Source: Patescibacteria group bacterium (GTDB taxonomy: Bacteria; Patescibacteriota; Patescibacteriia; UBA1558; GWA2-36-10). From it: a DNA stretch of 64,000 nt. The notes beneath the pieces are model-generated. The model ran no database searches and had not been told where the DNA came from. It saw only the letters and a program-made list of their open reading frames with translations. This document shows, piece after piece, positions 1 through 64,000 of this stretch (positions are counted from its first letter, which is position 1; each line of letters starts with the position of its first letter). Position numbers and translations under genes: made by a program. The stretch covers positions 147,108 to 211,107 of the forward strand of contig JBAYIR010000001.1 of assembly GCA_041665505.1 (NCBI GenBank). The letters run 5' to 3'.

Positions 1-2552
1 CACATGATAGTTGTCGTTTTGTTCCAGATTGGAAGTTTGAATGGGGAACTAACGATAGCTTATTAAGTTTAAACGGAGATTATATTGGTGAGCACAATGC
101 CACTGGTTGGTCCGATTTTGATTCTTTGACAGATGTAAATGGTCAGGCACAAGTAGAATTAAATTTAGAGGAATTACCAGGCAGGCTCTGGTTTAGAGAA
201 GTATTACCTACTGCTGACTATTTGCCATTTTCTTTTCCTCCAGGAAGTGCTCCCGGCAATAATGTCAGTGCTGAATTTTGGTGTAATAATGATGTTGTAA
301 ATTATGACAACGCTGAATGGATTGATGTCAGTGAAGACAATACATATTATTGTGTAGCTTTCAATGTTAATCTTTCAGAACAAGAGGAATGTTCTATAAA
401 AGATAGTCTTATTGTTAATGGTAGTTTTGAAGAGCCAGTAGTCACAAATAGTGATTTGTGGCAAAAAATGGGTTCAGTGCTAGCTTGGGTAATTGAAAAA
501 GTATCTGATAATTCAGCTACTACCTTAGAGCTTCACAAAGGTTGGAGTGGCAACGTAGCCTCTGATGGCTTACAATATTCCGAGCTTGATGGCGACCACT
601 CAACACGTGTCACGCAAAATGTAGCCACAGAAGCTGGCGCTCAATATAAATTATTTTGGTCATTTGCTCCTCGTCATGATGTTATAGCCGTTGGGGACAA
701 TCATCTTGCAGTAAAAGTAGATGGTAGTCAGGTAGCTACCAATGGTCCAGCTACTGGTAGTGCCCCTCTGGCTCAAAGTGATTGGACAAAGTCTAATTAT
801 ATATTTACTGCCAGTAGTACCAATACAGAAATAGCTTTTGAAGACATTGGTCCAAGCAATAGCTATGGTACTTATCTTGATGATGTCCGTTTGTGTAAGA
901 TAAAAGATGTAGAACCAACTCCAGCAGCTCCATGGTGCAGTGCTTTACTTGGTGCATTTAAAGCTTATTATGATGCCAACTCATCAGTTTATGGAATTTA
1001 TAATAATGTAATTGATTTAAATAATGATCAAGTAGTTGATTTATCAGATTTATCATTAGTAACTTCAATGCATTCTGAAGCTGATGATGATGTTTGTTAC
1101 GCTGAATTTGAAAATCCGACCAGTGAAACAAGAGAATTTTATTTTTCATGTGAAGATTCAAATGTCGGTTGGTGTAATGGTCTAGTACAAGGTGTTACAG
1201 ATTTTTATGGCCAGAATTATACAAATAATGATTTTGCGCCTAGATATGATTTAAATAATGATGGTGTAATCAATCTAAGTGATTTAGGTTTAGTGACAAC
1301 ACTTAATGCTAATAATGATCAAGTAGCTTGTTATTCATATTATGTGCCACCATTTTTGATGTGTCCTGATGAAAAACCATATTGTGGTGATGGAGTGGTC
1401 AATCAAGAAACAGAACAATGTGATGACGGTAATTTAGAAAATGGTGACGGTTGTAGCGCTAGTTGTCAAAATGAATATGATCCAAAACCATATTGTGGTG
1501 ATGGTGTTGTCAACCAAGAAATAGAACAATGTGATGGTAATGCTTCACAATCTTGTACTACCGTAGCTGGCTATGCTGGCACACAAAACTGTAATCTGCC
1601 TTCAGATGACGTTAAATTACAAAGTGTAGAACAAAGATATTGTGTCTGGAATTCATGTGTGACTGAAGAGCTCTGTGGTGACGGTATTCAAAATGGTCTA
1701 GAGCAGTGTGATGATGGTCCAAATGGGTCTAGCACTTGTAGTACTCAATGTGAAGTAATTCCAGAACCACCATGTGTGACTAACTGCGGTGGCGGCGGCG
1801 GTGGAGGAGGAGGGGGATCTTCTTTCTCTATTAAAGATTTAACATCAAATATTAGTTGTCAGGCTTCCAATATATCATGGAAAACAAGCAGATCTTCTGA
1901 TACTATGTTGGAGTTAGGCACGGAGAGCGGTGTTTATACTCAACATATAGATGAAAATGATAATACTTTAAATCATACTGTATCTTTAAAAAATTTATTA
2001 CCAAACACTACTTATTATTATAAAATAAGAGCTATTAATGGTTCTAGAGAATTAACAACTGTTGAGAAGACATTTAAAACTCCTCCAGTTGAACAGTGTG
2101 AAGAAGTTTTAGGTGAAAAGATTGAAGGCGAACCATTAATTTGCGATTTCTTAAGACCAAGTGGTTCTCATGGTGAAGATTCAGATCTACATGGTAGAAT
2201 GGAGTATTCAGATGGATCACTGTTGAGAGATGCTTGTGATCATAAAATGTCTGTTTATTTGATCAAAGACCAAAAGAAATGGCATGTACCTACTTGGCAA
2301 TATTTACATGATAATCACTTTGGTCAGAGGATTTACAATGTTCTGACTACAGTTTTAGACAAATTCCCAGATTGGGGTAAAGTTCTTGGTGTAAAAGAAT
2401 ATGCTGATGGTACATTACTACGCGGTCCAGATTTCAAAATTTATGTTTTAGAAAATGGTCATAAACAACATATTAAGAATTTAGAAGAATTAGCTAAATA
2501 TGCTGGACGAGAGATTATAAACGTTAGTGACGAAGTTATAAATAGATACTAA
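1..2552 (+). CDS. Large secreted/surface repeat protein, 5'-partial. Carries dockerin-like Ca-binding repeats, Myxococcus-type cysteine-rich repeats, a Gly11 run and an FN3-like segment.
   Basis: The frame is open from position 3 to the stop at 2550-2552; the ORF track begins at TTG 126 but no stop lies upstream, so the N-terminus is probably outside the window. Three DLNND(Q/G)V(V/I)(D/N)LSDL(S/G)LV repeats are present. Four CGDGxxNQ/EQCDDGN...GCS..C repeats are present. An 11-Gly run is encoded by GGCGGCGGCGGTGGAGGAGGAGGG at about 1787-1815. A rho-independent terminator follows the gene. Confidence 0.6.
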   Translation, partial: HDSCRFVPDWKFEWGTNDSLLSLNGDYIGEHNATGWSDFDSLTDVNGQAQVELNLEELPGRLWFREVLPTADYLPFSFPPGSAPGNNVSAEFWCNNDVVNYDNAEWIDVSEDNTYYCVAFNVNLSEQEECSIKDSLIVNGSFEEPVVTNSDLWQKMGSVLAWVIEKVSDNSATTLELHKGWSGNVASDGLQYSELDGDHSTRVTQNVATEAGAQYKLFWSFAPRHDVIAVGDNHLAVKVDGSQVATNGPATGSAPLAQSDWTKSNYIFTASSTNTEIAFEDIGPSNSYGTYLDDVRLCKIKDVEPTPAAPWCSALLGAFKAYYDANSSVYGIYNNVIDLNNDQVVDLSDLSLVTSMHSEADDDVCYAEFENPTSETREFYFSCEDSNVGWCNGLVQGVTDFYGQNYTNNDFAPRYDLNNDGVINLSDLGLVTTLNANNDQVACYSYYVPPFLMCPDEKPYCGDGVVNQETEQCDDGNLENGDGCSASCQNEYDPKPYCGDGVVNQEIEQCDGNASQSCTTVAGYAGTQNCNLPSDDVKLQSVEQRYCVWNSCVTEELCGDGIQNGLEQCDDGPNGSSTCSTQCEVIPEPPCVTNCGGGGGGGGGGSSFSIKDLTSNISCQASNISWKTSRSSDTMLELGTESGVYTQHIDENDNTLNHTVSLKNLLPNTTYYYKIRAINGSRELTTVEKTFKTPPVEQCEEVLGEKIEGEPLICDFLRPSGSHGEDSDLHGRMEYSDGSLLRDACDHKMSVYLIKDQKKWHVPTWQYLHDNHFGQRIYNVLTTVLDKFPDWGKVLGVKEYADGTLLRGPDFKIYVLENGHKQHIKNLEELAKYAGREIINVSDEVINRY

Positions 2553-2569
2553 TAAATATATTTTTATCG

Positions 2570-2600
2570 CCGCCCCCGCATTGTGCGGGGGCGGTTTTTG
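2570..2600 (+). terminator. Intrinsic terminator after the surface-protein gene
   Basis: An 11 bp GC-rich stem (CCGCCCCCGCA/TGCGGGGGCGG) with a 3-nt loop is followed by TTTTT. Confidence 0.75.
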
Positions 2601-2618
2601 TTTTATAATGTCTTTACT

Positions 2619-3476
2619 ATGCCAGAATTACCAGAAGTAGAAACAATCAGGCGAGGCTTAAGTGACAAAATTCTCAATAAAAAGATTGTCAGCGTGGAGA
2701 TAAAAAAACCCAAATTATTGAGAAATAAAGTGGCTAAGTTCAAGTCGCTTATTGATAAAAATAGTATTTTATCTATTGATAGAGTAGGCAAGCTTTTGAT
2801 ATTCAATTTGGCAGATAATAATTTTTTGTTGATTCATCTTAAGATGACTGGTCAATTGATCTATTCATTTAAAGATAATTTAATAGCTGGTGGACATAAT
2901 TTTCCAGCTACTACTGAACTACCCAATAAATATTCTCATATTATTTTTAATTTTATAGATGGTTCAACTTTATTTTTTAATGACATGCGGCAATTCGGTT
3001 ATTTGCAGATAGTGGATAATTTGGGGCAAGAATCAGCCAGAGCTAGATTTGGTTTAGAGCCAGGTAGAGCTGATTTTACCTGGAAAAATTTTAGGAGTAT
3101 AATAAAAAGTAAGAAAGGATTACTAAAAGTTTTGCTTTTGAATCAGCAGATTATAGCTGGAATTGGTAATATTTATGCCGATGAAATATGCTTTAGAGCC
3201 AAAGTATTACCTAGTCGCTCTGTAGATAGTTTATCGGATGATGAAATAAAAAAGCTTTATCAAGCCTGCCAAGTTATTATTAAAAAAGCTATAGACAAAA
3301 GAGGCACTACTTTTAGTGATTATCGGGATGCAGACAACAAAAAGGGGAATTTTGTCAGCTATCTCAAAGTCTATGGTCGTCAAAATCAGTTATGTTTAAT
3401 TTGTAAAAATACCAAGATTAAAAAAATAAAAATCGCTAGTCGGGGGACACATTTTTGTCCTAGTTGTCAAAAATAG
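2619..3476 (+). CDS. mutM: Formamidopyrimidine-DNA glycosylase (Fpg/MutM)
   Basis: The protein begins MPELPEVETIRRGL, the canonical Fpg N-terminus, and ends with a CxxC...CxxC zinc finger (CLICK...CPSCQK). The ORF-track start at 2583 is replaced by the ATG at 2619. Confidence 0.9.
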   Translation: MPELPEVETIRRGLSDKILNKKIVSVEIKKPKLLRNKVAKFKSLIDKNSILSIDRVGKLLIFNLADNNFLLIHLKMTGQLIYSFKDNLIAGGHNFPATTELPNKYSHIIFNFIDGSTLFFNDMRQFGYLQIVDNLGQESARARFGLEPGRADFTWKNFRSIIKSKKGLLKVLLLNQQIIAGIGNIYADEICFRAKVLPSRSVDSLSDDEIKKLYQACQVIIKKAIDKRGTTFSDYRDADNKKGNFVSYLKVYGRQNQLCLICKNTKIKKIKIASRGTHFCPSCQK

Positions 3477-3518
3477 TTTATTATTACTAATACTTAATAA
3501 AAATTAATTTTTAAGGGG

Positions 3519-4169
3519 ATGAAAAAAATAAAATTTTATGACATTTTTTCTCTGCTGATAATTTTTTCTGTAGCTGTATCAGCTTATTATTTTAATGGCT
3601 TATTGCCAGATATAGTGATTACTCACTGGGGTTATAATGGTCAGCCTGATGGCTGGGGGGATAAAAGTGTTTTGGTGGTTTTTGTGCCATTTTTAATTAT
3701 TGGTCTTTATCTTTTATTTAGATTTTTGCCAAAGATGGATCCCAAAAAAGAAAATTATCTGAGATTTGACTCAGCTTATCATGCTTTTAAATTGTTGATG
3801 GTAGCTTTTTTAGCTATAGTTTATTTTATTTCTATTTATAGTAATCTTGGCTATCAAATACCTATTTCTGATACTATGACTTGGTTGATGGGTACTTTGT
3901 TTATTGTGATTGGATTTTTGATAAAAAATGTCAAGCAAAATTGGTTTATGGGTATTCGCACGCCTTGGACATTATCAAATGAAGAGGTTTGGAAAAAGAC
4001 TCATTTACTAGCTCAAAAAGTTTTTGTGGTAGGTGGTCTGTTTTTTGTCTTTATGCCTTATGCTTCCCCTAGCTATGTACCGATAATTTTTATCTTTGTC
4101 TTGGTGATGATTATTGGTCTTAGCTATGGCTATTCATATTGGCTGTATAGAAAATTAGAGAAAAAATAG
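3519..4169 (+). CDS. SdpI/DUF1648-family membrane protein
   Basis: HWGYNGQPDGWGDK is a DUF1648-like motif and GIRTPWTLSNEEVWKKTH is an SdpI-like motif. The protein is polytopic and hydrophobic. Confidence 0.55.
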   Translation: MKKIKFYDIFSLLIIFSVAVSAYYFNGLLPDIVITHWGYNGQPDGWGDKSVLVVFVPFLIIGLYLLFRFLPKMDPKKENYLRFDSAYHAFKLLMVAFLAIVYFISIYSNLGYQIPISDTMTWLMGTLFIVIGFLIKNVKQNWFMGIRTPWTLSNEEVWKKTHLLAQKVFVVGGLFFVFMPYASPSYVPIIFIFVLVMIIGLSYGYSYWLYRKLEKK

Positions 4170-4251
4170 GGGATTGTTGGGTAATATAGATTTTTCCCGC
4201 CAGAGGCGGACAGGTAGCTAATATTAGATAAAATTTGTTGGTATTTATATA

Positions 4252-4280
4252 TTGACAAATTTTTTGTTATATGATATAAT
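4252..4280 (+). promoter_or_regulatory. Sigma-70-type promoter (TTGACA-17-TATAAT) driving the GC-rich cassette 1 ORF
   Basis: TTGACA lies at 4252-4257, followed by a 17-nt AT-rich spacer and TATAAT at 4275-4280. A 10-bp perfect hairpin in the 5' UTR (TGACCAATAC/GTATTGGTCA) lies at 4329-4354. The RBS GGAGGA sits 7 nt upstream of the ATG at 4409. Confidence 0.55.
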
Positions 4281-4408
4281 AATACGTTCACTACTAAGGT
4301 GGGCTAATTGTGTCTTGTGACCAATACGCCTTAGTATTGGTCATTGAAATAGAGTTTAGTCGAAACACACGCAAGAGAGTCACTCGATAGAGAAGAAGGA
4401 GGAAAGTC

Positions 4409-6622
4409 ATGTATTTGGACAACCAGCAAAGGCTGGGAGAGTTCGGACTCTACCTGGGAGACACCTGGGGATGGGTCTGGCCGGAAATGATCCTGCCCAT
4501 CTTCGCCGTGGCAATTCTGCTCGGCTGGTGGATGGCAGCACTTCGTGTCAAACGTTTGGGAACGGCTGCCTTCAAAGGACAGGGCGGCTTCTGGAACTTC
4601 GCCATCAAGCGGGCGGCTGGTTTGGTCGCCACTGGACTGTTCGGGCTCATCATCCTGGTCAGTGTCCAGTACTTCGGTCAGGAGCGAGTAGCCAAGCACC
4701 ACGACCTGTGGGCTTGGCAAATCAAGGAATTCATCCCCATGCTCAAGGGTGTGGCAGTCGGGGAAGACTCGACTGTTGTCGCGCTTGAAGCCGAGAAGTA
4801 CTACGTCGTTGGCGATGATGAAGAAATTCCCGAGGGCTACTCGCGTGAGTCCTGGGAGAAGTTCATCAATCGGCCGGTTGGTGCCATTGAAGGCACCTTG
4901 GGTCGGCATACCCAGCCTAGGACCTTTGGCAAGGAAAGGGTATATAGGGGTGGTCACCCGCGTTGGTGGGTGGATCCTATCTCCTTGTTTATCCTGCTGT
5001 TGCTCTTGACACAAGTCTTGGGCAAAAGTGGTAAGATTTGGCTCTTCGGTCGCTACATTTGGGGCGTGGTGGTGGTACTGTATCTGATACTGTACCTGAC
5101 ACTCCGTCCTTGGCTCCAAGGTCAGGTGGATTTTTGGAGCCTCACACTGGTCATAAATTTGCTCCAGCTGTGTGTGGTGGCTTTGGTACTGCCTCTGGCC
5201 TGCAGGAAGTTGGTGTGGATGTTGAAGAACAGGCAATGCGTGGTTACTATTGATCCGATCGAAAAGCAGCCCATGGCCTACACTGGGCAGATGTTTTTCG
5301 GTCTGGGGATTGGTACATTTATTGCCTTCACCAGCATTTTCTTCGTGCTCTTGCTTTTTCCTGCAGACATCATCAAGTTGGGTGGGTCCATCCGGACGCG
5401 CTTGATTTACTTGGTGCTGCAGGTGCTTGCCACTGGAGCTTTCTTCTTCTTGACCCAACTGGAGCGGGTTAAGCAGAAGATTATGATTGAGATTCCTCGG
5501 CGTGTCAGTTTGATCGCTGGTGGGATCTTGAGCATCCTGGCTTTTGCCTTGCCGGGTGTCTGGCTTTTCCTGTTCTTGCTGATTTTGATGATCTTGGTTT
5601 ATGAGCTTGGTGCTAATTATCAAGTGCCGATTGCTCATAAGCTGGTTATTGAAATCTTCAAGAAGGATCGCTATGATCCCTGGATTTTCCTCTGGCAGAA
5701 AGAGACCAACCGTATGGCCTCAACATATGGTTGTCTCAAGACTATGTTGAGGGAGGGGCTTCACATTACGCTGGTGGCGATGTGGGCTCCGTGGCTTAGG
5801 GTGTTTGTTTTCGTCGAGGAAATCCTCGAAGTTAACAAATACAAAGTGGATGAGCCTTTGGCTACCAGCAGTGTGCCCTGTAAATTCGAAACCGACGACC
5901 AAGGTCGTTTGATTGAGATTCTGACGGATGGGGAGGGTGTTTCTACTGGGCCGCCAGTGGAGTTTTTCGTGAGTCAACGCTTTGGGATGTACCACGATCC
6001 ACGGCTCTTCCTGCGTCTGTCGCTGGAAGATAGGCGTGATCCAACGGGGCTTCTGAAGCGCGATACTCAGAACCACTTGGCTCGTCTGACGCGCAAGCTT
6101 GGTATGAACCAAGCACTGATCGGAAGTTACTACACTTCCGAGGCCCATTTCTTCTTCTTTGACGGTCCGGGCACAGAGCCTATGACTTTTCCGCAGCTCC
6201 TGCGTCGTGGCTCTATGCGAGTTGTTGGTTTCTTGGAGATGAGCACAGAGCTTTCCGACGGCAATCCTCCTCCCGGCCTTGAGGCTTCCCAGATCGAGCT
6301 GGAGAAAGCTAAGATCGATCTGGAGACCGAGCGGTTGAGAGCGGAGATGGCTGTCATCAAGAAGAAGGCTGAAGGCACTGGCGCCAAGGAGATGATCGAA
6401 GAGATCGAAAAGGCTCTTCAGAAGGGAGCCTCTGCTTTGGCGGCGTCTGAATGGCTCCAGGTCATGGAGCTGGTCAAGAGTGATGCCGTCAAGTGGTTAC
6501 TGCCTTCTGGTCTGATTGACCGCTTGGGCGGTCTGGGTGATGTAGCTCGGCGGCTTGGGGTTAGTGCTCCGACGACGCCAGCTGCTCCGACCTCACCGCC
6601 GGCTCCGCCGGCTGGCGACTAA
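4409..6622 (+). CDS. Hypothetical polytopic membrane protein (about 9 TM helices) with a C-terminal coiled-coil soluble domain and a Pro/Ala-rich tail, in high-GC cassette 1
   Basis: The 737-aa ORF is about 55-60% GC by eye against a roughly 30% background. It has a strong RBS, and a hairpin plus T-run terminator lies downstream. Multiple hydrophobic helices are present, for example ILPIFAVAILLGWWMAAL and SLIAGGILSILAFALPGVWLFLFLLILMILV. The C-terminal region reads ...IELEKAKIDLETERLRAEMAVIKKKAEG... No family is recognised. Confidence 0.6.
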   Translation: MYLDNQQRLGEFGLYLGDTWGWVWPEMILPIFAVAILLGWWMAALRVKRLGTAAFKGQGGFWNFAIKRAAGLVATGLFGLIILVSVQYFGQERVAKHHDLWAWQIKEFIPMLKGVAVGEDSTVVALEAEKYYVVGDDEEIPEGYSRESWEKFINRPVGAIEGTLGRHTQPRTFGKERVYRGGHPRWWVDPISLFILLLLLTQVLGKSGKIWLFGRYIWGVVVVLYLILYLTLRPWLQGQVDFWSLTLVINLLQLCVVALVLPLACRKLVWMLKNRQCVVTIDPIEKQPMAYTGQMFFGLGIGTFIAFTSIFFVLLLFPADIIKLGGSIRTRLIYLVLQVLATGAFFFLTQLERVKQKIMIEIPRRVSLIAGGILSILAFALPGVWLFLFLLILMILVYELGANYQVPIAHKLVIEIFKKDRYDPWIFLWQKETNRMASTYGCLKTMLREGLHITLVAMWAPWLRVFVFVEEILEVNKYKVDEPLATSSVPCKFETDDQGRLIEILTDGEGVSTGPPVEFFVSQRFGMYHDPRLFLRLSLEDRRDPTGLLKRDTQNHLARLTRKLGMNQALIGSYYTSEAHFFFFDGPGTEPMTFPQLLRRGSMRVVGFLEMSTELSDGNPPPGLEASQIELEKAKIDLETERLRAEMAVIKKKAEGTGAKEMIEEIEKALQKGASALAASEWLQVMELVKSDAVKWLLPSGLIDRLGGLGDVARRLGVSAPTTPAAPTSPPAPPAGD

Positions 6623-6652
6623 ACATACTTCCCTCTCAGAGGGGAAACAACA

Positions 6653-6688
6653 CCGGGACGTTTGAAAGGGCGTCCCGGTTTTCTATTT
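6653..6688 (+). terminator. Intrinsic terminator of cassette 1
   Basis: An 8-bp stem CCGGGACG/CGTCCCGG with a 10-nt loop is followed by TTTTCTATTT. A small hairpin CCCTC-tca-GAGGG precedes it. Confidence 0.7.
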
Positions 6689-6711
6689 GCTAAAATCTGG
6701 ACTTATATTTA

Positions 6712-6745
6712 TCAATCAAAAAATCCGCTAGTTTAGCGGATTTAA
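6712..6745 (-). terminator. Intrinsic terminator of dus (overlaps its stop codon)
   Basis: On the minus strand, the hairpin AATCCGCTA-aac-TAGCGGATT is followed by TTTTTTG. The stop TAG lies inside the stem. Confidence 0.6.
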
Positions 6746-7714
6746 TATTTTCTCTACATCATCAGGATTGCTTACAGTCACTAGTTGTTTTCTTAGTTCA
6801 CTAGCATCAGGTCGGCCTTTGACATAAAATAATAAATGTTTTCTCATTTCTATAAAAGCTCTTTCATTTTTTGATTGCCATAGCAAGTGAGCGTGCCTGA
6901 TAGCTGTTTCTTTGATAGTCGGCCAAGTGACTTCTTGGTAGCTGCCTGTGTCAATATAGTCTCTTATCTGCTTAAAGAGCCAAGGACGACCGTATAGAGC
7001 CCGAGATAGGGCTATACCATCAGCTTGAGTATATTTAAGGTCTGTTACTACTGACTCTATAGTCTGAAAAGAGCCATTGATAAGATATATAGACTGGGGG
7101 AAAGTGGTTTTAAATTTTTGACCAGCCTCACGCAACATTTCCAAATCCACTGGACCAGTAAAAGGTACTTCGTAGCTTCGGCCATGCAGTATCAAAGCAG
7201 CTAGTGGCAAATCTGATAGAGCATCTATAAAATCAAAAATAGTAATGTCACCAGAGTCAGGCTGACCTTGAGTTTTTCGCAGGCTAATTCTAGTTTTGAC
7301 TGATACAGGTATATCTACAGCTTCTATAGTTTTGGTGACAATGTCTCTGACAGTTTTCATATCTCTCAGTAGACAAATACCCCCACCGTGGCCAGCTACT
7401 TTTTTGGCGGGGCAACCAAAATTTATATCAATACCAGCTACGCCAGTTTTGGCGACAATTTTAGCGGCCTGAGGGTAGAGATCTGCTTGTTTGCCAAATA
7501 TTTGGACTACTACTGGTTGTTCACTGGCTTGATACTCTAGCATCTGTATAGTTTTAGAACTAGCATGGCAAAGAGCATCCACCGAGACAAACTCAGTGTG
7601 GACTATGTCAGCTCCCCAAGACTTACATATTTGACGCCAAGCGCTATCAGTAATACCAGCCATAGGCGTCATAGATAGTATGGGTTTTTTTAGATTTTGC
7701 CAAAAGTTTTCCAT
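6728..7714 (-). CDS. dus: tRNA-dihydrouridine synthase (Dus family)
   Basis: MTPMAGITDSAWRQICKSWGADIVHTEFVSVDAL and the following FMN-binding TIM-barrel motifs are typical of DusB-like enzymes. Confidence 0.85.
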   Translation of the reverse strand: MENFWQNLKKPILSMTPMAGITDSAWRQICKSWGADIVHTEFVSVDALCHASSKTIQMLEYQASEQPVVVQIFGKQADLYPQAAKIVAKTGVAGIDINFGCPAKKVAGHGGGICLLRDMKTVRDIVTKTIEAVDIPVSVKTRISLRKTQGQPDSGDITIFDFIDALSDLPLAALILHGRSYEVPFTGPVDLEMLREAGQKFKTTFPQSIYLINGSFQTIESVVTDLKYTQADGIALSRALYGRPWLFKQIRDYIDTGSYQEVTWPTIKETAIRHAHLLWQSKNERAFIEMRKHLLFYVKGRPDASELRKQLVTVSNPDDVEKILNPLN

Positions 7715-7788
7715 TTGTATATTATAAATCCCATCCAGATTAATCTTTAGATGGGATAGTTATAGCAAAAATAATTGTTTTTATCAAA

Positions 7789-8712
7789 TCAGAGCCATTT
7801 TTTGTTGCGGAAAAATACTAAAAAGAACATAATAACAACCAAAATGAAACTCAACATAATATAAAAATCACCAGCTGAACCAATAAAAGGCATGTGTTTG
7901 GCGTTCATACCAAATATAGAAGATATCAAAGTAGCTGGAATCATCACTACAGATACTACAGTCAATGTCTTCATAATGTCATTTAAACGGTGAGATATTA
8001 GTGATTCATTGGTTTCTTGGAAAGTATTGATATTTTCTTTAAGGGTTTCCAAAATATCCCAAATGTCTTTAGTCCTATCTAAAATATTACTAAAGTAAAT
8101 ATTCATCATATCATGCATGAAAAATTTATTGTTGGCACTCATTAGTTTTTTGATGATAGTTTTATGCGCTTGCATAATACGACGAAAATCTACAATATTT
8201 CTTTTGGTATGGAGTATTTCTATTACTAGTTTTTTTTCTTCTCCTTTGAAAATTCTTTTTTCTATATCTTCAATTTCTTGAGTGATATGGTCTAGCATCG
8301 GCATGGTGTAGTTTTGCAAGCGGTGTAAAACTTCATAAAGTAAAAATACAGAATGGCCGTCCATCATAAATTTATCTCGGCTGTATTCATTGGTTTTTAG
8401 TTCATTGAAAAAGTTTTTTATAGTAGGTGTTCGGCCGTCAGATATGGTAATTAAGTATTTTGGTCCAATAAAAAAATCAACTTCACTAGATTCTATTTCC
8501 CGAGTCTCTCTATTGTAAGCGGGGAAAGTCAATATAAAAAATATATAGTGAGTATACTCACTGATTTGAGGCCTTTGGATTCTACCTAGGCAGTCTTCAA
8601 GATCTAGAGGATGAAAATCGTATTCTTTTTGTAGATATTCAATTTCTGCTCGGGTCGGTTTTTCGATATGCAACCAGAGTATTTTTTTTGTTTTTATTTT
8701 GTCTATTTTCAT
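7789..8712 (-). CDS. corA: Magnesium/cobalt transporter CorA
   Basis: The GMN signature (SIFGMNAKHMPF) is followed by two C-terminal TM helices. Confidence 0.85.
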   Translation of the reverse strand: MKIDKIKTKKILWLHIEKPTRAEIEYLQKEYDFHPLDLEDCLGRIQRPQISEYTHYIFFILTFPAYNRETREIESSEVDFFIGPKYLITISDGRTPTIKNFFNELKTNEYSRDKFMMDGHSVFLLYEVLHRLQNYTMPMLDHITQEIEDIEKRIFKGEEKKLVIEILHTKRNIVDFRRIMQAHKTIIKKLMSANNKFFMHDMMNIYFSNILDRTKDIWDILETLKENINTFQETNESLISHRLNDIMKTLTVVSVVMIPATLISSIFGMNAKHMPFIGSAGDFYIMLSFILVVIMFFLVFFRNKKWL

Positions 8713-8818
8713 TTTTTTATTTATCTTTATTATATTATAATACTTTTTTGTATCTTAGGCAAAAATAATTTTGGAAAAAAGATATAAATTATGTTATAAT
8801 TGTTTTACGCTTAATACT

Positions 8819-9226
8819 ATGAATAATCAATTTAGGCATAGAGCCTCAGCTAGCAAAGTAAATAATAATTGGAAAAGCCAAATTTGGAGCTCCAATATTT
8901 TTTCTATGTTACTGATAGTATTACTGATTATTTCTTTTGTGAAAGTGGGTAAAGAGATTATGCTGCGCTATGAGATAAAAAAGGAAATAAATACTCTAGA
9001 AGCACAATTACAAGATTTGGAAGCCAAGACATCTAAAATGGATAAGTTGATTTCTTATTTAAAAACAGATGAATATATTGAAAAGCAGGCTAGATTGGAG
9101 CTCAATCTTAGCAAACCAGGAGAAAAACAAATTAATTTGGTCAATTTAAATGACACAGCCAGCAGTGATTTGTCAGATGATCAAAGACCAAATGTAGAGA
9201 AATGGTTTAATTATTTTTTTAATTAA
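8819..9226 (+). CDS. ftsB: Septum formation initiator (FtsB/DivIC family)
   Basis: A single TM helix is followed by a coiled coil and the conserved YIEKQARLELNLSKPGEKQI motif. The ATG at 8819 is chosen over the TTG at 8771. A TATAAT at 8794-8799 lies just upstream. Confidence 0.55.
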   Translation: MNNQFRHRASASKVNNNWKSQIWSSNIFSMLLIVLLIISFVKVGKEIMLRYEIKKEINTLEAQLQDLEAKTSKMDKLISYLKTDEYIEKQARLELNLSKPGEKQINLVNLNDTASSDLSDDQRPNVEKWFNYFFN

Positions 9227-9230
9227 TTCT

Positions 9231-10175
9231 ATGAGTTTTAAAGATAGAAATATTATTAGGCAAATTAGCCAGATTTTTAATTTGGTCAAAAAAAATAATC
9301 GGATAAAAATAATTGGAGCAGTTATTTTGTTAATAGTTTTGTCTCAATGGTTGATGATAAAATTAGTTTATGCTCATAAATTGCCTCTCAGTTCATCAAT
9401 ATTTTTTGCTCAAGTTTATAATCTCAAAGCTGGCACTATAGAAGAGCAATCAGGAGAGCTTGATATTTATTTGAAAGATTTTTTGATTAATAAAAGATTT
9501 GCTGATAAATTATTGAAAGCTACCCCTACTATAGAGGATAGTGTTAAAGATACTGACGCTAGTGAGGAAGAGCTTTCAGGTCTAGTTTGGAGTAAGCTAG
9601 TCAAATTAGCTTGGTTAAATAAATTGGCCAAGGAAAATAATATAGAAGTAAGTTCAGAAGATATTGATGATTATATTAATGCAGTAGGTGGAGTAGATAA
9701 TGTAGAGACAATGCTTAAAAACCAAGGAACTTCTATTGATGAATATAAATATTTTTTAATAGAGCCAGACATATTAGAGAATAAGGTTTATAATCATTTA
9801 ATAACTAGTTTTACAGATCAAAAAGGAGTCCAAAAAATACAAGAAGTTTATAGTCTACTAGAAGCAGAAAATGGCCAGAACTGGGATGAAGTTGTCAAAC
9901 AATATGGTGAAAATGGGTCATTGTCAGATAATAGTTTTTGGTTGTCTGAAGAAGAATTGGTGGATATTTATGAGCCAATTAAAGATATAGAAGCAGGGGA
10001 GTTTAGCAAAATCGTTCAAGCTCCAGATGGTTATATTATTTGGCACTTAGATTCTATCTCTAGTGATGAGACTAAAGTAATGAGAGAAGTCAGGGGTTTG
10101 TTTGTTTATGCTCAGAGTATTGATGATTTTTTTGATGCTTATTTAGATAGTGTCAGTATAAAGAAAATATATTAA
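9231..10175 (+). CDS. Membrane-anchored PpiC-type peptidyl-prolyl isomerase-like protein (PrsA/SurA-like)
   Basis: An N-terminal TM helix is present. The C-terminal segment GEFSKIVQAPDGYIIWHL resembles a parvulin domain. Confidence 0.4.
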   Translation: MSFKDRNIIRQISQIFNLVKKNNRIKIIGAVILLIVLSQWLMIKLVYAHKLPLSSSIFFAQVYNLKAGTIEEQSGELDIYLKDFLINKRFADKLLKATPTIEDSVKDTDASEEELSGLVWSKLVKLAWLNKLAKENNIEVSSEDIDDYINAVGGVDNVETMLKNQGTSIDEYKYFLIEPDILENKVYNHLITSFTDQKGVQKIQEVYSLLEAENGQNWDEVVKQYGENGSLSDNSFWLSEEELVDIYEPIKDIEAGEFSKIVQAPDGYIIWHLDSISSDETKVMREVRGLFVYAQSIDDFFDAYLDSVSIKKIY

Positions 10176-10183
10176 ATTTTTTT

Positions 10184-10864
10184 ATGATAAAATTGATTGA
10201 TTTAAGCAAAGTCTATAATAAAAATGTGCAAGCTTTAAAAAATATAAATTTGCACATTAAACCAGGGGAATTTGTTTCTATTGTTGGACAAAGTGGTTCA
10301 GGAAAATCTACTCTGGTCAAATTAGTTATAGCTGAAGAAAGACCAAATGGGGGTAAAATTATTATTGGGGGCTGGGATATCATCAACATTAAAGATAGAG
10401 AAATCCCTACTCTCAGACGGCAATTAGGGGTTATTTTCCAGGATTTTAAATTATTACCAAAAAAAACTGTTTTTGAAAATGTGTCTTTTGCTATGGAGGC
10501 CTGTGGCTTTAAAGCCTCTGAAATAAAAAAAACATCTTCGCAGATAATTTCTTTGGTTGGCCTCAAAGGTAAAGAAGATCGTTATCCTCATCAATTATCT
10601 GGTGGAGAACAACAAAGAGTAGCTATTGCTAGGAGTCTAGTACACAAACCAAAACTTTTGGTGGCTGACGAGCCAACTGGTAATTTGGATTCTATCAATA
10701 CTAGAGAAATTATGGATTTATTAAAAAAAATAAATAATATGGGTACTACTATAGTGTTGGTAACTCACAATAAAGATGTAGTCAATGGTTTGCATGGTCG
10801 GGTTATCACTTTAGATAATGGCCAAATAATCAGTGATCAGTCACAAGGAAGGTATTTATTATAA
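10184..10864 (+). CDS. ftsE: Cell division ATP-binding protein FtsE
   Basis: Walker A (GQSGSGKST), the ABC signature ([15 protein letters not shown]) and Walker B ([12 protein letters not shown]) are present. The gene lies next to ftsX. Confidence 0.85.
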
Positions 10865-10868
10865 AATT

Positions 10869-11786
10869 ATGATAAATTTATTTAGAGTTTTTAAATTTGC
10901 CTTACAAGGATTTTTTAGAAATTTTTGGTTGTCGGTAGTAACAATAACCATAATGTTGATGGCGGTTTTGTCAGTGACATTGCTGATGTCTATGGACTAT
11001 ATCAAGGAGACTACTATTAAATCTGTAGAAAATCAGATTGATATTTTGGTAGAAATACGGCCAAATATTAGTCGAGAAGAAATAGAGAATTTTGTTTTAG
11101 AATTAGACGATTTGGATGAAGTAGATGATATAGTTATTATCAGCCCAGAGCAGAATAGAGAATTATTTTTACAAAATAATACAGATGAAAAAGTTAAAGA
11201 GGTTTTAAATGTCTATGCAGATAATGAAAATCCTTTTTCATATTCTTTGTCAGTCAAAGCTTATAAGCTCAGCCAATATTCAAACATTTTAAATTTTGTA
11301 AATCAGGAAAAATATTCCAATTTAATAGAAACTAGTGATATTGATACTCATGAAGAAATTATTAATAAGATAAATAGTATAGCGAATTTTTTAAATAAAT
11401 ATAGTTGGTACATTACCGGCATATTTTTATTAATTTCAGTGCTAGTCATTTTTAATACCATTAGAATCAGTATCTATACTCGTCGTGATGAAATCACAAT
11501 TATGAAATTGGTCGGTGCAGGCAATGCCTTTGTGAGGGTGCCATTTATTTTGGAAAGCATATTTTATGCTCTAACCGCTGTACTGATAGTAATAGCTATT
11601 TCTTATCCTTTAGTAAATCTAGTCCAGCCAGTTTTGAATAGCTATTTTCAAGGAGATCAGGTTATTAATTTAGTTAGTTACTTTAATAGTAATTTTGTAG
11701 AAATTTTTGTTTATCAACTTATTGTTTTGGTGGTTTTAAATGTAGTTAGTACCGCTATAGCAGTCAAAAGATATCTAAAAGTTTGA
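10869..11786 (+). CDS. ftsX: Cell division permease-like protein FtsX
   Basis: An N-terminal TM helix, an extracellular domain and three C-terminal TM helices are present. The gene sits immediately downstream of ftsE. The start is moved to the ATG at 10869. Confidence 0.7.
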   Translation: MINLFRVFKFALQGFFRNFWLSVVTITIMLMAVLSVTLLMSMDYIKETTIKSVENQIDILVEIRPNISREEIENFVLELDDLDEVDDIVIISPEQNRELFLQNNTDEKVKEVLNVYADNENPFSYSLSVKAYKLSQYSNILNFVNQEKYSNLIETSDIDTHEEIINKINSIANFLNKYSWYITGIFLLISVLVIFNTIRISIYTRRDEITIMKLVGAGNAFVRVPFILESIFYALTAVLIVIAISYPLVNLVQPVLNSYFQGDQVINLVSYFNSNFVEIFVYQLIVLVVLNVVSTAIAVKRYLKV

Positions 11787-11850
11787 TATATTTATATAAA
11801 TATAGTATCAAAAAAGACTGTTTAATAGACAGTCTTTTTTAGTAAATTAT

Positions 11851-12129
11851 TTATTCAGGTAGAACATCAATAAATTTTGTTTCTTTGAGCGAACCATCAA
11901 ATTTTAATTTTTTTAATTTTCTAAATTTGATAATACCAGATATTTTAGCAAATAGTGAATCATCCTTAGCTCGGCCTACATTTTTTCCAGCGTGAAATTT
12001 TGTGCCACGTTGACGTACCAAAATAGCACCGGCTTTTGCATGTTGACCAGCAAATAGTTTTACTCCTAGACGTTGACTTTGGGAGTCACGGCCTAAACTT
12101 GTGGAACCGCCCGCTTTCTTATGTGCCAT
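11851..12129 (-). CDS. rpmA: 50S ribosomal protein L27
   Basis: The protein begins [29 protein letters not shown]..., a canonical L27 sequence. Confidence 0.9.
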
Positions 12130-12229
12130 ATTTTTTAATTTATAATATTATAGTTTATTAAATCAGCTTTAGTCCGTTAAATCCCCTAAAAGTAGGTGAC
12201 TTTAAAAGAAAAGCATTTAACGGTGTAAA

Positions 12230-12263
12230 TAATAGCTAAAAAGTCAATATATGTCAAGCCCCG
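12230..12263 (-). promoter_or_regulatory. Candidate promoter (TTGACA-17-TATTAT) and structured leader upstream of rpmA
   Basis: On the minus strand, TTGACATATATTGACTTTTTAGCTATTAT is present. Downstream in the leader, a 9-bp inverted repeat CCGTTAAAT...ATTTAACGG lies at plus 12174-12222. Confidence 0.35.
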
Positions 12264-12543
12264 CCCCTTTTTCTCAATTTAATGAGAAAGCAGGCTAAAG
12301 AGGCGAGGAGTGATCATTTATATCAATAAACTTATTGATTTTATGGGATTTAGAACATTTTTAACTGAGTTTTTCGATAGATTAGACGAGGTGGATATTT
12401 AGTGTAGTTTATCTTTTCTGAGTATTTTTTTAGTAAATATTCTTCAAATAATTTTCGATATTTTATTCTAGTTTTTCTATTTATTTTAAACATAATATTT
12501 TTGTTAACGATCTAGAGTTAGCTAATCTAGGCTTGAAAAAATT

Positions 12544-13146
12544 TTATAGAAAAGTTCTCATTATTCCTTTGACTACGCCTTGAATAGCTGGATTTTTGGA
12601 ATAGATGGGTTTCATATTTTTATTAGCTGGCTGTAATCTAATACGGTCTTTTTCTCTATAATATTTTTTTAAAGTGGCATAAGTATTGTCTAATAAAGCT
12701 ACAACCACATCGCCATTTCTAGGATAAAAATTTCTCTCTACTATTACGTAGTCTCCATCAAGAATACCATCTTCTATCATTGATTCACCTTTGACTTTAA
12801 GGACAAAGCTGTTTTCGTCTCGGATCATATTTTGAGGCACAGCAATAGTCTCATGGGTTTCTATAGCTTCAATTGGTTCACCAGCAGTGATAAGGCCAGC
12901 TAGTGGTAATTCTATAGATCTACCAAAGCGATGCTGGCTAATTATTTCTAAAGAACGAGCGGCATTGTGAGAAGAGCTAATCACACCTTTATCTTCTAAA
13001 GCTTTGACATGCTCATGAATGGTAGCAGTGGAGGATAGACCAAAGTGTTCGGCTATTTCTCTATAGCTAGGGGCATATTCGTAACTTTGAATAAATTGAG
13101 TAATAAAATCCAATATTTGTTTTTGCTTCTTTGTTAAGTTTGGCAT
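12544..13146 (-). CDS. lexA: LexA repressor
   Basis: The protein begins MPNLTKKQKQILDFI..., which is the HTH region. The C-terminal S24 peptidase domain carries the Ala-Gly cleavage-site region (LPLAGLITAGEP), GESM (Ser) and KKYY (Lys). The start is set at the ATG at 13146 to give a 200-aa protein. Confidence 0.8.
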   Translation of the reverse strand: MPNLTKKQKQILDFITQFIQSYEYAPSYREIAEHFGLSSTATIHEHVKALEDKGVISSSHNAARSLEIISQHRFGRSIELPLAGLITAGEPIEAIETHETIAVPQNMIRDENSFVLKVKGESMIEDGILDGDYVIVERNFYPRNGDVVVALLDNTYATLKKYYREKDRIRLQPANKNMKPIYSKNPAIQGVVKGIMRTFL

Positions 13147-13285
13147 ATTTTTTTTCTTATTTCTTATATCTGTATTATATACCGAACAAAAACCGAACGT
13201 CAAGTATTTTATTGTGGATAAGTAAAAAACATTGCTAAAAATAGATATTATTGTTATCTTTAAGCATAATTTTAAGATTAAATAA

Positions 13286-13975
13286 ATGAGCAACGAATTA
13301 TTATTTATATTTTTTACATTATTTTTATTAAGTTTATCTCTTTTAGCTTTTAGGCTAGGCAAGGCTTATATATTTATTTTAGTAGCTCTCTATAGTCTTT
13401 TGATGAATATATTTGTATTGAAGCAGTTTACTTTATTTGGTTTAGCAGTGACTGGTGGCAATTCACTTTATGGGGCCTTATTTTTGTTGACAGATTTGCT
13501 GTCTGAACATTATAACGAACGTGAAGCTTTTAAAGCAGTTTTGGTAGGATTTGTAACTTCATTTATTTTTGTAGTATCTACTCAAATACTATTGGCTTAT
13601 TCGGTTAATGAATTTGATTTTGCTCAGGCACATTTAGTAGCTTTATTCTCCTTGTCTCCTCGTATATTATTTGCTTCAATGTTGGCTTATATTATTTCCC
13701 AAAGTTTTGATGTCTGGGCTTTTAATAAAATTCGTCGCTTAACTAATAATAGATTTTTATGGCTAAGAAATAATCTCTCTACATTTGTTGCTCAATTTAT
13801 AGATACTATAATTTTTACTGCGCTTGGTCTGACTGCTTTTAGTTTTTTGCCTTTTCCAGGAGTAATAGCTAGTGATTTGTTTTGGCCAGTAGTTATAGCT
13901 ACTTATATAATTAAAGTCTTAGTCGCTTTATTAGACACTCCTTTTTTGTACTGGAGCTACAAGATAAAAAAATAA
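13286..13975 (+). CDS. YhhQ/Vut_1-family membrane protein (putative queuosine-precursor transporter)
   Basis: The protein is polytopic with the segment SQSFDVWAFNKIRRLT. It is transcribed divergently from lexA. Confidence 0.45.
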   Translation: MSNELLFIFFTLFLLSLSLLAFRLGKAYIFILVALYSLLMNIFVLKQFTLFGLAVTGGNSLYGALFLLTDLLSEHYNEREAFKAVLVGFVTSFIFVVSTQILLAYSVNEFDFAQAHLVALFSLSPRILFASMLAYIISQSFDVWAFNKIRRLTNNRFLWLRNNLSTFVAQFIDTIIFTALGLTAFSFLPFPGVIASDLFWPVVIATYIIKVLVALLDTPFLYWSYKIKK

Positions 13976-14033
13976 TAATTATTTTATAATCAACTATTTA
14001 TTAGCTTTTGAGATATAATAGTAGATTTTTTTG

Positions 14034-14062
14034 TTGACAAAAAATTTCATAAACTATAAAGT
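14034..14062 (+). promoter_or_regulatory. Promoter of cassette 2 unit a (TTGACA ... TATAAA)
   Basis: TTGACA at 14034-14039 is followed 15-17 nt later by TATAAA/TAAAGT. The RBS GGAGGA lies ahead of the ATG at 14129. Confidence 0.45.
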
Positions 14063-14128
14063 ATTTTAGCGTCCCTAGGCTCTTGATTCCTTCCCGCGTG
14101 TGACTCTCACTGAACTGGAGGACTTAGC

Positions 14129-14596
14129 ATGAGCAACATCGTAGGTAGTCCCTTGTTGCAGCGCATTACTGGCTGCTCAACCGACATTGCCACCGCCGCT
14201 CAGCAGGCGGTGGAGAGCCTAATGAAGCATCTTCAAGTTGGCACTTTGGTGCCTGGAAGCTGGAAGCTCTACTGGGCGCCGGAGTACTACAAGGACCCCA
14301 AACTTGAGTACGCTAGTGTCTTTAAGGTAGAGATCATTCTGACCATTCAGGCTCAGGCGGGTAGCCTCCCGCCACAGGACTCGCGGCAGTGGTTCGTAAG
14401 CGAGATCATCGCCTCTGATGATCGTAGCGACAGAGCCATGATGGCCGCCGTGCAGCAGGCTACTGCTGTGATGGTCGAGCACGGCCTCAACGAGAATGAG
14501 TGTCAGAGTCTCATTCTCTGCTACACCAAGGACAACAAGGTCTACTGCTCCTTCTGGCTGTTCTACTACGCCGAGCAGGAAGTGGACTGTCACTGA
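14129..14596 (+). CDS. Hypothetical 155-aa protein (high-GC cassette 2)
   Basis: The ORF is GC-rich and has a GGAGGA RBS with a 7-nt spacer. It is followed by the terminator GGAGGCAGCAC-tgcg-GTGCTGCCTCC. No family is recognised. The antisense ORF 14219-14593 is judged spurious. Confidence 0.5.
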   Translation: MSNIVGSPLLQRITGCSTDIATAAQQAVESLMKHLQVGTLVPGSWKLYWAPEYYKDPKLEYASVFKVEIILTIQAQAGSLPPQDSRQWFVSEIIASDDRSDRAMMAAVQQATAVMVEHGLNENECQSLILCYTKDNKVYCSFWLFYYAEQEVDCH

Positions 14597-14623
14597 GTTT
14601 TGATCCCTCAGCGGATCGTTTTA

Positions 14624-14658
14624 GGAGGCAGCACTGCGGTGCTGCCTCCTGCCTTTTA
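14624..14658 (+). terminator. Intrinsic terminator of cassette 2 unit a
   Basis: An 11-bp stem with a 4-nt loop is followed by TGCCTTTTA. Confidence 0.65.
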
Positions 14659-14693
14659 CTTAATTTTAATTATAGTATTTTGTGTTTATTTAG

Positions 14694-14721
14694 TTGACAA
14701 AAAACTTATTTTAGGTTAATT
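14694..14721 (+). promoter_or_regulatory. Promoter of cassette 2 unit b (TTGACA-16-TTAATT)
   Basis: TTGACA lies at 14694-14699. The -10 element is weak. Confidence 0.35.
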
Positions 14722-14778
14722 TCTTTGGGCTTAGTGTTATTTCACAGTTGACTAGGACTCCAACGAAAGGATTCGAGC

Positions 14779-15093
14779 ATGTCCAAGCGTATGGTGGTTG
14801 TTCAACACAGCCATGTTATTGGAGTGTGTTCTGGTACCGTCAGAGTTGAGCGTCTGGAAAATGCTCAGACTGGCGTCCGTTTCAGGTTGAAGATTGGCAG
14901 TGAGCGTTCTGTCAGTAGCCCTGACATCGCAGAGCTGACCAGCTGTCTCAAAGACCAGGTCTTTGCTCGCCGTGTGAGCCAGGCTTTTACTATGGAGGCG
15001 CCGACTATTTCTTCTCTTCGACCAATGCTTCCCAAGTTCAAGGTGAAGTTCTTAGCCACGAAGGCTCGCCGTGACGAGGATCTGTTCGATTAA
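14779..15093 (+). CDS. Hypothetical 104-aa protein (high-GC cassette 2)
   Basis: The ORF is GC-rich with an AGGA RBS. No family is recognised. Confidence 0.45.
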   Translation: MSKRMVVVQHSHVIGVCSGTVRVERLENAQTGVRFRLKIGSERSVSSPDIAELTSCLKDQVFARRVSQAFTMEAPTISSLRPMLPKFKVKFLATKARRDEDLFD

Positions 15094-15115
15094 ATGTAAA
15101 AAATGGAGGAACTCC

Positions 15116-15343
15116 GTGCCTAAAATCAGCCTGGCCAAGGCTGATCCTATCCGTCAGCAGATACTATTGGTGGTTGAGTCTTGGCCCAAGGCAGAAGGCG
15201 AATGCAAGCCGAGCGCGGTTTGCTGTTTGGTCGCTGAAACTGGTGCGGCTAGCTATGGCGATTGCGCCCAGCAAGTGGCTATCCTTTTGCAACAAGGAGA
15301 ACTGAAAATAGAGCCTCAGCAAAGAGGGCTCTACGTTCCGTGA
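15116..15343 (+). CDS. Hypothetical 75-aa protein (high-GC cassette 2), GTG start
   Basis: A perfect GGAGGA lies 5 nt upstream of the GTG at 15116. The ORF-track start at 15071 would overlap the preceding ORF. The terminator follows immediately. Confidence 0.4.
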   Translation: MPKISLAKADPIRQQILLVVESWPKAEGECKPSAVCCLVAETGAASYGDCAQQVAILLQQGELKIEPQQRGLYVP

Positions 15344-15345
15344 GA

Positions 15346-15380
15346 GGGGCTTCGGGAAACCGAAGCCCCTTAACTTTTTT
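15346..15380 (+). terminator. Intrinsic terminator of cassette 2 unit b
   Basis: GGGGCTTCGG-gaaa-CCGAAGCCCC is followed by TTAACTTTTTT. Confidence 0.75.
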
Positions 15381-16662
15381 ATTGAATAGTTAAATAATAA
15401 TTTTCTTCGGGACTCAGGACAAATAGTCTTTCACCTTTTTTATCAAAGAGATAACTTTTTTTACGAGGGTTGTTGATAAGTTCTATATTATTTCTTTTGT
15501 CTCTACCATCTAATTCAGTCAAAGTAGTGCTATCATTTATTTCTGAGACAAAATAACTACCATTGGGATGCCAAAATACATCAGCTACTATATTAGAGGA
15601 TCTATCAATTAGATTTTGCCAGTCATTTTTATAATTAAAAAGTATTATTTCATGGCCATTGGTCATCAGTAGTCTTTCATCATGCAACTCTACTACCGTA
15701 ATTGGTATAGTAATTAAATCCTTAAAAATATTTTTGATATATAATTTTGAACCCAAAGTAAAGATAAGATAATTATCTTCCACTAGTAATATATCTAAAT
15801 TACCTAAATTGACATTATTTATTACTTGTTTTGTCTCTAGATTACTTTTATTCAGTTGTTCAACAAAATTATTTTTATTCAGAGTATATTGAATGATTAG
15901 CCAATTATCTTTGATAGCAAAATCATTTATAGGGTTTTTAATATTCAAAAGTTCATCAGCTTCACCAGTTGCTTGGTGTTTGTGTCTGTAGAGTTTACTA
16001 TCTTTAAGATAAAGCAAAGTATCGGTGCCATTTTCCCAAACAATTTTTTGTAGACCGATGATGGGTAAAGGGTCTAGTTGTTTTTGATCAATATTAAAGC
16101 TAAAATATTTTGTATCAGCTTGAACTATTATTTGTTGGTTATCTATAGACCAATCAATTAATTCATATTTTTGGTCTAGGGTAGTTATTTCAAAAACCTT
16201 GGCTTGTTCAATATCAGTAATTAATAAGCGTTTCTCATTATCTATAAAAGCATATTTATTTTTATCTTTATTGAGCAAAAATTTTTCACTGCCAGCACTT
16301 AAAATTGTTTTTGGTCTATTGTCTAAAAATAATACAATATCTTCGGCAAAAGTAGTTTCTCCAGAATAAATATCCAGTTCTTTGTTCCAAGTTACATAAT
16401 TATCTTTACTGACTTTTAACTTATGCGTGCCGGGGGGTATATTTACTACTTGAGTGGGAGTTTTGTTTTTATTTTTTTTGTCATTTACAAAAATTTCTGC
16501 ACCACGAGGGAAAGATTTGATATAAAAAGCGCCATTTTTTTTGAGATTACCAGTTTTAAAATCATACCTATAGCCCAAAGAATAGGTCGTTAGTAACGGT
16601 GCTAAAATAAAAAATAGTATAAAAAATATTGAAACAGTAATTTTTCTAAAGATTTTTTCCAT
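15379..16662 (-). CDS. PEGA-domain/beta-propeller-like envelope protein
   Basis: An N-terminal TM helix is present. A PEGA-like segment (FYIKSFPRGAEIFVNDKK...GTHKLKVSKDNYVTWNKELDIYSGETT) is followed by a repeat-rich C-terminal region. Confidence 0.55.
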   Translation of the reverse strand: MEKIFRKITVSIFFILFFILAPLLTTYSLGYRYDFKTGNLKKNGAFYIKSFPRGAEIFVNDKKNKNKTPTQVVNIPPGTHKLKVSKDNYVTWNKELDIYSGETTFAEDIVLFLDNRPKTILSAGSEKFLLNKDKNKYAFIDNEKRLLITDIEQAKVFEITTLDQKYELIDWSIDNQQIIVQADTKYFSFNIDQKQLDPLPIIGLQKIVWENGTDTLLYLKDSKLYRHKHQATGEADELLNIKNPINDFAIKDNWLIIQYTLNKNNFVEQLNKSNLETKQVINNVNLGNLDILLVEDNYLIFTLGSKLYIKNIFKDLITIPITVVELHDERLLMTNGHEIILFNYKNDWQNLIDRSSNIVADVFWHPNGSYFVSEINDSTTLTELDGRDKRNNIELINNPRKKSYLFDKKGERLFVLSPEENYYLTIQ

Positions 16663-16721
16663 CTTGTTATAAATTCAAATTTAGGGTATTATTTATATTA
16701 ATAATTCAATATTACTATACT

Positions 16722-18026
16722 ATGTCTAGCTTTATTATTCAAGGTGGAAACAGTTTACATGGTTCCATCAAAGTAGCTGGTTCCAAAAATGCCGCTACAC
16801 CAATAATTGCCGCTACTTTGCTCAGCAAAGAGGAAATTATCTTACATAATGTACCATTGATAGAGGACGTCAAAAAGATGCTCCAGATTTTGGTATCCAT
16901 GGGTTCAAAAGTTGTGTGGATGGACAGTAATAGTGTCAAAATTGATAATGCCAATTTAGACCCCAATCAAATGGATATGAAGTTAGTTTCAGCTATGAGG
17001 TCTTCTATTCTTTTGATGGGATCTTTGGTTGGTCGTTTTGGTAGATTAAATACCAAAGAGCCAGGTGGTTGTCAGATTGGTTCACGTTCACTAGATGCCC
17101 ATTTCATAGGTTTCAAAAAACTGGGGATTGATATTTTTAGAGATAAGGATAATGATAAATATTATACTTTAGAAAAAAAACATCCAGCTGAAGAAGAAAT
17201 AAATCTCAGTGAATTTTCTGTGACGGGCACAGAAAATATGATTTTAGCTTCAGTACTCAATCAGGGCAAGGTAAAAATTAATATTGCGGCTGCTGAACCA
17301 TCAGTTCAAGATTTATGTTGGTTTTTGGTTTCTTTGGGAGCGGAGATAGAAGGTATTGGCACTAACTTTTTGACTATTACTGGTGTCAACAAACTGCGTG
17401 GTGGCTCATATTATGTTATGCCTGATCCTATAGAAACGGGTACCTTTATATCTTTAGCGGGAGCTACTAAATCAGAATTTGTCATAGAAAATACAGCTCC
17501 AGAATTTCTGACTTTAGCTATTGAAAAATATAAAGAAGTCGGTCTAAAATTGGATATTGAATATTTGGATTTACAAGCCAACAAAAATTATAAATTAGCT
17601 AATATCAAAGTTAGTGGCAAGGTAGAGCTCAAGGCTATTAAAAAATTGCATGATATGCCTTATCCTGGTTTTGCGGCTGACTTAATCCAACCATTTACGG
17701 TGATGATGACTCAGGCTAAAGGTACATCACTAATTCATGACTGGATGTATGATGGTAGGCTAAAATATGTAGCTGAACTTCAGAAAATGGGAGCGGATAT
17801 AGTGGTTTCTGATCCACATCGTATTGTAGTTATCGGTTCAGCCCCTTTATTTGGTAAAGAAATTACTAGTTTTGATCTGCGAGCTGGAGCAACACTTATT
17901 ATTGCTGCTTTAGCTGCTTCAGGAGAATCTAAAGTTACTAATATTTATCAAGTAGATAGGGGCTATCAGGAATTAGATCTTCGTTTATCAAAAATGGGAG
18001 CTAAAATTAAAAGAGTAGAAGATTAG
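16722..18026 (+). CDS. murA: UDP-N-acetylglucosamine 1-carboxyvinyltransferase
   Basis: MSSFIIQGGNSLHGSIKVAGSKNAATPIIAATLL and MurA/EPSP-fold motifs throughout. Confidence 0.9.
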   Translation: MSSFIIQGGNSLHGSIKVAGSKNAATPIIAATLLSKEEIILHNVPLIEDVKKMLQILVSMGSKVVWMDSNSVKIDNANLDPNQMDMKLVSAMRSSILLMGSLVGRFGRLNTKEPGGCQIGSRSLDAHFIGFKKLGIDIFRDKDNDKYYTLEKKHPAEEEINLSEFSVTGTENMILASVLNQGKVKINIAAAEPSVQDLCWFLVSLGAEIEGIGTNFLTITGVNKLRGGSYYVMPDPIETGTFISLAGATKSEFVIENTAPEFLTLAIEKYKEVGLKLDIEYLDLQANKNYKLANIKVSGKVELKAIKKLHDMPYPGFAADLIQPFTVMMTQAKGTSLIHDWMYDGRLKYVAELQKMGADIVVSDPHRIVVIGSAPLFGKEITSFDLRAGATLIIAALAASGESKVTNIYQVDRGYQELDLRLSKMGAKIKRVED

Positions 18027-19295
18027 ATGGATCAGTTTAGTACTAACAATCAGCCAGTAGATAAAAATAAAAAATCTTGGTGGAAAAAAGCAGCTAAATT
18101 TTACGCCAGTATTTTTTTGTTAGCGATATTTTTTGTAATTGGTATAGTAGTAGGCATTCAATATAGTGAACCACAAGATTCTAAACAAGTATTAGATCAA
18201 ACTTCTCAAGAATTAAAAAATATATTTTCTAAACAAGATAATATAGACACAAGTTTGTTTGAAGAGGTTTGGAATGTATTGCACAACGAATATTTGGATA
18301 AAGCTAATATTAATGATCAGGATTTATTTTATGGGGCTATTTCCGGTATGGTAGATGCTTTAGGAGATCCTCATACTATGTTTTTTGATCCAAAATTGAC
18401 TAGAGAATTTACTCAAGAGCTAGAAGGTAGTTTTTCCGGTATTGGGGCAGAAATTGGCTTGCGTGACGGTTATTTGGTGGTTATAGCTGCTTTGGCTGGC
18501 ACTCCAGCTGAGCAGGCTGGGCTCAAATCAGGCGATAGAATTTTAGCGGTTGATGGTAAAGATATGGCTGGCATTAGTTCTAGTGAAGCAGTAACTTATA
18601 TCAGAGGAGAAAGAGGTACAGAAGTAATTTTGACTATACTGCCAAAGAATTCCGAAACATCCAAACAGCTTACTATAGTTAGAGAGAAGATTGATATCCC
18701 TAGTGTGGTTTACAAAACAGAAGATAATATTGCTATTATAGAAATTAGTAATTTCAATGACGATACAGATGAGCGTTTGGCCAAAGTTGCTCAGCAAATA
18801 ATCAATGATAATCCCAGTGGTGTGATTATTGATCTGAGAAATAATCCCGGTGGTTATCTATCTACAGCGGTAGAGGTGGCTAGCTATTGGTTGGAACCAG
18901 AGCAAGTAGTAGTCAGAGAGACTTTTTCTGATAAGCGTAAAGATCAAGATTATAAAGCACTTAAAAGAAATAGTTTAGCACATTTTAAAACAGTGGTATT
19001 GGTCAATGAAGGTTCAGCTTCAGCTTCAGAAATTTTGGCTGGTGCTTTGCAAGATTATAATCTGGCCCAGATTGTCGGTACGACGACTTTTGGTAAAGGC
19101 TCAGTCCAACAATTAATGGATTTAAAAGATAAATCTTCGGTTAAAATAACTGTAGCTAAATGGCTGACACCAAATGGTCGGACTATAGAAGGACAGGGTA
19201 TTGTGCCTGACCACAAGATAGATCTTAGTGTAGAGGATTATGAAAAAGAGTTAGACCCGCAGTTAAACAGAGCCAAAGAATTAATTTTTGAATAA
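18027..19295 (+). CDS. ctpA: Carboxy-terminal processing protease (S41, PDZ-containing)
   Basis: An N-terminal TM helix, a PDZ domain (GLKSGDRILAVDGKDMAG) and an S41 core (LVNEGSASASEILAGALQD) are present. Confidence 0.85.
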   Translation: MDQFSTNNQPVDKNKKSWWKKAAKFYASIFLLAIFFVIGIVVGIQYSEPQDSKQVLDQTSQELKNIFSKQDNIDTSLFEEVWNVLHNEYLDKANINDQDLFYGAISGMVDALGDPHTMFFDPKLTREFTQELEGSFSGIGAEIGLRDGYLVVIAALAGTPAEQAGLKSGDRILAVDGKDMAGISSSEAVTYIRGERGTEVILTILPKNSETSKQLTIVREKIDIPSVVYKTEDNIAIIEISNFNDDTDERLAKVAQQIINDNPSGVIIDLRNNPGGYLSTAVEVASYWLEPEQVVVRETFSDKRKDQDYKALKRNSLAHFKTVVLVNEGSASASEILAGALQDYNLAQIVGTTTFGKGSVQQLMDLKDKSSVKITVAKWLTPNGRTIEGQGIVPDHKIDLSVEDYEKELDPQLNRAKELIFE

Positions 19296-19296
19296 T

Positions 19297-19746
19297 ATGA
19301 AAGTAATACTTACTGAAAATATAAAATCATTAGGTAATAAAGGAGACATTAAAGATGTTTCTGATGGCTATGCTATTAATTTTTTAATTCCTCAAGGAAA
19401 AGTAGTATTGGCTAGCCCAGAAAATATAGCTAGTTGGCAGGCAGAAAAAAATAGAGACGTGGCCAAAGTAGAAGCTAGACAAGATGAATACCATAAAATA
19501 ATTCATACTCTAAATAAACAAAGTTTATTTTTTGTGGCCAAAGTATCTGAAAAAAATACTCTCTTTAAGGGAATATCAATTAGTGATATAATAGCCGAGG
19601 TAAAGAATAAATTTAATTTAGATATTTCTGATCATTGGTTTGTTAAAGCTAGCTTACTCAAAGAATTAGGCAGACATAGTGTATTTTTAAGACTACCAAA
19701 CAATCATTTGATTAGCTTTTTTGTTAATATCGGTCCAGCTAAATAA
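19297..19746 (+). CDS. rplI: 50S ribosomal protein L9
   Basis: The protein begins MKVILTENIKSLGNKGDIKDVSDGYAINFLIPQGKVV. The start is moved to the ATG at 19297. Confidence 0.85.
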   Translation: MKVILTENIKSLGNKGDIKDVSDGYAINFLIPQGKVVLASPENIASWQAEKNRDVAKVEARQDEYHKIIHTLNKQSLFFVAKVSEKNTLFKGISISDIIAEVKNKFNLDISDHWFVKASLLKELGRHSVFLRLPNNHLISFFVNIGPAK

Positions 19747-19761
19747 TATATAAATAATATC

Positions 19762-21369
19762 ATGGCTAAAACCAAATACATTTTTATAACCGGCGGTGTA
19801 TGCTCAGGATTAGGCAAGGGAATTGCCTCTGCTTCTATCGGAGCAATACTGAAATCAGCCGGTTATTCTGTTTTTACTAGTAAATTGGATCCTTATCTCA
19901 ATATTGATCCAGGTACTATGAGTCCTTATCAGCACGGAGAAGTATTTGTGACAGATGATGGTACAGAAACAGATTTAGATTTGGGTCATTATGAGAGATT
20001 TATTGATACCAATCTTTCTAAGCTGTCCAATCTAACTACTGGTAGAGTTTATGACAAAGTTTTAAAAGGTGAAAGAACAGGAGCTTATCTTGGTAAGACT
20101 ATTCAAATTGTGCCCCATATTACCAATGAAATAAAAGCTTATATCCATAAGGCAGCTACAGAATCAAAGGCAGATTTTCTTTTGACAGAAATAGGCGGGA
20201 CAGTTGGCGATATAGAAGGTGAGCCGTTTTTGGAAGCACTAAGACAGTTTCATAATGAAATGGGAGATGAAAATGTCATGTTTGTGCATTTGACACTTTT
20301 GCCATATCTTTCCGCTTCTCGGGAATTAAAAACCAAACCAACTCAGATGTCGGTGCGAGAATTGCATAGACGAGGTATTCAGCCAGATATCATACTAGCT
20401 CGTTCTGATTTAAAGATTGAAAAAGAAGAGCTAAACAAAATTGCCATGTTTGCCGATGTTAACCCCAAGGCAGTTATTCCTGCTTTGACGGTTAGCAGTA
20501 TTTATGAAGTGCCATTGCTTTATGAAAAAAATAGTCATATTTCAGATATTATTTTTGATAAATTAAAATTACCAAAGAGAAAACCTAAATTAGAAGAATG
20601 GGAAGCTTTGGTTAAAAAAATTAAAACCACTAGCAAAAAATTACCAATTGCCTTGGTTGGCAAATACAATGAAAATATTGACGCTTATATCAGTGTAGTA
20701 GAAGCCTTAAAAGCCGCTTGCTATCACAATGGAGTAAAGCTTGATTTGGTTTGGATACATTCTGGAAAATTGGAAAAAGGTGATAAAAAAGAATTGGCTA
20801 AATTGAAAAAAGCAGCTGGTATTGTTGTGCCAGGTGGTTTTGGTAGTCGAGGAGTGGAAGGTAAAATTATGGCGGCCAAATATGCCAGAGAAAACAAAAA
20901 ACCATATTTGGGTCTTTGTTTGGGCATGCAGGTAGCCACCATTGAATTTGCTCGTCATATTTTGGGTACCAAAGAGGTCAATTCAACTGAGTTTGATAAA
21001 AATACCAAAAATCCAGTAATTCACTTTTTACCTGGTCATAGTGATGAAGAAGACAAGGGTGGCACACTGAGGTTGGGCGCTTATCCTTGTGTTTTGGAAA
21101 AAGATTCTCTGAGCTACAAAGCTTATGGTGTGAATAAAATTTCTGAGCGTCATAGACATAGATATGAATTCAATAATGATTATTTAGAAGTTTTGGCCAA
21201 AGGCGGTATGCGTTTTGCCGGATTTTCACCAGATAAAAAATTGGTAGAAATAATAGAATTAAAAGATCACCCTTATTTTGTAGCTTCTCAATTTCATCCA
21301 GAGTTTAAGAGTAGACCACTAAGACCGCATCCATTATTTCGAGATTTTATCAAAGCAGCTTTGAAATAA
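19762..21369 (+). CDS. pyrG: CTP synthase
   Basis: MAKTKYIFITGGVCSGLGKGI... The GATase domain carries GLCLGMQ. Confidence 0.95.
   Translation: MAKTKYIFITGGVCSGLGKGIASASIGAILKSAGYSVFTSKLDPYLNIDPGTMSPYQHGEVFVTDDGTETDLDLGHYERFIDTNLSKLSNLTTGRVYDKVLKGERTGAYLGKTIQIVPHITNEIKAYIHKAATESKADFLLTEIGGTVGDIEGEPFLEALRQFHNEMGDENVMFVHLTLLPYLSASRELKTKPTQMSVRELHRRGIQPDIILARSDLKIEKEELNKIAMFADVNPKAVIPALTVSSIYEVPLLYEKNSHISDIIFDKLKLPKRKPKLEEWEALVKKIKTTSKKLPIALVGKYNENIDAYISVVEALKAACYHNGVKLDLVWIHSGKLEKGDKKELAKLKKAAGIVVPGGFGSRGVEGKIMAAKYARENKKPYLGLCLGMQVATIEFARHILGTKEVNSTEFDKNTKNPVIHFLPGHSDEEDKGGTLRLGAYPCVLEKDSLSYKAYGVNKISERHRHRYEFNNDYLEVLAKGGMRFAGFSPDKKLVEIIELKDHPYFVASQFHPEFKSRPLRPHPLFRDFIKAALK
21343..21369 (+). repeat. 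Direct repeat copy 1 (pyrG last 8 codons plus stop)
   Basis: GATTTTATCAAAGCAGCTTTGAAATAA. It is 24/27 identical to 21989-22015. Confidence 0.7.
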
Positions 21370-21373
21370 GTCT

Positions 21374-21988
21374 ATGAAAAATTTCAGAAATCAAGTAGGT
21401 CACGGCGAAGTTATCCAAATGCTTATAGTATCAGCAATAATAGGATCTATTTTTATAGCGGGCACTTATTTGTGGCAAGAAGTAAAAAATCAAAAATACA
21501 TAAATGAATTGATAGCCAAAATTGATAATATTTCCAAGATTATAGAAGTAGAAGAGATGAAAGATGAAGGTTATCAGTTGTTAGATAATGTATGTAATAC
21601 TGATCAATGTCTTTTTATTCATCCAAAGTATAATAACGTTTATGGTGTCGGCTATTTAACTGGTTATTATACTGAGTATTTAGATAAATTTTTTGGAGAT
21701 GAAAAATCTTGTGATTCCTTTACTATCACTGACGGAAATCAAGAGCTAATAAGTACAGTTATTGATATGGTAGATTCCGGAAATGCAATTTATCATAAAA
21801 ACGAGCTAGGTCAACCAATTATTAATTTTTCCTTAACACATTTGAGTGAAGATCAAAAAAATATTTTTTTAAATTCCACTGAAGATAATCCGGTCGAAGT
21901 CATTGTGTCAAAAACATACGACGAAAGGGCACCTTATTATCTTTGCTTTACTCAAATGGATATAATATCTATAAGAGAACCAAGATAA
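21374..21988 (+). CDS. Hypothetical membrane-anchored protein (204 aa)
   Basis: An N-terminal hydrophobic helix (MLIVSAIIGSIFIAGTYLW) is present. No family is recognised. The gene is flanked by the 27-bp duplication of the pyrG 3' end. Confidence 0.5.
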   Translation: MKNFRNQVGHGEVIQMLIVSAIIGSIFIAGTYLWQEVKNQKYINELIAKIDNISKIIEVEEMKDEGYQLLDNVCNTDQCLFIHPKYNNVYGVGYLTGYYTEYLDKFFGDEKSCDSFTITDGNQELISTVIDMVDSGNAIYHKNELGQPIINFSLTHLSEDQKNIFLNSTEDNPVEVIVSKTYDERAPYYLCFTQMDIISIREPR

Positions 21989-22015
21989 AAATTTCATTAA
22001 AGCAGCTTTAAAATA
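21989..22015 (+). repeat. Direct repeat copy 2 (relic pyrG 3' end, reads NFIKAALK*)
   Basis: AATTTCATTAAAGCAGCTTTAAAATAA lies immediately after the 204-aa ORF stop. The terminator hairpin follows at 22022-22044. Confidence 0.7.
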
Positions 22016-22021
22016 AATTAA

Positions 22022-22044
22022 ACACTCCGAAAGGGGTGTTTTTT
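22022..22044 (+). terminator. Intrinsic terminator (probably the ancestral pyrG terminator)
   Basis: ACACTCC-gaaa-GGGGTGT is followed by TTTTT. Confidence 0.65.
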
Positions 22045-22115
22045 ATGGTATATTGTATATTTGTTAGTAGTCGTAGTATAATTATTACTATAATAATTAA
22101 ATTAAGGAGGTAAAT

Positions 22116-22883
22116 ATGTCAGAGGAATTACTTAATAACAAATGGGCTTGGAAAAATCCAGCCAACATTATGAAAATATTGGCTTTACTACTTTTGGCAG
22201 TAGTAATTTTGGCAGCAATTTTTAGAGAGCGTTTTGTTACTCCACCAATGTGGCAGGTATCAGTTGTTGGTAGAGGAGAGGTAGCTTATACACCTGATAT
22301 TGCCAAAGTAAATATTGGCGTTCAGGTAGATAAAGCTGCGGCCGCTGATGCTGCTTTAAAGCGTCTTAATGAGACTGTGGACAAAACTATAGAGGCTATT
22401 AGCAAATTGGGTATAGATAAAAAAGATATTCAAACCCAGAATTATTCGCTATATCCAGAATATAATTATATAGAAAATAATTCATCCATTGCTGGTTATA
22501 GTGCCAATCAAGGTCTGACTATAACTATTAGAAATATTTCTGAAGAAGCAGATTTGGTTAGCAAAGTCATAGGTGCTGCTACTTCAGCTGGGGCTAATCA
22601 GATAAATAATGTCAGTTTTGAAGCTTCTAATTTGGAAACATTAAAACAAGAAGCTAGAATAAAAGCTATTGCTGATGCTAAAAGCAAAGCAGTTCAACTT
22701 TCTTCAGCTGTTGGCATTAAACTGGATAAGATAGTTGGTTGGTGGGAAAATTTTGTTCAATCACCTGACACCTATTATCCTTATTATGATGGCAAAGGCG
22801 GAGCTGGTGCTGATCAAGCTAATATACCGAGTGGAGGATATACTTTGATTGTTGATATGAATTTAAGCTATCAAATTAAATAA
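22116..22883 (+). CDS. SIMPL-domain protein (DUF541/BP26-like)
   Basis: An N-terminal TM helix is present. The segments TPDIAKVNIGVQV...ALKRLNETVDKTIEAISKLGIDKKDIQTQNYSLYPEY are typical of the SIMPL family. An RBS AAGGAGG precedes the gene. Confidence 0.7.
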   Translation: MSEELLNNKWAWKNPANIMKILALLLLAVVILAAIFRERFVTPPMWQVSVVGRGEVAYTPDIAKVNIGVQVDKAAAADAALKRLNETVDKTIEAISKLGIDKKDIQTQNYSLYPEYNYIENNSSIAGYSANQGLTITIRNISEEADLVSKVIGAATSAGANQINNVSFEASNLETLKQEARIKAIADAKSKAVQLSSAVGIKLDKIVGWWENFVQSPDTYYPYYDGKGGAGADQANIPSGGYTLIVDMNLSYQIK

Positions 22884-22889
22884 CAAAAA

Positions 22890-22926
22890 AGACCCTAGTT
22901 GCTAGAAAGCAGTTAGGGTCTTTTTG
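22890..22926 (+). terminator. Intrinsic terminator after the SIMPL gene
   Basis: AGACCCTA...TAGGGTCT stem is followed by TTTTG. Confidence 0.6.
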
Positions 22927-22946
22927 TTTGTTTAAAAATATTTAGC

Positions 22947-23867
22947 TTAGATTTTTTTGGGGAAAATAACTGATAAAATCATAGACGAACACAGAGCAAA
23001 CATAATTATACCAAAAGAAATTAAAGATGATATATGGACTCCAAATATTCCGGAGAGCATTTTTATGCCAATAAATAATAAGATAAAAGCTAAGCCTTTT
23101 TGTAGATGATGAAAACGATGTAAAATATTTTCAATTAAAAAGAATAGAGCCCTTAGTCCCATAATAGCAAAAATGTTGGAGGTAAAAACAATAAATAGAT
23201 TTTGGGAAATGGAGAATACCGCTGGGATAGAGTCAACAGCAAAGATTATATCAGTGGCTTCTATAAGTAGCATCACTAAAAACAAAGATGTAAACATAAA
23301 TTTACCATTTTCACGACAGAAAAATTTGCCGTTATGATGGTTGACACTAAAAGGTAGATGTTTACGAGCCAATTTTATAATTTTATTATTATTAAAATCA
23401 ACATGCTCTTCTTTTTTATCGCGTAATAATTTGAAACCAGTGTAGAGTAATATAGCGCCAAAGATATACAAGACCCAATAAAATTGGTGAATAATATAAG
23501 CACCAACCCCAATAAAAATTGCTCGAAAAATTATCGCCCCCATAATACCCCAAAATAAAACTCGGTGGTGGTATTTTTCTTCTAATTTAAAATAATTAAA
23601 AATCAGCATTATTACAAAAAGATTATCCACTGATAACATTTTTTCGGTTACATAAGCGCTCATAAATTGGGCAGCCATTTCTTGGCCCATATATAAGAAT
23701 ATTAAGAAACCAAAGATAATAGAAATTGCTATCCAAAAAAGTGATTGACTGAGAGCGGCTTTAAATTCTACCCTGTGACTTTTTCTATTAAAATAACCAA
23801 GGTCAATGATTAGAAAAATAATAATCACTGCCCCAAAAAGAATAAATAATTTTGTTTGGATGTCCAT
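22947..23867 (-). CDS. TerC-family integral membrane protein
   Basis: The conserved SVDNLFV motif is present and the protein is polytopic. Confidence 0.7.
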   Translation of the reverse strand: MDIQTKLFILFGAVIIIFLIIDLGYFNRKSHRVEFKAALSQSLFWIAISIIFGFLIFLYMGQEMAAQFMSAYVTEKMLSVDNLFVIMLIFNYFKLEEKYHHRVLFWGIMGAIIFRAIFIGVGAYIIHQFYWVLYIFGAILLYTGFKLLRDKKEEHVDFNNNKIIKLARKHLPFSVNHHNGKFFCRENGKFMFTSLFLVMLLIEATDIIFAVDSIPAVFSISQNLFIVFTSNIFAIMGLRALFFLIENILHRFHHLQKGLAFILLFIGIKMLSGIFGVHISSLISFGIIMFALCSSMILSVIFPKKI

Positions 23868-24091
23868 AATAATAATTTTTTGTTAGGTGTTATATTTAAA
23901 AGTATAAATAAAAACCGGTCAGACCGGTTATAATTAATGTTGGCTCATAGCTTGAAAGCGCTTTTTAATAAAGACCTACCGCTTTTTTGCTCCTCAACAT
24001 TCAAGGTTTAATTATAATAACAAATAAGCAATTAGTGCGCAAGTATAAAATAAGTGTAGCGTGGCTCACGTGTAAGGATGTGATATGAAAG

Positions 24092-24781
24092 TTAAAAAAG
24101 TGCTTCTATTATTTCAAGGGCTTTTCTATTTGGCTGGTCAGTAATAATTTTTTTAGCATCGGTAATCGTCATCCATTTTGTGTTATGGAATTCTTTGGAG
24201 TCAACATTAAAATTGACACCGTCGGTTTCCATTCCATACCAAATATCGTAATGAGTCTTACAGGGCTGCACTTTATTTTCAATAGGAGTAATTGTGAGTA
24301 AAAATGGTAGTGGCAACTCTGAAAAATGATTCCTTACTCCAAGTTCTTCATCTATCTCTCGATTTAGTGTTTCCAAAAGTTCTTCACCTTTATCAATGTG
24401 TCCGCCGGGTGAAAGCCAAAGACCAGATTTTTTGTGATGAACAATAAAAACTTGTTTAGTCTTGGGGTTGTAAGGCAAAAAGTACGCGCAGAAATGAGTT
24501 TGTGGATTTTCATCTCTTGTGAAAACGCCTGCTTCTAATCTTTTTAAAAAACTTAAATGAGTCTGTTTGCTATCACAAATTGGGAGATTTATGATTTTTG
24601 TTATTTGGTCGTATAGCATATTTTTTAACTTATTATAATTTAAGTATACCAAAAAATCGCCTTTAGGGCGATTTTTTAGATGTTGGCTCCCCTTCGTGGA
24701 AGAGTTCAGAACTCTTAACTGGGTTAGCATTAAAAGCGAACTTGAATTTAGTGGCATATTAAATCTTTTTACTGTGCCCAT
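24092..24781 (-). CDS. Nudix hydrolase
   Basis: A perfect Nudix box is present: GHIDKGE-x7-REIDEELGV. Confidence 0.75.
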   Translation of the reverse strand: MGTVKRFNMPLNSSSLLMLTQLRVLNSSTKGSQHLKNRPKGDFLVYLNYNKLKNMLYDQITKIINLPICDSKQTHLSFLKRLEAGVFTRDENPQTHFCAYFLPYNPKTKQVFIVHHKKSGLWLSPGGHIDKGEELLETLNREIDEELGVRNHFSELPLPFLLTITPIENKVQPCKTHYDIWYGMETDGVNFNVDSKEFHNTKWMTITDAKKIITDQPNRKALEIIEALF

Positions 24782-25335
24782 AACCTCTCGGTAAAATCAG
24801 ATAATTTTTCTGATAATGGCTCAATTCTTTTTAACCCATTCTTTATGATTGTTGGAGTTATTTTTAACTTTCTGAAATTTATCAGGCCATCAATTTTATT
24901 TGTTTTTACACTAACTCTTACATAACCATCTTTATCAAGAGTATACCATTTGGCGTGTGCTATTTTATTTCTCAAGACACATAAGTTATCAAGTTTATTT
25001 CTAAATTCTTTAATTTGAAGCAATTTTTGTTCTTTTCTCTTCTCCGCACAACATACTAATGGATAAACCAAATCATAGAAAAGTTCAATTTTTGATGAAA
25101 AATCTAAATTTTTTAATACCGCATATCCAGTGTCGTGTGAACCGTGACCCAATAATTCGGCAATTTCAATATCAAGTGTATGTTCGAGATTGCTGAATTC
25201 TATTAGGAATTTACCGATAAGAGGTGCATACTTATCTCTTTTTTTATACATCAAATCTTCATCAATATAATCATATTGGTCCAATCTTTCCAATTTTGTT
25301 TCTAAATCATTTTTGGGCTTAGCTCTTTTTTTCAT
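24769..25335 (-). CDS. HEPN-like protein (Rx4H motif), possible Abi/RNase
   Basis: The C-terminal LRNKIAHAKW matches the HEPN Rx4-6H signature. The gene overlaps the Nudix gene by 13 nt, so the two are co-transcribed. Confidence 0.4.
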   Translation of the reverse strand: MKKRAKPKNDLETKLERLDQYDYIDEDLMYKKRDKYAPLIGKFLIEFSNLEHTLDIEIAELLGHGSHDTGYAVLKNLDFSSKIELFYDLVYPLVCCAEKRKEQKLLQIKEFRNKLDNLCVLRNKIAHAKWYTLDKDGYVRVSVKTNKIDGLINFRKLKITPTIIKNGLKRIEPLSEKLSDFTERLWAQ

Positions 25336-25395
25336 AAGTGGCTTAATTTATTGTATTTTAACATAACTTAGTGTAAAGTAAAGTAAATTAGTAAT

Positions 25396-26667
25396 ATGAC
25401 TGTGCAGAAAAAAGAAACGTTTAAATACGAAGAAAAATCATACTATAAGCCTTTTGATTATATAAATAAAGACCTTGATTTGCTATTTATACTTATTTTC
25501 ATTGAAGAATTCAAGAGACAGAATAACGAACTTAACTTTGGCAATTTCTTTAAGGGTAATTACTGGGACATTGACCAAGTCAACGACGAGGTTATGGATA
25601 CAAATGATTATCAATCTGTGTCCGATATGGTACTTGAACAAGCCCTCTTCATCTTTGAGGATATAAGAATAGGTAAAATTATTGAAGTTGGCATTGATAA
25701 TACTGATGAATCTATTAAAGATTTACTTGTTGAAGTTGCAAAAATAGGGCCAGAGAATGCCAAAAAAGATGCACCAAACTATTATTATCCTTTTGAACAA
25801 CTATTTTTTATCGCTAACCAAGAACGAGAGGTAAGGCTAAAACAATTAGAACAAAATCCCGATTTAGATATAGGGATATTCTTAAAAGATAAAAGCGTCT
25901 TTTTCACTAAAGAGCACGGCTATTTCCGCGCCCTCCAACCTTTCATTATTGATATTCCGACACATATATTGATTAGGGTTAAATATAACGCAACAAAAAT
26001 AAAAGAAATTGAAAAAGAAATTTTTGATTATTTAGAAGATTTTTCTAATGATAAATATATAGAAAAATTGCCTCGCTATCAGGAAAAAAGATTGTATTTT
26101 GCTCAACAAATTGAAAATTTTTATCGTTATGTGAGCCGATTAAATTTAATTGGCGATACTATAAATATACCTTTTACCATTCTTAATGAGAGTGGTTTTG
26201 AAACAGTAAAAATACTTAGATTTTTAGAATTAAAAGAAGTTATAAAGATAAGATGGTCTGATGAAGGTTCTTGGAAGGTTCAATTTACTAAACTACCAAT
26301 TACTCCAGAAAGTTTATTGGGTATAAAATCAGAAAATGCTAAAACTTATACCAGTCTTAAGTCTGGCTTAGCTTATGATGAAACTAGCTCCACATTAACT
26401 ATTGGCGAATATAATATAAAAATAAATGGTCCAGACCAAAAAGATTTTATTAGAATTATTTTTAAGAATCAAAAAGAACTTAATAAAGAGTGGTTTTTTT
26501 CAGAAATTTGCGAGATATTTGACCCTGCGATGGATAATAATGATAAGAAGTTCTATAATGCGTCCTATCAGGTCAATCTAAAAATTGCTCAAAAAACTCT
26601 AATAAAAGATTTCCTATTAACAACAAAACATAGTGTTAGGGTTAATCCAAAATATATAAACAGCTAA
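25396..26667 (+). CDS. Hypothetical protein (423 aa)
   Basis: The ORF is long and AT-rich with no recognised family. A terminator hairpin plus TTTTTT lies at about 26686-26720. Confidence 0.5.
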   Translation: MTVQKKETFKYEEKSYYKPFDYINKDLDLLFILIFIEEFKRQNNELNFGNFFKGNYWDIDQVNDEVMDTNDYQSVSDMVLEQALFIFEDIRIGKIIEVGIDNTDESIKDLLVEVAKIGPENAKKDAPNYYYPFEQLFFIANQEREVRLKQLEQNPDLDIGIFLKDKSVFFTKEHGYFRALQPFIIDIPTHILIRVKYNATKIKEIEKEIFDYLEDFSNDKYIEKLPRYQEKRLYFAQQIENFYRYVSRLNLIGDTINIPFTILNESGFETVKILRFLELKEVIKIRWSDEGSWKVQFTKLPITPESLLGIKSENAKTYTSLKSGLAYDETSSTLTIGEYNIKINGPDQKDFIRIIFKNQKELNKEWFFSEICEIFDPAMDNNDKKFYNASYQVNLKIAQKTLIKDFLLTTKHSVRVNPKYINS

Positions 26668-26886
26668 GCCAACTTAGACCATTGATTTGATAACCTGTAG
26701 GTATAACAACCTACGGGTTTTTTATGCAGGAAATTGGCACAGACAAAAATATAGATACAAATCTTAAAATTAAAGACCTTCCTCTTGAGGATGGGCAGAA
26801 TTTGGTTAATGTTTTTGTTTGGCTTATCCAAGAAGATAAGAAGCAAAACCCTGAATTTTATCAATTTAATAAGCAAGAATAAATAT

Positions 26887-27999
26887 ATGATTGACACAAT
26901 ATGCCTTTTAATTCCTAAAGAAAATATGATTTATCTCTCGGGAGTAGCTACTTGGGAACTTTATTCTAAAACCGACCAATACGAAAAATATGTACGTAAT
27001 CCTAGTAAAGCAGAAAAAGAGACTGGTAAATACTTTCCTAGACTAACTGGGTACAAAAGACGCTACTCCCAAGATGCGAATGTTCGTATAGAATTTTCGG
27101 CTCCTAAGCTACTATACTTAAACAACTTGGATGAATTAGAAGATAAGGATTTTCCGAAAATAATTGAGGTCTTACAAGAAAGATTGGAAACTATGGGAGT
27201 AAGGGTTTTTAAGGTTATTCTTGAAAATGCCTGCGTAAGTTCAGTTCATTTTTCAAAAAATATCTTACTTCAAGACGGCTATACGTCAAATCATTTAATA
27301 TCAGAAATGAGTAAAATTGACCTCCGTAAAAACTTTGATTTTGCCAAAACTAGATTTATGAATGATGGTCAGAGCCTCTATGCTCATACAACTGCTCACC
27401 AATTTGTTATTTATGACAAAATAGCCGACCTCAACAAAGACAAAAAACGAGCAATTGATAAGGAACAAACAGGTTATCAAAGAAGTCTATTTGATGAGCT
27501 AAAAAAGGAAACGCAAGAAATAATACGTTTTGAAATCAGAATAAACCACAAACAAAAATTAAATAAACTTCTTGAGAGTTTTGGTTATAGGAAAAATCCA
27601 GTTTTTAAACAAGTATTTAATTCGGAAATGAGCCAGAAAATCGTTACCGATTATTGGGTAAAGCTTATTAAAAAAAGAAATCTTGGTATTTTTTCAATAT
27701 CATTGAGCCTAAAGGATGCCCTGCAAACATTATTTTTAGCAGATAAAACACTAAAACCTAAGCAAGCGGTTTATTTACTAGGACTTTTTATGCTAGCTAG
27801 AGATGAAAATGGTATACGACAACTACGGACTATCGTTTCAAAAAGGGCACGTGATAGGACTTGGTATCGTATAGCAAATGATATGCAACTGGCTAGTGAG
27901 TTAATCACTAAAAATAAAATTAGAGATTGGGTCACACAAATCGATAAAAATTTAGAAAATTATAAACCCTATAAAAGAAAAGATTATGAAAATAAATAA
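26887..27999 (+). CDS. Hypothetical protein, possibly a replication-initiation (Rep_trans-like) protein of the mobile element
   Basis: The start is moved to the ATG at 26887 (MIDTICLLIPKE...). The family assignment is weak and by eye only. Confidence 0.45.
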   Translation: MIDTICLLIPKENMIYLSGVATWELYSKTDQYEKYVRNPSKAEKETGKYFPRLTGYKRRYSQDANVRIEFSAPKLLYLNNLDELEDKDFPKIIEVLQERLETMGVRVFKVILENACVSSVHFSKNILLQDGYTSNHLISEMSKIDLRKNFDFAKTRFMNDGQSLYAHTTAHQFVIYDKIADLNKDKKRAIDKEQTGYQRSLFDELKKETQEIIRFEIRINHKQKLNKLLESFGYRKNPVFKQVFNSEMSQKIVTDYWVKLIKKRNLGIFSISLSLKDALQTLFLADKTLKPKQAVYLLGLFMLARDENGIRQLRTIVSKRARDRTWYRIANDMQLASELITKNKIRDWVTQIDKNLENYKPYKRKDYENK

Positions 28000-28180
28000 A
28001 AATAAGATTAGCACTATTGAGCGGTTTCAGAAAGGTATGAGATTATCCCTCAAGCAGTATTATAAACAAGCTTTTTCTGAACGAGTTAAGAAAGGTTTGA
28101 TGGTAAAAAATAAGAAAAAATTATCCACTTTTGATTAAGTTGCAATGTAAAGCAGAGTAAAGTATAATGAACACAACAAT

Positions 28181-28699
28181 ATGTTGGTAGATAGCATACA
28201 AAAATACATATCATTGTATGATGCTGAAAGATATTTGTTTGAAGTTCTTGGTCCAAAGATAAGGGAGAACGGCTACATAACTTTCAAAGATTTTTATGAT
28301 ATATGTATGTGGAAATCAGCTAGGCAGAAACAAAATTATTTAAAGAATAAAGATGTAGTTGAAGAGATTACAAGAAAAGCATTGAATCAGAGTGATGAGA
28401 TTGATAGAATAAATACTTTACGTCAATTAAAAGGTGTTGAGATAAAAACAGCATCAGCAATTTTAACAATCATTTTTCCAGAGAAATATGCCGTTATGGA
28501 TGAGAGGTGCTTGGATATATTGATAGATTATGGTTTTCGGATTAGCAAATATCCGACTATTAAAACTTGGATACAATACATAGGAATAATGAGAAGTTTG
28601 GCCAAAGAAAATAATGTTAGCCCTAGAGAATTAGATATGGCCTTTTTTGCAATACATAGGGAAAAGTTAGAAAAGGCAAATTTTAAAAACTTATATTAG
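28181..28699 (+). CDS. Hypothetical protein (172 aa)
   Basis: The ORF has typical composition and sits within the element gene block. Confidence 0.45.
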   Translation: MLVDSIQKYISLYDAERYLFEVLGPKIRENGYITFKDFYDICMWKSARQKQNYLKNKDVVEEITRKALNQSDEIDRINTLRQLKGVEIKTASAILTIIFPEKYAVMDERCLDILIDYGFRISKYPTIKTWIQYIGIMRSLAKENNVSPRELDMAFFAIHREKLEKANFKNLY

Positions 28700-28705
28700 T
28701 AAATT

Positions 28706-28888
28706 ATGATAGCAAAAGAAAAAGATTTTTATAAAGCAGAAGACTTGGCCCGAGTATTAGAGGTAAACATTATGACAATTTACCGATATATAAAAGCAGG
28801 TCGACTAAAAGCATACAAAATAGGCCGTGAGTTTCGGATTGATAAAGCTGATTTTCAATCTTTCTTAAAAAAAGTTAGTACAAAATAG
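28706..28888 (+). CDS. Excisionase/MerR-like helix-turn-helix DNA-binding protein
   Basis: MTIYRYIKAGRLKAYKIGREFRI is a motif of the Xis-type HTH_17 family. Confidence 0.55.
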   Translation: MIAKEKDFYKAEDLARVLEVNIMTIYRYIKAGRLKAYKIGREFRIDKADFQSFLKKVSTK

Positions 28889-28890
28889 TT

Positions 28891-30678
28891 ATGACCGAAA
28901 GAGAATTATTACAACAAAAGGAGAACCATATTCTCAAACTTGAAAAAGAAATTGAGAAATGGAAAAAAGCAGTTAAAACTCAAAGATATGGTTTAGTATG
29001 GCTTGATGTGCCCGAAGCGTTTGAAGATGATGTTGAGAACAAATTGCCAATTCTTGAGGAAGTACCTAAAAAAGCTATAAAAAGTATAGACGAAAAACCT
29101 ACACATTTACTCATTGAGGGAGATAACTATCACGCACTTACTTGTTTGAATTACACACACAAAGGAAAGATAGATGTTATTTATATAGACCCACCATACA
29201 ACACGGGTTCGGATGGTTTTAGATATAAAGATAAAAGGATATTAGACCAATATCCCGATGGTACTGAAGTACCAAAAGACCATCCTTTTAGGCATAGCTA
29301 CTGGTTGTCTTTTATGAGTAAAAGATTGGAACTCGCAAAAAGTTTATTAAAAGATACTGGAACTATATTTATTTCAATTAACGAAGACGAATTCGCACAA
29401 CTAAAGTTACTTTGTGACAGAATTTTTGGTCTAGAAAATTATTTGACAATGTTTACTATTAAAGTACGGCACGAGGAGCGTATTCTCAAGGGGGATAAAG
29501 ATTTTCACGAGGTGGTTGAATATCTTTTATTGTACAGAAATTCATCTAACTATAAAACTATAAAAAAAATATATGATAATACTTCTCTAGATGAATATGT
29601 ATATCAGATTATTGAAAAAATAAAAAAACCTAAATCAGTTAAGCTTGGAAATAAAATAGTTGAGTATTTTGAACCATCGCAATATGAAATAAAAAAAGTT
29701 CCAGCAAGTGCAGATAATTTGAAAAAAATAAACATTCGGGGTTCTTTGAAAGAAGGAAATAGTAGTGGCAGATTTTATATGAATTATATCGCTTCTAGGG
29801 GCACTAAGGGAGTGTTGTATAAAGTGCCTAATATGGGAGCGGATAAGTTTGGTTATAGGTATTTTTTGATACCAGCTAAGGAAAATAGATTAAATGGAGA
29901 TTATTTTCAAGGCGTGCCTTTAGATATACAAGATACCAAAGAAGTGCCATATCCTAACTATTTTGACCTTGAAAAAGAGTTTAATAATGTTGGATATGAG
30001 GGAGGTGTTAATTTTGGAGGTGGAAAGAAACCTATAGATTTCCTTAGGCATTTTATTAACATTGGCTCTTTAAATAAAGATGCAATCATATTAGATTTTT
30101 TTGCTGGTTCAGGAAGTACAGGGCACGCAGTTATGCAGATGAATGAAGATGATGAAGGTCATAGGCAGTTCATTTTAGTCACAAATAATAATGAAATTGT
30201 AAAAGATAAAGTTTACCACCCAATGTCTGAAGCGTGTCTACCAAGAATAAAGAATGTGATTAAGGGTTATGATAAAAATCCAAGTTTGGGAAATTCAATC
30301 AAATACTATAAAACTTCTTTTGTTGGTAAACATAACATTCTTGATGCGGATGATAAGGATAAAATACAACTTGCTCATCACGCAGGCGAAATGCTTGCAA
30401 TAGCTGAAAATACCTTAGAGCAAATAAAGAAAAACGACTATTGGCAGATATTTGAAAATACAAACAGAATGACAGCTATATATTTCCGAGAAGAACAAGA
30501 TAGACTTGATGAATTTGTGAAAGAAGTTTTAGCACTCAAAAAACCAGTAACGGTGTATATGTTTAGTTGGGAAGAAAAGGTTGAAATTATCGATTTTGAA
30601 GACATTCACAACATAAGCCTAAAAACTATACCTCAGCCAATTCTTGAAATATATAAGCAGATATATAACATTATTTAG
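28891..30678 (+). CDS. mod: Type III R-M DNA methyltransferase (Mod, N6-adenine/N4-cytosine beta-class)
   Basis: The DPPYNTGSD motif (motif IV) precedes FFAGSGSTGHA (motif I), the circularly permuted order typical of Mod. The gene is followed by a Res helicase gene. Confidence 0.8.
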   Translation: MTERELLQQKENHILKLEKEIEKWKKAVKTQRYGLVWLDVPEAFEDDVENKLPILEEVPKKAIKSIDEKPTHLLIEGDNYHALTCLNYTHKGKIDVIYIDPPYNTGSDGFRYKDKRILDQYPDGTEVPKDHPFRHSYWLSFMSKRLELAKSLLKDTGTIFISINEDEFAQLKLLCDRIFGLENYLTMFTIKVRHEERILKGDKDFHEVVEYLLLYRNSSNYKTIKKIYDNTSLDEYVYQIIEKIKKPKSVKLGNKIVEYFEPSQYEIKKVPASADNLKKINIRGSLKEGNSSGRFYMNYIASRGTKGVLYKVPNMGADKFGYRYFLIPAKENRLNGDYFQGVPLDIQDTKEVPYPNYFDLEKEFNNVGYEGGVNFGGGKKPIDFLRHFINIGSLNKDAIILDFFAGSGSTGHAVMQMNEDDEGHRQFILVTNNNEIVKDKVYHPMSEACLPRIKNVIKGYDKNPSLGNSIKYYKTSFVGKHNILDADDKDKIQLAHHAGEMLAIAENTLEQIKKNDYWQIFENTNRMTAIYFREEQDRLDEFVKEVLALKKPVTVYMFSWEEKVEIIDFEDIHNISLKTIPQPILEIYKQIYNII

Positions 30679-30679
30679 T

Positions 30680-33055
30680 ATGAAAAACTTTAACCCATTA
30701 CAATTTCAAAAAACTGCCGTAGAAAATCTTACAGATATATTTATTTCGGTATGGAAGCAACAAGGCAGGCAATTGCCCATTGTTTTGAAATCACCAACTG
30801 GAAGTGGTAAAACGTTTATAACATCACTTTTTGTTCGTGGCCTTAACCATTTACCACAATGGAAAGAAGATAAGGCATTTATTTGGATTACTTTTAGTGA
30901 TGATTTGGCTATGCAGAGCAAAGGAAAATTTCTTGAGTATTTTGAAAATATGCTTGAAAATAGAACTTTAACTGTTGCAGATATAAATCAAGGCAAACTT
31001 TATCCAAATGATATTTTATTCTTGAACTGGCAAAAAGTAATAGCAAAAAATGCAGAGACAAGATTAATTCGTCGTCCAGAAGATGAGGAATGGGCAAAAG
31101 AAACTGGTAAGTACTTTGAAGATGTGATTGAACAAACTCAAGCAGATGGTAGACAAATCATTTTAATTATTGATGAAGCTCATAAAAATAAAGATACAAA
31201 ACTAGCAAAGGACATTATTGATAAAATTGACCCTAAAGTAATTCTTCACATTACAGCAACACCAAATGAAGCGGACGAGCTAAATTCTCGCCGTCTTGGT
31301 AGTTATTATGAAGTTCCAAGAAAAGAGGTAGTTGAGCAAGGGCTAATCAAAGAAGCGATTGTCACTCAAACAGAAGAAGATTTTCAGGGTATGTCAGGCA
31401 AAGACCTTGATGAAATTCTTCTTGAAAATGGAATAAATAAACGAGAAGAGTTAAAAGCCGAATTTAGTGCACTTGGAAAAAATATAAATCCCTTGATGTT
31501 GATACAGATACCAAATGATGATAGTAAACTAATTGAAAAAGGTGAACAAACAAAGGAAGAAATTGTTATAGATTATCTTATTAAGATGAAAGTGCCTAAA
31601 CATAAAATTGCCAAATGGTCTAAGGGACAAGATAAACCAAAAGGACTAGAAGACAATGATGATGAACACGATTTTCTTATTTTTAAACAAACTGCTGGTA
31701 CTGGTTGGGATTGTCCTCGTGCATCTGTACTTGTGATGTTTAGAGAAATACAATCAAATACTTTTTATACTCAAACGGTTGGACGTATTTTGAGAATGCC
31801 AGAACCTCAAGCTAGGGAAGATTATAAAAATAATCCTAATCTTCGCTTGGGTTATTTATATACAAATTATAAACGTAAGGAAGTGGTTATACCAGACCAA
31901 AATCCTGCAAATAAACCACTAACAGAAACTGCCCATCGGAAAAATGGTATAAATAATATAGAGTTATCTTCAGATTATATCTCTCGTTTGGACTACGGTG
32001 ATATTCGCGTATCATCAAAATTTCAAGAGGTATTTAAAACAGAGCTTAATAAACATTTTGGAATTACAAGTAGTGATATTTTAGGTAAAGCTGAAATAAA
32101 GTTAAAAAAAGCAGGCTTAGACCTGACAGATACTTTAGTAAATGAAGTTATAGCCAATGCTCGTTTTGAGGATTACGACAATCTCGCCTTTGATTTTAAA
32201 AAGAAAGGTAGCGATGTTTCTCTTGAAATGTCGGTAAGTGATATTGAAAAAACTTTTAATTATCTTTGTTACCAAATTTTAAAAGAACAAGAAGATAGTA
32301 AGGCTAAATACTCAAATGTTGCTCGTTCTTGGTCGGTGCTAAAACAAGCACTTCGTGTTTGGTTTAAAACTGTTTTAAAAGATGACCATATTTATTGGTA
32401 TAAGATATTTATTAAAGATGTTCGTAAGGGTGCAGAAAGTAAATTTCGTCCAGCAATAACAAAAGCACTTAGAGCTTATAAACCAATATCAGACAGTTTG
32501 CTTGTTGAAAAGAAAAGGAAAGTGGAAGAAAAAGAGTCATATATTTTTACCATACAGAATGAGTATCAATACCCAGAAGATTATAAGATTGTGCCTCAAA
32601 AATTATGTGTCTTAGATAAATTTTATTTACCCGAAGATTATAATGGGCGTAAAAATGAAATTGCTTTTGTTGAGTATCTAGAAAAGAAGAAAGGGAAGAT
32701 TGATTGGTGGTTCAAAAACGGCAATCAAGGTAAAAAATATCTTGGTATTAAATATACAAACTCATCCACAAAAGAAGAAGACTTGTTTTACCCTGATTGG
32801 ATTATTAGTTTTTCAGATGGTCGTATAGGTATTTTTGATACAAAAAAGGGTAATACATTGTTCGATTTTGGAACACCAGAAAAGGCAGATGCACTACAAA
32901 AAAAACTTAGGGTATTTGGCAAAAAGTTTATAGGTGGCATTGCCTACCAAGAAGGAGTTATTTGGTATTACAATGACAGTCCAAAATACTCTTTTAAGGA
33001 AGGAGAATCAGTAAATGACAATAAGCAATGGAAGCCTTTTGAAGATTTATTTTAA
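30680..33055 (+). CDS. res: Type III restriction enzyme Res subunit (SF2 helicase/nuclease)
   Basis: Walker A (PTGSGKT) and a DEAH box (IIDEAHKN) are present. The protein is large and lies downstream of mod. The start is moved to the ATG at 30680. Confidence 0.75.
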   Translation: MKNFNPLQFQKTAVENLTDIFISVWKQQGRQLPIVLKSPTGSGKTFITSLFVRGLNHLPQWKEDKAFIWITFSDDLAMQSKGKFLEYFENMLENRTLTVADINQGKLYPNDILFLNWQKVIAKNAETRLIRRPEDEEWAKETGKYFEDVIEQTQADGRQIILIIDEAHKNKDTKLAKDIIDKIDPKVILHITATPNEADELNSRRLGSYYEVPRKEVVEQGLIKEAIVTQTEEDFQGMSGKDLDEILLENGINKREELKAEFSALGKNINPLMLIQIPNDDSKLIEKGEQTKEEIVIDYLIKMKVPKHKIAKWSKGQDKPKGLEDNDDEHDFLIFKQTAGTGWDCPRASVLVMFREIQSNTFYTQTVGRILRMPEPQAREDYKNNPNLRLGYLYTNYKRKEVVIPDQNPANKPLTETAHRKNGINNIELSSDYISRLDYGDIRVSSKFQEVFKTELNKHFGITSSDILGKAEIKLKKAGLDLTDTLVNEVIANARFEDYDNLAFDFKKKGSDVSLEMSVSDIEKTFNYLCYQILKEQEDSKAKYSNVARSWSVLKQALRVWFKTVLKDDHIYWYKIFIKDVRKGAESKFRPAITKALRAYKPISDSLLVEKKRKVEEKESYIFTIQNEYQYPEDYKIVPQKLCVLDKFYLPEDYNGRKNEIAFVEYLEKKKGKIDWWFKNGNQGKKYLGIKYTNSSTKEEDLFYPDWIISFSDGRIGIFDTKKGNTLFDFGTPEKADALQKKLRVFGKKFIGGIAYQEGVIWYYNDSPKYSFKEGESVNDNKQWKPFEDLF

Positions 33056-33058
33056 TTT

Positions 33059-34654
33059 ATGAAAGCAATAAATGTCTCAAGAGTATCAACCGAAGAACAA
33101 AAAGAAGCTGGTAATTCTTTGCCTGCTCAGATTGAACGTGTAGACGCTTATTGTAAGAGAAAAGATTTTGAAGTTATTAAATCTTTTAGTTTTGATGAAA
33201 GTGCTTATAAAGATAAGCGAGATGAGTTTGATAAACTACTTGAGTATGTTCAAAAAATAGCCACAAAGGAAAAGGTGGCTGTTTGTTTTGATAAAGTAGA
33301 CAGACTTTCAAGAAGTGTATTTGATAAGAGAGTTGCCGTATTTTATCAAATGGCTTTAGAAGATAAAATAGAGTTGCATTTTGTTTCAGACAATCAAATC
33401 ATAAACGGAAAATTATCGGCAACAGAAAAAAGTGGATTTGGTATGAGCCTTGTAATGGCTAGTTACTATTCAAATGCAATAAGTGATAATGTTAAGAGAG
33501 CATTTGAGCAAAAAAGACGTAATGGAGAATGGACAGGGCAAGTACGCTTAGGGTATTTAAACGTTAGTTTAGACCAAGCAAAAAGATTACGCAAAGACAT
33601 TATCATAGACCCAGACAAAGGGCATCTTATACAGAAAATGTTTGAACTCTATGCTACTGACCAATACTCTTTGAAAACCTTGCAAATTAAAATTAGTGAG
33701 CTTGGTTTGAGAACTCGCTATGGAAATAAACTTTCATTAAGTGGCATAGAAAAAATCATTAAGGACAGTTTTTATTGTGGTATTGCTATGTCAACAAAGT
33801 ATGGTTCTTATGCCCATAAATATCCTCGTTTAATATCAAGAGAACTCTTTGATAAGTGCCAACAGATACGCACCAAACGCAATAAAATGCCCTATAAGGC
33901 ACACTCTAAGGACTTTATGCTAAAAGGCCTGTTAAGATGTAATAATTGTGGTTGTTTAATGAGCCCTCAAAAACAGACTAAGAAAAGTGGACTTGAATTT
34001 ATCTATTATACTTGTACGAATGCCAAAGGTATATGCAAAAAAATATATATACCAGAAAAAGACCTTTTAAAACCAATCTATGATGTTTTAGAAAGATTTG
34101 AGAGTATAAGTGAGGAAGTACAGAATGGTCTTGTTGAGGAATTACGCAAATGTACCGAAATAGAAGTAGTATTTCATAAGGCACAAATAAATCGTATTCG
34201 AACAGATTATGATAATTTAAAAGCGAAGCAAAATAGACTTCTTGATGCATTTTTAGACCAGAGTATTACTAAGGACATCTATGACAAGAAACATCAAGAG
34301 TATCAAGACCAAATACAAACTTTAGAAATTGAAATGTCTGAACATCAGAAAGCAGATTTTGATTACAAAACTACTGTCGCTACAGTCATTTCCGTAGCAC
34401 GCAGAGCAAAAACTATATTTGAAAATAGTTCTGAAGTTGCTGGAAAAAGAACATTTTTGAGTTACATACTTCAGAACCCGATTGTAACAGGTAGAATACT
34501 TACCTTTGACCTCAAAAAACCCTTTGATTTAGTGCTAAGTCTTGCTGATAACCAAAGAAAAAAGACTATCGTTTCTGATAGTCATCTTTCTTGGCTCGGG
34601 GACAGGGATTCGAACCCCGGTTGGCTGGACCAAAACCAGCTGTCCTACCACTAG
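33059..34654 (+). CDS. Large serine recombinase (integrase)
   Basis: The N-terminal resolvase domain carries the catalytic Ser (NVSRVSTEEQ). A recombinase domain, a zinc ribbon (CNNCGC...YYTC) and a coiled coil follow. The last roughly 63 nt overlap the tRNA-Gln on the opposite strand. Confidence 0.85.
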   Translation: MKAINVSRVSTEEQKEAGNSLPAQIERVDAYCKRKDFEVIKSFSFDESAYKDKRDEFDKLLEYVQKIATKEKVAVCFDKVDRLSRSVFDKRVAVFYQMALEDKIELHFVSDNQIINGKLSATEKSGFGMSLVMASYYSNAISDNVKRAFEQKRRNGEWTGQVRLGYLNVSLDQAKRLRKDIIIDPDKGHLIQKMFELYATDQYSLKTLQIKISELGLRTRYGNKLSLSGIEKIIKDSFYCGIAMSTKYGSYAHKYPRLISRELFDKCQQIRTKRNKMPYKAHSKDFMLKGLLRCNNCGCLMSPQKQTKKSGLEFIYYTCTNAKGICKKIYIPEKDLLKPIYDVLERFESISEEVQNGLVEELRKCTEIEVVFHKAQINRIRTDYDNLKAKQNRLLDAFLDQSITKDIYDKKHQEYQDQIQTLEIEMSEHQKADFDYKTTVATVISVARRAKTIFENSSEVAGKRTFLSYILQNPIVTGRILTFDLKKPFDLVLSLADNQRKKTIVSDSHLSWLGDRDSNPGWLDQNQLSYH

Positions 34655-34665
34655 ACGATCCCCGA
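34592..34665 (-). tRNA. tRNA-Gln (anticodon UUG)
   Basis: The minus-strand read is TCGGGGATCGTCTAGTGGTAGGACAGCTGGTTTTGGTCCAGCCAACCGGGGTTCGAATCCCTGTCCCCGAGCCA. It has a 7-bp acceptor stem (U1-A72), an anticodon stem GCTGG/CCAGC with loop TTTTGGT, a T-loop TTCGAAT, discriminator G and an encoded CCA. Confidence 0.8.
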
Positions 34666-34795
34666 ATATTGTATAAAACAAAAAAATTATAGTATATATT
34701 TAATTTTTAGTCAATGGAAAGAGGACCCCGAGACGCTATGTAGCATCATGTATTCGGGGCCCCCTTGTCGGTCAGCTGGTTGTCCTAGCTAGTAG

Positions 34796-35029
34796 CTAGT
34801 CCAGCCAGCTATCGCCGGTCGGATCGCAGCAGTTGTCTTCCATCATGATCTGCCAGATGCAGATCCAACCGAAGCGGTTGAAGCCGAACTCGAGTGCCAG
34901 GTCGCATCCCCAGGGCATGAGCCCACCGGCGTGGGCAGTCCGGGGCACCGTGGCGATACCCAGAGCCGTGATCAGGGTAATGGTCGCGAGGACCCTCCCG
35001 ATCTTCTTTTTCAGGCTTTTCGGAAACAT
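34796..35029 (-). CDS. Small secreted Cys/Trp-rich peptide precursor (77 aa; predicted 43-aa mature peptide)
   Basis: A Sec-type signal peptide (MFPKSLKKKIGRVLATITLITALGIATVPRTAHA|GG) is present. The mature part GGLMPWGCDLALEFGFNRFGWICIWQIMMEDNCCDPTGDSWLD contains 4 Cys. An RBS-like GAGGG lies 5 nt upstream. The gene sits in high-GC cassette 3. Confidence 0.45.
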   Translation of the reverse strand: MFPKSLKKKIGRVLATITLITALGIATVPRTAHAGGLMPWGCDLALEFGFNRFGWICIWQIMMEDNCCDPTGDSWLD

Positions 35030-35110
35030 GGTTTCCCTCTCTGTGGGGTGTGGTGTTGTGGCTGTTTACCACAACAAGTTAGCCGGAGTCTTATCCTCCT
35101 CTCTGGTAAA

Positions 35111-35776
35111 CTATTTGAAGTCTACCTTGACACGGTGATCTTCCACCACCAGTTTGTCTGTGGTGGTTACCCTCAAAACCTCCATGCCGAAGTAGGAGCT
35201 TGGTAGCCTCACCAGAACCACGTTAGGCAGGTCGGGTGAAGCACCTTTGTTGAACTTGTTGTCCATTCTGACTGGACCATCGCGGGTGTCTTTCCAATCA
35301 TCGGACGGACGATGTTTCTTGATGCAGATGATGCCGATATCCGGTACCTGGATTTCGCTGCCATCACCACCTCTGATGGTAAAGATCAATGCTCCAACCT
35401 CGTTGAAGAGTAGGTCAACTTGGTCAGGAATATACACACCAAGCCTGTAGACTATGACCTGCTCGCGTGCCAATGTGGCACTCAATTTGAGACTGGGTAT
35501 CTCATCGACCATGATTTCAAGCTGCTCTTTGATAAACTCTACCCGTTCTTCTCGTTGTAGTCTACGACCTCTTTGCCTTTCTTCTATTTGGATGGCCGTG
35601 CCAAGTTGAGGTTTCAGGTTATCGATGGGCCTGCTCCAGCTTTCATTGTAGCCAGAGAAGATCAGGACACCATCAGGAGTCTGGTTGATAGGAACGAAGT
35701 TGGCCTTGGCTTGTGCAACTGTGCTAGCGAGTAGCATCAGGCCGAGACACGCGAGAAACATGAATGTGTTTCGCAT
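35111..35776 (-). CDS. Hypothetical secreted protein (221 aa, Sec signal)
   Basis: The signal peptide MRNTFMFLACLGLMLLASTVAQA is present. The ORF is GC-rich. Its start overlaps the upstream stop (TAATG), so it is translationally coupled to the lipoprotein gene. Confidence 0.55.
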   Translation of the reverse strand: MRNTFMFLACLGLMLLASTVAQAKANFVPINQTPDGVLIFSGYNESWSRPIDNLKPQLGTAIQIEERQRGRRLQREERVEFIKEQLEIMVDEIPSLKLSATLAREQVIVYRLGVYIPDQVDLLFNEVGALIFTIRGGDGSEIQVPDIGIICIKKHRPSDDWKDTRDGPVRMDNKFNKGASPDLPNVVLVRLPSSYFGMEVLRVTTTDKLVVEDHRVKVDFK

Positions 35777-36057
35777 TAGCGATTACCTCTCTGCGGGTTA
35801 GGGTTCTTCGCATCCAGATTCTTGGTGTTGAAGACCGAGTTCTGGACTCTTGCTTCTGCATCAGCAATAGCTTCGCAACGCCAGGTGCCGTCTTTGTTGA
35901 CACACCGGTAGCTCTTACCATCTACAACGAAGACCTTGGTACTGTCAGGGATGACAGTGGTGTCACGAAACTGTGGGTGGTAGCTGTAACCACAACCAGT
36001 GATTAAGACCAGCATCAGGATGACGCCGATCAATTTGACGACGATTTTTTCAAACAT
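35776..36057 (-). CDS. Hypothetical lipoprotein (93 aa)
   Basis: A lipobox LITGC follows the hydrophobic N-terminus. A strong RBS AAGGAGG lies 6 nt upstream of the ATG. The gene is first in the operon. Confidence 0.55.
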   Translation of the reverse strand: MFEKIVVKLIGVILMLVLITGCGYSYHPQFRDTTVIPDSTKVFVVDGKSYRCVNKDGTWRCEAIADAEARVQNSVFNTKNLDAKNPNPQRGNR

Positions 36058-36139
36058 GCGGCGCCTCCTTAGTGGCGTTTTGCTTGGCGTTTTGCTCTTA
36101 CTGCGATTCGTGTTGTTAGAGAACTGTTATGCTAATTTC

Positions 36140-36190
36140 ATTATACATAAAATAACACTTAATTCAAGTATATTTCTTTATTTTTGTCAA
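36140..36190 (-). promoter_or_regulatory. Promoter region for the lipoprotein operon (minus strand): TTGACA, then TTGAAT-16-TATAAT
   Basis: On the minus strand, TTGACAAAAATAAAGAAATATACTTGAATTAAGTGTTATTTTATGTATAAT is present. A roughly 75-nt leader contains the tandem 11-bp repeat GCAAAACGCCA x2. Confidence 0.45.
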
Positions 36191-36202
36191 TAGATAAGTT
36201 AT

Positions 36203-36285
36203 GAAAATAAAGGTGGGGCTCGTCACACAACTGGGGGGAGTGTTGAAGTGACGAGCCCCGGTCTGCCCTCTAGGGGCAGTTTTTT
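36203..36285. terminator. Bidirectional intrinsic terminator between the two cassette-3 transcription units
   Basis: A 12-bp stem GGGGCTCGTCAC...GTGACGAGCCCC (36215-36259) is followed on the minus strand by ACCTTTATTTTC. On the plus strand, CTGCCC-tctag-GGGCAG is followed by TTTTTT (36263-36285). Confidence 0.6.
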
Positions 36286-36334
36286 GGTAGCTCTATACAG
36301 CTACGCAAGAGAAGACAATAAGACTAGTGTCTGG

Positions 36335-36400
36335 CTACTTCCTGAGCCACCAGAACAGATCCAGGAGCGCCAGCCCCATGAAGATCACTTCGTAATGCAT
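36335..36400 (-). CDS. Putative 21-aa hydrophobic micro-protein (MHYEVIFMGLALLDLFWWLRK)
   Basis: A perfect SD AAGGAGGTG lies 5 nt upstream of the ATG. One predicted TM helix. It sits between the receiver-like gene and the terminator. It is not in the ORF track because it is under 60 aa. Confidence 0.3.
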   Translation of the reverse strand: MHYEVIFMGLALLDLFWWLRK

Positions 36401-36449
36401 TATGCCACCTCCTTTCATACAATGGGAGTCTCACCCCCCAGTTGTATGA

Positions 36450-36854
36450 TCAGTGGTTGGCCATGCTCAACTGGTGAACGTAGTCAACCAGACGACCGAC
36501 ATTGAGCGGTTTGGGCATACAGAAGACCCCATACTCGCTCATCAGCCGTTCGATCTTGGTGTTGGGGTAGCGGTGGCTCATAGCCAGGGTGGTGATGTGC
36601 ACGCCAGCAGAGGTGAGAATCTCCATGAACCTCTCACTGTCGACATCCAGACACTCGATGATGATCACGTCAGGCAGAGGATCCCAGTTCAGCATCTTGC
36701 GGATCACCTTCGTGGTGTCGAGTTGAGCTCTGTAGATCTGGCCGTCAACCTGCTCGATGTTGGTCAGGACTTCATGTCCTTCGGACTCCAGGCCAAAGGC
36801 CATGGTCATGGCCGTATCCGGGTCGCTGTCGAAGATGAAAACGCGCTTCTTCAT
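36450..36854 (-). CDS. Stand-alone CheY-like receiver (REC) domain protein, atypical
   Basis: The N-terminal acidic pair is VFIFDSDPD. A KP motif (FCMPKPL) and a Thr (HITTLA) occupy the expected positions. The phospho-acceptor position appears to be Glu in DVIIIE (alignment by eye). An RBS AGGAG is present. The plus-strand ORF 36453-36872 is judged an antisense artefact. Confidence 0.4.
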   Translation of the reverse strand: MKKRVFIFDSDPDTAMTMAFGLESEGHEVLTNIEQVDGQIYRAQLDTTKVIRKMLNWDPLPDVIIIECLDVDSERFMEILTSAGVHITTLAMSHRYPNTKIERLMSEYGVFCMPKPLNVGRLVDYVHQLSMANH

Positions 36855-36875
36855 GGTTTTGCTCCTAGCTGAAGT

Positions 36876-36943
36876 GTCGGTTACGCTACTGGCTCAGGAT
36901 TGTCCAAGCGTCCAAATACAGACAATCCGTCTTCGCCTCACTC
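36876..36943 (+). repeat. Cassette-3 direct repeat copy A (about 67 bp, internal 7-bp dyad GATTGTC-N16-GACAATC)
   Basis: GTCGGTTACGCTACTGGCTCAGGATTGTCCAAGCGTCCAAATACAGACAATCCGTCTTCGCCTCACT. It lies 22 nt 5' of the REC gene start when read on the minus strand. Confidence 0.7.
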
Positions 36944-36974
36944 AGTCTCTCCTGTGTCGCCGATGAAGCTGATT

Positions 36975-37145
36975 TCAGTCAGACAGGCCTTTCTGTAGGG
37001 CTTTGGCCAGTTCATCTTCGTTCAGGTGACGCGTCGCAAACCTGACCTGCCGATACAATACCTTGGTATCGTAGTCCAGGTTTTCGTTGAGCCGGGCAAT
37101 GTGCTCTTGCACAATCTTGATATTCCGCCGGTGTTGGGGGCTCAT
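36975..37145 (-). CDS. Hypothetical 56-aa protein (MSPQHRRNIKIVQEHIARLNENLDYDTKVLYRQVRFATRHLNEDELAKALQKGLSD)
   Basis: An RBS AGGGAG lies 11 nt upstream of the ATG. The ORF-track start at 37178 is rejected. It is preceded by repeat copy B and an extended -10 (TGTTATACT). Confidence 0.35.
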   Translation of the reverse strand: MSPQHRRNIKIVQEHIARLNENLDYDTKVLYRQVRFATRHLNEDELAKALQKGLSD

Positions 37146-37223
37146 AGTATTCACACTCCCTGTTTTTGGGTAACACAAAACACCTCAAAGAGGCGTTTTG
37201 GCTAAGTATAACACAGCAAAAGT

Positions 37224-37290
37224 GCCGGTTACGCTACTAGCTCCAGATTGTCCAAGCGTCCAGATACAGACAATCCTTCTTCGCCTCACT
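37224..37290 (+). repeat. Cassette-3 direct repeat copy B
   Basis: GCCGGTTACGCTACTAGCTCCAGATTGTCCAAGCGTCCAGATACAGACAATCCTTCTTCGCCTCACT. It is about 90% identical to copy A. Confidence 0.7.
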
Positions 37291-37387
37291 GCTTCTCTTA
37301 TTTTGGTAAAGAACTTAGTTTACAAAAAAATACCCTTTCAGGCATTTCTGTAAATTAAGCTCTCAATATTGAGATTTATTACGCAAT

Positions 37388-37454
37388 GCCGGTTACGCTA
37401 CTAGCTCCAGATTGTCCAAGCGTCCAGATACAGACAATCCTTCAAAGCCTCATT
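37388..37454 (+). repeat. Cassette-3 direct repeat copy C
   Basis: It is identical to copy B over the first 54 nt (GCCGGTTACGC...GACAATCCTTC), and the tail then diverges. It lies just downstream (on the minus strand) of the ZIP gene stop and a TTGACA motif at 37505-37510. Confidence 0.7.
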
Positions 37455-37514
37455 GAATGATATTTATTGTAAATTATTAATACCCTACCACATAATTTTT
37501 ATTTTGTCAAGACC

Positions 37515-38303
37515 TTAAGCATGAATATCTCCAAAAGTCATGAATTTATTGACAGAATATATCAAAATCAAGCCAATAATAAACCATACTACTTGGGATT
37601 TATAGTGCTTATTTTTTTCATTATGAAGATGTGGCATTATATCGCTCATAGCAATATACAAGAAACTACCAGCGGCAATAGTGGTTAATATCAGTTGAGT
37701 ATAATCATTTTGAGCATAAAAATAAGTAAGTATACCGCCTATGACAGCCATGAGAGCAGAGGCTAAATTCCAAAATAGAGCTTTGATTTTAGTATAACCA
37801 GCATAAAGTAATAAACTAAAATCACCAATTTCTTGTGGTATTTCATGTAAGACAATAGCTAAAGTAGCTAAAACACCTAGTTGAACGTCCAACATAAAAG
37901 AAGCAGCAATCGCCATACCATCTATTAGATTATGCAAACCATCACCTATTAAGATATTAATGCCCATGGGATGGACACATTTTTCATCATGTTGGTGTTC
38001 TTCATGATCTTGCTGATGACGGCAGTTGTGCCAATGTAAATATTTTTCTGTAAAAAAGAAAAAAACTATTGAGCCGAGCATCCAAACAGAAAATATTTGG
38101 AAATCAAAACCTTCATGTATTGATTCTTCAACTATTTCTGGCAACATATGAAAAAATACATTACCTAGTAAGACAGCCGCAGCTAGTGAAACAGTGGCTT
38201 CCATTATTTTTTGAGAATATTTTCTTTTGAAAAAAAGGCTAATGCCTATCAGGGAAAGTAAGCTGACAGCTAAGGTGGCAATAATAATATAAGTAAGTAT
38301 CAT
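37515..38303 (-). CDS. zupT: ZIP-family zinc transporter (ZupT-like)
   Basis: The HEIPQEIGDF motif is present. His-rich loops (HQQDHEEHQHDEKCVH) and 7-8 TM helices are present. The gene is immediately downstream of a Fur-family regulator gene. Confidence 0.8.
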   Translation of the reverse strand: MILTYIIIATLAVSLLSLIGISLFFKRKYSQKIMEATVSLAAAVLLGNVFFHMLPEIVEESIHEGFDFQIFSVWMLGSIVFFFFTEKYLHWHNCRHQQDHEEHQHDEKCVHPMGINILIGDGLHNLIDGMAIAASFMLDVQLGVLATLAIVLHEIPQEIGDFSLLLYAGYTKIKALFWNLASALMAVIGGILTYFYAQNDYTQLILTTIAAGSFLYIAMSDIMPHLHNEKNKHYKSQVVWFIIGLILIYSVNKFMTFGDIHA

Positions 38304-38307
38304 ATTT

Positions 38308-38691
38308 TTATTTACATTTATTACACAAGCCGGCTAATTGGACTTGATGTTTTATTAATTTAAAATTATTTGGTAAATCAATTTTTAGTTGGCAGGGAAT
38401 ACAGAATATTTTTTGGCATTTTTGGCAAAGTAGGTGATGGTGGTGAGTAGAGGAGAGGTGGTAGATTTTTTCTTGCCGGGCGGTATTGATAGTATCTTCA
38501 TTGATTAGCCCAGCCAAGGAAAAACGTTCTAGTATTCTATAAATGGAAACTAAGTTTATTTTTTTATTTAAGCCGGAGAAAATATCTTTAGCGGAGAGAG
38601 GGCGACTGTTATTTTTTAGAGCTTGAAAAACCGAAATATTAGCTTTGGTTATTTTTAGGCCAGCTTTTTTTATTAGCTCTTTTTCATTCAT
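38308..38691 (-). CDS. zur: Fur-family metalloregulator, probably Zur
   Basis: A DNA-binding winged helix is present. The protein has a Fur-family metal-binding cluster with two CxxC pairs (HHHHLLCQKCQKIFCIPCQ and C-terminal CNKC). It is co-oriented with the ZIP transporter gene. Confidence 0.75.
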   Translation of the reverse strand: MNEKELIKKAGLKITKANISVFQALKNNSRPLSAKDIFSGLNKKINLVSIYRILERFSLAGLINEDTINTARQEKIYHLSSTHHHHLLCQKCQKIFCIPCQLKIDLPNNFKLIKHQVQLAGLCNKCK

Positions 38692-38800
38692 GTTGCTAGT
38701 TTAACATAATATTTTTATTAAAGCAAGTCATTTGCCTTTATATAATTTTTATGTTATATTTTAGATTGAAAAAATTGCTTATTTATGGTATATTAGAGCT

Positions 38801-40408
38801 ATGAAAATATCTGATGAAATCATTCTACTTTATAAAAAATTAGAACAGATTTATAAAAAAAAGGAGCTTTTGGCTCAAGAAGAAAATTTAATAGAAGTTG
38901 AAGAAATTGCTAGCCATTTTTCAGCCCTCTATGAAAAACTTAGAAATACTGTTGATTTTAAAGAGATTCATCTCCTCAGGCGTTTTGCTATTGAGAGAAA
39001 TTTGAAACGTCGTTTTATTATGGAGACTCTCAAACCAAATATTGCTCAGGCTTTGGTAGAAGATTTGGTCCGCTCTCGTTATTTACCAAATAAAATCATA
39101 CCTGAATATAGAATTGGCCAAATAGAAAAGATTATTGAAAAATACAATGATTTATTTCTGTTGATGAATGATCTCTATCATGGTGATGAGATCAAAGAAT
39201 ATTTTGATTGGTTGATTGGTGTGGAAGCTTGTGAAATAGATATTTTACTTAATCCAGAAGATATTGATGATGCGGTCATCGAGACTATGTATCAGATTAC
39301 CAAACCACGCGTCAAACTCAAAGGCGATGATGATCCAAATATCAGAGAAAAGAATCTACAATTATATATTTCTATTCATAAAGCTATAGTTAAATCAGAT
39401 GATACCATTATATCATTTCATCTTTTGAATTTATTTTATGATGAGTGGCTAAATGCCGACGCCGATACTATCAAGGTGATGGCTAGTCATTTGCCAGCCA
39501 TTTATAAAAATATTCAGTATCATGTTAAGCACCCTTACCAACGTCGAATACTTAAGTCAATCAAAAAACCAATAGTTACTTTTAAGATTCTTCACGAATT
39601 GATTTTGGAACATGGTAGTAATATGAAAGAACTCTTGGCCAATCCAGACAAATTGGAGTCGGAAGCCAAAATATTGATTAATAGAAAATATAAAAGCATT
39701 AGAAATAGGATATCTCGTGCTTCAGTCAGAGCTATTATTTATATTTTTATTACCAAAGCAATGTTGGCATTACTTTTGGAATTTCCATATGAAATGTATG
39801 TGGTAAAAGAAATAAATTATACCAACTTAGGTATCAATATATTATTTCCACCTTTATTGATGTTTTTAGTCACTTTGACTATCAAACCGCTGGGTGATAA
39901 AAATACTGAATTGATATTAGATAGTTTGCATAATGTGGTTTATAATCAGCCAGAGAAATCTATTTTGTGTCAGTTAAAAACTAAATATAATAAAAATCTT
40001 AGTTATCAAGTATTTTATTATTTTATGTATACAGTTCTTTATATTGTAGTTTTTGGAGCGATTGTATATTTCCTTAGACGTTTGAATTTTAATTTACTAA
40101 GTGGAGGAATATTTTTATTTTTCTTGACAGCGGTTAGTTTCTTTTCCATCCGTATTAGATCAACCGCTAAAGAATTGATGGTAGAGAATAAAAAAGAAGG
40201 TGTTTTATCGTTTTTTATAAACTTTTTTGCTCTGCCGATTGTTTCCGCTGGACGTTGGATGTCCACTAAATTTAAGAGTATTAATCTTTTCGCTTTTATT
40301 ATGGATTATATAATTGAAGCGCCTTTCAAACTTTTTGTAGCGGCTTTTGAGGATTGGCTGGGTTTTATGAAAGAGAAAAAAGACGAAGTTTTTCATGAGG
40401 ACCAATAA
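38801..40408 (+). CDS. Hypothetical membrane protein (535 aa; C-terminal TM helices)
   Basis: The ORF is long with typical composition. No family is recognised. Confidence 0.5.
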   Translation: MKISDEIILLYKKLEQIYKKKELLAQEENLIEVEEIASHFSALYEKLRNTVDFKEIHLLRRFAIERNLKRRFIMETLKPNIAQALVEDLVRSRYLPNKIIPEYRIGQIEKIIEKYNDLFLLMNDLYHGDEIKEYFDWLIGVEACEIDILLNPEDIDDAVIETMYQITKPRVKLKGDDDPNIREKNLQLYISIHKAIVKSDDTIISFHLLNLFYDEWLNADADTIKVMASHLPAIYKNIQYHVKHPYQRRILKSIKKPIVTFKILHELILEHGSNMKELLANPDKLESEAKILINRKYKSIRNRISRASVRAIIYIFITKAMLALLLEFPYEMYVVKEINYTNLGINILFPPLLMFLVTLTIKPLGDKNTELILDSLHNVVYNQPEKSILCQLKTKYNKNLSYQVFYYFMYTVLYIVVFGAIVYFLRRLNFNLLSGGIFLFFLTAVSFFSIRIRSTAKELMVENKKEGVLSFFINFFALPIVSAGRWMSTKFKSINLFAFIMDYIIEAPFKLFVAAFEDWLGFMKEKKDEVFHEDQ

Positions 40409-40868
40409 TAATTTTTATATTATCGCTCACAATATACGCAGTCTATATAATATTGGTACTATTTTTAGAACAGCTGATGCCCTGGGAGTAGATACTGTAT
40501 TTTTAACTGGCTACAGCGGCCAGCCTCCTAGAAAAGAAATTTCCAAAGTAGCTTTAGGAGCAGAAGAGACTGTCAATTGGCAGTATTATAAAAGCTTGAC
40601 TTATTTAGTAAGAAAATTAAAAAAAGAAGGCCTTAGGATTATAGCTTTGGAAACTGGAGAGACTGCTATAAATTATTTAGATTTCAAAGCCAAATTTCCC
40701 CTGGCACTTTTGCTTGGTAACGAAGTACGAGGTGTATCTAAAGCAATGCTAAAACAAGTAGATGCCACCATTTCTTTGCCTATGAATGGCATCAAAGAAT
40801 CTCTTAATGTGGGAGTAGCTATGGCGGTAGCTGGTTATCATATTATAAAATTTAGAGACATTAGCTAA
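40395..40868 (+). CDS. SpoU/TrmH-family RNA 2'-O-methyltransferase (TrmL-like)
   Basis: SPOUT motifs are present: LLLGNEVRGVS and SLNVGVAMAVAGYHI. Confidence 0.75.
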   Translation: MRTNNNFYIIAHNIRSLYNIGTIFRTADALGVDTVFLTGYSGQPPRKEISKVALGAEETVNWQYYKSLTYLVRKLKKEGLRIIALETGETAINYLDFKAKFPLALLLGNEVRGVSKAMLKQVDATISLPMNGIKESLNVGVAMAVAGYHIIKFRDIS

Positions 40869-40916
40869 TTGTCTTTATTTTTGTTATAATATAATTAAAT
40901 AATTAAAATAAATTTC

Positions 40917-41144
40917 ATGTCTTTACACAAAGTAGTAGAATTAATTTTTACTTTAGTAATGCTCCTTTTTTTGGCAGTAATTGTTTTAGGAATTTTAGTG
41001 GCTATTACTATTGTTCAACAATTAGCTATTTTTGATGTTGGTATTAAAGGGCAAATGTTTTTTGTCGGAGGGATGTTTACTATTTTCCTTTACATCACCA
41101 AAATGATAATGGATAAGGTCAAAGAATATAATCGTTATATTTAA
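40917..41144 (+). CDS. Small hypothetical membrane protein (75 aa)
   Basis: Two hydrophobic helices. No homology is recognised. Confidence 0.3.
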   Translation: MSLHKVVELIFTLVMLLFLAVIVLGILVAITIVQQLAIFDVGIKGQMFFVGGMFTIFLYITKMIMDKVKEYNRYI

Positions 41145-41152
41145 AAACAAAA

Positions 41153-42142
41153 ATGTTGAAAAATAAAATTACCACTATTGGCGGGGCAACTCGTGATATT
41201 ATGTTTTATACGGATGATATGTTGATTATAGATAATAAGAATGATTTGCTTCGTCAAAAATTAATTGCTTTTGAATACGGCGCCAAAGTTTATAGCCAAG
41301 AAGTATATTTTGTTTATGGTGGGGGTGGCATGAATGTAGCCGTAGGTTTAGCATCTCTAGGTATTAAGACACAGGCAATTTTGTCTATTGGTGATGACTT
41401 GGTTGGTAAAGATTTACTGAGCTATCTTAAAAGTAAAAAAGTTTCTACCAATCTAGTACAGATTCAAAAAAAATTAAAAACAGGCACTTCATCGGTTATT
41501 AATGTTGGCAAATTTAAAGAGCATGTTATTTTTGCTTATCGTGGTGCTAATACTAAAATTGATCTCGGTCCAGCAGTCATCAAAAAAATAAATACCCCCT
41601 GGCTTTATTTGACTTCTTTGTCTGGTAATTTTAAGTCGGGCTTAAATAGATTATTTGAGCATAGTCAGAAAAAAAATATAAAAGTTGTTTGGAATCCGGG
41701 TACTGATCAATTAAAATTAGGTTTAAGAGGCTTGGCTAAATACATGAAGCAGACTGCTGTTTTTGATGTCAATCGTGATGAGGCCTTAGAGCTGGTGATG
41801 AGTGTCCAAGGCAAAGCCACTAAAGATAATATTAATAGTCTTTTGAAATTTTTACATCACTATGGTCAAAAATTAACAGTTATAACTGATGGCCACAAGG
41901 GAGCTTATATTTATGATGGACAAAAAATATATTTTAGAGCCGCTTTAAAGAAAAAAGGTATCAATACTACAGGAGCTGGTGATTCATTTGGTTCAGGACT
42001 GACAGCGGGTATTATAAAATATAATTGGAATTTGGAAAAAGCTCTAAAGTTGGGGATTATAAATAGTAATTCAGTAATTATGAAAATTGGTGCTCAAGAA
42101 GGCTTATTAACTTCTAGAGATTTGAACAAACATAATTTATAG
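41153..42142 (+). CDS. PfkB-family carbohydrate kinase (ribokinase-like)
   Basis: GGGGMNVAVGLASLG and the C-terminal TTGAGDSFGSG (the anion hole/DTxGAGD motif) are present. Confidence 0.75.
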   Translation: MLKNKITTIGGATRDIMFYTDDMLIIDNKNDLLRQKLIAFEYGAKVYSQEVYFVYGGGGMNVAVGLASLGIKTQAILSIGDDLVGKDLLSYLKSKKVSTNLVQIQKKLKTGTSSVINVGKFKEHVIFAYRGANTKIDLGPAVIKKINTPWLYLTSLSGNFKSGLNRLFEHSQKKNIKVVWNPGTDQLKLGLRGLAKYMKQTAVFDVNRDEALELVMSVQGKATKDNINSLLKFLHHYGQKLTVITDGHKGAYIYDGQKIYFRAALKKKGINTTGAGDSFGSGLTAGIIKYNWNLEKALKLGIINSNSVIMKIGAQEGLLTSRDLNKHNL

Positions 42143-42144
42143 TT

Positions 42145-42375
42145 ATGAATTTTATAAAAAAAGCTTTAGCCAAAACAATTGAAGAATGGGGTAATGAAAA
42201 TATTCCCGTTGTAGAAGATGATTTTGAACCACATTGGATAACAAAATATCTTGATAGTAGATCTCCAGACTATAATTCTATACTATTATATACAATTGTT
42301 CTGGGGAGTATAATAATTGTTGTGTTATTGATTTTATTTATCATAAAATTTGTTAAGAGTAAAAAGAAATCTTAA
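42145..42375 (+). CDS. Small hypothetical membrane protein (76 aa)
   Basis: One C-terminal TM helix. No homology is recognised. Confidence 0.3.
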   Translation: MNFIKKALAKTIEEWGNENIPVVEDDFEPHWITKYLDSRSPDYNSILLYTIVLGSIIIVVLLILFIIKFVKSKKKS

Positions 42376-42376
42376 T

Positions 42377-42943
42377 ATGAAAAAAGTTAAAGCAGAAATA
42401 TCAGCTAGACATTTGCATATTTCCAGAGCCCATCTCGACAAGCTCTTTGGTCGTGGCTATCAGCTGAAAGCTATCAAAGAATTATCTCAACCAGGTGAGT
42501 TTGCCGCCAGTGACAGAGTAGAAGTTAAGGGGCCTAAAGGAACTTTGACTATGCGTATTGTGGGTCCAGTCAGGGCTCAAACTCAAATAGAGTTGGCTTT
42601 GACTGATGCTAGAATTTTAGGAGTCAAACCTGAATTTCGTATTTCTGGTGATCTCAAAGATTCTCCGGGCGGCGTGACCTTAAAAGGTCCCAAGGGCAGC
42701 GTCAAACTGCTAAGCGGTATAATAATACCTAAACGTCATCTTCATATTTCCGTAGAAGAGGCCAAAAAATGGAAAATAAAAAATGGCCAAAAGCTCAAAG
42801 CAACAGTCAAAGGTCCTCGAGCTATGGAGATTAGAGAAATTACTGCTCGGGTTGGTAATTACTCTACTAGTATTCATTTAGATACTGATGAGGCTAATGC
42901 CGCTGGGCTACTTAGCTGTGGCATAATAGATTTAGAAATATAA
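42377..42943 (+). CDS. PduL-type phosphate acyltransferase (phosphotransacetylase-like)
   Basis: Two internal repeats each carry RHLHIS (ISARHLHISRAH and IPKRHLHISVEE), characteristic of PduL/PTAC. The gene is adjacent to ackA. The start is moved to the ATG at 42377. Confidence 0.6.
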   Translation: MKKVKAEISARHLHISRAHLDKLFGRGYQLKAIKELSQPGEFAASDRVEVKGPKGTLTMRIVGPVRAQTQIELALTDARILGVKPEFRISGDLKDSPGGVTLKGPKGSVKLLSGIIIPKRHLHISVEEAKKWKIKNGQKLKATVKGPRAMEIREITARVGNYSTSIHLDTDEANAAGLLSCGIIDLEI

Positions 42944-42973
42944 TGATAGAATATAATAATTAATTTCTAGCGG

Positions 42974-44131
42974 GTGAAAAAACATTTATTAGTCTTAAAT
43001 AATGGCAGTAGCAGTTTAAAATTTGCTGTTTTTGAATTGGCCAATTTATCAGGTCTTAGACAGAAAAAAATATCTAAGCAAGTTTTAAGCGGCTCTATAT
43101 GTTTACAAGGTGATAAAAGTGTTTTGATTTATAATAACAAAAAAATAAATCATCAAGCTCCTTATAGTTTGAAAAATTGGTGGCATTATATTTATGAGTT
43201 AATAAAAGATTTTGATATACAATATGTAGGTTTTAGAATGGTTCACGGCGGAGAAGAATTTACAGACACTACTATAGTCAATATTTCTTTTTTGAAAAAT
43301 ATCAAAAAATATAATAAGCTAGCTCCACTTCATAATCCCAATGCTTTGGAATTAATGCATTTAGTAAAAGATACTTGGCCTCGTGTTCAAATAGCAGTTA
43401 ATTTTGACACAGCTTGGCATCACAGTTTACCAGAGGCGGTTTATCTTTATTCTTTACCTATTGATTATTATAAAAAATATCAAATTAGAAAATATGGCTT
43501 TCATGGTCTTAGTCATGAAGCAGCCACAAATTATGCCGCCAAGGTTTTGAATAAAAAAGTAGATAAATTAAAATTAATAACTTGTCATTTGGGCTCAGGC
43601 GGCAGTATCACTTGGTATCTAGACGGTCAAGTCAAAGATACTAGTATGGGTTTTTCGCCCAATGAAGGTTTGACTATGTCTACTCGTAGTGGAGATTTGC
43701 CACCTAGCGTAGTATTTTATTTGGCCAGCGAGGCAAAGATGTCTTTGTCTAATATTAGCGAACTTTTAAATAAAAAATCCGGTCTACTAGGTCTAGCTGG
43801 TTTAGCTGATTTAAGAGATATATTATTGGCTAGCGGCTACAAAGTAGCTGGCTATAAAAATATTTTAAAATTTACTAAAGACCAAAGGCAGGCTGCTAAG
43901 TTGGCTTTGGATATTTATATTTATGATATTCGTCGCTATATAGCCTCTTATCTAGCGATGAGTAAAAAATTAGATGCCATTGTTTTTACTGGGCCAGTAG
44001 CTGCTAATAATACTATTAGGTCTATGATTATGAAAAATTTGCAAAAACCCAAAGGAACAAAGATATTATTGGCTCCCGAAGGTGAAATAATTAATATAGC
44101 TGAGAAAACAATAAAATGTCTGAGCAAATAA
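42974..44131 (+). CDS. ackA: Acetate kinase
   Basis: LVLNNGSSSLKFAVFE is the N-terminal ASKHA motif. Acetokinase signatures are found throughout. Confidence 0.85.
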   Translation: MKKHLLVLNNGSSSLKFAVFELANLSGLRQKKISKQVLSGSICLQGDKSVLIYNNKKINHQAPYSLKNWWHYIYELIKDFDIQYVGFRMVHGGEEFTDTTIVNISFLKNIKKYNKLAPLHNPNALELMHLVKDTWPRVQIAVNFDTAWHHSLPEAVYLYSLPIDYYKKYQIRKYGFHGLSHEAATNYAAKVLNKKVDKLKLITCHLGSGGSITWYLDGQVKDTSMGFSPNEGLTMSTRSGDLPPSVVFYLASEAKMSLSNISELLNKKSGLLGLAGLADLRDILLASGYKVAGYKNILKFTKDQRQAAKLALDIYIYDIRRYIASYLAMSKKLDAIVFTGPVAANNTIRSMIMKNLQKPKGTKILLAPEGEIINIAEKTIKCLSK

Positions 44132-44529
44132 TAAAATTAGCCCAAGCTGAGGACCAAATTATAAACAATTTGGTCAATACAGAAAATAAATTAAATGAGC
44201 TCAACCAAGAAGTGGGAGTAATTTTAAATGATTACAAAACTACCAATCAGCCAGAGGTGTCTTTTTTTAATTTTGATAATCCATTTTTTCTTTTAATCTT
44301 AGCTGGTCTTTTTCTATTGGCCTTTGCTTTGTGGTTTCTTAAACAGGAATTGAAACACTCCAAAACAAAAAAAACTAAAATAATAGCAGAGGTAAAGGAA
44401 AAAATAGAGATTAAAACTGTTCCGGAAATAAAAGTTAAAACATCTGAAGTAGAAAAAGTAAAAACCGAGCCGCTCAAAGAAACGCCTCGAAAAAAAGGCC
44501 GTACTATAAAAGTCATTAAGATAAAATAG
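44116..44529 (+). CDS. Hypothetical membrane protein with Lys-rich C-terminus
   Basis: The ORF is hydrophobic in the middle. No family is recognised. Confidence 0.4.
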   Translation: MSEQIIKLAQAEDQIINNLVNTENKLNELNQEVGVILNDYKTTNQPEVSFFNFDNPFFLLILAGLFLLAFALWFLKQELKHSKTKKTKIIAEVKEKIEIKTVPEIKVKTSEVEKVKTEPLKETPRKKGRTIKVIKIK

Positions 44530-44582
44530 GCCTGTTTGTCAAAACATAGTAATTACTGATACAATATTATCACGTTAAATAC

Positions 44583-46295
44583 GTGATTTTATTTTCTATG
44601 TCATATATTTGGAGATTACCTCAAAAGCCTAGTCAGGAATTTATAGATAAATTTCCAGAATTACATCCGATTGTAGTTCAATTATTGTTTAATAGAAATC
44701 TTAAAACTCAAAATGAGATTGATGAATTTTTGAGTCCTGATTATAGTAAAGACGTCCATGATCCTCATCTGTTTAAGGATATGGAGAAGGCTTGCCAGAG
44801 GATATATAAAGCTATTAGAGAACAAGAACTTATTACTGTCTATGGAGACTATGATGCTGATGGAGTTAGCTCATCGGTTATACTTCGCTCTGTGCTCAAA
44901 GATTTAGGAGCTCAGGTGGAAGTATATTTGCCTCATCGGGAAAAAGAAGGCTATGGCCTCAATAAAAAAGCGGTTGAAGAATTGGCGGGTAAAACTAAAG
45001 TGATTATTACTTGCGATTGTGGTATTAGTAATTTGGAGGAGGTAGATTTGGCCAATCAAAAAGGCATAGATGTTATTATTACTGATCATCATACTATTCC
45101 CGATACTTTGCCCAAGGCTTTAGCTATCATCCATCCGCAAGTTAAAGGAGAAATGTATCCTTTTAAATATTTGGCTGGTGGTGGAGTAGCTTTTAAATTA
45201 GCTCAAGCTTTGCTGTCTCATGTTAAAAATGATTTATCTGATAAAGAAAAAGAAGGTAGTGAAAAATGGCTCTTAGATATGGTAGCCTTATCCACGGTGG
45301 CTGATATGGTGCCACTACTAGGAGAAAATAGGACACTACTCAAATATGGTATGCTAGTTTTGAAAAAAACTCGCCGTTTGGGCATGAAAAAATTAATAGA
45401 GGTAGCTAATTTAGAAATTGATAAAATTGATACTAGAGCTATTGGTTTTTCTTTGGCACCTAGAGTTAATGCGGCTGGACGAATGGATCATGCTAATTTA
45501 GCATATTATTTAATGATTGAAGAAGATGAGGCTAAGGCTACAAAACTAGCTCAAGAGCTTAATCAATCAAATTTAGATAGGCAAAAATTGACTGAGCGTA
45601 TTGTACGTGAGGCCAAAGCGCAGACTATAGATGAAAATGATCCTTTACTAGTTTTTTATGACCCCAGCTGGTCGTCTGGTTTGACAGGCTTGGTAGCTGG
45701 CAGATTAGCTCGTGATTATGCTCGACCAGTGTTTGTGATGACCAAGGTGGAAAACAACATTGTTGGTTCTGGTCGCAGTATTCCAGAGTTTAATATTATT
45801 GAGGCGTTGCAAGCTCATGAAGATTTGTTGATAAAATATGGTGGACATCCTCAGGCTTGTGGTTTTTCTATGGATCCAGAGAAAAGAGAAACTTTTGTTC
45901 AGATTATGAAAGAGTTGGCGACTCAAAAATTGCAAGGCGTAGAATTTCAAAGTAAATTAGATATAGAATTAATGATAGATTTTGAAGATATATCATGGGA
46001 TTTGGTGGATTTATAGGAAAGATTCCGTCCTTATGGTCAGATGAATCCAGAACCATTATTTATATCTAGTGGTTTAGCAATTACTAGTATTCGTCAGGTG
46101 GGAAATGACGGCAAACATTTAAAATTGGAAGTTTCCAAAGGCAATAAGAAAAAAGGAGCTATTGCTTTTGGTCTGGGTAATGTGAAATTAGAATTGGGGG
46201 ATAAAATTGATATCGTGTATAATTTGAGTATTAATCAATGGAATGGTAATCGGGAAATTCAATTAATGATTAAAGATATAAAAAAGAATGGCTAG
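44583..46295 (+). pseudogene. recJ: recJ (ssDNA-specific 5'-3' exonuclease) interrupted by a single in-frame TAG at 46014-46016
   Basis: DHH motifs are present (VYGDYDADGVSS and ITDHHTIP), followed by DHHA1. After the TAG, the same frame continues with RPYGQMNPEPLF (the RecJ FGxGNPxPxF motif) and an OB-like tail that ends at 46295. Confidence 0.7.
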
Positions 46296-46683
46296 ACTTT
46301 TTACAGATGGTGGAGCTAGGGGTAACCCAGGCCCAGCCGCTATTGGTGGTGTGATATATGATGGGAAAAATAAAATAGCCGATTTTTCTCAATATATTGG
46401 TCAGACGACCAATAATCAAGCAGAATATCAAGCTTTGCTGAAAGGCTTAGATTTAGCTTTATCAAATAATATACAAAATTTGGAATGTTTTTTGGATAGT
46501 GAGTTGGTGGTTAAACAAATGAATAAAGAATATAAAGTTAAAGACAAAGAATTAGCTAAAATATTTGTTAAAGTTTATAATCTTAGTTTGAAATTTAAAA
46601 AAATTAGTTTTAGTCATATCCGAAGAGAATATAACAAAGAAGCAGATGCTTTGGTCAATAAAGCTTTAGACGCTAGACTTTAG
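46288..46683 (+). CDS. rnhA: Ribonuclease HI
   Basis: MARLFTDGGARGNPGPAAIGGVIYDG... The catalytic DEDD residues are in place. Confidence 0.85.
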   Translation: MARLFTDGGARGNPGPAAIGGVIYDGKNKIADFSQYIGQTTNNQAEYQALLKGLDLALSNNIQNLECFLDSELVVKQMNKEYKVKDKELAKIFVKVYNLSLKFKKISFSHIRREYNKEADALVNKALDARL

Positions 46684-46716
46684 TTATTTATATCAATTAT
46701 ATTAACAGGTTTCTGA

Positions 46717-46745
46717 TTGACAGAAAGCTGTTTTTTATTTATAGT
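46717..46745 (+). promoter_or_regulatory. Promoter of high-GC cassette 4 (TTGACA-17-TATAGT)
   Basis: TTGACA lies at 46717-46722 and TATAGT at 46740-46745. A hairpin in the 5' UTR (GAGAGAC-tgag-GTCTCTC) lies at 46782-46799. Confidence 0.55.
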
Positions 46746-46823
46746 AATCAAATTCGGATTTTTGTCCGGCCTTGTTCACTGGAGAGACTGAGGTCTCTCA
46801 AAACCATAGAAAGGAAGCCTAGG

Positions 46824-47042
46824 ATGGAATTTGGTCTCAAAGGTACTGGTTGGTATTTGATCTGCGATCAAGTACCGAAAGATGGCGGAGAGGGGGCTAG
46901 CAATCTCTTCTATCGCTTGAGTGTTCCGGTCGGGAGTAGTCAGTTGCGCTATGAGAAAGTAGCGCAACACGAAGCTCGTCGGATTTTGACCACACAAGCG
47001 GACCTGATCAAGGGTTATGTTGCCTGGATCACCACTCTGTAA
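46824..47042 (+). CDS. Hypothetical 72-aa protein (high-GC cassette 4)
   Basis: An RBS AAAGGAAG is present. The ORF is GC-rich. No family is recognised. Confidence 0.45.
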   Translation: MEFGLKGTGWYLICDQVPKDGGEGASNLFYRLSVPVGSSQLRYEKVAQHEARRILTTQADLIKGYVAWITTL

Positions 47043-47059
47043 CGCAGGAGGCTTGCTCT

Positions 47060-47260
47060 ATGGAACAGCTCTGGAAGGGCGCTTACATTGGTGCTAAGTG
47101 CCCCTATGAGGATTGTTCTGGTTTTGTGGGAGCTCATGATCCTGGTGGCTCTGAGCCGCATCAGCTTCGCTGTAGCGCGGAGCCCGAACACATGACCGAG
47201 ATCTCGGCCGACCGCTACTCCCAGCTTCAGCTGGAAGCTCGGTCTAGGGCCGAGGCCTAA
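47060..47260 (+). CDS. Hypothetical 66-aa protein with a Cys/His cluster (high-GC cassette 4)
   Basis: An RBS AGGAGG lies 8 nt upstream. The protein carries CPYEDC...H...C...H, which may bind metal. Confidence 0.45.
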   Translation: MEQLWKGAYIGAKCPYEDCSGFVGAHDPGGSEPHQLRCSAEPEHMTEISADRYSQLQLEARSRAEA

Positions 47261-47290
47261 GTCGTCCCATCAGGGATAAAGGCATTTTGG

Positions 47291-47330
47291 CCGCCGCCAC
47301 GTCAGACGTGGCGGCGGTTCTTTTATTTTA
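47291..47330 (+). terminator. Intrinsic terminator of cassette 4
   Basis: An 11-bp GC stem CCGCCGCCACG/CGTGGCGGCGG is followed by TTCTTTTATTTT. Confidence 0.8.
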
Positions 47331-47374
47331 CTTATGGGTTGATTTTTAGTCTCAAAAATGGTATTTTATATGTA

Positions 47375-48376
47375 ATGTCACAGGTATATAAGTGGCCTAT
47401 TTATGGTCATAAAAAGCAGTTAGAATTTTTACAAGAAACTATTAGTCAAGACAAATTGGCTAATACTTATTTATTTTATGGTCCAGCTGGTTTGGGTAAG
47501 AAAACAATTGTGGATTATTTTGTTAAAAGTACTTTTTGTCTTGATGATAAAGTCAGACCTTGTGAAAAATGTGAACATTGTCAGATGATAAATCGTGGTA
47601 TTTTTTTGGATATTTATAAGGTCGGACATAGAGAAGATTTGAGCGTGGATAATATTCGGAATTTTTTACATAAAATAGCTATGTCCAATTTTAGCGGGCA
47701 TAGAAAAATAGCTATTGTCTACGGGGCAGAAGCCATTAATCTTTTTAGTGCCAATGCTTTGCTAAAAACTTTAGAAGAGCCGCCAGCTAATACTACTATT
47801 ATATTGATTGCCAATTCGGTTGTTAATTTGCCAGCTACTATTATGTCTAGAGCCCAACTTATAAAGTTTAAGGCTTTAACTAAAACGGATATGACGGCAT
47901 GGTTAAAAAATTATGATTTTTCAGCCAAAGAAAAAGAAACAATAATTAATCTTTCTTTTGGTCGCCCGGGTTTGGCTTTAAAACTGATGTCCGATAATAT
48001 GGAACAATTCAAAAAAAATTCCAATTTTATACTCAAGATGTTAGCGGGTGGAACTTTTTATTATATGCAGGCGCTTGATAAGTGGTTTGCTATATTAAAA
48101 AAAGAATATCCAGCTTATAAATTGTATGAGCTAGGTAATTTAACCAAAGAATATTTAGACTTGCTGGAACTATTTTTGAGAGATATTTTATGGACCAAAC
48201 TTAATCGGTCTATAATTAATGAAATTTACGATCAAGAAATAAAGGAATTAGCTAAAAGTTTAGATAAACAAAGTTTAATAGATAATTTGTTGTCACTAAA
48301 TAAAGCTAAAGAGAAATTAAATTATAATATATCACCACAGTTAGTGTGGGAAAATTTATTTTTAAGTATTAAATAA
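47375..48376 (+). CDS. holB: DNA polymerase III delta' subunit
   Basis: YLFYGPAGLGKKT is the Walker A motif. SANALLKTLEEPP follows. The start is moved to the ATG at 47375. Confidence 0.8.
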   Translation: MSQVYKWPIYGHKKQLEFLQETISQDKLANTYLFYGPAGLGKKTIVDYFVKSTFCLDDKVRPCEKCEHCQMINRGIFLDIYKVGHREDLSVDNIRNFLHKIAMSNFSGHRKIAIVYGAEAINLFSANALLKTLEEPPANTTIILIANSVVNLPATIMSRAQLIKFKALTKTDMTAWLKNYDFSAKEKETIINLSFGRPGLALKLMSDNMEQFKKNSNFILKMLAGGTFYYMQALDKWFAILKKEYPAYKLYELGNLTKEYLDLLELFLRDILWTKLNRSIINEIYDQEIKELAKSLDKQSLIDNLLSLNKAKEKLNYNISPQLVWENLFLSIK

Positions 48377-48380
48377 AAAT

Positions 48381-49709
48381 ATGCCAAAACAAAAATTATC
48401 AGTTTTACTTCTTATCTTGCCATTATTTTTATCAGGTTGTATTAGCTTGTCTAATAAATCAAAAGGACCAGCCGCAGAACTGACCGGTGGATTTTTTAGA
48501 AGTGATAATTTAGGAGCCACTTGGAGTAAAATGAATACCATTTATACATTAGGTAACCAAGTAGCTACTTTTGATGCCTCCAGTGTGACGGTTATGACTT
48601 ATGATCCTTTGGATGACAGCGCTATTTATTTGGGTACTTTGCATGATGGTATATTTTATAGCTATGATTATGGTGAAGGCTGGACCAGAACTTTAGCAGG
48701 CTTAGGCACAGTCAATGATATCGCGGTTGACCCAGAGGTGAATTGCACTATTTTTGCCGCCGTACACAATGCTATTTATAAAACTACTGATTGTTCACGC
48801 TCTTGGGATAAAGTTTATTTTGAACCCAGTCCAGGCATATATATTTCTTCTTTAGCTATTAGTTATTATGATAATAATATAGTTTTTGCTGGTACTTCAA
48901 AAGGATCACTTTTGCGTAGTGAGGATTATGGGGCTAGTTGGGACGCTAGCAAGCGTTTTGAAGATAATGTCAAAAATATTTTTGTCGTTGAAGATGAAGC
49001 TAGTCGAGTAGTTTATTCTGTCACAGAAAATTTGGGTATTTTTAGAAGCCCAGATGATGGTCTAACTTGGAAAAATCTTTTAGATTATCGTGTCGATAGA
49101 ACGGAAGTAGATGAAGATATAACATTTAAAGAATTTCTAGCCGCTAGAGAAGCAGAAAAATTTTTGTTGACTTGCCAGCTTTTAACCAGGGAAGAAAGTG
49201 CGGAGATTATTCAAGGTGTTGATGATGCTACTAGACAAAATGAACTATTAAAAAGTGCTCAAGAAGAAAAAAATAGGCAAACTTGTGAAGCTTTGACTAC
49301 GCAAGAAATAAGAAATTTTGAAATTGAAAGTAAATATTTGAAGTTAGCTCAAGTGAGAGGAGCAGCCACAGTGATCACAGCTAGCTTGGATAGGAGTGTG
49401 GCTGATGCGCTTATTTATGCCAACAACGGCTCTATTTATAGGTTAATAGAAGATAAATATGGACCAATGTGGAAGCAAATAAAACTATTAACACCACCAA
49501 ATAGCTATGAAGCCATTTTCTCAGTTTTAGTCAATCCAAAAAATACTAATGAACTATTTTATGGCACCTCAGCTGCTCTTTATCATTCAATAGACAATGG
49601 TGCTAATTGGAGTATTAGTGATTTACCAACCAATCATAGCGCCCGTTCCTTGTCTTTTTCTAGGGATAATAGATTTTTATATCTCGGGGCTTATCAAATT
49701 CAACAATAA
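48381..49709 (+). CDS. BNR/Asp-box repeat lipoprotein (Ycf48/sialidase-like beta-propeller)
   Basis: A lipobox LSGC is present. Several S-x-D-x-G-x-(T/S)-W repeats follow: YSYDYGEGWTR, SEDYGASWD, SPDDGLTWKN and SIDNGANWS. Confidence 0.6.
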   Translation: MPKQKLSVLLLILPLFLSGCISLSNKSKGPAAELTGGFFRSDNLGATWSKMNTIYTLGNQVATFDASSVTVMTYDPLDDSAIYLGTLHDGIFYSYDYGEGWTRTLAGLGTVNDIAVDPEVNCTIFAAVHNAIYKTTDCSRSWDKVYFEPSPGIYISSLAISYYDNNIVFAGTSKGSLLRSEDYGASWDASKRFEDNVKNIFVVEDEASRVVYSVTENLGIFRSPDDGLTWKNLLDYRVDRTEVDEDITFKEFLAAREAEKFLLTCQLLTREESAEIIQGVDDATRQNELLKSAQEEKNRQTCEALTTQEIRNFEIESKYLKLAQVRGAATVITASLDRSVADALIYANNGSIYRLIEDKYGPMWKQIKLLTPPNSYEAIFSVLVNPKNTNELFYGTSAALYHSIDNGANWSISDLPTNHSARSLSFSRDNRFLYLGAYQIQQ

Positions 49710-49725
49710 AGATAACTATAAGCAT

Positions 49726-50280
49726 ATGAATAATTTAATAGAAAATCATCTCAGTCAATTTGAAAAAACAATTAGTTTTTTTCAAGAAGATATTTCTTCT
49801 CTTAGGACAGGTAGGATATCACCAGCTTTAGTAGAAAATATACTAGTGGAGAGCTATGGTACTAGCTCTGAGCTTTTGCAATTAGCGTCTATTACTACTC
49901 CTGAACCACAAAGTATAATCATCAAACCTTGGGATAGAAGTATTTTGGCTAATATAGAAAAAGCTTTAAATAAAGCTGATTTAAACGTTAATCCAATAGT
50001 TGATGGGGATTTAGTTCGATTAAATTTTCCATCACTGACTGAGGAATCTCGCAAGGAATTAGTAAAAATTTTACATAGAAAAGCTGAGGAGTCTCGGGTT
50101 ACTTTAAAAAATAATCGTGAAAAAGTGAAAGAGACAATTATCTCTATGGAAAAAACTAAACAAATTTCGGAAGATGAAAAATTTAATGCTTTAAAAGACT
50201 TAGATGAGTTAATTAAGCAATACAATGAAAAAATAAAACAGATTAGTGATAATAAAGAAAAAGAAATAATGACAATTTAA
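49726..50280 (+). CDS. frr: Ribosome recycling factor
   Basis: LRTGRISPALVENILVESYG and the rest of the RRF fold are present. The start is moved to the ATG at 49726. The ORF-track 5' extension overlaps the upstream gene. Confidence 0.9.
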   Translation: MNNLIENHLSQFEKTISFFQEDISSLRTGRISPALVENILVESYGTSSELLQLASITTPEPQSIIIKPWDRSILANIEKALNKADLNVNPIVDGDLVRLNFPSLTEESRKELVKILHRKAEESRVTLKNNREKVKETIISMEKTKQISEDEKFNALKDLDELIKQYNEKIKQISDNKEKEIMTI

Positions 50281-50283
50281 TTT

Positions 50284-51393
50284 ATGGAAACAGCTATTAT
50301 ATTTATTTTAATTTTAGGCCTTTTGGTCCTAGTCCATGAACTAGGACACTTTGTTAGCGCTGTAAAATTAGGGGTTGATGTCGAGGAATTTGCCATTGGT
50401 TTTCCACCCAAGATCTTTGCTTGGAAAAGAAAGGGGATTAAATATTCTATTAATTGGATACCAATGGGTGGTTTTGTAAAAATAAAAGGTGAACAAGGTG
50501 AAGGTCTTGATGATCCTAGAAGTTTCATTAATCAGCCAGCTTGGAAAAAATTGATTATAGTGTCAGCTGGGGTCTTGATGAATTTTGTTTTAGCTTTTGT
50601 TTTGTTATCAGTGGTGTTTATGCTTGGTTTTCCTCAAGAGCTTAGTAAGGATATGGGAGATAAAAATATCCGGGATAAAAATGTGGTTATTTTACAAGTG
50701 GCCAAAGGAAGCCCAGCTAATAAAGTTGGTTTAGAAATTGGGGATAAAATATTAGAGGTCAACGGGCAGTCTTTTGATAATTATGAAGAAGTTTATGCCC
50801 AATTGGAGTTTTTAAGAGGAGAAAATATAGAGTTGTCAGTCTTAAAAACCGATAATCAAAAAATGACTTACAATCTAAAACATGAAAAATTAGAAGGATA
50901 TGATGAGTCGATGTTGGGAGTAGGTATTAGTGAGACGGGAATTGTAGATTATGGGTTTTTTGGTAGTATTAGCCAAGGATTTAAAGTAACTATTTCTATG
51001 ATAACTGGTATTATTAAGGCTCTTTATCATTTGATTGCTGATCTTATCACCAGAGGCAAATTGGCTGAGGGTTTTGGTGGGCCGCTAGCTGTAGCTGCAG
51101 TAACTGGTGATGTTGTAAAACTTGGTTTTATAAATATTGTTTATTTTGCCGCTATACTGTCTATAAATTTAGGAGTGATAAATTTTTTCCCATTTCCAGC
51201 TTTAGATGGTGGACGGGCCATGTTTATTTTAGCTCAAGCTGCTACTCGTAAAAAATTAAATGAAAAAGTGGAAGCTTGGATACATAATAGTGGTTTTATT
51301 ATTTTAGTAACTATTCTAATAGCCGTGACCTTAAGGGATTTTAAAATTTATGGACCTAGTATTTGGACAGCTATCAAATCTTGGTTTATATAA
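50284..51393 (+). CDS. rseP: Site-2 (RIP) zinc metalloprotease RseP
   Basis: The HELGHF zincin motif is in TM1. A PDZ domain and a C-terminal LDGG motif are present. Confidence 0.85.
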   Translation: METAIIFILILGLLVLVHELGHFVSAVKLGVDVEEFAIGFPPKIFAWKRKGIKYSINWIPMGGFVKIKGEQGEGLDDPRSFINQPAWKKLIIVSAGVLMNFVLAFVLLSVVFMLGFPQELSKDMGDKNIRDKNVVILQVAKGSPANKVGLEIGDKILEVNGQSFDNYEEVYAQLEFLRGENIELSVLKTDNQKMTYNLKHEKLEGYDESMLGVGISETGIVDYGFFGSISQGFKVTISMITGIIKALYHLIADLITRGKLAEGFGGPLAVAAVTGDVVKLGFINIVYFAAILSINLGVINFFPFPALDGGRAMFILAQAATRKKLNEKVEAWIHNSGFIILVTILIAVTLRDFKIYGPSIWTAIKSWFI

Positions 51394-51417
51394 TTAATAA
51401 AGTAAATTTCTAACTGG

Positions 51418-51702
51418 ATGAAATTTTTAATAAACAATAATAAATATAATATATTAGCTTTAACTAGACAAATTGGCTATCACCCGCATAAAAATAAGCA
51501 GAGTTTTTCCAGACGTTTGGACAGTGGCGAATTTCCTCGTTTACATGTCTATATTAAAGAGCTAGACGACGCTTGGGAATTTTCTTTGCATCTTGATCAA
51601 AAAGGCGCTTGCTATGATGGCCAAACTGCTCATAATGGGGATTATGATGGCGAAATTTTAGAGGCAGAAAAAAATCGCATTAGCAATTTATTAAAAGATT
51701 AA
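51418..51702 (+). CDS. Hypothetical protein (94 aa)
   Basis: A short ORF between rseP and proS. No family is recognised. Confidence 0.35.
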
Positions 51703-51704
51703 AT

Positions 51705-53168
51705 ATGAATAACAACAATAAAATCACAGCTAGATCAGAAGATTATTCTAAGTGGTATCTGGATGTTATAGAAGCAGCTGATTTGGCGGAATATGGTCCA
51801 GTTAAGGGTACGATGATCATCAAACCATATGGTTATGCTATTTGGGAGAATATTAAAAATGCTCTAGATAAAAAAATAAAATCTACTGGACATCAAAATA
51901 TGTATTTCCCTTTGTTAATTCCCAAATCTTTTTTTAATAAAGAAGCGTCACATGTTGAGGGTTTCGCCAAAGAGTGTGCAGTAGTTACTCATTATAGATT
52001 AAAAAATGATGGGCAGGGTAATATTGTAGTAGATGAGAGTGCTAAACTAGAAGAGGAATTAATTATACGCCCCACTTCAGAAACTATTATCAATAATAGT
52101 TTCGCACAGTGGGTAAAATCTTGGCGTGATTTGCCAGTTTTGATAAATCAATGGGCCAATGTCATGCGTTGGGAGATGCGCACTAGGCCATTTTTACGTA
52201 CTTCAGAATTTTTATGGCAGGAAGGTCATACCTGTCATATTAGTAAATCAGAAGCTGAAAAGGAAGCCAAAAAAATGCTTAGAGTCTATGTAGATTTGGT
52301 GAAAAATAAATTAGCTATGGATGTAGTATCGGGAAAAAAATCAGACAGTGAAAAATTTGCTGGCGCTCTACATACTTATACTATTGAGGCTATGATGCAA
52401 GACGGCAAAGCTCTCCAATCAGGTACATCTCATAATTTAGGTCAAAATTTTGCCAAAGCTTTTGATATTAAATTTTTGGATAAAGAAAATAATTTTCAAT
52501 ATGTTTGGCAAACTAGCTGGGGAATGAGCACTCGTATTATAGGAGGATTAATAATGACTCATAGTGATGACAAAGGTTTGGTTTTGCCTCCAGAGATAGC
52601 TCCTATTAAAGTAGTTGTGATTCCTATTTTGAAAGAAAAAGAAGATAATACTGAAGTTTTAAATTTTGTCAAAAAATTAAAATTAGGAGTTAGAGAGTCA
52701 GAGATTGATACTAGAAATAATATCAGTACCGGAGTTAAATATAATGAGTGGGAGAAAAAAGGTGTACCGATTAGATTAGAGGTTGGTCAAAGAGAAATGG
52801 ATAATAATTCTGTGATGTTGGTGTGTCGACATAATAGTAGTAAGACTTTGGTAAAAATTAATGATTTAGCCAAAACTATCAAGCACGAATTAAAAGACAT
52901 GCAAGCAGAACTTTATCAAAAAGCTTTAGATTTTAGAATTCAACATACCAAAACTGTAGATACTTGGGAAGAATTTGTCAAAGAAATTGATAATAATAAT
53001 TTTGTTTTGGCTCATTGGGATGGCACAGCGGAGACAGAAAATAAAATTAAAGAAGAAACTAAGGGTACTATACGATGTTTGCCATTTGATCAAAAAATCG
53101 AAAAAGGATTCTGTGTTTATAGCAAAAAACCATCAAAACAAAGAGTTTTATTTGCTAAAGCTTATTAA
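51705..53168 (+). CDS. proS: Prolyl-tRNA synthetase (archaeal/eukaryote-like class II type)
   Basis: The protein begins ...[36 protein letters not shown]... and has class II motifs. Confidence 0.9.
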
Positions 53169-53234
53169 AATTTGTATTTGCAAAATTTCTTCAAAAATGG
53201 TAAGACAAGGGGGTATAATTAATAGCTACAGATA

Positions 53235-54287
53235 ATGTTTAAAGGACTTTTTAAAAATTTTTCCAAAGATATTGGTATTGACCTAGGCACGGCCAATATT
53301 TTGGTTTATGTCAAAGATCAGGGTATTGTGATTAATGAGCCTTCTATTGTGGCTATTAACAATCGTACAGAAAAAATTGTGGCTGTGGGTGATGATGCTA
53401 AGGTGATGCTTGGAAAAACTCCTCAGCATATTACAGTTACTAGACCATTAGTTGATGGTATTATCTCTGATTTTGAAGTAACAGAAAAAATGATTAAGCA
53501 TTTTATTGAAAAAGTGCATAAAGAATCATTTACTTTTATGCCTCGGCCTAGAGTAGTGGTTGGTATTCCTTTGGATGTGACTGAAGTAGAAAGAAAAGCC
53601 GTAGAGGACTCTGTGATGGGAGCTGGCGCTTCAGAAGTACTACTAATAGAAGAACCAATGGCGGCAGCGATTGGCGCTGGTTTGCCAATTCAAGAAGCTT
53701 CAGGATCTATGATTGTAGATATTGGTGGTGGCACTACAGAAATTGCTGTAATATCGCTCGGTGGTGTGGTATCTTGGAAATCACTCAAATTGGCCGGCGA
53801 TAAACTCAATGAAGCTATTATCCAATATGCTCGAGATAAATTTAATTTACTTTTAGGAGAACATAGTGCGGAAAAGATAAAAATACAAATAGCTTCTATT
53901 ATTCCGGGTGATAAACCAGTAAAAGCTATTATTCGTGGGCGTGATCTTTTGACTGGTTTGCCCAAAGAGGTCCAAATAACAGACGCTAATATTAGGGAGG
54001 CTATTACTAAACCGATAAAATTGATTATAGAAAATATAAAAACCACTATTGAAAATACGCCACCAGAATTAGTAGCTGATCTTTATGAAAGAGGCATGGT
54101 TTTAACTGGTGGTGGAGCCTTGATTAAAGGCTTGGATGTTTTGATAGCTCAAGAAACTAAAATGCCAGTGCATATTACTGATGAACCGCTAACAGCCGTA
54201 GTCAGAGGCACCGGTAAAGTATTAGATGATTTAGAAAATTTAAGAGAGATATTACTTCCTTCTACCAAAGATTTAGGATTAAGCTAG
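53235..54287 (+). CDS. mreB: Rod shape-determining protein MreB
   Basis: DIGIDLGTANILVYV... and actin-fold phosphate motifs are present. Confidence 0.9.
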   Translation: MFKGLFKNFSKDIGIDLGTANILVYVKDQGIVINEPSIVAINNRTEKIVAVGDDAKVMLGKTPQHITVTRPLVDGIISDFEVTEKMIKHFIEKVHKESFTFMPRPRVVVGIPLDVTEVERKAVEDSVMGAGASEVLLIEEPMAAAIGAGLPIQEASGSMIVDIGGGTTEIAVISLGGVVSWKSLKLAGDKLNEAIIQYARDKFNLLLGEHSAEKIKIQIASIIPGDKPVKAIIRGRDLLTGLPKEVQITDANIREAITKPIKLIIENIKTTIENTPPELVADLYERGMVLTGGGALIKGLDVLIAQETKMPVHITDEPLTAVVRGTGKVLDDLENLREILLPSTKDLGLS

Positions 54288-54299
54288 ATAAGATAGCTG

Positions 54300-55040
54300 A
54301 TGTTAAGAGAAAATTTAAAACTTTTTTTACTTTTTATTAGTATAATTATTTTGTTTGTATTGTTTAAAAACGGACAAATTTTTGATTTGGGTATAATTTT
54401 TAGGCATAGTTTCACACCTAATAAATTTGATACTAAATTACTGCAGCCGCCAGATGATATAGAAGAGGCTTACAAAAATCTTTTGGTAGAGAATAATAAA
54501 CTCAAAGAGCTAGAACAAGAAAATAACGATTTACATCAATTATTGGATTTGAAAAATAAAAATGAATATAGTCTAGCGGTGGTTAATGTCTTGAGTCGTG
54601 ATCCAGCTAATCGCAATATATTAATAATAGATGGGGGCCGTGATAAAAATATAGTTAGTGGCCAAGCCGTAGTAGTTAGTAGCGGTATTATTATAGCTAA
54701 AGTGATAGAGGTAGGTATTGATTCATCTAAAATTCGTCTGTTGACAGATAATTTTTCAAAATTAGCTGTTAAAGTCGGTGATGATAGAAATGTTTCTGGT
54801 ATACTCTCTGGCTCCTTAGGTTTAGTAATGGATCTTAGTTTTATTCCTCAAGAGCAAGAGATAAAAAAAGATGATATTGTAGTCAGTGCTGATATTGATC
54901 CAAAAATTCCACCAGGTTTGGTAGTTGGTAAAATAGAAAATATTGATTTTTCGCAAGAAGAACTTTTTAAAAAAGCTTCTGTTTTACCATTAATTAATTA
55001 TGAAGCTCTAGATACTTTAGCAGTAATTACAATTTTATGA
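54300..55040 (+). CDS. mreC: Rod shape-determining protein MreC
   Basis: TM helix plus coiled coil (LVENNKLKELEQENNDLHQLLDL), then a beta domain. Its position is the canonical mreB-mreC-mreD order. Confidence 0.6.
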   Translation: MLRENLKLFLLFISIIILFVLFKNGQIFDLGIIFRHSFTPNKFDTKLLQPPDDIEEAYKNLLVENNKLKELEQENNDLHQLLDLKNKNEYSLAVVNVLSRDPANRNILIIDGGRDKNIVSGQAVVVSSGIIIAKVIEVGIDSSKIRLLTDNFSKLAVKVGDDRNVSGILSGSLGLVMDLSFIPQEQEIKKDDIVVSADIDPKIPPGLVVGKIENIDFSQEELFKKASVLPLINYEALDTLAVITIL

Positions 55041-55537
55041 GGTATTTATACCTGATATTAATTTTCCTTATAGCTAGTTTTTTATTCTTGCTTCTCAATT
55101 TATATAATAATGGTTGGCAATTACTGCAACCATTTTTAGTCGCCATGTTGTTGGTTTATTTTAATTATAAAAAAGAGTGGGTGCACTATGTGTTTGCTAC
55201 CTTAGCTGGTTTTTTCGTAGATTCATTTACTGGGGTTTTTGGCTTACACGCCATGATATTTGTAATAATTATTTTTATATTAAGTGGTCTACAAACAACT
55301 ATTTTAACTTCTAAAAATATTTTGGCCATAATGTTACTTACTTTATTTTCTTTTATTCTGTTTTGGTTGTTATTTTGGGCTAGTGATTTAATTTTTAATT
55401 TAGACCTTTATACTTTTGATAATACTTTAATAATCCCTACGGCCAAGATGGCAGGCATTGATATATTATTATTTATATTTTGGCATCTTATTTATTATAA
55501 TTTTTGGTTGAAGAAGCATGAAAAACAATCCTTTTAA
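55037..55537 (+). CDS. mreD: Rod shape-determining protein MreD
   Basis: A small polytopic membrane protein placed between mreC and the PBP2 gene. Confidence 0.45.
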   Translation: MRYLYLILIFLIASFLFLLLNLYNNGWQLLQPFLVAMLLVYFNYKKEWVHYVFATLAGFFVDSFTGVFGLHAMIFVIIIFILSGLQTTILTSKNILAIMLLTLFSFILFWLLFWASDLIFNLDLYTFDNTLIIPTAKMAGIDILLFIFWHLIYYNFWLKKHEKQSF

Positions 55538-57422
55538 AATCCAAGAAGGTCAAATACGCGACTCCAATATTGGTGATTTTATTAAACAAAAAAAGAGTGG
55601 TGATTATTTAGATTTTGGTTTGGTAGCCAAAACTCAGCAATTAGGTAGATTTTTTGAGGATAGGAAAATAAGGGGTTTATTTTTTCTTTTTGCCTTTTTT
55701 TTGATGGTATTATTTAGTCGATCTTTTTATTTACAGGCTGTTAAAGGTAGTTATTTTAGAAACGTAGCCGAAGGTAATCGTATTAGATCAGATGTTATTA
55801 AAGCTAATCGAGGTTTGATGTATGATCGTTTTGGTGGGTTACTAGTAAAAAATATTTCTTATTTTTTTCTTTACGTTGACACTACTATATTGCCAACAGA
55901 TGAATTATTAAAACAAGATTTGTTTAACAAATTGGCTAATATTTTAGAAATTCCCAAAGTGGAGTTAGAAGGAAGAATTTTTAATGAGCAGACTAGTTTG
56001 GGTAAGGTATTGGTGTATGAAAATTTGCCTTATGAGTTGGCTATGAAATTAATAATTTTTTCAGAAAATCAGCCTAGTATTAATGTGGCCTACGAGCCTC
56101 GCAGACAATATTTCACCAATTTGGGTATGGGGCATTCATTGGGTTATTTAGGGGTTATAACTGAAGAAGATATAAAAAATAGAAAATATAATTATCATGA
56201 TAGGATTGGTAAGACCGGCTTGGAATTTATATATGAAGATATTCTTAAAGGTCAAGATGGTGTCAGACAAGTTGAAGTAGATGCTTTATTTAGAGAGAAA
56301 AATATTTTATCTATGGTTGAGCCGGTAGATGGTTCAGATCTGGTTTTGACTATAGACGCCAAAGCCCAAGAAAAATTGTTTAGTATTATGCAGAAAAATG
56401 CCGAGCAACATGATAAAAAAAAGATGTCGGCGGTAGTACTTGATGCCAAAGATGGTGGAGTATTAGCTATGGTTAGCTTGCCAAACTATGATAATAATAT
56501 GTTTACTACAGTTTTAAATAAAGATGAATATAAAAATATTATCGAGGATGAGGATTTACCATTACTTAATAGAGTTATATCGGGGACTTACCCTATGGGT
56601 TCGGTATTTAAACTAGTAATGGCTTCGGCTGCTTTAGAAGAAAAAATTATTGATACTAATTTTACAGTCAATAGTACTGGAGGGGTACAAGTCGGGGCTA
56701 ATTTTTTCCCAGATTGGCGTCCAGGTGGACACGGTCTGACCAATATATATTGGGCCCTAGCTGATTCGGTTAACACATTTTTTTATTCTATTGGTGGTGG
56801 TAATAATCAATGGTTAAATTTGGGCCTAGGAGCTGATAAAATTGTAGAATATGCTAAAAAATTTGGTCTAGGAGAGCCAACAGATATTGATTTACCTGCC
56901 GAAGCCAAGGGTTTCCTTCCTTCTAAGGAGTGGAAAGAAAGTACTTTTGGTGAAAGATGGTATTTGGGGGATACTTATAACTTATCTATTGGACAGGGAT
57001 TTTTGTTAGCTACACCACTGCAAGCGGCCACACTGATGTCTTATTTCGCTAATAATGGTCAAGTTTATACTCCTCATTTTATTAAAGAAACAAAAAATGG
57101 GGATAGGGTAGATATTTACCAGCCAAGACCACTTTTGACTAATGTCGTATCATCTGATAATTTAAATATTGTCAGGAGGGGACTGCGTATGACAATCACC
57201 GATGGTACAGCTAAGAGTCTACAGTCAGTAGCAGTCGATGTAGCCGGAAAAACTGGTACGGCTCAGTTTAATAAAAATAAAACGCCACATTCGTGGATGG
57301 CCGCCTTTGCTCCTTATGAAGATGCTAAGATTGTAACAGCCGTGATAGTAGAAGAGGGTGGGGATATTGGTTTGGCGGTCACTATTACTAGAGAGTTTAT
57401 GGAGTGGTATTTTTCTCAATAA
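55518..57422 (+). CDS. mrdA: Penicillin-binding protein 2 (elongasome transpeptidase)
   Basis: An N-terminal TM helix, a dimerisation domain and transpeptidase motifs are present: SVFK (SxxK), SVN (SxN) and KTGTA. Confidence 0.85.
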   Translation: MKNNPFKIQEGQIRDSNIGDFIKQKKSGDYLDFGLVAKTQQLGRFFEDRKIRGLFFLFAFFLMVLFSRSFYLQAVKGSYFRNVAEGNRIRSDVIKANRGLMYDRFGGLLVKNISYFFLYVDTTILPTDELLKQDLFNKLANILEIPKVELEGRIFNEQTSLGKVLVYENLPYELAMKLIIFSENQPSINVAYEPRRQYFTNLGMGHSLGYLGVITEEDIKNRKYNYHDRIGKTGLEFIYEDILKGQDGVRQVEVDALFREKNILSMVEPVDGSDLVLTIDAKAQEKLFSIMQKNAEQHDKKKMSAVVLDAKDGGVLAMVSLPNYDNNMFTTVLNKDEYKNIIEDEDLPLLNRVISGTYPMGSVFKLVMASAALEEKIIDTNFTVNSTGGVQVGANFFPDWRPGGHGLTNIYWALADSVNTFFYSIGGGNNQWLNLGLGADKIVEYAKKFGLGEPTDIDLPAEAKGFLPSKEWKESTFGERWYLGDTYNLSIGQGFLLATPLQAATLMSYFANNGQVYTPHFIKETKNGDRVDIYQPRPLLTNVVSSDNLNIVRRGLRMTITDGTAKSLQSVAVDVAGKTGTAQFNKNKTPHSWMAAFAPYEDAKIVTAVIVEEGGDIGLAVTITREFMEWYFSQ

Positions 57423-57464
57423 TCTGGTAAGATTTAATTTGCTAATAATTTTGAATAAAAACAA

Positions 57465-57929
57465 TTGGTTATGGATAATAAAGTTTTAACTAATGAGGGT
57501 CTAAGTAAACTCAAAGATGAATTAGAGCATCTGAAGAATGAAAAAAGACCTCAAGTATCTGAGCGAATAAAATCAGCCAAGGAATTGGGTGATTTATCAG
57601 AAAATGCTGAATATCAAGAAGCTAAAGAAGAACAATCTTTTGTCGAAGGTCGTATTTTAGAATTGGAATATTTAATTAAGACATCTTCTATAGTTGAGAA
57701 AGGTAAAAATAATGGTAAAGTACAGGTTGGTTGCCAAGTAAAAATTGATAAGGATGGTCAGATTATGTCTTTTACTATTGTTGGTAGCACCGAGGCTGAC
57801 CCAGCTCAAGGTAAAATTTCATTGGAGTCACCATTTGGTGACGCTTTAATGGGTAAATCAGTCAATGATGAAGTAGAAATAAATTTACCTAGTGGCAAAA
57901 TAAAATGTAGGATTTTAGAAATTCAATAA
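57465..57929 (+). CDS. greA: Transcription elongation factor GreA
   Basis: An N-terminal coiled coil carries the acidic tip (DLSENAEYQEAKEEQ). A C-terminal FKBP-like domain follows. Confidence 0.85.
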   Translation: MVMDNKVLTNEGLSKLKDELEHLKNEKRPQVSERIKSAKELGDLSENAEYQEAKEEQSFVEGRILELEYLIKTSSIVEKGKNNGKVQVGCQVKIDKDGQIMSFTIVGSTEADPAQGKISLESPFGDALMGKSVNDEVEINLPSGKIKCRILEIQ

Positions 57930-57935
57930 GTAAAA

Positions 57936-58949
57936 ATGTTTATAAAGAAAATCGGGATAGATTTGGGGACTACTTATACTTTGGTCTATATTCCAAAGAG
58001 AGGTATTGTCATTCATGAGCCATCAGTAGTGGCTATTTCTGTTTTGGATAAAAAAGTTTTAGCGGTCGGTGATGAAGCCAAAGAAATGATTGGTCGTACT
58101 CCTGATTCTATTATTGCTGTCAGACCACTCAAAGATGGTGTCATTGCTGATTATCGCACTACTGAAAGCATGCTCAAATATTTTATAAACAAAGCCGTTG
58201 GTGGTATGAAAATATTCCGTCCAGAGGTTATGATTGCTGTGCCAGCTGGTATTACTTCTACTGAAAGAAGAGCGGTAATAGATGCTACTTTAAATGCTGG
58301 AGCCAAAGCGGCTTATATCATCAAAGAGCCTATTGCAGCGGCTATTGGAGCTGATATACCTATTGGCTCTCCTTCTGGGCATATGATTGTTGATATGGGT
58401 GGTGGTACTAGTGAAATTGCTGTTATTTCATTAGGAGGGATAGTAGCTAATACTTCTGTGAGAATTGGTGGAAATAAATATGATACGGCCATTGCTGAAT
58501 ATATAAAGAAAAAATATAATATGGCTATTGGAGAGCGCACGGCTGAAGAAGTAAAAATTAAAATTGGTAGTGCGCAATTTTTACCCAAAGAAGAAAGATT
58601 GAGTATGGATATTAAGGGAAGGGATATGATTTCAGGTTTGCCACGCACTATTAAAGTGACCTCAGATGATGTCACAGAAGCTCTACAAAACGAATTACAA
58701 GGTCTAATTGCCGCTGTAAAGTCTGTCCTTTATCAAACACCGCCTGAACTTTCAGCTGATATTATGGATAAGGGAATGGTTTTATCAGGTGGTACATCAC
58801 TCTTAAGAAATATGGATAGATTATTAAGTCAGGCTACGGGGGTACCAGCTTATGTAGCTGATGATGCCTTACTTTGTGTAGCTCGTGGCACAGGGATTGC
58901 TTTGGAAAATTTGGAATCATATAAGCGCAGTATATTATCGGCTAAATAA
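57936..58949 (+). CDS. MreB/Mbl paralogue
   Basis: GIDLGTTYTLVYIPKRGIVIHEPSVVAI... The protein is about 50% identical by eye to the MreB at 53235. Confidence 0.85.
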   Translation: MFIKKIGIDLGTTYTLVYIPKRGIVIHEPSVVAISVLDKKVLAVGDEAKEMIGRTPDSIIAVRPLKDGVIADYRTTESMLKYFINKAVGGMKIFRPEVMIAVPAGITSTERRAVIDATLNAGAKAAYIIKEPIAAAIGADIPIGSPSGHMIVDMGGGTSEIAVISLGGIVANTSVRIGGNKYDTAIAEYIKKKYNMAIGERTAEEVKIKIGSAQFLPKEERLSMDIKGRDMISGLPRTIKVTSDDVTEALQNELQGLIAAVKSVLYQTPPELSADIMDKGMVLSGGTSLLRNMDRLLSQATGVPAYVADDALLCVARGTGIALENLESYKRSILSAK

Positions 58950-58956
58950 TAAGGCG

Positions 58957-60054
58957 ATGAAAACAGTCGGATTAGAGGTTACTCGGGCTAATAAAAATTA
59001 TAAAACTGGTACAGAGTGGTATGCTTGGCATCTACTCCAAGAATTTAAAAAATTAGACAAAACTAATAATTTTGTAATTTATTATAATAAAAATTTAGCC
59101 GGTGATCTTAAAGATGTGCCGGATAATTTTTATTTGAAATCTTTACCTTGGCCTTTTAAGAAATTTTGGACGCATCTTAGATTGGCTTGGGAATTGACTA
59201 TTAGACCAGTAGATAAATTTTTTGCCACTAATGCTTTACCTATTTTTGGTCGAGGAGAGACAATAGTTACAATTCATGATTTGGGCTTTTATAAAAATCC
59301 AGGGCTTTATCATCCTTTAGAAAGGATTTATCAAAAATTGTCTCATCAATTAGCTATCTGGCGAGCTGATAAGATTATTACTATTTCTGAGACTACTAAA
59401 CAGGATATTATTAGATATTTCCCTAGAGCCAAGAATAAAATAAAAGTAATTTATTTGGGTTATGATCATTCTTCTTTTCAGCCGATAAAATCTGAAGATA
59501 AAAAAATATTTATTGACCAACATGAATATCCAGATAAATTTTTATTATATATTGGTCGTTTGGAGAATAAAAAAAATGTTTTAAACTTAATCAAGGCTTA
59601 TCAAAAAACTAGCCGTCAGTGGCCACTAATTTTGGCTGGTCGCCCAGGCAATTATGGCTACAAGGAAATAGAGGACTTAGCTAAAAGTCCAGACTTGATA
59701 AGTGATCTAATATTGCTAGGTTATGTTAGTCAGAACAATTATCCAAAATTAATGGCTTCAGCCACTGCCTTTGTATTTCCTTCTAAGTTTGAGGGATTCG
59801 GCTTGCCAGTTTTGGAAGCTATGGCTTCTGGCGTGCCAGTAGTTTGTTCTAATATTCCCGCTTTAAAGGAAGTAGCTCAAGATGCAGCTTTATATTTTGA
59901 TCCAGATAATATTGAAGATATAGCTGAAAAAATAGAAAAGATTTTTATTGATCAAGAAGAGAGGAGTAGATTAATTGATAAAGGTTTGATAAGAGCTAAA
60001 GATTTTTCTTGGACCAAGGCAGCAAAAGAGACTTTGAAATATATTTTAGAATAA
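58957..60054 (+). CDS. Glycosyltransferase family 1 (GT4)
   Basis: EGFGLPVLEAMASGVPVV is the EX7E region. The start is moved to the ATG at 58957. Confidence 0.75.
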   Translation: MKTVGLEVTRANKNYKTGTEWYAWHLLQEFKKLDKTNNFVIYYNKNLAGDLKDVPDNFYLKSLPWPFKKFWTHLRLAWELTIRPVDKFFATNALPIFGRGETIVTIHDLGFYKNPGLYHPLERIYQKLSHQLAIWRADKIITISETTKQDIIRYFPRAKNKIKVIYLGYDHSSFQPIKSEDKKIFIDQHEYPDKFLLYIGRLENKKNVLNLIKAYQKTSRQWPLILAGRPGNYGYKEIEDLAKSPDLISDLILLGYVSQNNYPKLMASATAFVFPSKFEGFGLPVLEAMASGVPVVCSNIPALKEVAQDAALYFDPDNIEDIAEKIEKIFIDQEERSRLIDKGLIRAKDFSWTKAAKETLKYILE

Positions 60055-60062
60055 TACAAAAA

Positions 60063-60452
60063 GGCCTAAATAGACCTCATAAGCCGAATTCTGTATTTCA
60101 GCAAATACTGAAATGATGATCATCTATCTAGGATTACAATCACTTGTAACCTCAAGCAGCCTACCCGTCCCCGAAGGGACCTATTTGGCCTTTCACCAGA
60201 TAGAAGTTTACCTCTTTCTACATGTCACCATGTAAACGTGTCGACTGATTATTCGACATTTTCACCCTTACCCATTCGACTCAGCCTTGCGGCTTTGCTC
60301 AGGGAGGAATATTCTCTGTTGCACTTGTCCTAACCTCAAACTCGCATTGAGGCTGGTTGGCGTTACCAACTATCTTTTTTATGGTGTTCGGACTTTCCTC
60401 TACCTATAGCTTTACGCTAAAGGTAGCAATCATCTCAGTCTATTTAGACCTT
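60063..60452 (-). ncRNA. rnpB: RNase P RNA (bacterial type A)
   Basis: The minus strand contains GGTAGAGGAAAGTCCGAACACCA (the P4 5' strand), AGTGCAACAGAGAAT, GGGTAAGGGTGAAAATG, GGGTAGGCTGCTTGAGG and ACAGAATTCGGCTTATGAGG (the P4 3' strand). The P1 stem is GGTCTAAATAGAC/GTCTATTTAGGCC. A TTGACA promoter lies upstream and a T-run at the 3' end. Confidence 0.9.
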
Positions 60453-60546
60453 GTGTCTATTGTGTAACAGATTTTATCAATTTTGTCAAGGAAAATAAGT
60501 AATAGATGTTTACTAAATATAAGGCAAATGATATTATATTTATACT

Positions 60547-61935
60547 ATGAAAAAAGCTAATTTTATTGTAAATATTGCTTTGGTGCCAATTGATTTTGCA
60601 ACAGTATTTTTGGCTGTTTTGTCAGCCTATTTTTTGAGATTTTCAGAGTCTATAGCTGAAATAAGGCCAGTTTTTTTTGAAATGCCTTTAAATGAATTTA
60701 TAAGTTTGACATTTAAAGTAGCCTTTTTAGCCATAGTAGTTTTTGCTTTTAGTGGCTTCTATGCCATGCGAGATAAAAAATTAGCTAGAGAATTACCAAA
60801 AATTATTAATGGTGTTTCTACTTTAGGTATTATAATAGTTTTGGCTATTTTTTGGCAAAGAGAATTATTTTCATCTCGTTTTATTATAATTTCTGCTTGG
60901 CTAATTGCTATTATTTATTTATTTATAATTAGAATAATAGTTTTTAGTATCAGAAATTATTTTTTAAAAAAAGGCTATGGTCTTTCTAAAGTGATAGTTT
61001 TGGGTAATCAGGCTAGTCGGAAAATAATAATTGATACTTATAAAAAAAATCCGCAAATTGGATTAAAAACAGTCGCCGAGTTTGATACTTTAGATGATTT
61101 AGAAAATTCTAGTGAAATAATAAGTCAGATAAATAACAAAAAAGTTGATAATATCATACAAACTGATTCTGCTATTGATAAAGATCAAGCTCTAAATTTA
61201 TTGACCTATTGTCAAGAAAATCATCTGGACTTAAAATATGTGGCTAGTCTTTTCCAGACGCAGAGTTTGCATTTGAATATAAATTCTGTGGCTGGCATTC
61301 CAATTGTAGAAATACAAGGCACCCCGCTAGATGGTTGGCGTAGAGTGTATAAAAAAATATTTGATTTATTAATAACTATTTTATTAATAACTATTTTATC
61401 ACCAGTATTTATTATTACTGCTATAGCCATTAAATTAAATTCTCCTGGTCCAATTTTTGTAAAATTAGCTAGAGTTGGTGCTAAAGGTAGAATTTTCAAA
61501 ATGTATAAATTTCGTTCTATGGTCAAAGATGCTCACATCATGAAACCAGAAATTATGCAGTATAATGAAAGAGTAGATGGGCCACTTTTTAAAATGAAAA
61601 ACGATCCTCGGGTCACTAAAATTGGTAAATTTATTCGTCGCACAAGCTTGGATGAGCTACCACAACTCTTTAATGTTTTAGGCGGTACTATGAGCTTGGT
61701 TGGCCCCAGACCACATGAACCAGAAGAAGTAGATAAATATCAAAGAGGCTATAAAAAGTTATTGTCCATTAAACCAGGTATTACTGGTATGGCTCAAGTC
61801 TCAGGTCGGGCCAATCTGGTTTTTGCTGAAGAGGCGAAATTGGATATTTTCTATATTGAAAATTGGTCAATGTTGCTTGATTTGATTATTCTATTAAAAA
61901 CACCAATAGCTATTATCAAGGGCGATCAAGGATAA
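60547..61935 (+). CDS. Undecaprenyl-phosphate sugar phosphotransferase (WbaP/CpsE-like bacterial sugar transferase)
   Basis: N-terminal TM helices are present. The C-terminal bacterial sugar-transferase domain carries [21 protein letters not shown] and [12 protein letters not shown]. Confidence 0.85.
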
Positions 61936-61990
61936 TATTGACCACATGGTAGTGGGTGAGGGTGAAAAATAATTATTAATTTTTAATGGG

Positions 61991-63073
61991 GTGAAAAAAA
62001 TTGCTTTTGCTCATGACCATTTATTTCAGATTGGTGGCGCGGAAAAAGTTTTAGTAGCTTTAGCTAGCTTAGATCCGCAAGCACCTATTTTTACTTTGAT
62101 TAATGATTCTAAGATTAGCAGGAAAATATTAAAGCAGGAAAATATTGTTAGTTCTTATTTACAAAAAATTCCTGGTATTAGTAAGTTTTTTAAGTATTTT
62201 TTAGTATTAATGCCCAGAATTTGGGAGCGTACTGATCTCAGCGATTATAACTTAGTAATATCTTCATCTTCGGCTTTTGTTAAAGGAGTCAAAACTGGCC
62301 ATAATAACAAACATATTTGTTATTGTCATGCACCGACTAGATATTTATGGGACGATAAAGAAGAATATTTTGGCAATTTACCAGAAGGAAAGTTATTAAA
62401 AAGATTTTTGCCTAAAGTATTAAATCGTTTACAAACTTGGGATTTTTCTAAAGCGCAAGAGGTAAATTATTTTATAGCCAATTCCAATTTTATAGCTAAA
62501 AAAATAAAAAAGCATTACAAAAAAGAGGCTATAGTTATTCATCCACCAATTAGAGTAGCTGATTTTCACCTGTCCAGTGACTTGGGGGATTATTATTTAA
62601 TAGTTTCTCGTCTCAGGCCTTACAAAAGAGTAGACTTAGCTGTGGCCGCTTTTAACAATTTGAAATTGCCACTTAAGATTATTGGTAATGGTTCGGAGTT
62701 TAAAAAATTAAAGAAGATGGCCAATTCCAATATAGAATTTTTAGGTGAGTTGTCAGATCAGCAAAGGAATTATTATTTATCACGTTGTCAGGCTTTTATT
62801 TATCCTCAGATTGAGGATTTTGGTATATCAGCTTTAGAAGCTATGGCCTCTGGCCGTCCAGTTATAGCCTATGGTCAAGGTGGCGCTTTGGAGACAGTGA
62901 TAGCCAATAAAACCGGAGTATTTTTTGAAGAGCAGACTTGGGAATCACTGGCCCATAAGATATTAAGATTTGATGCTAAGAAATTTAATCCTATAATTAT
63001 TAGAGAACATGCAAAAAATTTTGATGAAGCCAAATTTAAACGCAAAATTCTTGATTTTATAGAGACCTTATGA
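61991..63073 (+). CDS. Glycosyltransferase family 1 (GT4)
   Basis: EDFGISALEAMASGRPVIAYGQGG. Confidence 0.75.
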   Translation: MKKIAFAHDHLFQIGGAEKVLVALASLDPQAPIFTLINDSKISRKILKQENIVSSYLQKIPGISKFFKYFLVLMPRIWERTDLSDYNLVISSSSAFVKGVKTGHNNKHICYCHAPTRYLWDDKEEYFGNLPEGKLLKRFLPKVLNRLQTWDFSKAQEVNYFIANSNFIAKKIKKHYKKEAIVIHPPIRVADFHLSSDLGDYYLIVSRLRPYKRVDLAVAAFNNLKLPLKIIGNGSEFKKLKKMANSNIEFLGELSDQQRNYYLSRCQAFIYPQIEDFGISALEAMASGRPVIAYGQGGALETVIANKTGVFFEEQTWESLAHKILRFDAKKFNPIIIREHAKNFDEAKFKRKILDFIETL

Positions 63074-64000
63074 ATATTGGGATAGACATCAGAGCTTTAG
63101 GGAATAAAAAATTGACTGGCATTGGTAAATATATTTTTTATGCCATCAATAATCTTTTAGAATTGGACAAGGAAAATAAATATTTTTTATTTAGTGCCGG
63201 TTTTAAAAAAGAGCCTTATTTTAATTTAGATTTTAATAAAGCTAATGTCAGTCATTCTCATATTTCAATTCCTAATAAGTTATTAAATTTAAATTTACTG
63301 ACGGGTTTTGGTCAAAATTTTTATCAAAAATTTTTTAAAGACATAGATATTTTTTGGATGCCAAATATAAATTTTTGTAATTTACCAAAAGATTATCCCA
63401 TGATTTTGACGGTACATGATTTGTCATTTCTCCACAGTAGAGAATTTTATTCTCTTAAGAGAAGGCGTTGGCATAAATTGGTTAATGTTGCTAAATTAGT
63501 TAAATCAGCTAATAAAATCATAGCTGTTTCTGAAAATACTAAGAGAGACTTAATTAGATTTTTCCCTTCAGCTGAAGATAAAATACATATTATAAATCCA
63601 GGTGTCCATTCGGTGCCGATGAATAGAGAGCGAGCTAGAGAGCTCTTGTCAAAATTTGATCTGCCGGAGAAATTTTTTATATATCTTGGTACATTAGAAC
63701 CACGTAAAAATATAGCTAGTATTATTAAGGCTTTTGATAAATATCATCATGACTATCCAGATGTGCATTTGGTAATTGTTGGTAAGAAAGGCTGGGTATA
63801 TAATAATTTGCTTGAACAGATAAAACTAAGACCATTTATCCATTATCTAGATTATGTAGAAAGTCCAGCTAAAGATGCTCTTTATTTTATGAGTTTAGGC
63901 CTTATTTGGCCATCATTTTATGAAGGTTTTGGTTTTCCACCAATGGAAGCCATTGCTTATCAAATACCAGTGATAGTTAGTTATAAAACATCTTTACCAG
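63070..64000 (+). CDS. Glycosyltransferase family 1, 3'-partial (runs off window)
   Basis: The ATG at 63070 overlaps the upstream stop (ATGA). The protein begins MNIGIDIRALGNKKLTGIGKYIFY... and carries EGFGFPPMEAIAYQIPVIVS. It is absent from the ORF track because no stop lies inside the window. Confidence 0.6.
   Translation, partial: MNIGIDIRALGNKKLTGIGKYIFYAINNLLELDKENKYFLFSAGFKKEPYFNLDFNKANVSHSHISIPNKLLNLNLLTGFGQNFYQKFFKDIDIFWMPNINFCNLPKDYPMILTVHDLSFLHSREFYSLKRRRWHKLVNVAKLVKSANKIIAVSENTKRDLIRFFPSAEDKIHIINPGVHSVPMNRERARELLSKFDLPEKFFIYLGTLEPRKNIASIIKAFDKYHHDYPDVHLVIVGKKGWVYNNLLEQIKLRPFIHYLDYVESPAKDALYFMSLGLIWPSFYEGFGFPPMEAIAYQIPVIVSYKTSLP

Follow-up and report, generated by a model that had tools for sequence, protein, structure and literature searches.

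The four GC-rich tracts in the window (i.e., the whole 64-kb stretch of DNA analysed here) comprise approximately six natural, autonomous transcription units, which belong to a clade-specific minority gene class (class B). The reading we favour, at roughly even chances of being correct, is that class B is a clade-specific set of structured, Shine-Dalgarno (SD)-dependent units that are kept GC-rich by selection on the transcript and shuffled by recombination. Their products were mostly related to the envelope and signalling (an SPFH membrane scaffold, a lipoprotein, secreted and receiver-like proteins), and one operon lies under tandem c-di-GMP-II riboswitches; class B genes of relatives also included enzymes, such as an HPRT.

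The tracts had a GC content of 50-53% within DNA of approximately 31% GC. Using 120-nt windows with GC >= 0.47, they were delimited as follows:
4361-6720: GC-rich tract 1
14061-15380: GC-rich tract 2
34541-37300: GC-rich tract 3, including tRNA-Gln
46781-47360: GC-rich tract 4
No other stretch of at least 500 bp exceeded 47% GC in the 64 kb, and all remaining tracts at this threshold were 260 bp or shorter. GC and GC3 were 0.49-0.60 and 0.51-0.82 in the cassette ORFs versus 0.27-0.41 and 0.17-0.31 in host genes, and cassette codon usage was atypical for the host genome. The discrete steps against an AT-rich chromosome reported in the preliminary description were thus confirmed, with sharp edges by both window GC and change points. 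That description had placed the steps at start and stop codons; they are indeed sharp, but the edges coincide with the predicted ends of the transcription units. Change points were located at 14068 (predicted transcription start site, TSS, of unit 2a near 14069) and 46747 (end of the unit 4 -10 element, 46745), and on the terminator side at 6678, 15369 and 47317, compared with stem ends at 6679 (unit 1), 15371 (unit 2b) and 47319 (unit 4). The GC content of promoter-proximal DNA was 0.17-0.25 and that of pooled host intergenic DNA was 0.27, versus 0.42-0.57 in cassette 5'UTRs, 0.51-0.59 in 3'UTRs and 0.51-0.52 in internal cassette spacers of at least 80 nt. The GC step therefore tracks the transcript, and the GC-richness spans codons as well as non-coding transcribed parts.

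Boundaries at predicted transcript ends would be expected from a transcript-dependent process, such as A-to-G mutagenesis linked to transcription, or reverse transcription of the mRNA with subsequent conversion or insertion; either would enrich GC and speed up evolution in just the transcribed segment. In most units, A was more depleted than T at sense-strand third positions. We regard this explanation as very unlikely, given that the strand asymmetry varied by unit (C3 > G3 in cassette 3 genes, with A3 close to T3 in some) and that reverse transcriptase and deaminase were absent from the window. The RVT_3 Pfam match in the window corresponds to an RNase H domain. GC-biased gene conversion (gBGC) is an unlikely source of the tracts; it would require recombination hot spots in the flexible genome, where biased heteroduplex repair drives AT-to-GC fixation and fast evolution while selection keeps promoters AT-rich. 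The elevated GC of non-coding transcribed spacers is consistent with gBGC, but tract ends within a few nucleotides of the TSS and terminator would be a coincidence. Moreover, we know of no bacterial precedent for a gBGC effect of 30% to 55% GC, and literature searches for a bacterial case on this scale found none.

The window is a natural contig of Candidatus Komeilibacteria (CPR/Patescibacteria), neither chimeric nor engineered. The relatives were Komeilibacteria MAGs, and Komeilibacteria genomes have a GC content of ca. 31-33% (PMC8241940). The exact protein and junctions were also present in ENA ERZ27249449 (a 350-kb contig) and Logan SRR6484324. The units do resemble textbook expression cassettes, as an artefact (chimeric assembly of the metagenome, contamination or engineered DNA) would. 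However, identical junctions in independent public assemblies from different samples, together with orthologous GC-rich units that occupy these sites in MAGs and contigs from several further studies, effectively refute such an artefact, along with the earlier suggestion of engineered or recoded modules.

The proposal that the cassettes form one family likewise found no support: no repeats, att-like motif or protein homology common to them were found, and the units had no mutual sequence similarity. What they share, as had been noted, is an architecture, namely a consensus promoter, an SD site, a GC-rich transcribed body and a strong terminator, set against SD-less, AT-rich host genes. A class B unit has a predicted sigma-70 promoter, close to consensus and embedded in very AT-rich DNA, a transcribed body that is GC-rich from approximately +1, a strong SD and a strong intrinsic terminator. 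These findings support the GC-rich tracts as a distinct gene class. The products had been described as belonging to no recognisable family, which held for unit 2a and the 72-aa protein of unit 4, whereas the cassette 1 protein proved to be an SPFH protein.

Unit 1 is composed of the following features:
4252-4280, plus strand: predicted promoter, TTGACA-17-TATAAT with extended -10 TG
4287-4408, plus strand: 5'UTR, GC 0.42, SD AGGAGG
4409-6622, plus strand: CDS of gene X, 737 aa, GC 0.54, GC3 0.64
6652-6690, plus strand: intrinsic terminator, 12-bp stem (6652-6679) followed by a T-run
The promoter, with a 12/12 consensus match and TG, was the best in the region and was nearly invariant across the window, L005, L006 and L015; an 11-bp hairpin lies within the 5'UTR (4317-4344), the SD was kept in orthologues, and the terminator was conserved in four genomes. 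Gene X encodes a polytopic membrane protein whose C-terminal half combines an SPFH/Band-7 fold with a long coiled coil after it, as in HflK/C, flotillin and stomatin, which were the best Foldseek matches; Pfam Band_7 was matched in five of ten family members. Unlike in these proteins, its polytopic N-terminal region of ca. 400 aa is variable, and the family is tiny and very fast-evolving, with only 16 clusters in a set of 1.84 billion representative proteins. The eight genomic contexts of X relatives examined were all AT-rich.

The slot Fpg-SdpI-X-Dus was occupied by X orthologues in at least eight genomes (loci L005, L006, L015/16, L022/23, L024/25, L026 and L031), with GC3 of 0.51-0.77 versus 0.20-0.31 in the adjacent core genes (Fpg, SdpI, Dus and CorA). 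In comparisons of the window with L005/L006/L015, the dS of neighbouring genes was 0.85-2.0 and that of gene X at least 2, and dN was 0.59-0.95 for gene X versus 0.09-0.19 for its neighbours. The X CDS was only ca. 40% identical, while its promoter and terminator were near-invariant, a pattern also expected from a transcript-dependent process; the fast evolution of gene X is in line with gBGC. Since X orthologues remain GC-rich even with synonymous substitution close to or at saturation, the GC-richness of unit 1 is not left over from a recent import. The preliminary description had taken the cassettes as horizontally acquired, with homologues in a similar context in AT-rich relatives as the sign of native genes; for cassette 1 such homologues exist, but they are GC-rich as well, and recent acquisition is not supported.

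These data bear directly on classical horizontal transfer, in which islets or moron-like units would have been imported from at least one GC-rich donor that uses SDs, bringing foreign codon usage, SDs and terminators that have since ameliorated only in part. The atypical composition, codon usage and SD use of the cassettes suggest an import. We nevertheless consider it rather unlikely: gene X is syntenic and GC-rich across genomes so diverged that neutral amelioration should have wiped out such a signal, the promoters, themselves extremely AT-rich, are conserved inside the clade, and no homologue was found beyond AT-rich Komeilibacteria-like contexts among the 1.84 billion representative proteins, nor in IMG/VR, phage and plasmid collections, PHROGs or PADLOC.

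Tract 2 contains two units:
14034-14062, plus strand: predicted promoter of unit 2a
14129-14596, plus strand: unit 2a CDS, 155 aa, GC3 0.72, SD GGAGG, no known family
14622-14651, plus strand: unit 2a terminator, 13-bp stem
14694-14722, plus strand: promoter-like site of unit 2b, TTGACA-17-TAATTT, read from the sequence
14779-15093, plus strand: first unit 2b CDS, 104 aa
15116-15343, plus strand: second unit 2b CDS, 75 aa, GTG start, SD GGAGG
15344-15371, plus strand: unit 2b terminator
The promoter-like site of unit 2b sits in a 72-nt spacer of 17% GC, and the 75-aa CDS was also called as a gene at L001 (20708-20935). In L005 and L004, the cassette 2 slot was filled by GC-rich genes of other kinds; such variation in content would be expected of imports and of recombination alike. 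Recent acquisition was not supported for unit 2b. In L005, a 111-aa ORF in this slot is possibly related to the 104-aa protein (the N-terminus is similar by eye), and the C-terminus of the 75-aa protein reads by eye as homologous to a 123-aa ORF.

Cassette 3, on the minus strand, opens with three c-di-GMP-II riboswitches (Rfam RF01786) and is divided into units 3a and 3b:
37510-37505, minus strand: TTGACA of the predicted unit 3a promoter
37378-37461, minus strand: aptamer 1 in the unit 3a leader, 71.7 bits (gathering score, 53.5)
37214-37297, minus strand: aptamer 2, 65.2 bits
36975-37145, minus strand: small unit 3a CDS, 56 aa, GC3 ca. 0.66
36866-36948, minus strand: aptamer 3, between two CDSs, 66.7 bits
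36450-36854, minus strand: unit 3a CDS of a putative receiver (REC)-like single-domain protein, 134 aa, GC3 0.77
36335-36400, minus strand: mini-ORF, 21 aa, hydrophobic, SD AGGAGG
36205-36259, minus strand: unit 3a terminator hairpin, GGGGCTCGTCAC...GTGACGAGCCCC and a T-run, read from the sequence
36140-36190, minus strand: predicted unit 3b promoter region, TTGAAT-16-TATAAT (36167-36140) after TG, 17% GC
35776-36057, minus strand: unit 3b CDS, predicted lipoprotein, 93 aa, LITGC lipobox, SD AGGAGG
35111-35776, minus strand: unit 3b CDS, secreted protein, 221 aa
34796-35029, minus strand: unit 3b CDS, Cys-rich with signal peptide, 77 aa, GC3 0.82
34722-34764, minus strand: unit 3b terminator-like hairpin, read from the sequence
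All three aptamers exceeded the gathering threshold, as in known c-di-GMP-II operons, from which unit 3a differs in its CPR host and in its tandem aptamers, one of them between CDSs, that precede receiver-like and small proteins; a literature search found no report of this riboswitch family in CPR. The 134-aa protein was 32% identical to a 141-aa protein of L027/L028 and had no Pfam match, Response_reg domains being present only in neighbouring genes of the related L030 operon; it is tentatively called receiver-like, by relatedness only. The 21-aa mini-ORF was kept in L027, with both differences within the first seven codons synonymous. A small ORF also lies ahead of the 141-aa gene in L027, and L028 has a 55-aa ORF that corresponds to the 56-aa CDS in position. 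In unit 3b, an additional TTGACA lies upstream in the promoter region, and the 221-aa protein had six homologues and an AF2 model with confidence too low for use. The terminator-like hairpin lies directly upstream of the tRNA-Gln promoter. Cassette 3 adjoins tRNA-Gln and an island with a large serine recombinase, a setting that favours an import; however, the island is itself AT-rich and a separate element.

Unit 4 is a two-gene unit:
46717-46745, plus strand: predicted promoter, TTGACA-17-TATAGT
46824-47042, plus strand: first CDS, 72 aa, no known family
47060-47260, plus strand: second CDS, 66 aa, SD AGGAGG
47289-47319, plus strand: terminator, 14-bp stem with 10 GC pairs
The -35 element lies inside the RNase H terminator hairpin and the -10 element across an indel junction. 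Cassettes 3 and 4 were precise indels relative to L021, where both were missing, which speaks for an import but also for recombination; the cassette 4 indel extended from approximately +1 to the terminator T-run, in agreement with a transcript-dependent process. The strongest terminators of the region were those at 6652-6679, 14622-14651, 15344-15371 and 47289-47319.

Unit 3b shared 96.8% nucleotide identity with L027, compared with ca. 88% in the flanks, and its dS was 0.02-0.09 versus 0.4-0.8 in host genes. The breakpoint was immediately beside the unit, and the receiver-like gene beyond it was just 32% identical. Unit 3b was thus recently exchanged between lineages. Horizontal acquisition stands in part, for cassettes 3 and 4 as clean presence/absence relative to L021 and recent exchange of unit 3b, but not as recent import of cassette 1 or unit 2b. 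For unit 3b, the branch leading to the window had 10 GC-to-AT and 2 AT-to-GC changes, which favours an import and also fits slow amelioration; on the L027 and L028 branches, the two directions were near balance (18:17 and 41:37), which together with the direct evidence of recombination and mosaicism is in keeping with gBGC. Between close strains, the dS of X and 2a equalled host dS, contrary to a transcript-dependent process. Conservation of individual synonymous sites is thus not strong, and any selection would have to act on bulk properties.

Two features distinguished class B. A GGAG/GAGG core was located ahead of 8 of 11 cassette genes (9 of 11 if the third cassette 2 gene starts at GTG 15116) versus 1 of 36 host genes, and clade-wide an SD preceded 20 of 30 GC-rich genes versus 3 of 146 AT-rich genes. 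Inside class B CDSs, AGGAGG was depleted, with 4 occurrences versus 15.4 expected. Compared with synonymous-codon shuffles, the folding z of gene X mRNA was -11.9 (orthologues, -4.0 to -10.4), that of the unit 2a CDS -4.7 and that of the 72-aa CDS of unit 4 -3.0. Compared with dinucleotide shuffles, gene X had a mean z of -2.24 over 14 windows versus -0.2 to -0.7 for host genes; in the fold test, its z was -2.8 and -3.3, with no shuffle as stable. For gene X, the excess stability of the sense strand was ca. 2-fold that of the antisense strand in the copy from the window, and ca. 1.6-fold in L005 and L015. Among relatives, the mean z was -2.83 for class B genes versus -0.68 for class A genes. 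Excess folding was strong for X, 2a, the second gene of 2b and 4a, but cassette 3 genes showed no significant excess (z = +1.3 to -1.8); thus, mRNA structure alone cannot explain every unit. The 5'UTR hairpins described earlier were found in cassettes 1 and 4, but cassette leaders as a whole were no more stable than shuffles. Class B GC-richness accompanies excess mRNA structure, stronger on the sense strand, and, as judged from SD motifs, apparently also translation initiation that depends on an SD, while the remaining genes of the genome lack SDs. A transcript-dependent process leaves the SD sites and excess folding unexplained, and gBGC does not predict SDs, consensus promoters, strong terminators, internal SD depletion or sense-strand excess folding.

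We infer that the cause of the GC-richness is selection on the transcript. Such selection would favour an mRNA that is stable, resists RNases, folds heavily and requires an SD for translation initiation, and would thereby maintain the GC content of class B units. Homologous recombination between related Komeilibacteria, anchored in conserved flanks, would move, replace and delete units, thereby generating presence/absence differences, deeply divergent alleles and recently shared copies. Relatives have preserved such GC-rich units, with their own SDs and unusually folded mRNAs, over spans too long for ordinary gene transfer to account for.

Class B units resemble phage morons, a concept of Hendrix and Juhala, in that single genes or small operons with their own promoter and terminator are precisely inserted between resident genes, differ from their neighbours in composition and vary in presence among relatives. 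In contrast to morons, they reside among housekeeping genes of a cellular CPR chromosome rather than in a prophage, lack relatives in PHROGs, phage collections and IMG/VR, and include at least one unit that is conserved and syntenic clade-wide rather than sporadic, with a compositional difference that is maintained, not transient. Horizontally acquired genomic islands and islets share the sharp compositional break, the location of one tract beside a tRNA gene and the variable slot content, whereas class B units carry neither an integrase nor flanking repeats and have no identifiable donor, their GC-richness outlasts synonymous saturation, and their promoters are host-like. Transcripts of ompA and S-layer genes are long-lived, highly expressed mRNAs that carry stabilising hairpins at the 5' end and finish in strong terminators. 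Class B units likewise combine a consensus promoter, 5' hairpin, strong SD, strong terminator and heavily folded message, and by this analogy a stable mRNA is likely their mode of action, although here the entire transcript is shifted by ca. 20-25 GC points and defines a gene class. Finally, the bldA/TTA system of Streptomyces, an example of codon-class regulation, also involves a minority of genes with codons rare for the genome, and such codons could in principle tie class B expression to the state of the translation machinery; class B is its mirror image, with GC-rich codons in an AT-rich genome and a shift that involves all codons as well as the UTRs.

In a 400-nt profile of the window, background GC content was ca. 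0.26–0.38 and that of four tracts ca. 0.44–0.57. Tract calling in 120-nt windows with GC ≥ 0.47 yielded only four tracts of at least 500 bp in the 64 kb (4361–6720, 14061–15380, 34541–37300 and 46781–47360), the third of which takes in a tRNA-Gln gene. ORFs in these tracts (cassettes 1–4) had GC contents of 0.49–0.60 compared with 0.27–0.41 in host ORFs, and GC3 values of 0.51–0.82 compared with 0.17–0.31. The preferred codons in the cassettes were CTG, ATC, AAC, TTC, TAC and AAG, with those ending in A strongly avoided, and AT-rich motifs such as GATAA, TATAA and TTAA were under-represented relative to synonymous shuffles in the pooled GC-rich, Shine–Dalgarno (SD)-led coding sequences of the window and its relatives (class B). 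One short additional GC bump is explained by a bacterial class A RNase P RNA (60064–60445, minus strand; 218 bits). In the gene for a large DUF4215-type surface protein (126–2552), a stretch of 59 nt is directly repeated with 90% identity (1367–1425 and 1478–1536).

The preliminary description had placed discrete composition steps at the start and stop codons. Sliding-window GC and GC3 analysis bore out their sharpness but not their position, as the change points lay within a few nucleotides of the predicted transcription starts and the terminator stem ends instead. The ca. 80 nt upstream of each predicted start had only 17–25% GC, compared with 42–57% in the 5′UTRs, 51–59% in the 3′UTRs and 51–52% in spacers of at least 80 nt inside units; pooled host intergenic DNA had 27%. 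The tracts resolve into transcription units 1, 2a, 2b, 3a, 3b and 4, built as follows:

4252–4280, plus strand: promoter of unit 1 (12/12 match, extended −10)
Unit 1, 5′UTR: 11-bp hairpin and AGGAGG
4409–6622, plus strand: gene X (737-aa protein), the sole gene of tract 1
6652–6679: terminator of unit 1
Unit 2a: gene for a 155-aa protein
Unit 2b: genes for a 104-aa and a 75-aa protein, the latter starting at GTG 15116
Unit 3a, minus strand, in order: two tandem c-di-GMP-II riboswitches, 56-aa ORF, third riboswitch, putative receiver-like protein (134 aa), 21-aa mini-ORF, terminator
36975–37145, minus strand: the 56-aa coding sequence of unit 3a
Unit 3b, minus strand: 93-aa lipoprotein, 221-aa secreted protein, 77-aa Cys-rich secreted protein
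Unit 4, the one unit of tract 4: two small ORFs (72 and 66 aa)

The promoter before unit 1 was the top match of the region, and in both scanned regions the terminators that close the units were the strongest. Units 2a and 2b are separated by 72 nt of promoter DNA with 17% GC. Units 3a and 3b make up tract 3, and unit 3b ends directly before the tRNA-Gln promoter, which aligns with the left end of cassette 3; this may reflect a duplication of the promoter, but both regions are low-complexity. The hydrophobic 21-aa mini-ORF (MHYEVIFMGLALLDLFWWLRK; 36335–36400, minus strand) downstream of the receiver-like gene has a perfect AGGAGG SD and is kept in the related locus L027; across its first seven codons the two copies differ at two sites, both synonymous, which suggests that it is translated. 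An extra unit of the same build is found on the same contig, ca. 4.5 kb before the window begins (583–1075 of the longer stretch L001), with a TTGACA promoter, a GC-rich leader containing GAGGAGG, a 96-aa ORF (716–1006) and a long GC-rich terminator; a short GC-rich structured segment (L001 ca. 350–560) is located just upstream of it.

A GGAG/GAGG SD core was found upstream of 8 of the 11 cassette genes (9 of 11 with the 75-aa gene restarted at GTG 15116) versus 1 of 36 host genes, namely a SIMPL-domain gene at 22116 with AGGAGG. Across ca. 250 kb of related loci, the core was present in 20/30 GC-rich ORFs versus 3/146 AT-rich ORFs, and most of the ten GC-rich ORFs lacking it may be antisense ORFs or have a wrongly assigned start. 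Internal SD-like hexamers were depleted in class B coding sequences of the window and relatives compared with synonymous shuffles (AGGAGG, 4 observed and 15.4 expected; GGAGGC, 3 and 11.1), suggesting that the anti-SD sequence of the ribosome is functional. Translational selection for high expression was rejected as a general cause of these features, as the ribosomal protein genes for L27 and L9 are AT-rich and lack an SD (for L27, in the sequence upstream of 12129 on the minus strand). Between an 11/12 promoter match (12257–12229) and the L27 start codon, a leader of ca. 75–100 nt (12130–12228, minus strand) with no Rfam match could be a ribosomal-protein leader.

Relatives of X comprised 16 clusters among 1.84 billion representative proteins. 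Pfam Band_7 matched five of ten members of the X family (best E = 3.8e-7), with X of the window itself below the threshold, and a PDB profile search with the family returned nothing useful by sequence. The AF2 model of X had an overall pLDDT of 62 but a well-predicted C-terminal half, with 72–89 over most of residues 460–620; its best Foldseek match in the PDB was HflK/C (E = 2.5e-4, probability 1.0), with flotillin and stomatin next. The Band_7 matches in relatives and these fold matches identify X as a membrane protein that is polytopic and carries an SPFH domain and a coiled coil towards its C-terminus. Apart from Band_7 in X relatives, searches of all cassette proteins with Pfam, PADLOC and PHROGs gave no significant match, and no defence-system or phage family was hit. 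The AF2 model of the 221-aa secreted protein had a pLDDT of 45, too low to be of use. The 134-aa protein of unit 3a, which itself had no Pfam match, is indirectly considered receiver-like by relatedness, Response_reg domains being found only in the related operon of L030, in genes that neighbour its counterpart.

The three c-di-GMP-II riboswitches (RF01786) of unit 3a scored 71.7, 66.7 and 65.2 bits against a gathering threshold of 53.5, with model positions 1–84 matched. They lie within 600 nt (36866–37461, minus strand), two in tandem in the leader and one between two coding sequences, and their very similar sequences suggest recent duplication. L027 (8285–8595) has two related aptamers, the second of which spans 144 nt with an insertion of ca. 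60 nt. In a literature search, no report of c-di-GMP-II riboswitches in CPR bacteria came to light. The possibility that the tracts are large non-coding RNAs posing as ORFs was rejected: nothing except the riboswitches matched Rfam, and GC3 > GC1 > GC2 periodicity together with protein-level conservation indicates real coding. Long antisense ORFs in the tracts, such as 4331–5638 (minus strand), were regarded as chance products of high GC because their position was not conserved in orthologues.

X with the same flanks was found on a 350-kb ENA metagenome contig and in an independent Logan assembly. In a scan of species-representative genomes with the neighbouring CorA gene, the closest MAGs were named Candidatus Komeilibacteria or Patescibacteria; Komeilibacteria genomes have been published at 31–33% GC (PMC8241940). 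The independent environmental assemblies and diverged orthologues exclude a chimeric assembly or engineered DNA, and a blastn search of a plasmid collection with cassette 3 gave no match; the earlier suggestion of engineered or recoded modules can therefore be set aside.

The Fpg–(SdpI)–[X]–Dus slot also harbours homologues of X, with 26–44% amino acid identity, in L003/L005, L006, L015/L016, L022/L023, L024/L025, L026 and L031. GC3 of X was 0.51–0.77 in every relative versus 0.20–0.31 in the adjacent Fpg, SdpI, Dus and CorA genes. In four genomes with X proteins only ca. 40% identical, the X promoter was invariant over ca. 60 nt and the terminator almost unchanged. Between the window and L005, L006 and L015, neighbouring genes had dS of 0.85–2.0 and dN of 0.09–0.19, and X had dS of at least 2 and dN of ca. 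0.6–0.7; against the more distant L026, dN was 0.48 for SdpI and 0.95 for X. In a two-state model where the host mutation bias pulls neutral GC3 to ca. 0.22, divergence even from the closest strain (dS ca. 0.7) would remove ca. 60% of the GC3 excess. The model therefore argues that the GC-richness of X is maintained rather than residual. In the more distant relatives L022 (6990–11172), L024 (2794–6795) and L026 (7064–11923), two AT-rich genes that are absent from the window lie between X and Dus: first a conserved one of 105–108 aa, then one of 1220 to > 1800 aa.

The preliminary description also read the tracts as horizontal acquisitions. For cassette 1 a recent acquisition does not hold, since it is present and syntenic in every relative covering the site, with homologues that are equally GC-rich in the same context. 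Elsewhere it partly stands: L021, a related locus whose host proteins are ca. 80% identical to those of the window, lacks cassettes 3 and 4 with precise junctions (ZIP to tRNA-Gln, ca. 60 bp; RNase H to holB, 62 bp). Atypical composition is evident; neither a donor lineage nor composition-matched homologues were found, as all X contexts examined were AT-rich and homologues of the 221-aa and 155-aa proteins occurred only in the same kind of context as the cassettes. No integrase or transposase lies inside any tract, as originally noted. The idea of a single family of modules fares less well: no recombination site, repeat or uptake sequence common to the cassettes was found, k-mers of at least 11 nt recurred across cassettes only as isolated matches, and the junctions shared only low-complexity T-runs or promoter-like similarity. 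Integron cassettes were likewise rejected, given the lack of a common motif and of intI, and the 3′ hairpins of the units are ordinary terminators with T-runs. Simple horizontal transfer appears unlikely to us as an account of the units, though it may lie behind the ultimate origin of the class and behind cassettes 3 and 4.

At the cassette-4 indel (46684–46751 and 47320–47340 versus L021 13690–13750), the promoter −35 lies within the RNase H terminator hairpin and the −10 (TATAGT) straddles the junction; low-complexity T-rich runs (TTTTATTTAT-like) on both sides of the insert may represent microhomology. An AT-rich island at 28891–34654 (plus strand) encodes the Mod (595 aa) and Res (803 aa) proteins of a type III restriction-modification system together with a large serine recombinase of 531 aa, whose ORF overlaps tRNA-Gln on the opposite strand at its 3′ end. 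The island appears to be a mobile defence element in its own right, inserted at tRNA-Gln. In L021 the whole of window 21374–37500 is missing, and a different membrane protein, of 452 aa, takes its place.

The units of cassette 2 also occur in the closest strain (L031), where their nucleotide identity of 86% is similar to that of the host genes. In the cassette-2 slot, L005 carries a different GC-rich set (a 249-aa protein, HPRT and, judged by eye, apparent counterparts of unit 2b) and L004 only a GC-rich HPRT. Unit 3b is present in L027, L028, L029 and L030; against L027 it is 96.8% identical (dS 0.02–0.09), compared with ca. 88% (dS 0.4–0.8) in flanking genes, and directly upstream of it L027 has a receiver-like homologue with only 32% identity. 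This sequence comparison reveals a recombination breakpoint directly next to unit 3b and shows that lineages have recently exchanged a GC-rich module. The units also mark recombination hot spots of the flexible Komeilibacteria genome. GC-biased gene conversion (gBGC) at such hot spots could be proposed as the source of the GC excess. Neither gBGC nor incomplete amelioration would yield consensus promoters, SD sites, terminators, depletion of internal SDs and sense-strand folding, and we regard gBGC as improbable.

Folding was assessed in 120-nt windows against synonymous-codon shuffles preserving protein and codon usage. Per window, X exceeded its shuffles in stability by 7 kcal/mol (z = −11.9), and six orthologues gave z = −4.0 to −10.4; in separate runs, X had z = −2.8 and −3.3, with zero shuffles as stable. 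In a dinucleotide-shuffle control, z was negative in each of 14 windows of X and averaged −2.24, compared with −0.2 to −0.7 in host genes. The excess stability of X in sense over antisense was ca. twofold in the window copy and ca. 1.6-fold in L005 and L015, which points to RNA rather than DNA. The excess was also significant for 2a (z = −4.7), the second gene of 2b (−2.8) and 4a (−3.0), and not significant for cassette 3 genes. Among relatives, z was negative in all 11 GC-rich genes (mean −2.83), and AT-rich genes averaged −0.68.

Taken together, the units are natural and clade-specific. Their GC-richness persists and does not extend beyond the transcribed segment; they rely on SD sites where the rest of the genome does without, excess mRNA structure occurs in many of them and their slots are recombination-active. 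We rank first, at roughly even odds, the explanation that selection on the transcript would keep the units GC-rich, with transcription starts as predicted from promoters, and that homologous recombination would redistribute them. It is preferred because the promoters, SDs, terminators, internal-SD depletion and sense folding are functional signals that the neutral processes considered would not produce. Its weak points are the absent folding signal in cassette 3, the dS of X and 2a, which is not below that of host genes, and the most recent branch of unit 3b, on which GC-to-AT changes exceeded AT-to-GC changes by 10 to 2 (small numbers, confounded by a clustered recombinant segment). A transcript-dependent mutational or copying process could instead confer the composition, which we consider very improbable; a uniform A-to-G strand asymmetry was not found, the pattern being inconsistent from unit to unit.

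Selection on the transcript could have a broader form, which we put forward tentatively and rather doubt: each cell of Komeilibacteria, and perhaps of other CPR bacteria, may hold two physically distinct mRNA classes, a bulk that is AU-rich, SD-less and weakly folded and a minority that is GC-rich, SD-dependent and hyper-structured. The minority would then form a regulon set by RNA chemistry, for instance by surviving RNase attack or dormancy or by a separate initiation route, and the sharply bounded GC islands would be made by transcript selection rather than gene transfer. An extreme variant, that the units are built for expression in a GC-richer bacterium, the host of this episymbiont, is much less likely, bordering on negligible. 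Atypical GC content is the standard signature of horizontal transfer; here an excess of 20–25 points is confined to single transcription units, kept in orthologues long after synonymous sites neared or reached saturation, and coupled to a different initiation mode and excess folding. If selection on the transcript is indeed responsible, detectors of horizontal transfer that rely on composition would consistently misclassify a group of native CPR genes, and the units would be a natural bacterial case of gene-specific base composition set by mRNA-level function. They would also point to the proteins that these poorly understood ultra-small bacteria most need robustly expressed, namely an SPFH membrane scaffold, regulators under c-di-GMP control, lipoproteins and secreted proteins.

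Literature searches returned no account of CPR genomes with GC-rich, SD-led units that persist. Compared with genomic islands, the cassettes lack mobility genes, repeats and a donor, and cassette 1 also lacks a sporadic distribution. They are alike phage morons in architecture, being autonomous promoter–gene–terminator units between two genes, as seen from the precise indels relative to L021. They differ in that they are chromosomal, lack phage relatives and include at least one unit of ancient, syntenic standing. Housekeeping genes flank them (SdpI, Dus, Vut_1, a PEGA-domain gene, ZIP, tRNA-Gln, RNase H and holB), IMG/VR scans gave no relatives for the 221-aa, 134-aa or 155-aa protein, and tblastn of X against phages gave no match. 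The units are compositionally atypical and moron-like, and more unusual than 'foreign islands'. In function, they may by analogy resemble stabilised, highly expressed mRNAs such as the ompA and S-layer transcripts.

Follow-up and report, generated by a model that had tools for sequence, protein, structure and literature searches.

The 64,000-nucleotide stretch of DNA analysed here (the window) contains at positions 4252–6688 a real gene, which is a separate transcription unit and encodes a membrane protein of a rare kind, from Komeilibacteria-like (CPR) bacteria. On the strength of its relatives and of a medium-confidence structural model, the C-terminal third of the protein is a divergent SPFH/Band-7 domain, and it is fused to an N-terminal half of about nine transmembrane (TM) segments without a match to any known family; this fused TM-SPFH architecture is uncommon and occurs in a single clade. 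With a homology that is remote and limited to one domain, the gene does not belong to the ordinary HflK/C, stomatin or flotillin genes. It is odd in that it evolves fast and is GC-rich in an AT-rich genome, while hardly anything has changed in its promoter, leader RNA and terminator. The reading that we prefer, to which we give a probability of about 0.6, is that of an autonomous, probably very strongly expressed and regulated unit for a 9-TM/SPFH fusion, with a base composition held by a constraint acting on RNA or transcription.

Organization of the transcription unit

All features described are on the forward strand of the window, except for one antisense open reading frame. The sigma-70-type promoter (4252–4280) consists of TTGACA (4252–4257), a 17-nt spacer and TATAAT (4275–4280), with an extended -10 TG at 4272–4273. 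An initial annotation of this DNA had called it near-consensus, and the match is in fact perfect (12 of 12 positions). There is no second perfect TTGACA-17-TATAAT between 3400 and 7900, and the 32-nt promoter string occurs once in the whole window (expected, 0). The hexamers are identical across all lineages and the spacers match at 13–15 of 17 positions, a conservation that holds even upstream of relatives with only ~27–30% protein identity; scanning metagenomes for the promoter pattern gave seven loci, six of them upstream of family members. Directly upstream of the promoter is an AT-rich block (4213–4251) that is nearly invariant in five lineages and contains the palindrome GCTAATATTAG (4217–4227), and in two distant loci, L007 and L008, the promoter is likewise preceded by a GCTAAWWTTAGC palindrome. 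The block is a candidate transcription factor site or UP element, to which a regulator may bind.

With transcription predicted to start ~7 nt past the -10 element, the 5′ leader spans ~122 nt (4287–4408), slightly less than the ~125 nt first estimated, and has a GC content of 0.42 vs 0.28 in the 120 nt upstream. A permissive-threshold search of positions 4150–4460 with Rfam covariance models gave noise-level matches only (E values of at least 1.6). Close to the start of the leader there is a Shine-Dalgarno-like box, UACUAAGGUG (4292–4301), which provides the 5′ side of a long-range, conserved helix, and the complementary segment (4327–4336) comprises the loop and the first 3′ arm bases of a downstream hairpin. 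In RNAalifold predictions and pair counts over nine lineages, 90% of cells in the box-loop helix are paired and five pairs are changed on both sides; values as high as these come up in only 1–3 of 500 shuffles, and the paired fraction in slid controls is 30–57%. These counts were made without the alignment from the hairpin covariance model, since that model picked up spurious matches. The hairpin itself (4317–4344) has an 11-bp stem, with 10 Watson-Crick pairs (4318–4327 with 4334–4343) and one G-U pair, and a GCCUUA loop; its free energy is -15.9 kcal/mol (z = -6.9). A perfect 10-bp hairpin had been annotated at 4329–4354, so that the element is real and its coordinates were ~11 nt off. It is present at the equivalent position in eight of ten lineages, with both-side pair changes in L002, L008 and L006, and its local covariation on a MAFFT alignment shows no excess over shuffles. 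Judging from these comparisons, the conserved structure of the leader is larger than the hairpin, which is one part of it. A leader peptide initiated at a TTG or GTG after the Shine-Dalgarno-like box was considered and rejected, its frame and length differing between lineages.

The leader may be loosely analogous to the STAB-SD element of Bacillus thuringiensis cryIIIA (Agaisse & Lereclus 1996, cited in PMC3997798). The likeness would consist in a Shine-Dalgarno-like sequence far upstream of the true ribosome-binding site of a strongly signalled gene; unlike in STAB-SD, the box here pairs with the loop of a hairpin further downstream. The ribosome-binding site read from the sequence is the GGAGGA first annotated, at 4398–4403; the ATG (4409) follows after 5 nt.

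The coding region (4409–6622) specifies 737 amino acids, as the initial annotation had it, and has a GC content of 0.54, with third-position values of 0.64 for G+C (GC3) and 0.10 for A (A3). Nucleotide identity to orthologues is highest at codon position 2 (0.63–0.68), lower at position 1 (0.52–0.59) and lowest at position 3 (0.36–0.41, near saturation), the order that would be expected for a protein-coding gene. Just past the stop codon is a small hairpin in the 3′ UTR (CCCTCTCAGAGGG; 6628–6648), and hairpin-forming sequence is also found at the equivalent position in relatives. It is followed by an intrinsic terminator (6652–6688) with a 12-bp GC-rich stem (6652–6679) and a T run. Conservation of the terminator extends to L001, L002 and L004, and in L004 a G-C pair has become A-U by compensatory change. 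The description of the locus as a single self-contained unit for one polytopic membrane protein is borne out by this monocistronic arrangement with its own promoter and terminator. The 435-residue open reading frame on the opposite strand (4331–5638, reverse strand), listed among the open reading frames and already called an artefact in the initial annotation, is not a gene; its lengths and places differ in relatives, and it is poor in stops because its codon position 1 faces sense position 3, where A accounts for only 10%, so that T-initial stops are rare.

A polytopic membrane region fused to a divergent SPFH domain

The polytopic region (residues 27–401; 4487–5611) has nine TM segments in a hydropathy scan (27–45, 69–87, 187–205, 210–232, 247–265, 299–317, 332–350, 365–380 and 382–401), in agreement with the ~9 helices first counted, and AF2 models place helices here. 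It contains the conserved motifs YLxLYLTLRPW and QCxVTxDPxxKxP. Modelled alone with AF2, the N-terminal 405 residues have a pLDDT of 66, and in Foldseek searches of the PDB this model matched generic helical bundles only, with E values of at least 1.7. The loop between TM2 and TM3 (residues 88–186; 4670–4966) is ~99 residues long, rather than the ~130 initially given; it is hypervariable, with 15–23% identity among orthologues and lengths of 96–270 residues. Lysine and arginine counts in the short loops (17 inside vs 5 outside, a positive-inside count) predict that the TM2-TM3 loop lies outside the cytoplasm. The number of helices differs among relatives, with extra helices in L005 and a single TM segment in short members (e.g. 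P0010).

The SPFH/Band-7 domain (residues 402–620; 5612–6268) was assigned by Foldseek and by the Pfam matches of relatives. The AF2 model of the protein has a pLDDT of 70.5 overall and of 80–93 over residues 450–620. The top Foldseek matches in the PDB are HflK/HflC, stomatin and flotillin (E = 3e-6 to 0.16, probability 0.97–1.00), the listed matches including complexes of stomatin with aquaporin 1 and of HflK/C with FtsH, and the significant matches in BFVD are Band 7 proteins only. This structural comparison had been proposed in the initial annotation, which could not place the protein in any family; that remains so for the N-terminal half and no longer holds for the C-terminal third. The 737-residue protein alone finds nothing in Pfam, NCBIfam or PDB sequence searches, and its C-terminal domain has no Pfam match even at E <= 10. 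Among relatives, however, 8 of the 16 family members match Pfam Band_7 (PF01145; best E 3.8e-7), as do 6 of 10 C-terminal domains searched alone (best E 1.6e-7). A family profile searched against PDB sequences has QmcA as its top match (E = 0.03), with an alignment that covers the region of the signature G-x-x-V-x-x-x-E-I-x-D-x-x-P-P.

The membrane anchor is directly N-terminal of the domain, TM9 ending at residue 401 and the first strand starting at 403. The domain is followed by a long helix with an AEG(T)G motif (residues 621–672; 6269–6424), and the 50 residues modelled by AF2 as helical (622–671) align with the coiled-coil segment of QmcA; in the model, this helix is the counterpart of the coiled-coil helix that builds the wall in SPFH cages. 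The protein ends in a Pro/Ala/Thr-rich tail, SAPTTPAAPTSPPAPPAGD (6563–6619), with a pLDDT below 50, and similar proline-rich tails are present in P0003, P0006, P0007 and P0013. The ~330-residue C-terminal domain with a coiled coil and a proline-rich end that was first described is thus recovered as 336 residues.

The layout of an anchor, an SPFH alpha/beta domain, a long coiled-coil helix and C-terminal helices is common to HflK/HflC, QmcA and YqiK-type proteins, and these share with the 737-residue protein an AEGE-like motif on the coiled-coil helix. They differ in having one TM segment or a hairpin in place of nine TM helices, and the protein described here is set apart by its extreme divergence (below the Pfam threshold), its confinement to a small CPR clade, and its GC-rich, fast-evolving gene without FtsH or NfeD nearby. 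With eukaryotic stomatin and flotillin cages it has the Band-7 fold in common, and assembly into a ring or dome is likely by analogy; the anchor of stomatin and flotillin is a re-entrant hairpin with lipid modification, whereas here a large polytopic domain, whose predicted external loop is variable, takes that place.

Conservation, base composition and alternative explanations

The family is small, with 16 clusters among 1.84 billion (1.84e9) protein representatives, and its genome matches lie in MAGs of Ca. Komeilibacteria and Patescibacteria. The gene order Fpg-SdpI-gene-Dus-CorA is kept in five lineages, the neighbours being Fpg, SdpI/DUF1648, Dus and CorA in all of them, and none has FtsH, NfeD or a second SPFH paralogue adjacent to the gene. 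Protein identity across lineages is 34–43%, vs 62–83% for the neighbours. The initial annotation had named a clear homology to a common housekeeping membrane protein family, with the same context in relatives, as pointing to a more ordinary protein; the shared context was found and the clear homology was not. Comparative evidence indicates that the gene is vertically inherited at a fixed locus. A phage-borne gene was considered and rejected, there being no relatives in the viral contigs scanned and no meaningful matches in PADLOC and PHROGs searches. Flanking repeats or mobility genes are lacking at the borders of the unit, and no partial or silent copies of the gene are found in 64, 22, 14 and 21 kb of flanks in four genomes (~120 kb). 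Sequences of the same species from different samples are 99.98–100% identical. A literature search on SPFH proteins in Patescibacteria and on GC3 heterogeneity in CPR found nothing relevant.

At 54% GC and a GC3 of 0.64 the gene stands out from the ordinary genes of the window (GC3 0.17–0.31). The GC3 distribution in the window is bimodal, and ribosomal protein genes belong to the AT-rich class (L27 and L9, GC3 0.18), on which ground ordinary translational selection was rejected as the cause of the codon bias. The third-position shift is asymmetric, with A3 falling from 0.33 to 0.10 and T3 from 0.43 to 0.26, and G3 rising from 0.13 to 0.37 and C3 from 0.11 to 0.27. High GC begins in the transcribed leader and stops at the terminator, and across lineages GC3 is 0.54–0.74 for the gene vs ~0.28 for its neighbours. 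It is not obligatory for the family, because L016, which has a near-identical promoter, has a GC3 of 0.26, and L017 one of 0.40. An assembly chimera is rejected, as the junction of AT-rich promoter and GC-rich reading frame is seen again in assemblies made independently (JGI, ENA, Logan and GenBank). The window has further GC-rich units with orphan genes, also with TTGACA promoters, and the comparison of these units with the gene, suggested at the outset for their proteins, found no similarity. One of these units adjoins a tRNA-Gln, beyond which a serine recombinase gene is located.

The sharp GC step from 0.31 to 0.54, the foreign-looking codon usage, the absence of a family annotation and the other GC-rich orphan units, including the one by the tRNA-Gln and serine recombinase, could all indicate recently acquired foreign DNA, i.e. 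a genomic island from a GC-richer donor with an incomplete drift to host composition. Such an island would not be expected at a position kept in five lineages so far apart that their housekeeping proteins share no more than 62–83% identity, nor to retain high GC3 in all five lineages with third positions near saturation; moreover, its promoter is AT-rich, native-looking and conserved across the family, AT-rich flanks surround all family members found, and there are neither flanking mobility genes and repeats nor relatives in viral contigs. A recent foreign origin is largely refuted and we regard it as highly improbable; a constraint acting on RNA or linked to transcription would fit the composition better. 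A similar GC contrast is known for the vls cassettes of Borrelia, which have 49% GC vs 28.6% for the chromosome, and in which the ~50% GC has been read by the authors as held by strong selective pressure (PMC11499132); the likeness is that of a ~50% GC coding region within a ~29% GC genome. A contingency or antigenic-variation locus of the vlsE type, with GC-biased gene conversion from silent copies or population alleles, is nonetheless unlikely, as the flanks searched contain no such copies, different samples of one species do not vary, and GC enrichment keeps to the boundaries of the transcription unit, non-coding leader included. The GC skew is also far lower (0.126, vs 0.52 in vls), and G-runs are not enriched (40 runs of three or more vs 41.9 expected) and G4 motifs are absent. 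In favour of such a locus, besides the GC contrast, are the fast evolution, a probably external loop that is hypervariable and length-variable as on a diversified surface, and conserved flanks that could act as recombination arms.

Extreme transcription could instead enrich GC as an unselected mutational by-product, if transcription-coupled repair or deamination favoured A:T-to-G:C changes, mostly on the non-template strand. The same process would account for the fast divergence, and it is consistent with an enrichment present only within the transcribed unit, with the asymmetric third-position shift, with a perfect consensus promoter here and TTGACA promoters on the other GC-rich units, and with an untranscribed promoter that is frozen next to a transcribed part that diverges fast. 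However, ribosomal protein genes are AT-rich, L016 has an ordinary GC3 behind its near-identical promoter, and we know of no comparably strong transcription-linked mutational effect established in bacteria; we consider this explanation rather doubtful. A different question is whether the 9-TM part is a channel or transporter with the fused SPFH domain as a built-in regulator, much as stomatin acts on ion channels or aquaporin, and not part of a general scaffold. SPFH proteins bind and regulate membrane clients, as in the stomatin-aquaporin 1 and HflK/C-FtsH complexes among the PDB matches, and polar loop and TM motifs (QCxVTxDPxxKxP, TLRPW) are conserved, but no transporter or channel matches the TM domain significantly in structure or sequence, and the helix number of the domain varies among relatives, down to one TM segment in short members, so that this role is a minority possibility.

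Proposed model and significance

In the preferred reading, that of a constrained, autonomous unit, the SPFH part would be on the cytoplasmic face of the membrane and the TM2-TM3 loop outside. SPFH proteins are described as forming ring- or dome-shaped assemblies around a patch of membrane (PMC12624060). By analogy, oligomerisation via the long helix would give a ring or dome that fences a membrane patch, and the fenced patch would hold the polytopic domain of the protein itself. Expression would be set by the perfectly conserved consensus promoter together with the upstream palindrome, and the pairing of the Shine-Dalgarno-like box with the hairpin loop is probably an mRNA-stability or translation switch. 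An RNA-level or transcription-linked constraint would keep the G+C of the whole transcribed unit high and its A content low within an AT-rich genome.

SPFH proteins are universal membrane organisers; to our knowledge, the clients and roles of the bacterial ones are mostly unclear, and the envelope and host-contact biology of CPR bacteria is almost unknown. A natural fusion of SPFH and polytopic domains would offer a ready-made pair of scaffold and client for structural work. With a GC content ~25 points above that of the genome and saturated synonymous sites, the gene is a natural test of mutation vs biased conversion vs RNA-level selection, and its nearly invariant promoter and leader provide an entry point to the study of its expression and to the search for further members.

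We tentatively raise the possibility that the GC-rich units form a distinct CPR class of self-contained, strongly promoted, GC-held units for clade-specific orphan membrane or secreted proteins, with the leader as a new cis-regulatory RNA. If so, the SPFH fusion would be the largest member of a class with GC3 values of 0.5–0.8 vs 0.25 and A3 down to 0.06, the mRNAs of which may be built to escape AU-directed decay or for a special translation regime, and base composition would be a trait of a class of genes, both regulated and heritable.

Transcription unit and leader RNA

The SPFH gene (4409–6622, rightwards) encodes 737 amino acids and forms its own transcription unit. A consensus promoter had been proposed ahead of it in the initial annotation, and the sigma-70 elements (TTGACA, 4252–4257; 17-nt spacer with an extended -10 TG; TATAAT, 4275–4280) indeed match at 12 of 12 positions, the only such match within 3400–7900; the 32-nt promoter string occurs once in the window (0 expected by chance). 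The GGAGGA described there, a ribosome binding site, is likewise present (4398–4403), 5 nt ahead of the ATG, and the unit ends with a terminator containing a 12-bp GC-rich stem and a T run (6652–6688). The leader hairpin described previously is real (−15.9 kcal/mol; z = −6.9 against shuffles) but is located at 4317–4344 rather than 4329–4354; its stem has 10 Watson-Crick pairs and a single G-U, and its loop is GCCUUA. A separate GC-rich hairpin, CCGCCAGAGGCGG (4195–4210), sits after the stop codon of SdpI and before the conserved promoter block; this window-specific insertion has no counterpart in the other four lineages and may serve to terminate SdpI.

Despite fast divergence of the coding region, about 70 bp of promoter has hardly changed in any lineage, a block that includes an upstream palindrome (GCTAAWWTTAG(C)), the -35 and extended -10 elements and most of the spacer between them. 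The leader also keeps conserved blocks over its first ~85 nt, the terminator stem has been retained with a compensatory change, and distant family members are preceded by the same promoter and leader. Of seven loci retrieved from metagenomes with a degenerate promoter pattern, six lie ahead of family members. The match at metagenome locus L014 (coordinates 3064–3098 of a 175-kb contig) precedes an unrelated ORF of 145 aa that is AT-rich (0.18 GC at third codon positions, GC3), and the core promoter alone is thus not exclusive to the SPFH-fusion family.

The leader contains a Shine-Dalgarno-like box, UACUAAGGUG (4292–4301), complementary to 4327–4336, which corresponds to the hairpin loop and the start of its 3′ arm. 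This long-range helix has 90% of cells paired across nine lineages, with five pairs changed on both sides; only 1–3 of 500 shuffles reach the observed values, and slid controls pair at 30–57%. The local hairpin is found at the same position in eight of ten lineages when each is folded alone, and its covariation is not above shuffles on an automatic alignment. Four positions are common to both helices, so the two are alternatives at least in part. The leader has no match in Rfam and is a candidate cis-regulatory or mRNA-stabilising element; STAB-SD type elements in the literature offer a comparable precedent.

An SPFH-family protein of unusual architecture

Hydropathy and two AlphaFold models give nine transmembrane helices (residues 27–401) and a soluble C-terminal part of 336 residues, including a 50-residue helix (622–671) and the tail SAPTTPAAPTSPPAPPAGD, in agreement with the nine or so helices and ~330-aa domain initially described. 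The TM2–TM3 loop is also present, but is 99 residues long and not ~130. The count of K+R is 17 in the proposed inner short loops versus 5 in the outer, which suggests that the N-terminus and the variable TM2–TM3 loop are outside and the SPFH domain is cytoplasmic.

As a single query the protein has no match in Pfam, NCBIfam or PDB, and only 16 relatives emerged when 1.84 billion cluster representatives were scanned exhaustively with HMMER, and two from a word-indexed search of 5.8 billion proteins. However, the initial failure to place it in a family is overturned for the C-terminal domain, which several results assign to the SPFH/Band-7 family. Pfam Band_7/SPFH is matched by eight of the 16 relatives (best E 3.8e-7) and by six of ten isolated C-terminal domains. 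The top PDB match of the family profile is the SPFH protein QmcA (E = 0.03), the alignment covering the signature segment 'G-x-x-V-x-x-x-E-I-x-D-x-N-P-P' and the coiled coil after it. The best-ranked PDB structures for the AlphaFold model (mean pLDDT 70.5; C-terminal domain 80–93) are HflK, HflC, stomatin and flotillin (E down to 3e-6, probability 1.00), and the model's significant matches in a viral structure library are Band-7 proteins only. The nine-helix part modelled alone has no significant structural neighbour, and PADLOC and PHROGs searches found nothing for the protein. These results make the protein an architecturally unusual member of the SPFH family, in which a large polytopic domain replaces the usual single anchor.

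GC-rich units and other elements of the window

The SPFH gene is 54% GC with a GC3 of 0.64, and its neighbours are about 31% GC with a GC3 of about 0.25. GC3 in the window is strictly bimodal: all ordinary genes, including those for ribosomal proteins L27 and L9, fall at 0.17–0.31, and a few short units (14.0–15.4 kb, 34.7–37.3 kb, 46.7–47.3 kb and the SPFH gene) at 0.47–0.73. The third-position shift of the SPFH gene is asymmetric, with A at 0.10 (0.33 in background genes), T at 0.26 (0.43), G at 0.37 (0.13) and C at 0.27 (0.11). The antisense ORF at 4331–5638 has its first codon position opposite the sense third position, and is long because the rarity of A there makes T-initial stop codons rare; it is not conserved in relatives, and its earlier dismissal as a GC artefact holds. 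The Dus gene (6728–7714, leftwards) has an intermediate GC of 0.41 that is due to codon positions one and two (GC1 0.52) and not to the third (GC3 0.30–0.31), placing it outside the GC-rich class.

The other GC-rich units likewise start from TTGACA promoters and end in strong, GC-rich terminators, and their proteins belong to no Pfam family. Two rightwards mini-units (14034–15371), with zero Pfam matches, contain respectively a promoter (TTGACA-17-TAAAGT, 14034–14062), a 155-aa ORF (14129–14596, GC3 0.73) and a 13-bp terminator (14622–14651), and ORFs at 14779–15343 followed by a 12-bp terminator (15344–15371). A leftwards island (34670–37470; GC 0.44–0.56, GC3 0.56–0.82) encodes small orphan proteins of 77, 221 and 93 aa with signal-peptide or lipoprotein-like N-termini and no Pfam family; the 93-aa protein matches the Major Vault Protein repeat below threshold (E = 0.003). 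Also within this GC-rich unit of a CPR-type genome are three aptamers of the c-di-GMP-II riboswitch class (36866–37461, leftwards), which at 66.7, 65.2 and 71.7 bits all exceed the Rfam gathering score; two form a tandem pair before a 67-aa ORF (36975–37178) and the other precedes a 134-aa ORF (36450–36854). The fourth unit (46717–47319, rightwards) has a promoter (TTGACA-17-TATAGT, 46717–46745), a ~300-nt leader, a Cys-rich ORF of 66 aa (47060–47260, GC 0.59) and a 14-bp terminator (47289–47319). In the related locus L004 a 189-aa ORF (7484–8053) directly upstream of Fpg has a raised GC3 (0.51) and no Pfam match, which suggests that GC-rich orphan units vary in number and place between lineages.

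Elsewhere, 28180–34665 is a probable integrated mobile element containing a 60-aa excisionase-like ORF, two ORFs of 595 and 803 aa, and a large serine recombinase of 531 aa, with Resolvase, Recombinase and Zn_ribbon_recom domains, whose ORF runs into tRNA-Gln (34592–34665, leftwards). A complete bacterial RNase P class A RNA (218.5 bits) is at 60064–60445, leftwards.

Inheritance and maintenance of composition

Genome matches come from MAGs assigned to Candidatus Komeilibacteria and 'Patescibacteria group', and the order Fpg – SdpI/DUF1648 – SPFH gene – Dus (leftwards) – CorA (leftwards) is kept in five lineages (the window and loci L001/L005, L002/L003, L004 and L006/L013). Between lineages the SPFH proteins are 34–43% identical and those of neighbouring genes 62–83%, with GC3 of 0.54–0.74 versus about 0.28. 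The SPFH domain is the best conserved part (42–54%), and the TM2–TM3 loop the most variable (15–23%; 96 to 270 residues). Orthologue nucleotide identity is 0.63–0.68, 0.52–0.59 and 0.36–0.41 at codon positions 2, 1 and 3, confirming protein coding with synonymous sites close to saturation. Distant members L007 and L008 (about 27–30% identity) have a GC3 of 0.74–0.77 and AT-rich flanks. Of two members behind a near-identical promoter, L017 is less GC-rich (0.40) and L016 not GC-rich at all (0.26).

The five-lineage synteny, the near-saturated synonymous sites and the retained high GC3 speak against recent horizontal acquisition, and the lack of relatives on viral contigs against a phage-borne cargo gene. 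The nearest documented parallel in GC contrast is the Borrelia vls locus, whose cassettes are 49% GC in a 28.6% GC genome and were read by the authors as strongly selected (PMC11499132). However, its defining features are missing here: same-species sequences from different samples are 99.98–100% identical, about 120 kb of available flanks contain no partial gene copies, and the SPFH gene has no enrichment of G runs and zero G4 motifs, which argues against vls-like gene conversion.

With synteny conserved and synonymous sites near saturation, drift to genome composition should have erased a foreign signature, which implies that the GC bias is actively maintained. It could be due to RNA-level selection (stability, structure or decoding), transcription-linked mutation bias, or GC-biased gene conversion. 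The GC rise begins in the leader (0.42–0.48 versus 0.15–0.28 upstream) and stops at the terminator, and this confinement to the transcribed unit speaks for the first two causes. A simple effect of transcription strength is countered by the AT-rich ribosomal protein genes and by L016, AT-rich behind a near-identical promoter. The initial description is largely borne out, and its interpretation was sound within its limits. The gene is inherited vertically and conserved in place, and it evolves fast behind expression signals that barely change; its product is a rare polytopic variant within the SPFH scaffold family, restricted to one clade. The compositional behaviour of the unit and its leader RNA are the parts surprising to a specialist.

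Follow-up and report, generated by a model that had tools for sequence, protein, structure and literature searches.

The DNA under study is a cassette of three small genes located between the lexA/vut_1 and PEGA-murA genes of a Patescibacteria group bacterium, within a stretch of 64,000 nucleotides (contig JBAYIR010000001.1, positions 147,108 to 211,107) that is referred to as the window in the following. The GC content of the window is about 31%, whereas the region from 14.07 to 15.37 kb reaches about 50–57%. The spacer at positions 14650–14750, which contains the second of two promoters, drops to 23%. The cassette encodes open reading frames of 155, 104 and 75 amino acids, termed ORF1, ORF2 and ORF3, with a GC content of 0.52–0.55 and a GC content at third codon positions (GC3) of 0.53–0.73, compared to a GC of about 0.3 and a GC3 of 0.20–0.30 in the host. 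All features described below lie on the forward strand. A first-pass annotation, made from the sequence alone, had described three GC-rich ORFs in two back-to-back mini transcription units, and both promoters, both intrinsic terminators and a Shine-Dalgarno (SD) site for each ORF could be located.

Unit a starts with promoter P1 (14034–14062), composed of a -35 element TTGACA (14034–14039), a spacer of 17 nt and a -10 element TAAAGT (14057–14062). P1 matches a sigma-70-type promoter at 10 of 12 positions and has a T-run upstream; it is identical in the related lineages L001 and L006, whereas the 5′ leader downstream of it diverges. ORF1 (14129–14596) is preceded by the SD site GGAGGA (14117–14122), 6 nt before its ATG, and is followed by terminator T1 (14622–14661), a GC-rich stem (14622–14651) with a 4-nt loop and a T-tract. 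The terminator had been credited with an 11-bp stem; it is present, but its stem counts 12 perfectly complementary pairs, or 13 if G-U is included, and the stem changes seen in L001 and L002 are compensatory (C-G to U-A).

Unit b is preceded by promoter P2 (14694–14722; -35 TTGACA at 14694–14699, 17-nt spacer, -10 TAATTT at 14717–14722), which is a 22-nt direct repeat of P1 and is conserved base for base in L001, L002, L006 and L012. P2 is not listed by the promoter scan because its -10 element matches at 3 of 6 positions only, below the threshold of the scan. The SD site of ORF2 (14779–15093), AAAGGA (14766–14771), lies 7 nt before the ATG and inside the conserved CGAAAGGATTC. ORF3 (15116–15343) starts with GTG, 5 nt after the SD site GGAGGA (15105–15110), and both the GGAG motif and a start codon other than ATG are conserved, namely GTG or, in L012, TTG. 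This confirms the GGAGGA-GTG start as initially proposed, but not the proposed overlap with the 3′ end of ORF2, as a gap of 23 nt separates the ORF2 stop (15093) from the ORF3 start (15116). An upstream GTG at 15071, giving a 90-amino-acid version of ORF3, would overlap ORF2, but has no support. An insertion of 44 nt lies between ORF2 and ORF3 in L001 and L002, with SD site and GTG retained. Directly after the ORF3 stop follows terminator T2 (15344–15381), a 12-bp stem (15344–15371) with a 4-nt loop and a T-tract, which shows a compensatory G-C to A-U change in L001 and L002 and separates ORF3 from the convergent PEGA gene. Within the window, 6 copies of the extended promoter motif TTGACAAAAW are present where 1.2 would be expected, and the RNase P RNA gene, too, is preceded by this motif. 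Unit a (ORF1) and unit b (ORF2-ORF3) are thus two independent transcription units driven by promoters of the host type.

All three ORFs evolve as coding sequences. The dN/dS ratios are 0.12–0.29 for ORF1, 0.21–0.39 for ORF2 and 0.27–0.31 for ORF3, far below the value of about 1 that had been named as a sign of sequences not conserved as coding, and third-position changes are in excess across the ORFs. The reading frames stay open in L001, L002, L006 and L012, and all indels are multiples of 3, including a 3-nt indel in the ORF2 alignment over five lineages. This coding conservation extends over four independent strain lineages and one relative at 50% identity, and it includes the 75-amino-acid ORF, the conservation of which had been posed as a question. 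ORF1, ORF2 and ORF3 are genuine genes for small cytoplasmic proteins.

GC-rich islands in AT-rich genomes are often RNA genes. The segments might accordingly be structured non-coding RNAs, with the ORFs as by-products of base composition, and several observations are in line with this: GC-rich units run from promoter to terminator, with a promoter type shared with the RNase P RNA gene; the folding z-scores of the whole transcripts are -4.7 and -5.2; a long antisense ORF extends over ORF1; and close orthologues show 10 compensatory pairs versus 1–4 in slid controls, the underlying structure being itself derived from those 5 orthologues. However, apart from the coding signature, conservation extends to the SD sites and start codons, and no relevant Rfam match was obtained either at the gathering threshold or at E = 10. 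Protein homology is detectable at 30% identity, whereas distant ORF1 orthologues, at a nucleotide identity of 42–50%, have not a single base pair in common, and the RNAalifold covariation term is positive (+3.85). The long antisense ORF results from a lack of TTA, CTA and TCA among the sense codons; an antisense gene over ORF1 was rejected for this reason and because the codon-aligned antisense ORF is interrupted in the window itself. We consider a non-coding origin of the segments barely conceivable, and structured RNA or rRNA was rejected as the cause of the GC-rich island on the grounds of the coding signature.

None of the three proteins has a match in Pfam, PHROGs, NCBIfam or PADLOC, in agreement with their original description as unrecognised, and none of them resembles an ordinary enzyme. 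Sequence-profile searches of the PDB with ORF1, ORF2 and ORF3 gave chance-level matches only. An exhaustive profile search of 1.84 billion representatives returned only 3 distant homologues, and the contigs that were traced for these are Patescibacteria-like, with syntenic loci. No homologues were found beyond the Patescibacteria clade, and a scan of viral contigs and metagenomes revealed no relatives of the cassette proteins. A phage or defence origin was rejected, given no relatives in PHROGs, PADLOC or viral contigs. Synteny is common to six lineages. The two distant relatives L010 and L013 carry ORF1 without ORF2 and ORF3, and the three genes are therefore no obligate unit. Unit b occurs only in a subclade and is missing from some lineages, and L012 displays a partial duplication of the ORF2-ORF3 pair that yields an ORF3 paralogue. 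The cassette is restricted to one Patescibacteria (CPR) clade, where it is passed on vertically at one unchanging position. ORF1 is ancient in this clade and has long been part of the LexA-PEGA-MurA locus.

The first-pass annotation had seen in the arrangement a resemblance to trios of the toxin-antitoxin, anti-sigma or regulator kind. In such a trio, ORF2 and ORF3 would be toxin and antitoxin, or regulator and antagonist, and ORF1 an independently expressed third component. ORF2 and ORF3 are indeed small and closely spaced, co-transcribed from one promoter to one terminator, ORF3 is possibly a DNA-binding protein of the winged-helix type (see below), and the absence of the pair from some lineages together with its partial duplication in L012 would fit as well. 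On the other hand, searches of Pfam, NCBIfam, PHROGs and PADLOC with thresholds as loose as E = 1–10 gave no match to a family of toxins, antitoxins, sigma factors, anti-sigma factors or defence proteins, and no sigma factor gene is adjacent. In all strains the cassette is found at an identical chromosomal position, its genes are single-copy, with no paralogues within the window, and show host-like dS; relatives are found neither on viral contigs nor outside the clade, and ORF1 occurs without the pair. The proposed likeness is not supported by these data, and we regard a trio of this kind as quite improbable.

The base composition may also suggest foreign DNA, namely an island from a donor of about 50–55% GC whose composition is an unameliorated relic without selective meaning. 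The sharp compositional contrast with the host speaks for such an origin, and the mosaic structure of L006 indicates recombination at the locus. The window contains two further GC-rich islands, one of which adjoins a large serine recombinase and tRNA-Gln. The island shows 20 GC>AT to 11 AT>GC among polarised synonymous changes, which equals the prediction from host per-site rates (24 to 14) and therefore reveals no special regime, although this test of selection on GC3 is not discriminating and its host control itself behaves oddly. However, no donor is visible, as the exhaustive profile search returned relatives in syntenic Patescibacteria loci only; every relative carries the cassette at this very position, and its borders display no recombinase, tRNA or direct repeats. 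The dS of the cassette ORFs (0.6–1.3, versus 0.2–0.8 in flanking host genes) is taken as equal to that of host genes, and the promoters are of the host's own AT-rich type. Moreover, GC3 of ORF1 amounts to 0.57–0.80 in 6 of 6 lineages versus 0.20–0.48 in their hosts, and this excess holds even where the host PEGA protein is only 53% identical in amino acid sequence. Host synonymous sites are saturated at this distance, and a neutral relic should therefore have ameliorated. A foreign relic is an unlikely explanation in our view, and we infer that the high GC content does not stem from recent horizontal transfer.

Next to its composition, the mRNA of ORF1 is distinguished by its folding. In the window its folding z-score is -4.5 to -4.9, and all six ORF1 orthologues range from -2.2 to -4.9 relative to synonymous-codon shuffles, which do not preserve dinucleotides across codon borders. 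As controls, 11 host-gene segments cover -1.4 to +2.4; for nine genes of E. coli with a GC content of about 50%, the range is -2.5 to +1.9. The values for ORF2 and ORF3 are inconsistent (-0.3 to -2.9). The cassette transcripts are kept GC-rich, and the ORF1 mRNA is kept thermodynamically over-folded. The likeliest cause is selection on the RNA itself, which would probably act on transcript stability in an AU-rich cell. Several of the results given above speak against such selection: distant orthologues have no base pairs in common, the covariation term is positive, the compensatory pairs were counted on a structure from the very sequences used to derive it, and the polarised changes agree with host rates.

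One may further speculate that the clade maintains, by RNA-level selection, a distinct class of orphan genes whose transcripts are GC-rich, with a GC3 of up to 0.8 in a genome of 31% GC, and fold far more strongly than protein sequence and codon usage would call for; ORF1 and a 737-amino-acid gene of island 1 could serve as examples. We regard the existence of such a class as rather doubtful. If it were true, these mRNAs would be built for unusual stability or would have an additional function at the level of RNA in an ultra-small episymbiont. The literature on Patescibacteria/CPR yielded nothing relevant on GC-rich islands or c-di-GMP-II riboswitches.

For ORF1, a clade-restricted orphan, structure prediction was carried out as had been recommended. 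An AlphaFold2 (AF2) model from 6 sequences (pLDDT 83, pTM 0.77) predicts two tandem beta-alpha-beta-beta units, with strands and helices in the order E7–17, H20–37, E45–55 and E62–73 in the first unit and E87–97, H100–117, E125–134 and E137–148 in the second; an earlier model from 3 sequences (pLDDT 46) was unusable. According to the later model, ORF1 would fold as a pseudo-dimer of two SHS2-type units. Conserved aromatic residues are W45, Y48, W88, F145 and Y146. An in-register sequence repeat inside ORF1 was rejected: comparison of the N- and C-terminal halves by BLASTP and hhalign displays no in-register similarity, only a short out-of-register motif. A 16-nt direct repeat at a spacing of 84 codons is present in ORF1 and may be due to chance.

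GyrI-like domains comprise about 150 amino acids and consist of two tandem beta-alpha-beta-beta (SHS2) repeats (PMC5684135). ORF1 shares this two-repeat architecture solely as a predicted order of secondary-structure elements. Foldseek places a CTR107-derived GyrI-like tag and archease among its top-ranked matches, all of which are non-significant, and the ORF1 model superposes poorly on the structure derived from CTR107 (TM 0.29). The profile PF06445 does not match any of the 6 members of the ORF1 family even at E = 10, and NCBIfam gives no GyrI-like match for the family. An alignment of 7 GyrI-like sequences, taken from E. coli and plasmid genes, was compared by hhalign with the ORF1 side (A4), which gives a weak match with a probability of 14% (P = 0.0019) over 116 collinear columns. 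The predicted model points to the architecture of stand-alone GyrI-like proteins, of which ORF1 would be a candidate member. Given this predicted architecture, ORF1 is most likely a binding protein, which might bind small molecules or proteins in a sequestering or protective manner, and not an enzyme of core metabolism.

The adjacency of lexA in L010 and the analogy with SbmC prompted us to consider SOS control of ORF1. A conserved putative LexA operator, CCGAACAAAAACCGAA, is confined to the region upstream of lexA. Neither the ORF1 promoter of the window nor that of L010 contains this element, and SOS control was rejected on this ground.

ORF2 is an orphan and opens the bicistronic unit b. 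ORF3, likewise an orphan, has three invariant cysteines (C30, C36 and C50) and a nearly invariant C-terminus, LLQQGELKIEPQQRGLYVP. It gives sub-threshold matches to two unrelated winged-helix models (E of about 0.05–0.09), which weakly suggests that ORF3 is a putative small, cysteine-bearing, winged-helix-like DNA-binding protein. Its non-ATG start may keep ORF3 at a low level, and ORF2 would be its co-expressed partner, so that the pair could constitute a putative module of regulator and partner. A regulator-plus-partner role for ORF2 and ORF3 alone, apart from ORF1, is possible.

Based on this dataset, we tentatively favor an overall reading of the cassette as two vertically inherited orphan units, in which ORF1 may be a binder of the GyrI type, ORF2 and ORF3 may form a regulator and its partner, and the high GC content would be kept by selection at the RNA level. 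Many genes of CPR/Patescibacteria are unannotated, and the biology of these bacteria as ultra-small episymbionts is poorly understood. Three ORFs that would count as hypothetical are now assigned to two defined units, for which there is evidence of selection. The fold assignment of ORF1 as a ligand binder of the GyrI-like type is testable, and could relate to detoxification or gyrase protection in a cell of minimal metabolism. The mRNA-folding and compositional anomaly is reproducible; if selected, it would represent a natural case of mRNAs designed gene by gene in a reduced genome, and would provide a simple genomic marker of a special class of genes, and if not, the cassette would be an ordinary set of lineage-specific small proteins.

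Several known systems may be compared to the cassette. The GyrI-like protein SbmC of E. coli (157 amino acids) and ORF1 (155 amino acids) are alike in size, and stand-alone GyrI-like proteins (SbmC/GyrI, CTR107, SAV2435) share with ORF1 a single-domain, cytoplasmic nature and conserved aromatic residues in strands. The ORF1 family differs by its confinement to one Patescibacteria clade. Further, sbmC is SOS-induced, whereas the ORF1 promoters carry no LexA operator, and the folding z-score of the E. coli sbmC mRNA is +1.9, so that the GC-rich, over-folded ORF1 mRNA has no counterpart there. Dodecin, a single flavin-binding beta-alpha-beta-beta unit, has the same topology as one predicted half of ORF1, and the Streptomyces dodecin 6ri3_A aligns with ORF1 over 72 columns with a target-normalised TM of 0.52, at rank 48 and with a non-significant E of 1.8. 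Pfam gives no dodecin match for ORF1, and in contrast to dodecin, ORF1 would be a covalent tandem of two such units.

With small winged-helix proteins, such as the winged-helix domains of archaeal MCM and of phage replication initiators, ORF3 agrees in length (66–78 amino acids) and in a pattern of three helices followed by a C-terminal hairpin, whereas its three invariant cysteines are not part of the winged-helix hallmark. Type II toxin-antitoxin modules consist of two small, co-transcribed, adjacent genes, a feature that ORF2 and ORF3 share. These modules are, however, mobile, patchy in distribution and multi-copy, whereas the genes of the cassette, which are absent from mobile elements and from all other taxa, exist in one copy and are passed on vertically at a constant position.

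The three small protein genes of the cassette (14.07–15.37 kb) are arranged as two independent units. The first consists of promoter P1 (14034–14062, TTGACA-17-TAAAGT, 10/12 matches), a Shine-Dalgarno sequence GGAGGA (14117–14122), ORF1 (14129–14596, 155 aa) and a terminator (stem 14622–14651, followed by a T-tract). The second comprises promoter P2 (TTGACA at 14694–14699, 17 nt, TAATTT), ORF2 (14779–15093, 104 aa, preceded by the Shine-Dalgarno sequence AAAGGA), ORF3 (15116–15343, 75 aa, with GGAGGA at 15105–15110) and a terminator at 15344–15371. P2 is missing from the promoter scan listing because of its weak -10 hexamer; the whole element is a 22-nt direct repeat of P1 and is kept in the related loci L001, L002, L006 and L012. 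Strain comparison displays compensatory changes in the stems of both terminators. With 6 copies in the window where 1.2 are expected, the extended -35 motif TTGACAAAAW is found at both cassette promoters (14034, 14694), at two sites in island 3 (36181 and 37501, both minus strand), at one uncharacterised site (52663, minus strand), and directly upstream (60480, minus strand) of the RNase P RNA gene (60064–60445, minus strand). It appears to be the strong promoter type of this clade, and the cassette promoters are of the host's own type.

The cassette is one of three islands of about 50% GC found by composition across the 64 kb of this AT-rich window (about 31% GC), the others being island 1 (4.2–6.7 kb) and island 3 (34.7–37.5 kb). 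GC drops to 23% precisely in the inter-unit promoter spacer, and the transcribed bodies are therefore the GC-rich part. Ordinary housekeeping genes flank the cassette (L27, LexA, Vut_1, a PEGA-domain protein, MurA, a CtpB-like protease, L9 and CTP synthase). Annotations of the source records label the organism a Patescibacteria group bacterium. An Rfam scan of the window was negative for rRNA; its matches were RNase P RNA, a single tRNA-Gln and three aptamers of the c-di-GMP-II class. The aptamers (island 3, 36866–37461, minus strand; 65–72 bits, above the gathering score) alternate with short GC-rich ORFs (67 and 134 aa), and downstream of them lie small ORFs whose N-termini resemble signal peptides or those of lipoproteins; no paper found in our literature search ties riboswitches of this class to CPR bacteria. 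At the very border of island 3 (region 33059–34665), the gene of a large serine recombinase (531 aa, host-like AT-rich) meets an opposite-strand tRNA-Gln(TTG) gene (34592–34665); the junction resembles the boundary of an integrated mobile element.

Look-ups recovered the same cassette from independent assemblies, identical to the window in L003–L005 and with 80–87% DNA identity in L001, L002 and L006; in L012, ORF1 protein identity is 51%. All three frames stay open across the compared strains, indels within them measure 3, 3 and 9 nt, and third codon positions carry most substitutions. Nei-Gojobori dN/dS amounts to 0.12–0.29 for ORF1, 0.21–0.39 for ORF2 and 0.27–0.31 for ORF3, far below the value of about 1 that the first-pass annotation had associated with non-coding frames; its description of three small unrecognised protein genes in two mini units holds. 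Synonymous divergence of the cassette between the window and other strains is 0.6–1.3, in the range of flanking host genes (0.2–0.8); hence the cassette diverged together with the chromosome. L006 (1349–2730) is a mosaic, with an ORF1 leader identical to that of the window, an ORF1 body like L002 and a differing C-terminus (…AEKEM), a pattern that points to homologous recombination between strains inside the island. Taken together, the three ORFs are real, clade-specific and vertically inherited genes.

The overlap of ORF2 and ORF3 proposed earlier is wrong: the Shine-Dalgarno-preceded GTG at 15116 lies 23 nt beyond the ORF2 stop, and an overlap would need the in-frame upstream GTG at 15071 instead. 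The spacer between the two genes is evolutionarily plastic. L001 (about 9398–9472) and L002 (about 891–965) carry a 44-nt insertion with a perfect 11-bp hairpin (GTGGCTCACCG...CGGTGAGCCAC) that has no T-tract, the Shine-Dalgarno sequence and GTG being kept, while L012 (2328–2546) has in its place a complete extra 72-aa ORF, a distant ORF3 paralogue. The ORF3 start codon is non-ATG in every lineage.

A word-indexed search of 5.8 billion proteins yielded nothing beyond strain-level relatives. Searched exhaustively with an HMMER profile, 1.84 billion representatives added three ORF1 relatives (P0008, P0009 and P0010, with 51%, 32% and 30% identity); a fourth match was a spurious repeat protein. 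The contexts of the three relatives are syntenic: LexA, PEP-utilising enzyme, Vut_1 and ORF1 homologue in L011 and L012, followed in L012 by the ORF2 homologue, the extra ORF and the ORF3 homologue (the L011 contig stops just past ORF1); PEP-utilising enzyme, ORF1 homologue and an unrelated gene in L013; and L27, LexA, ORF1 homologue, PEGA and MurA in L010 (MAG STD1_117). ORF1 is therefore old, vertically inherited at this locus, and occurs without ORF2 and ORF3; it is separable from this pair, which is confined to a subclade. No cassette relatives were found in viral contigs, nothing new in a metagenome scan, no paralogues within the window, and no donor lineage in the databases searched.

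In the window, GC3 is 0.73 for ORF1, 0.55 for ORF2 and 0.53 for ORF3, versus 0.20–0.30 for host genes. The ORF1 excess persists in every lineage (0.78–0.80 versus about 0.2 in L001, L002 and L006; 0.65 versus 0.27 in L012; 0.77 versus 0.35 in L013; 0.57 versus 0.48 in L010), even where synonymous sites of host genes have long been saturated (PEGA identity between window and L010 is 53%). Had the composition been a neutral leftover of horizontal transfer, amelioration should already have erased it, which argues that the high-GC3 composition is maintained. Polarised synonymous changes on ingroup tips (20 GC>AT to 11 AT>GC in the island; host per-site rates predict 24 to 14) do not discriminate, the host control itself showing an unexplained AT>GC excess. 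This control, the PEGA gene (15379–16662, minus strand; GC3 0.20) with its orthologues in L001, L002 and L006, displays 42 AT>GC against 11 GC>AT synonymous third-position changes, departing strongly from the balance that compositional equilibrium predicts; slightly deleterious variants still segregating, recombination, or a bias of the parsimony method could be responsible.

The ORF1 mRNA has excess stability. Relative to shuffles permuting synonymous codons, which leave protein and codon counts unchanged, folding z of its coding sequence in six lineages is -4.5 to -4.9, -2.9, -2.9, -2.3, -2.2 and -4.6, as compared to -1.4 to +2.4 in eleven host-gene control segments and -2.5 to +1.9 (mean about -0.3) in nine E. 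coli genes of about 50% GC. In five retested orthologues, at most 1/60 shuffles reached the observed energy. ORF2 gives -0.3 to -2.6 and ORF3 -0.6 to -2.9; whole transcripts, terminator hairpins included, give -4.7 and -5.2. Structural detail is not preserved among orthologues: minimum-free-energy structures of distant orthologues display no common pairs, and the RNAalifold covariation term is positive. The 10 compensatory pairs (4.3 in shuffles, 1–4 in slid controls) were counted on a structure that had itself been built from those five sequences. The signal is therefore generic excess stability and not a defined RNA fold. These data suggest selection on the transcripts themselves, which may need to be stable in an AU-rich cell. 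A long antisense ORF over ORF1 was rejected as a gene, being a by-product of codon usage. Island 1 holds a 737-aa orphan ORF (4409–6622, plus strand; GC3 0.64; no Pfam match), overlapped by a 435-aa antisense ORF (4331–5638). Coding segments of the 737-aa ORF likewise have folding energies well below those of their synonymous shuffles (z -3.7 at 4409–4876, -3.5 at 4877–5344, and -7.9 at 5345–5812, the last with a minimum free energy of -202 kcal/mol over 468 nt at 49% GC); no large inverted repeats accounting for this were found.

Pfam, PHROG, NCBIfam and PADLOC gave no family match for ORF1–3, permissive thresholds included, and PDB sequence-profile searches gave chance matches only. ORF2 displayed no informative similarity in these searches. 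ORF3 has three invariant cysteines, a nearly invariant C-terminus and two sub-threshold matches, both to winged-helix models unrelated to each other; it may be a small DNA-binding protein with ORF2 as its partner. The suggested likeness to toxin-antitoxin, anti-sigma or regulator trios found no support and met several counter-indications. The cassette amounts to a well-documented orphan gene set, one property of which is both unusual and reproducible.

For ORF1, AlphaFold2 with 6 sequences (pLDDT 83, pTM 0.77; pLDDT only 46 with 3 sequences) confidently predicts two tandem beta-alpha-beta-beta units (residues 7–73 and 87–148), with no in-register sequence similarity between the halves. Foldseek against the PDB gave nothing significant; the top-ranked non-significant matches include a CTR107-derived GyrI-like tag (TM 0.29) and archease. 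A dodecin matched one half of ORF1. Alignment by hhalign to a GyrI-like reference (E. coli sbmC and plasmid-borne relatives) is collinear over 116 columns, at only 14% probability (P = 0.0019). SbmC is SOS-controlled. lexA is closely preceded by a conserved element, CCGAACAAAAACCGAA (13182–13197; also in L001, L006, L010 and L011), in exactly one copy per locus in every lineage examined; the element resembles CCGAA(C) repeated in direct orientation and not a palindrome, and is probably the LexA operator of the clade. It is missing from the ORF1 promoters, and there is thus no sign of SbmC-like SOS control. SbmC and other GyrI-like proteins, which bind small molecules, are defined by the duplicated SHS2-type topology (PMC5684135). 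ORF1 shares this predicted topology in about 155 aa; GyrI-like membership is unproven, and at the level of predicted topology ORF1 resembles a tandem-SHS2 binder and may be a binding protein of the GyrI-like type.
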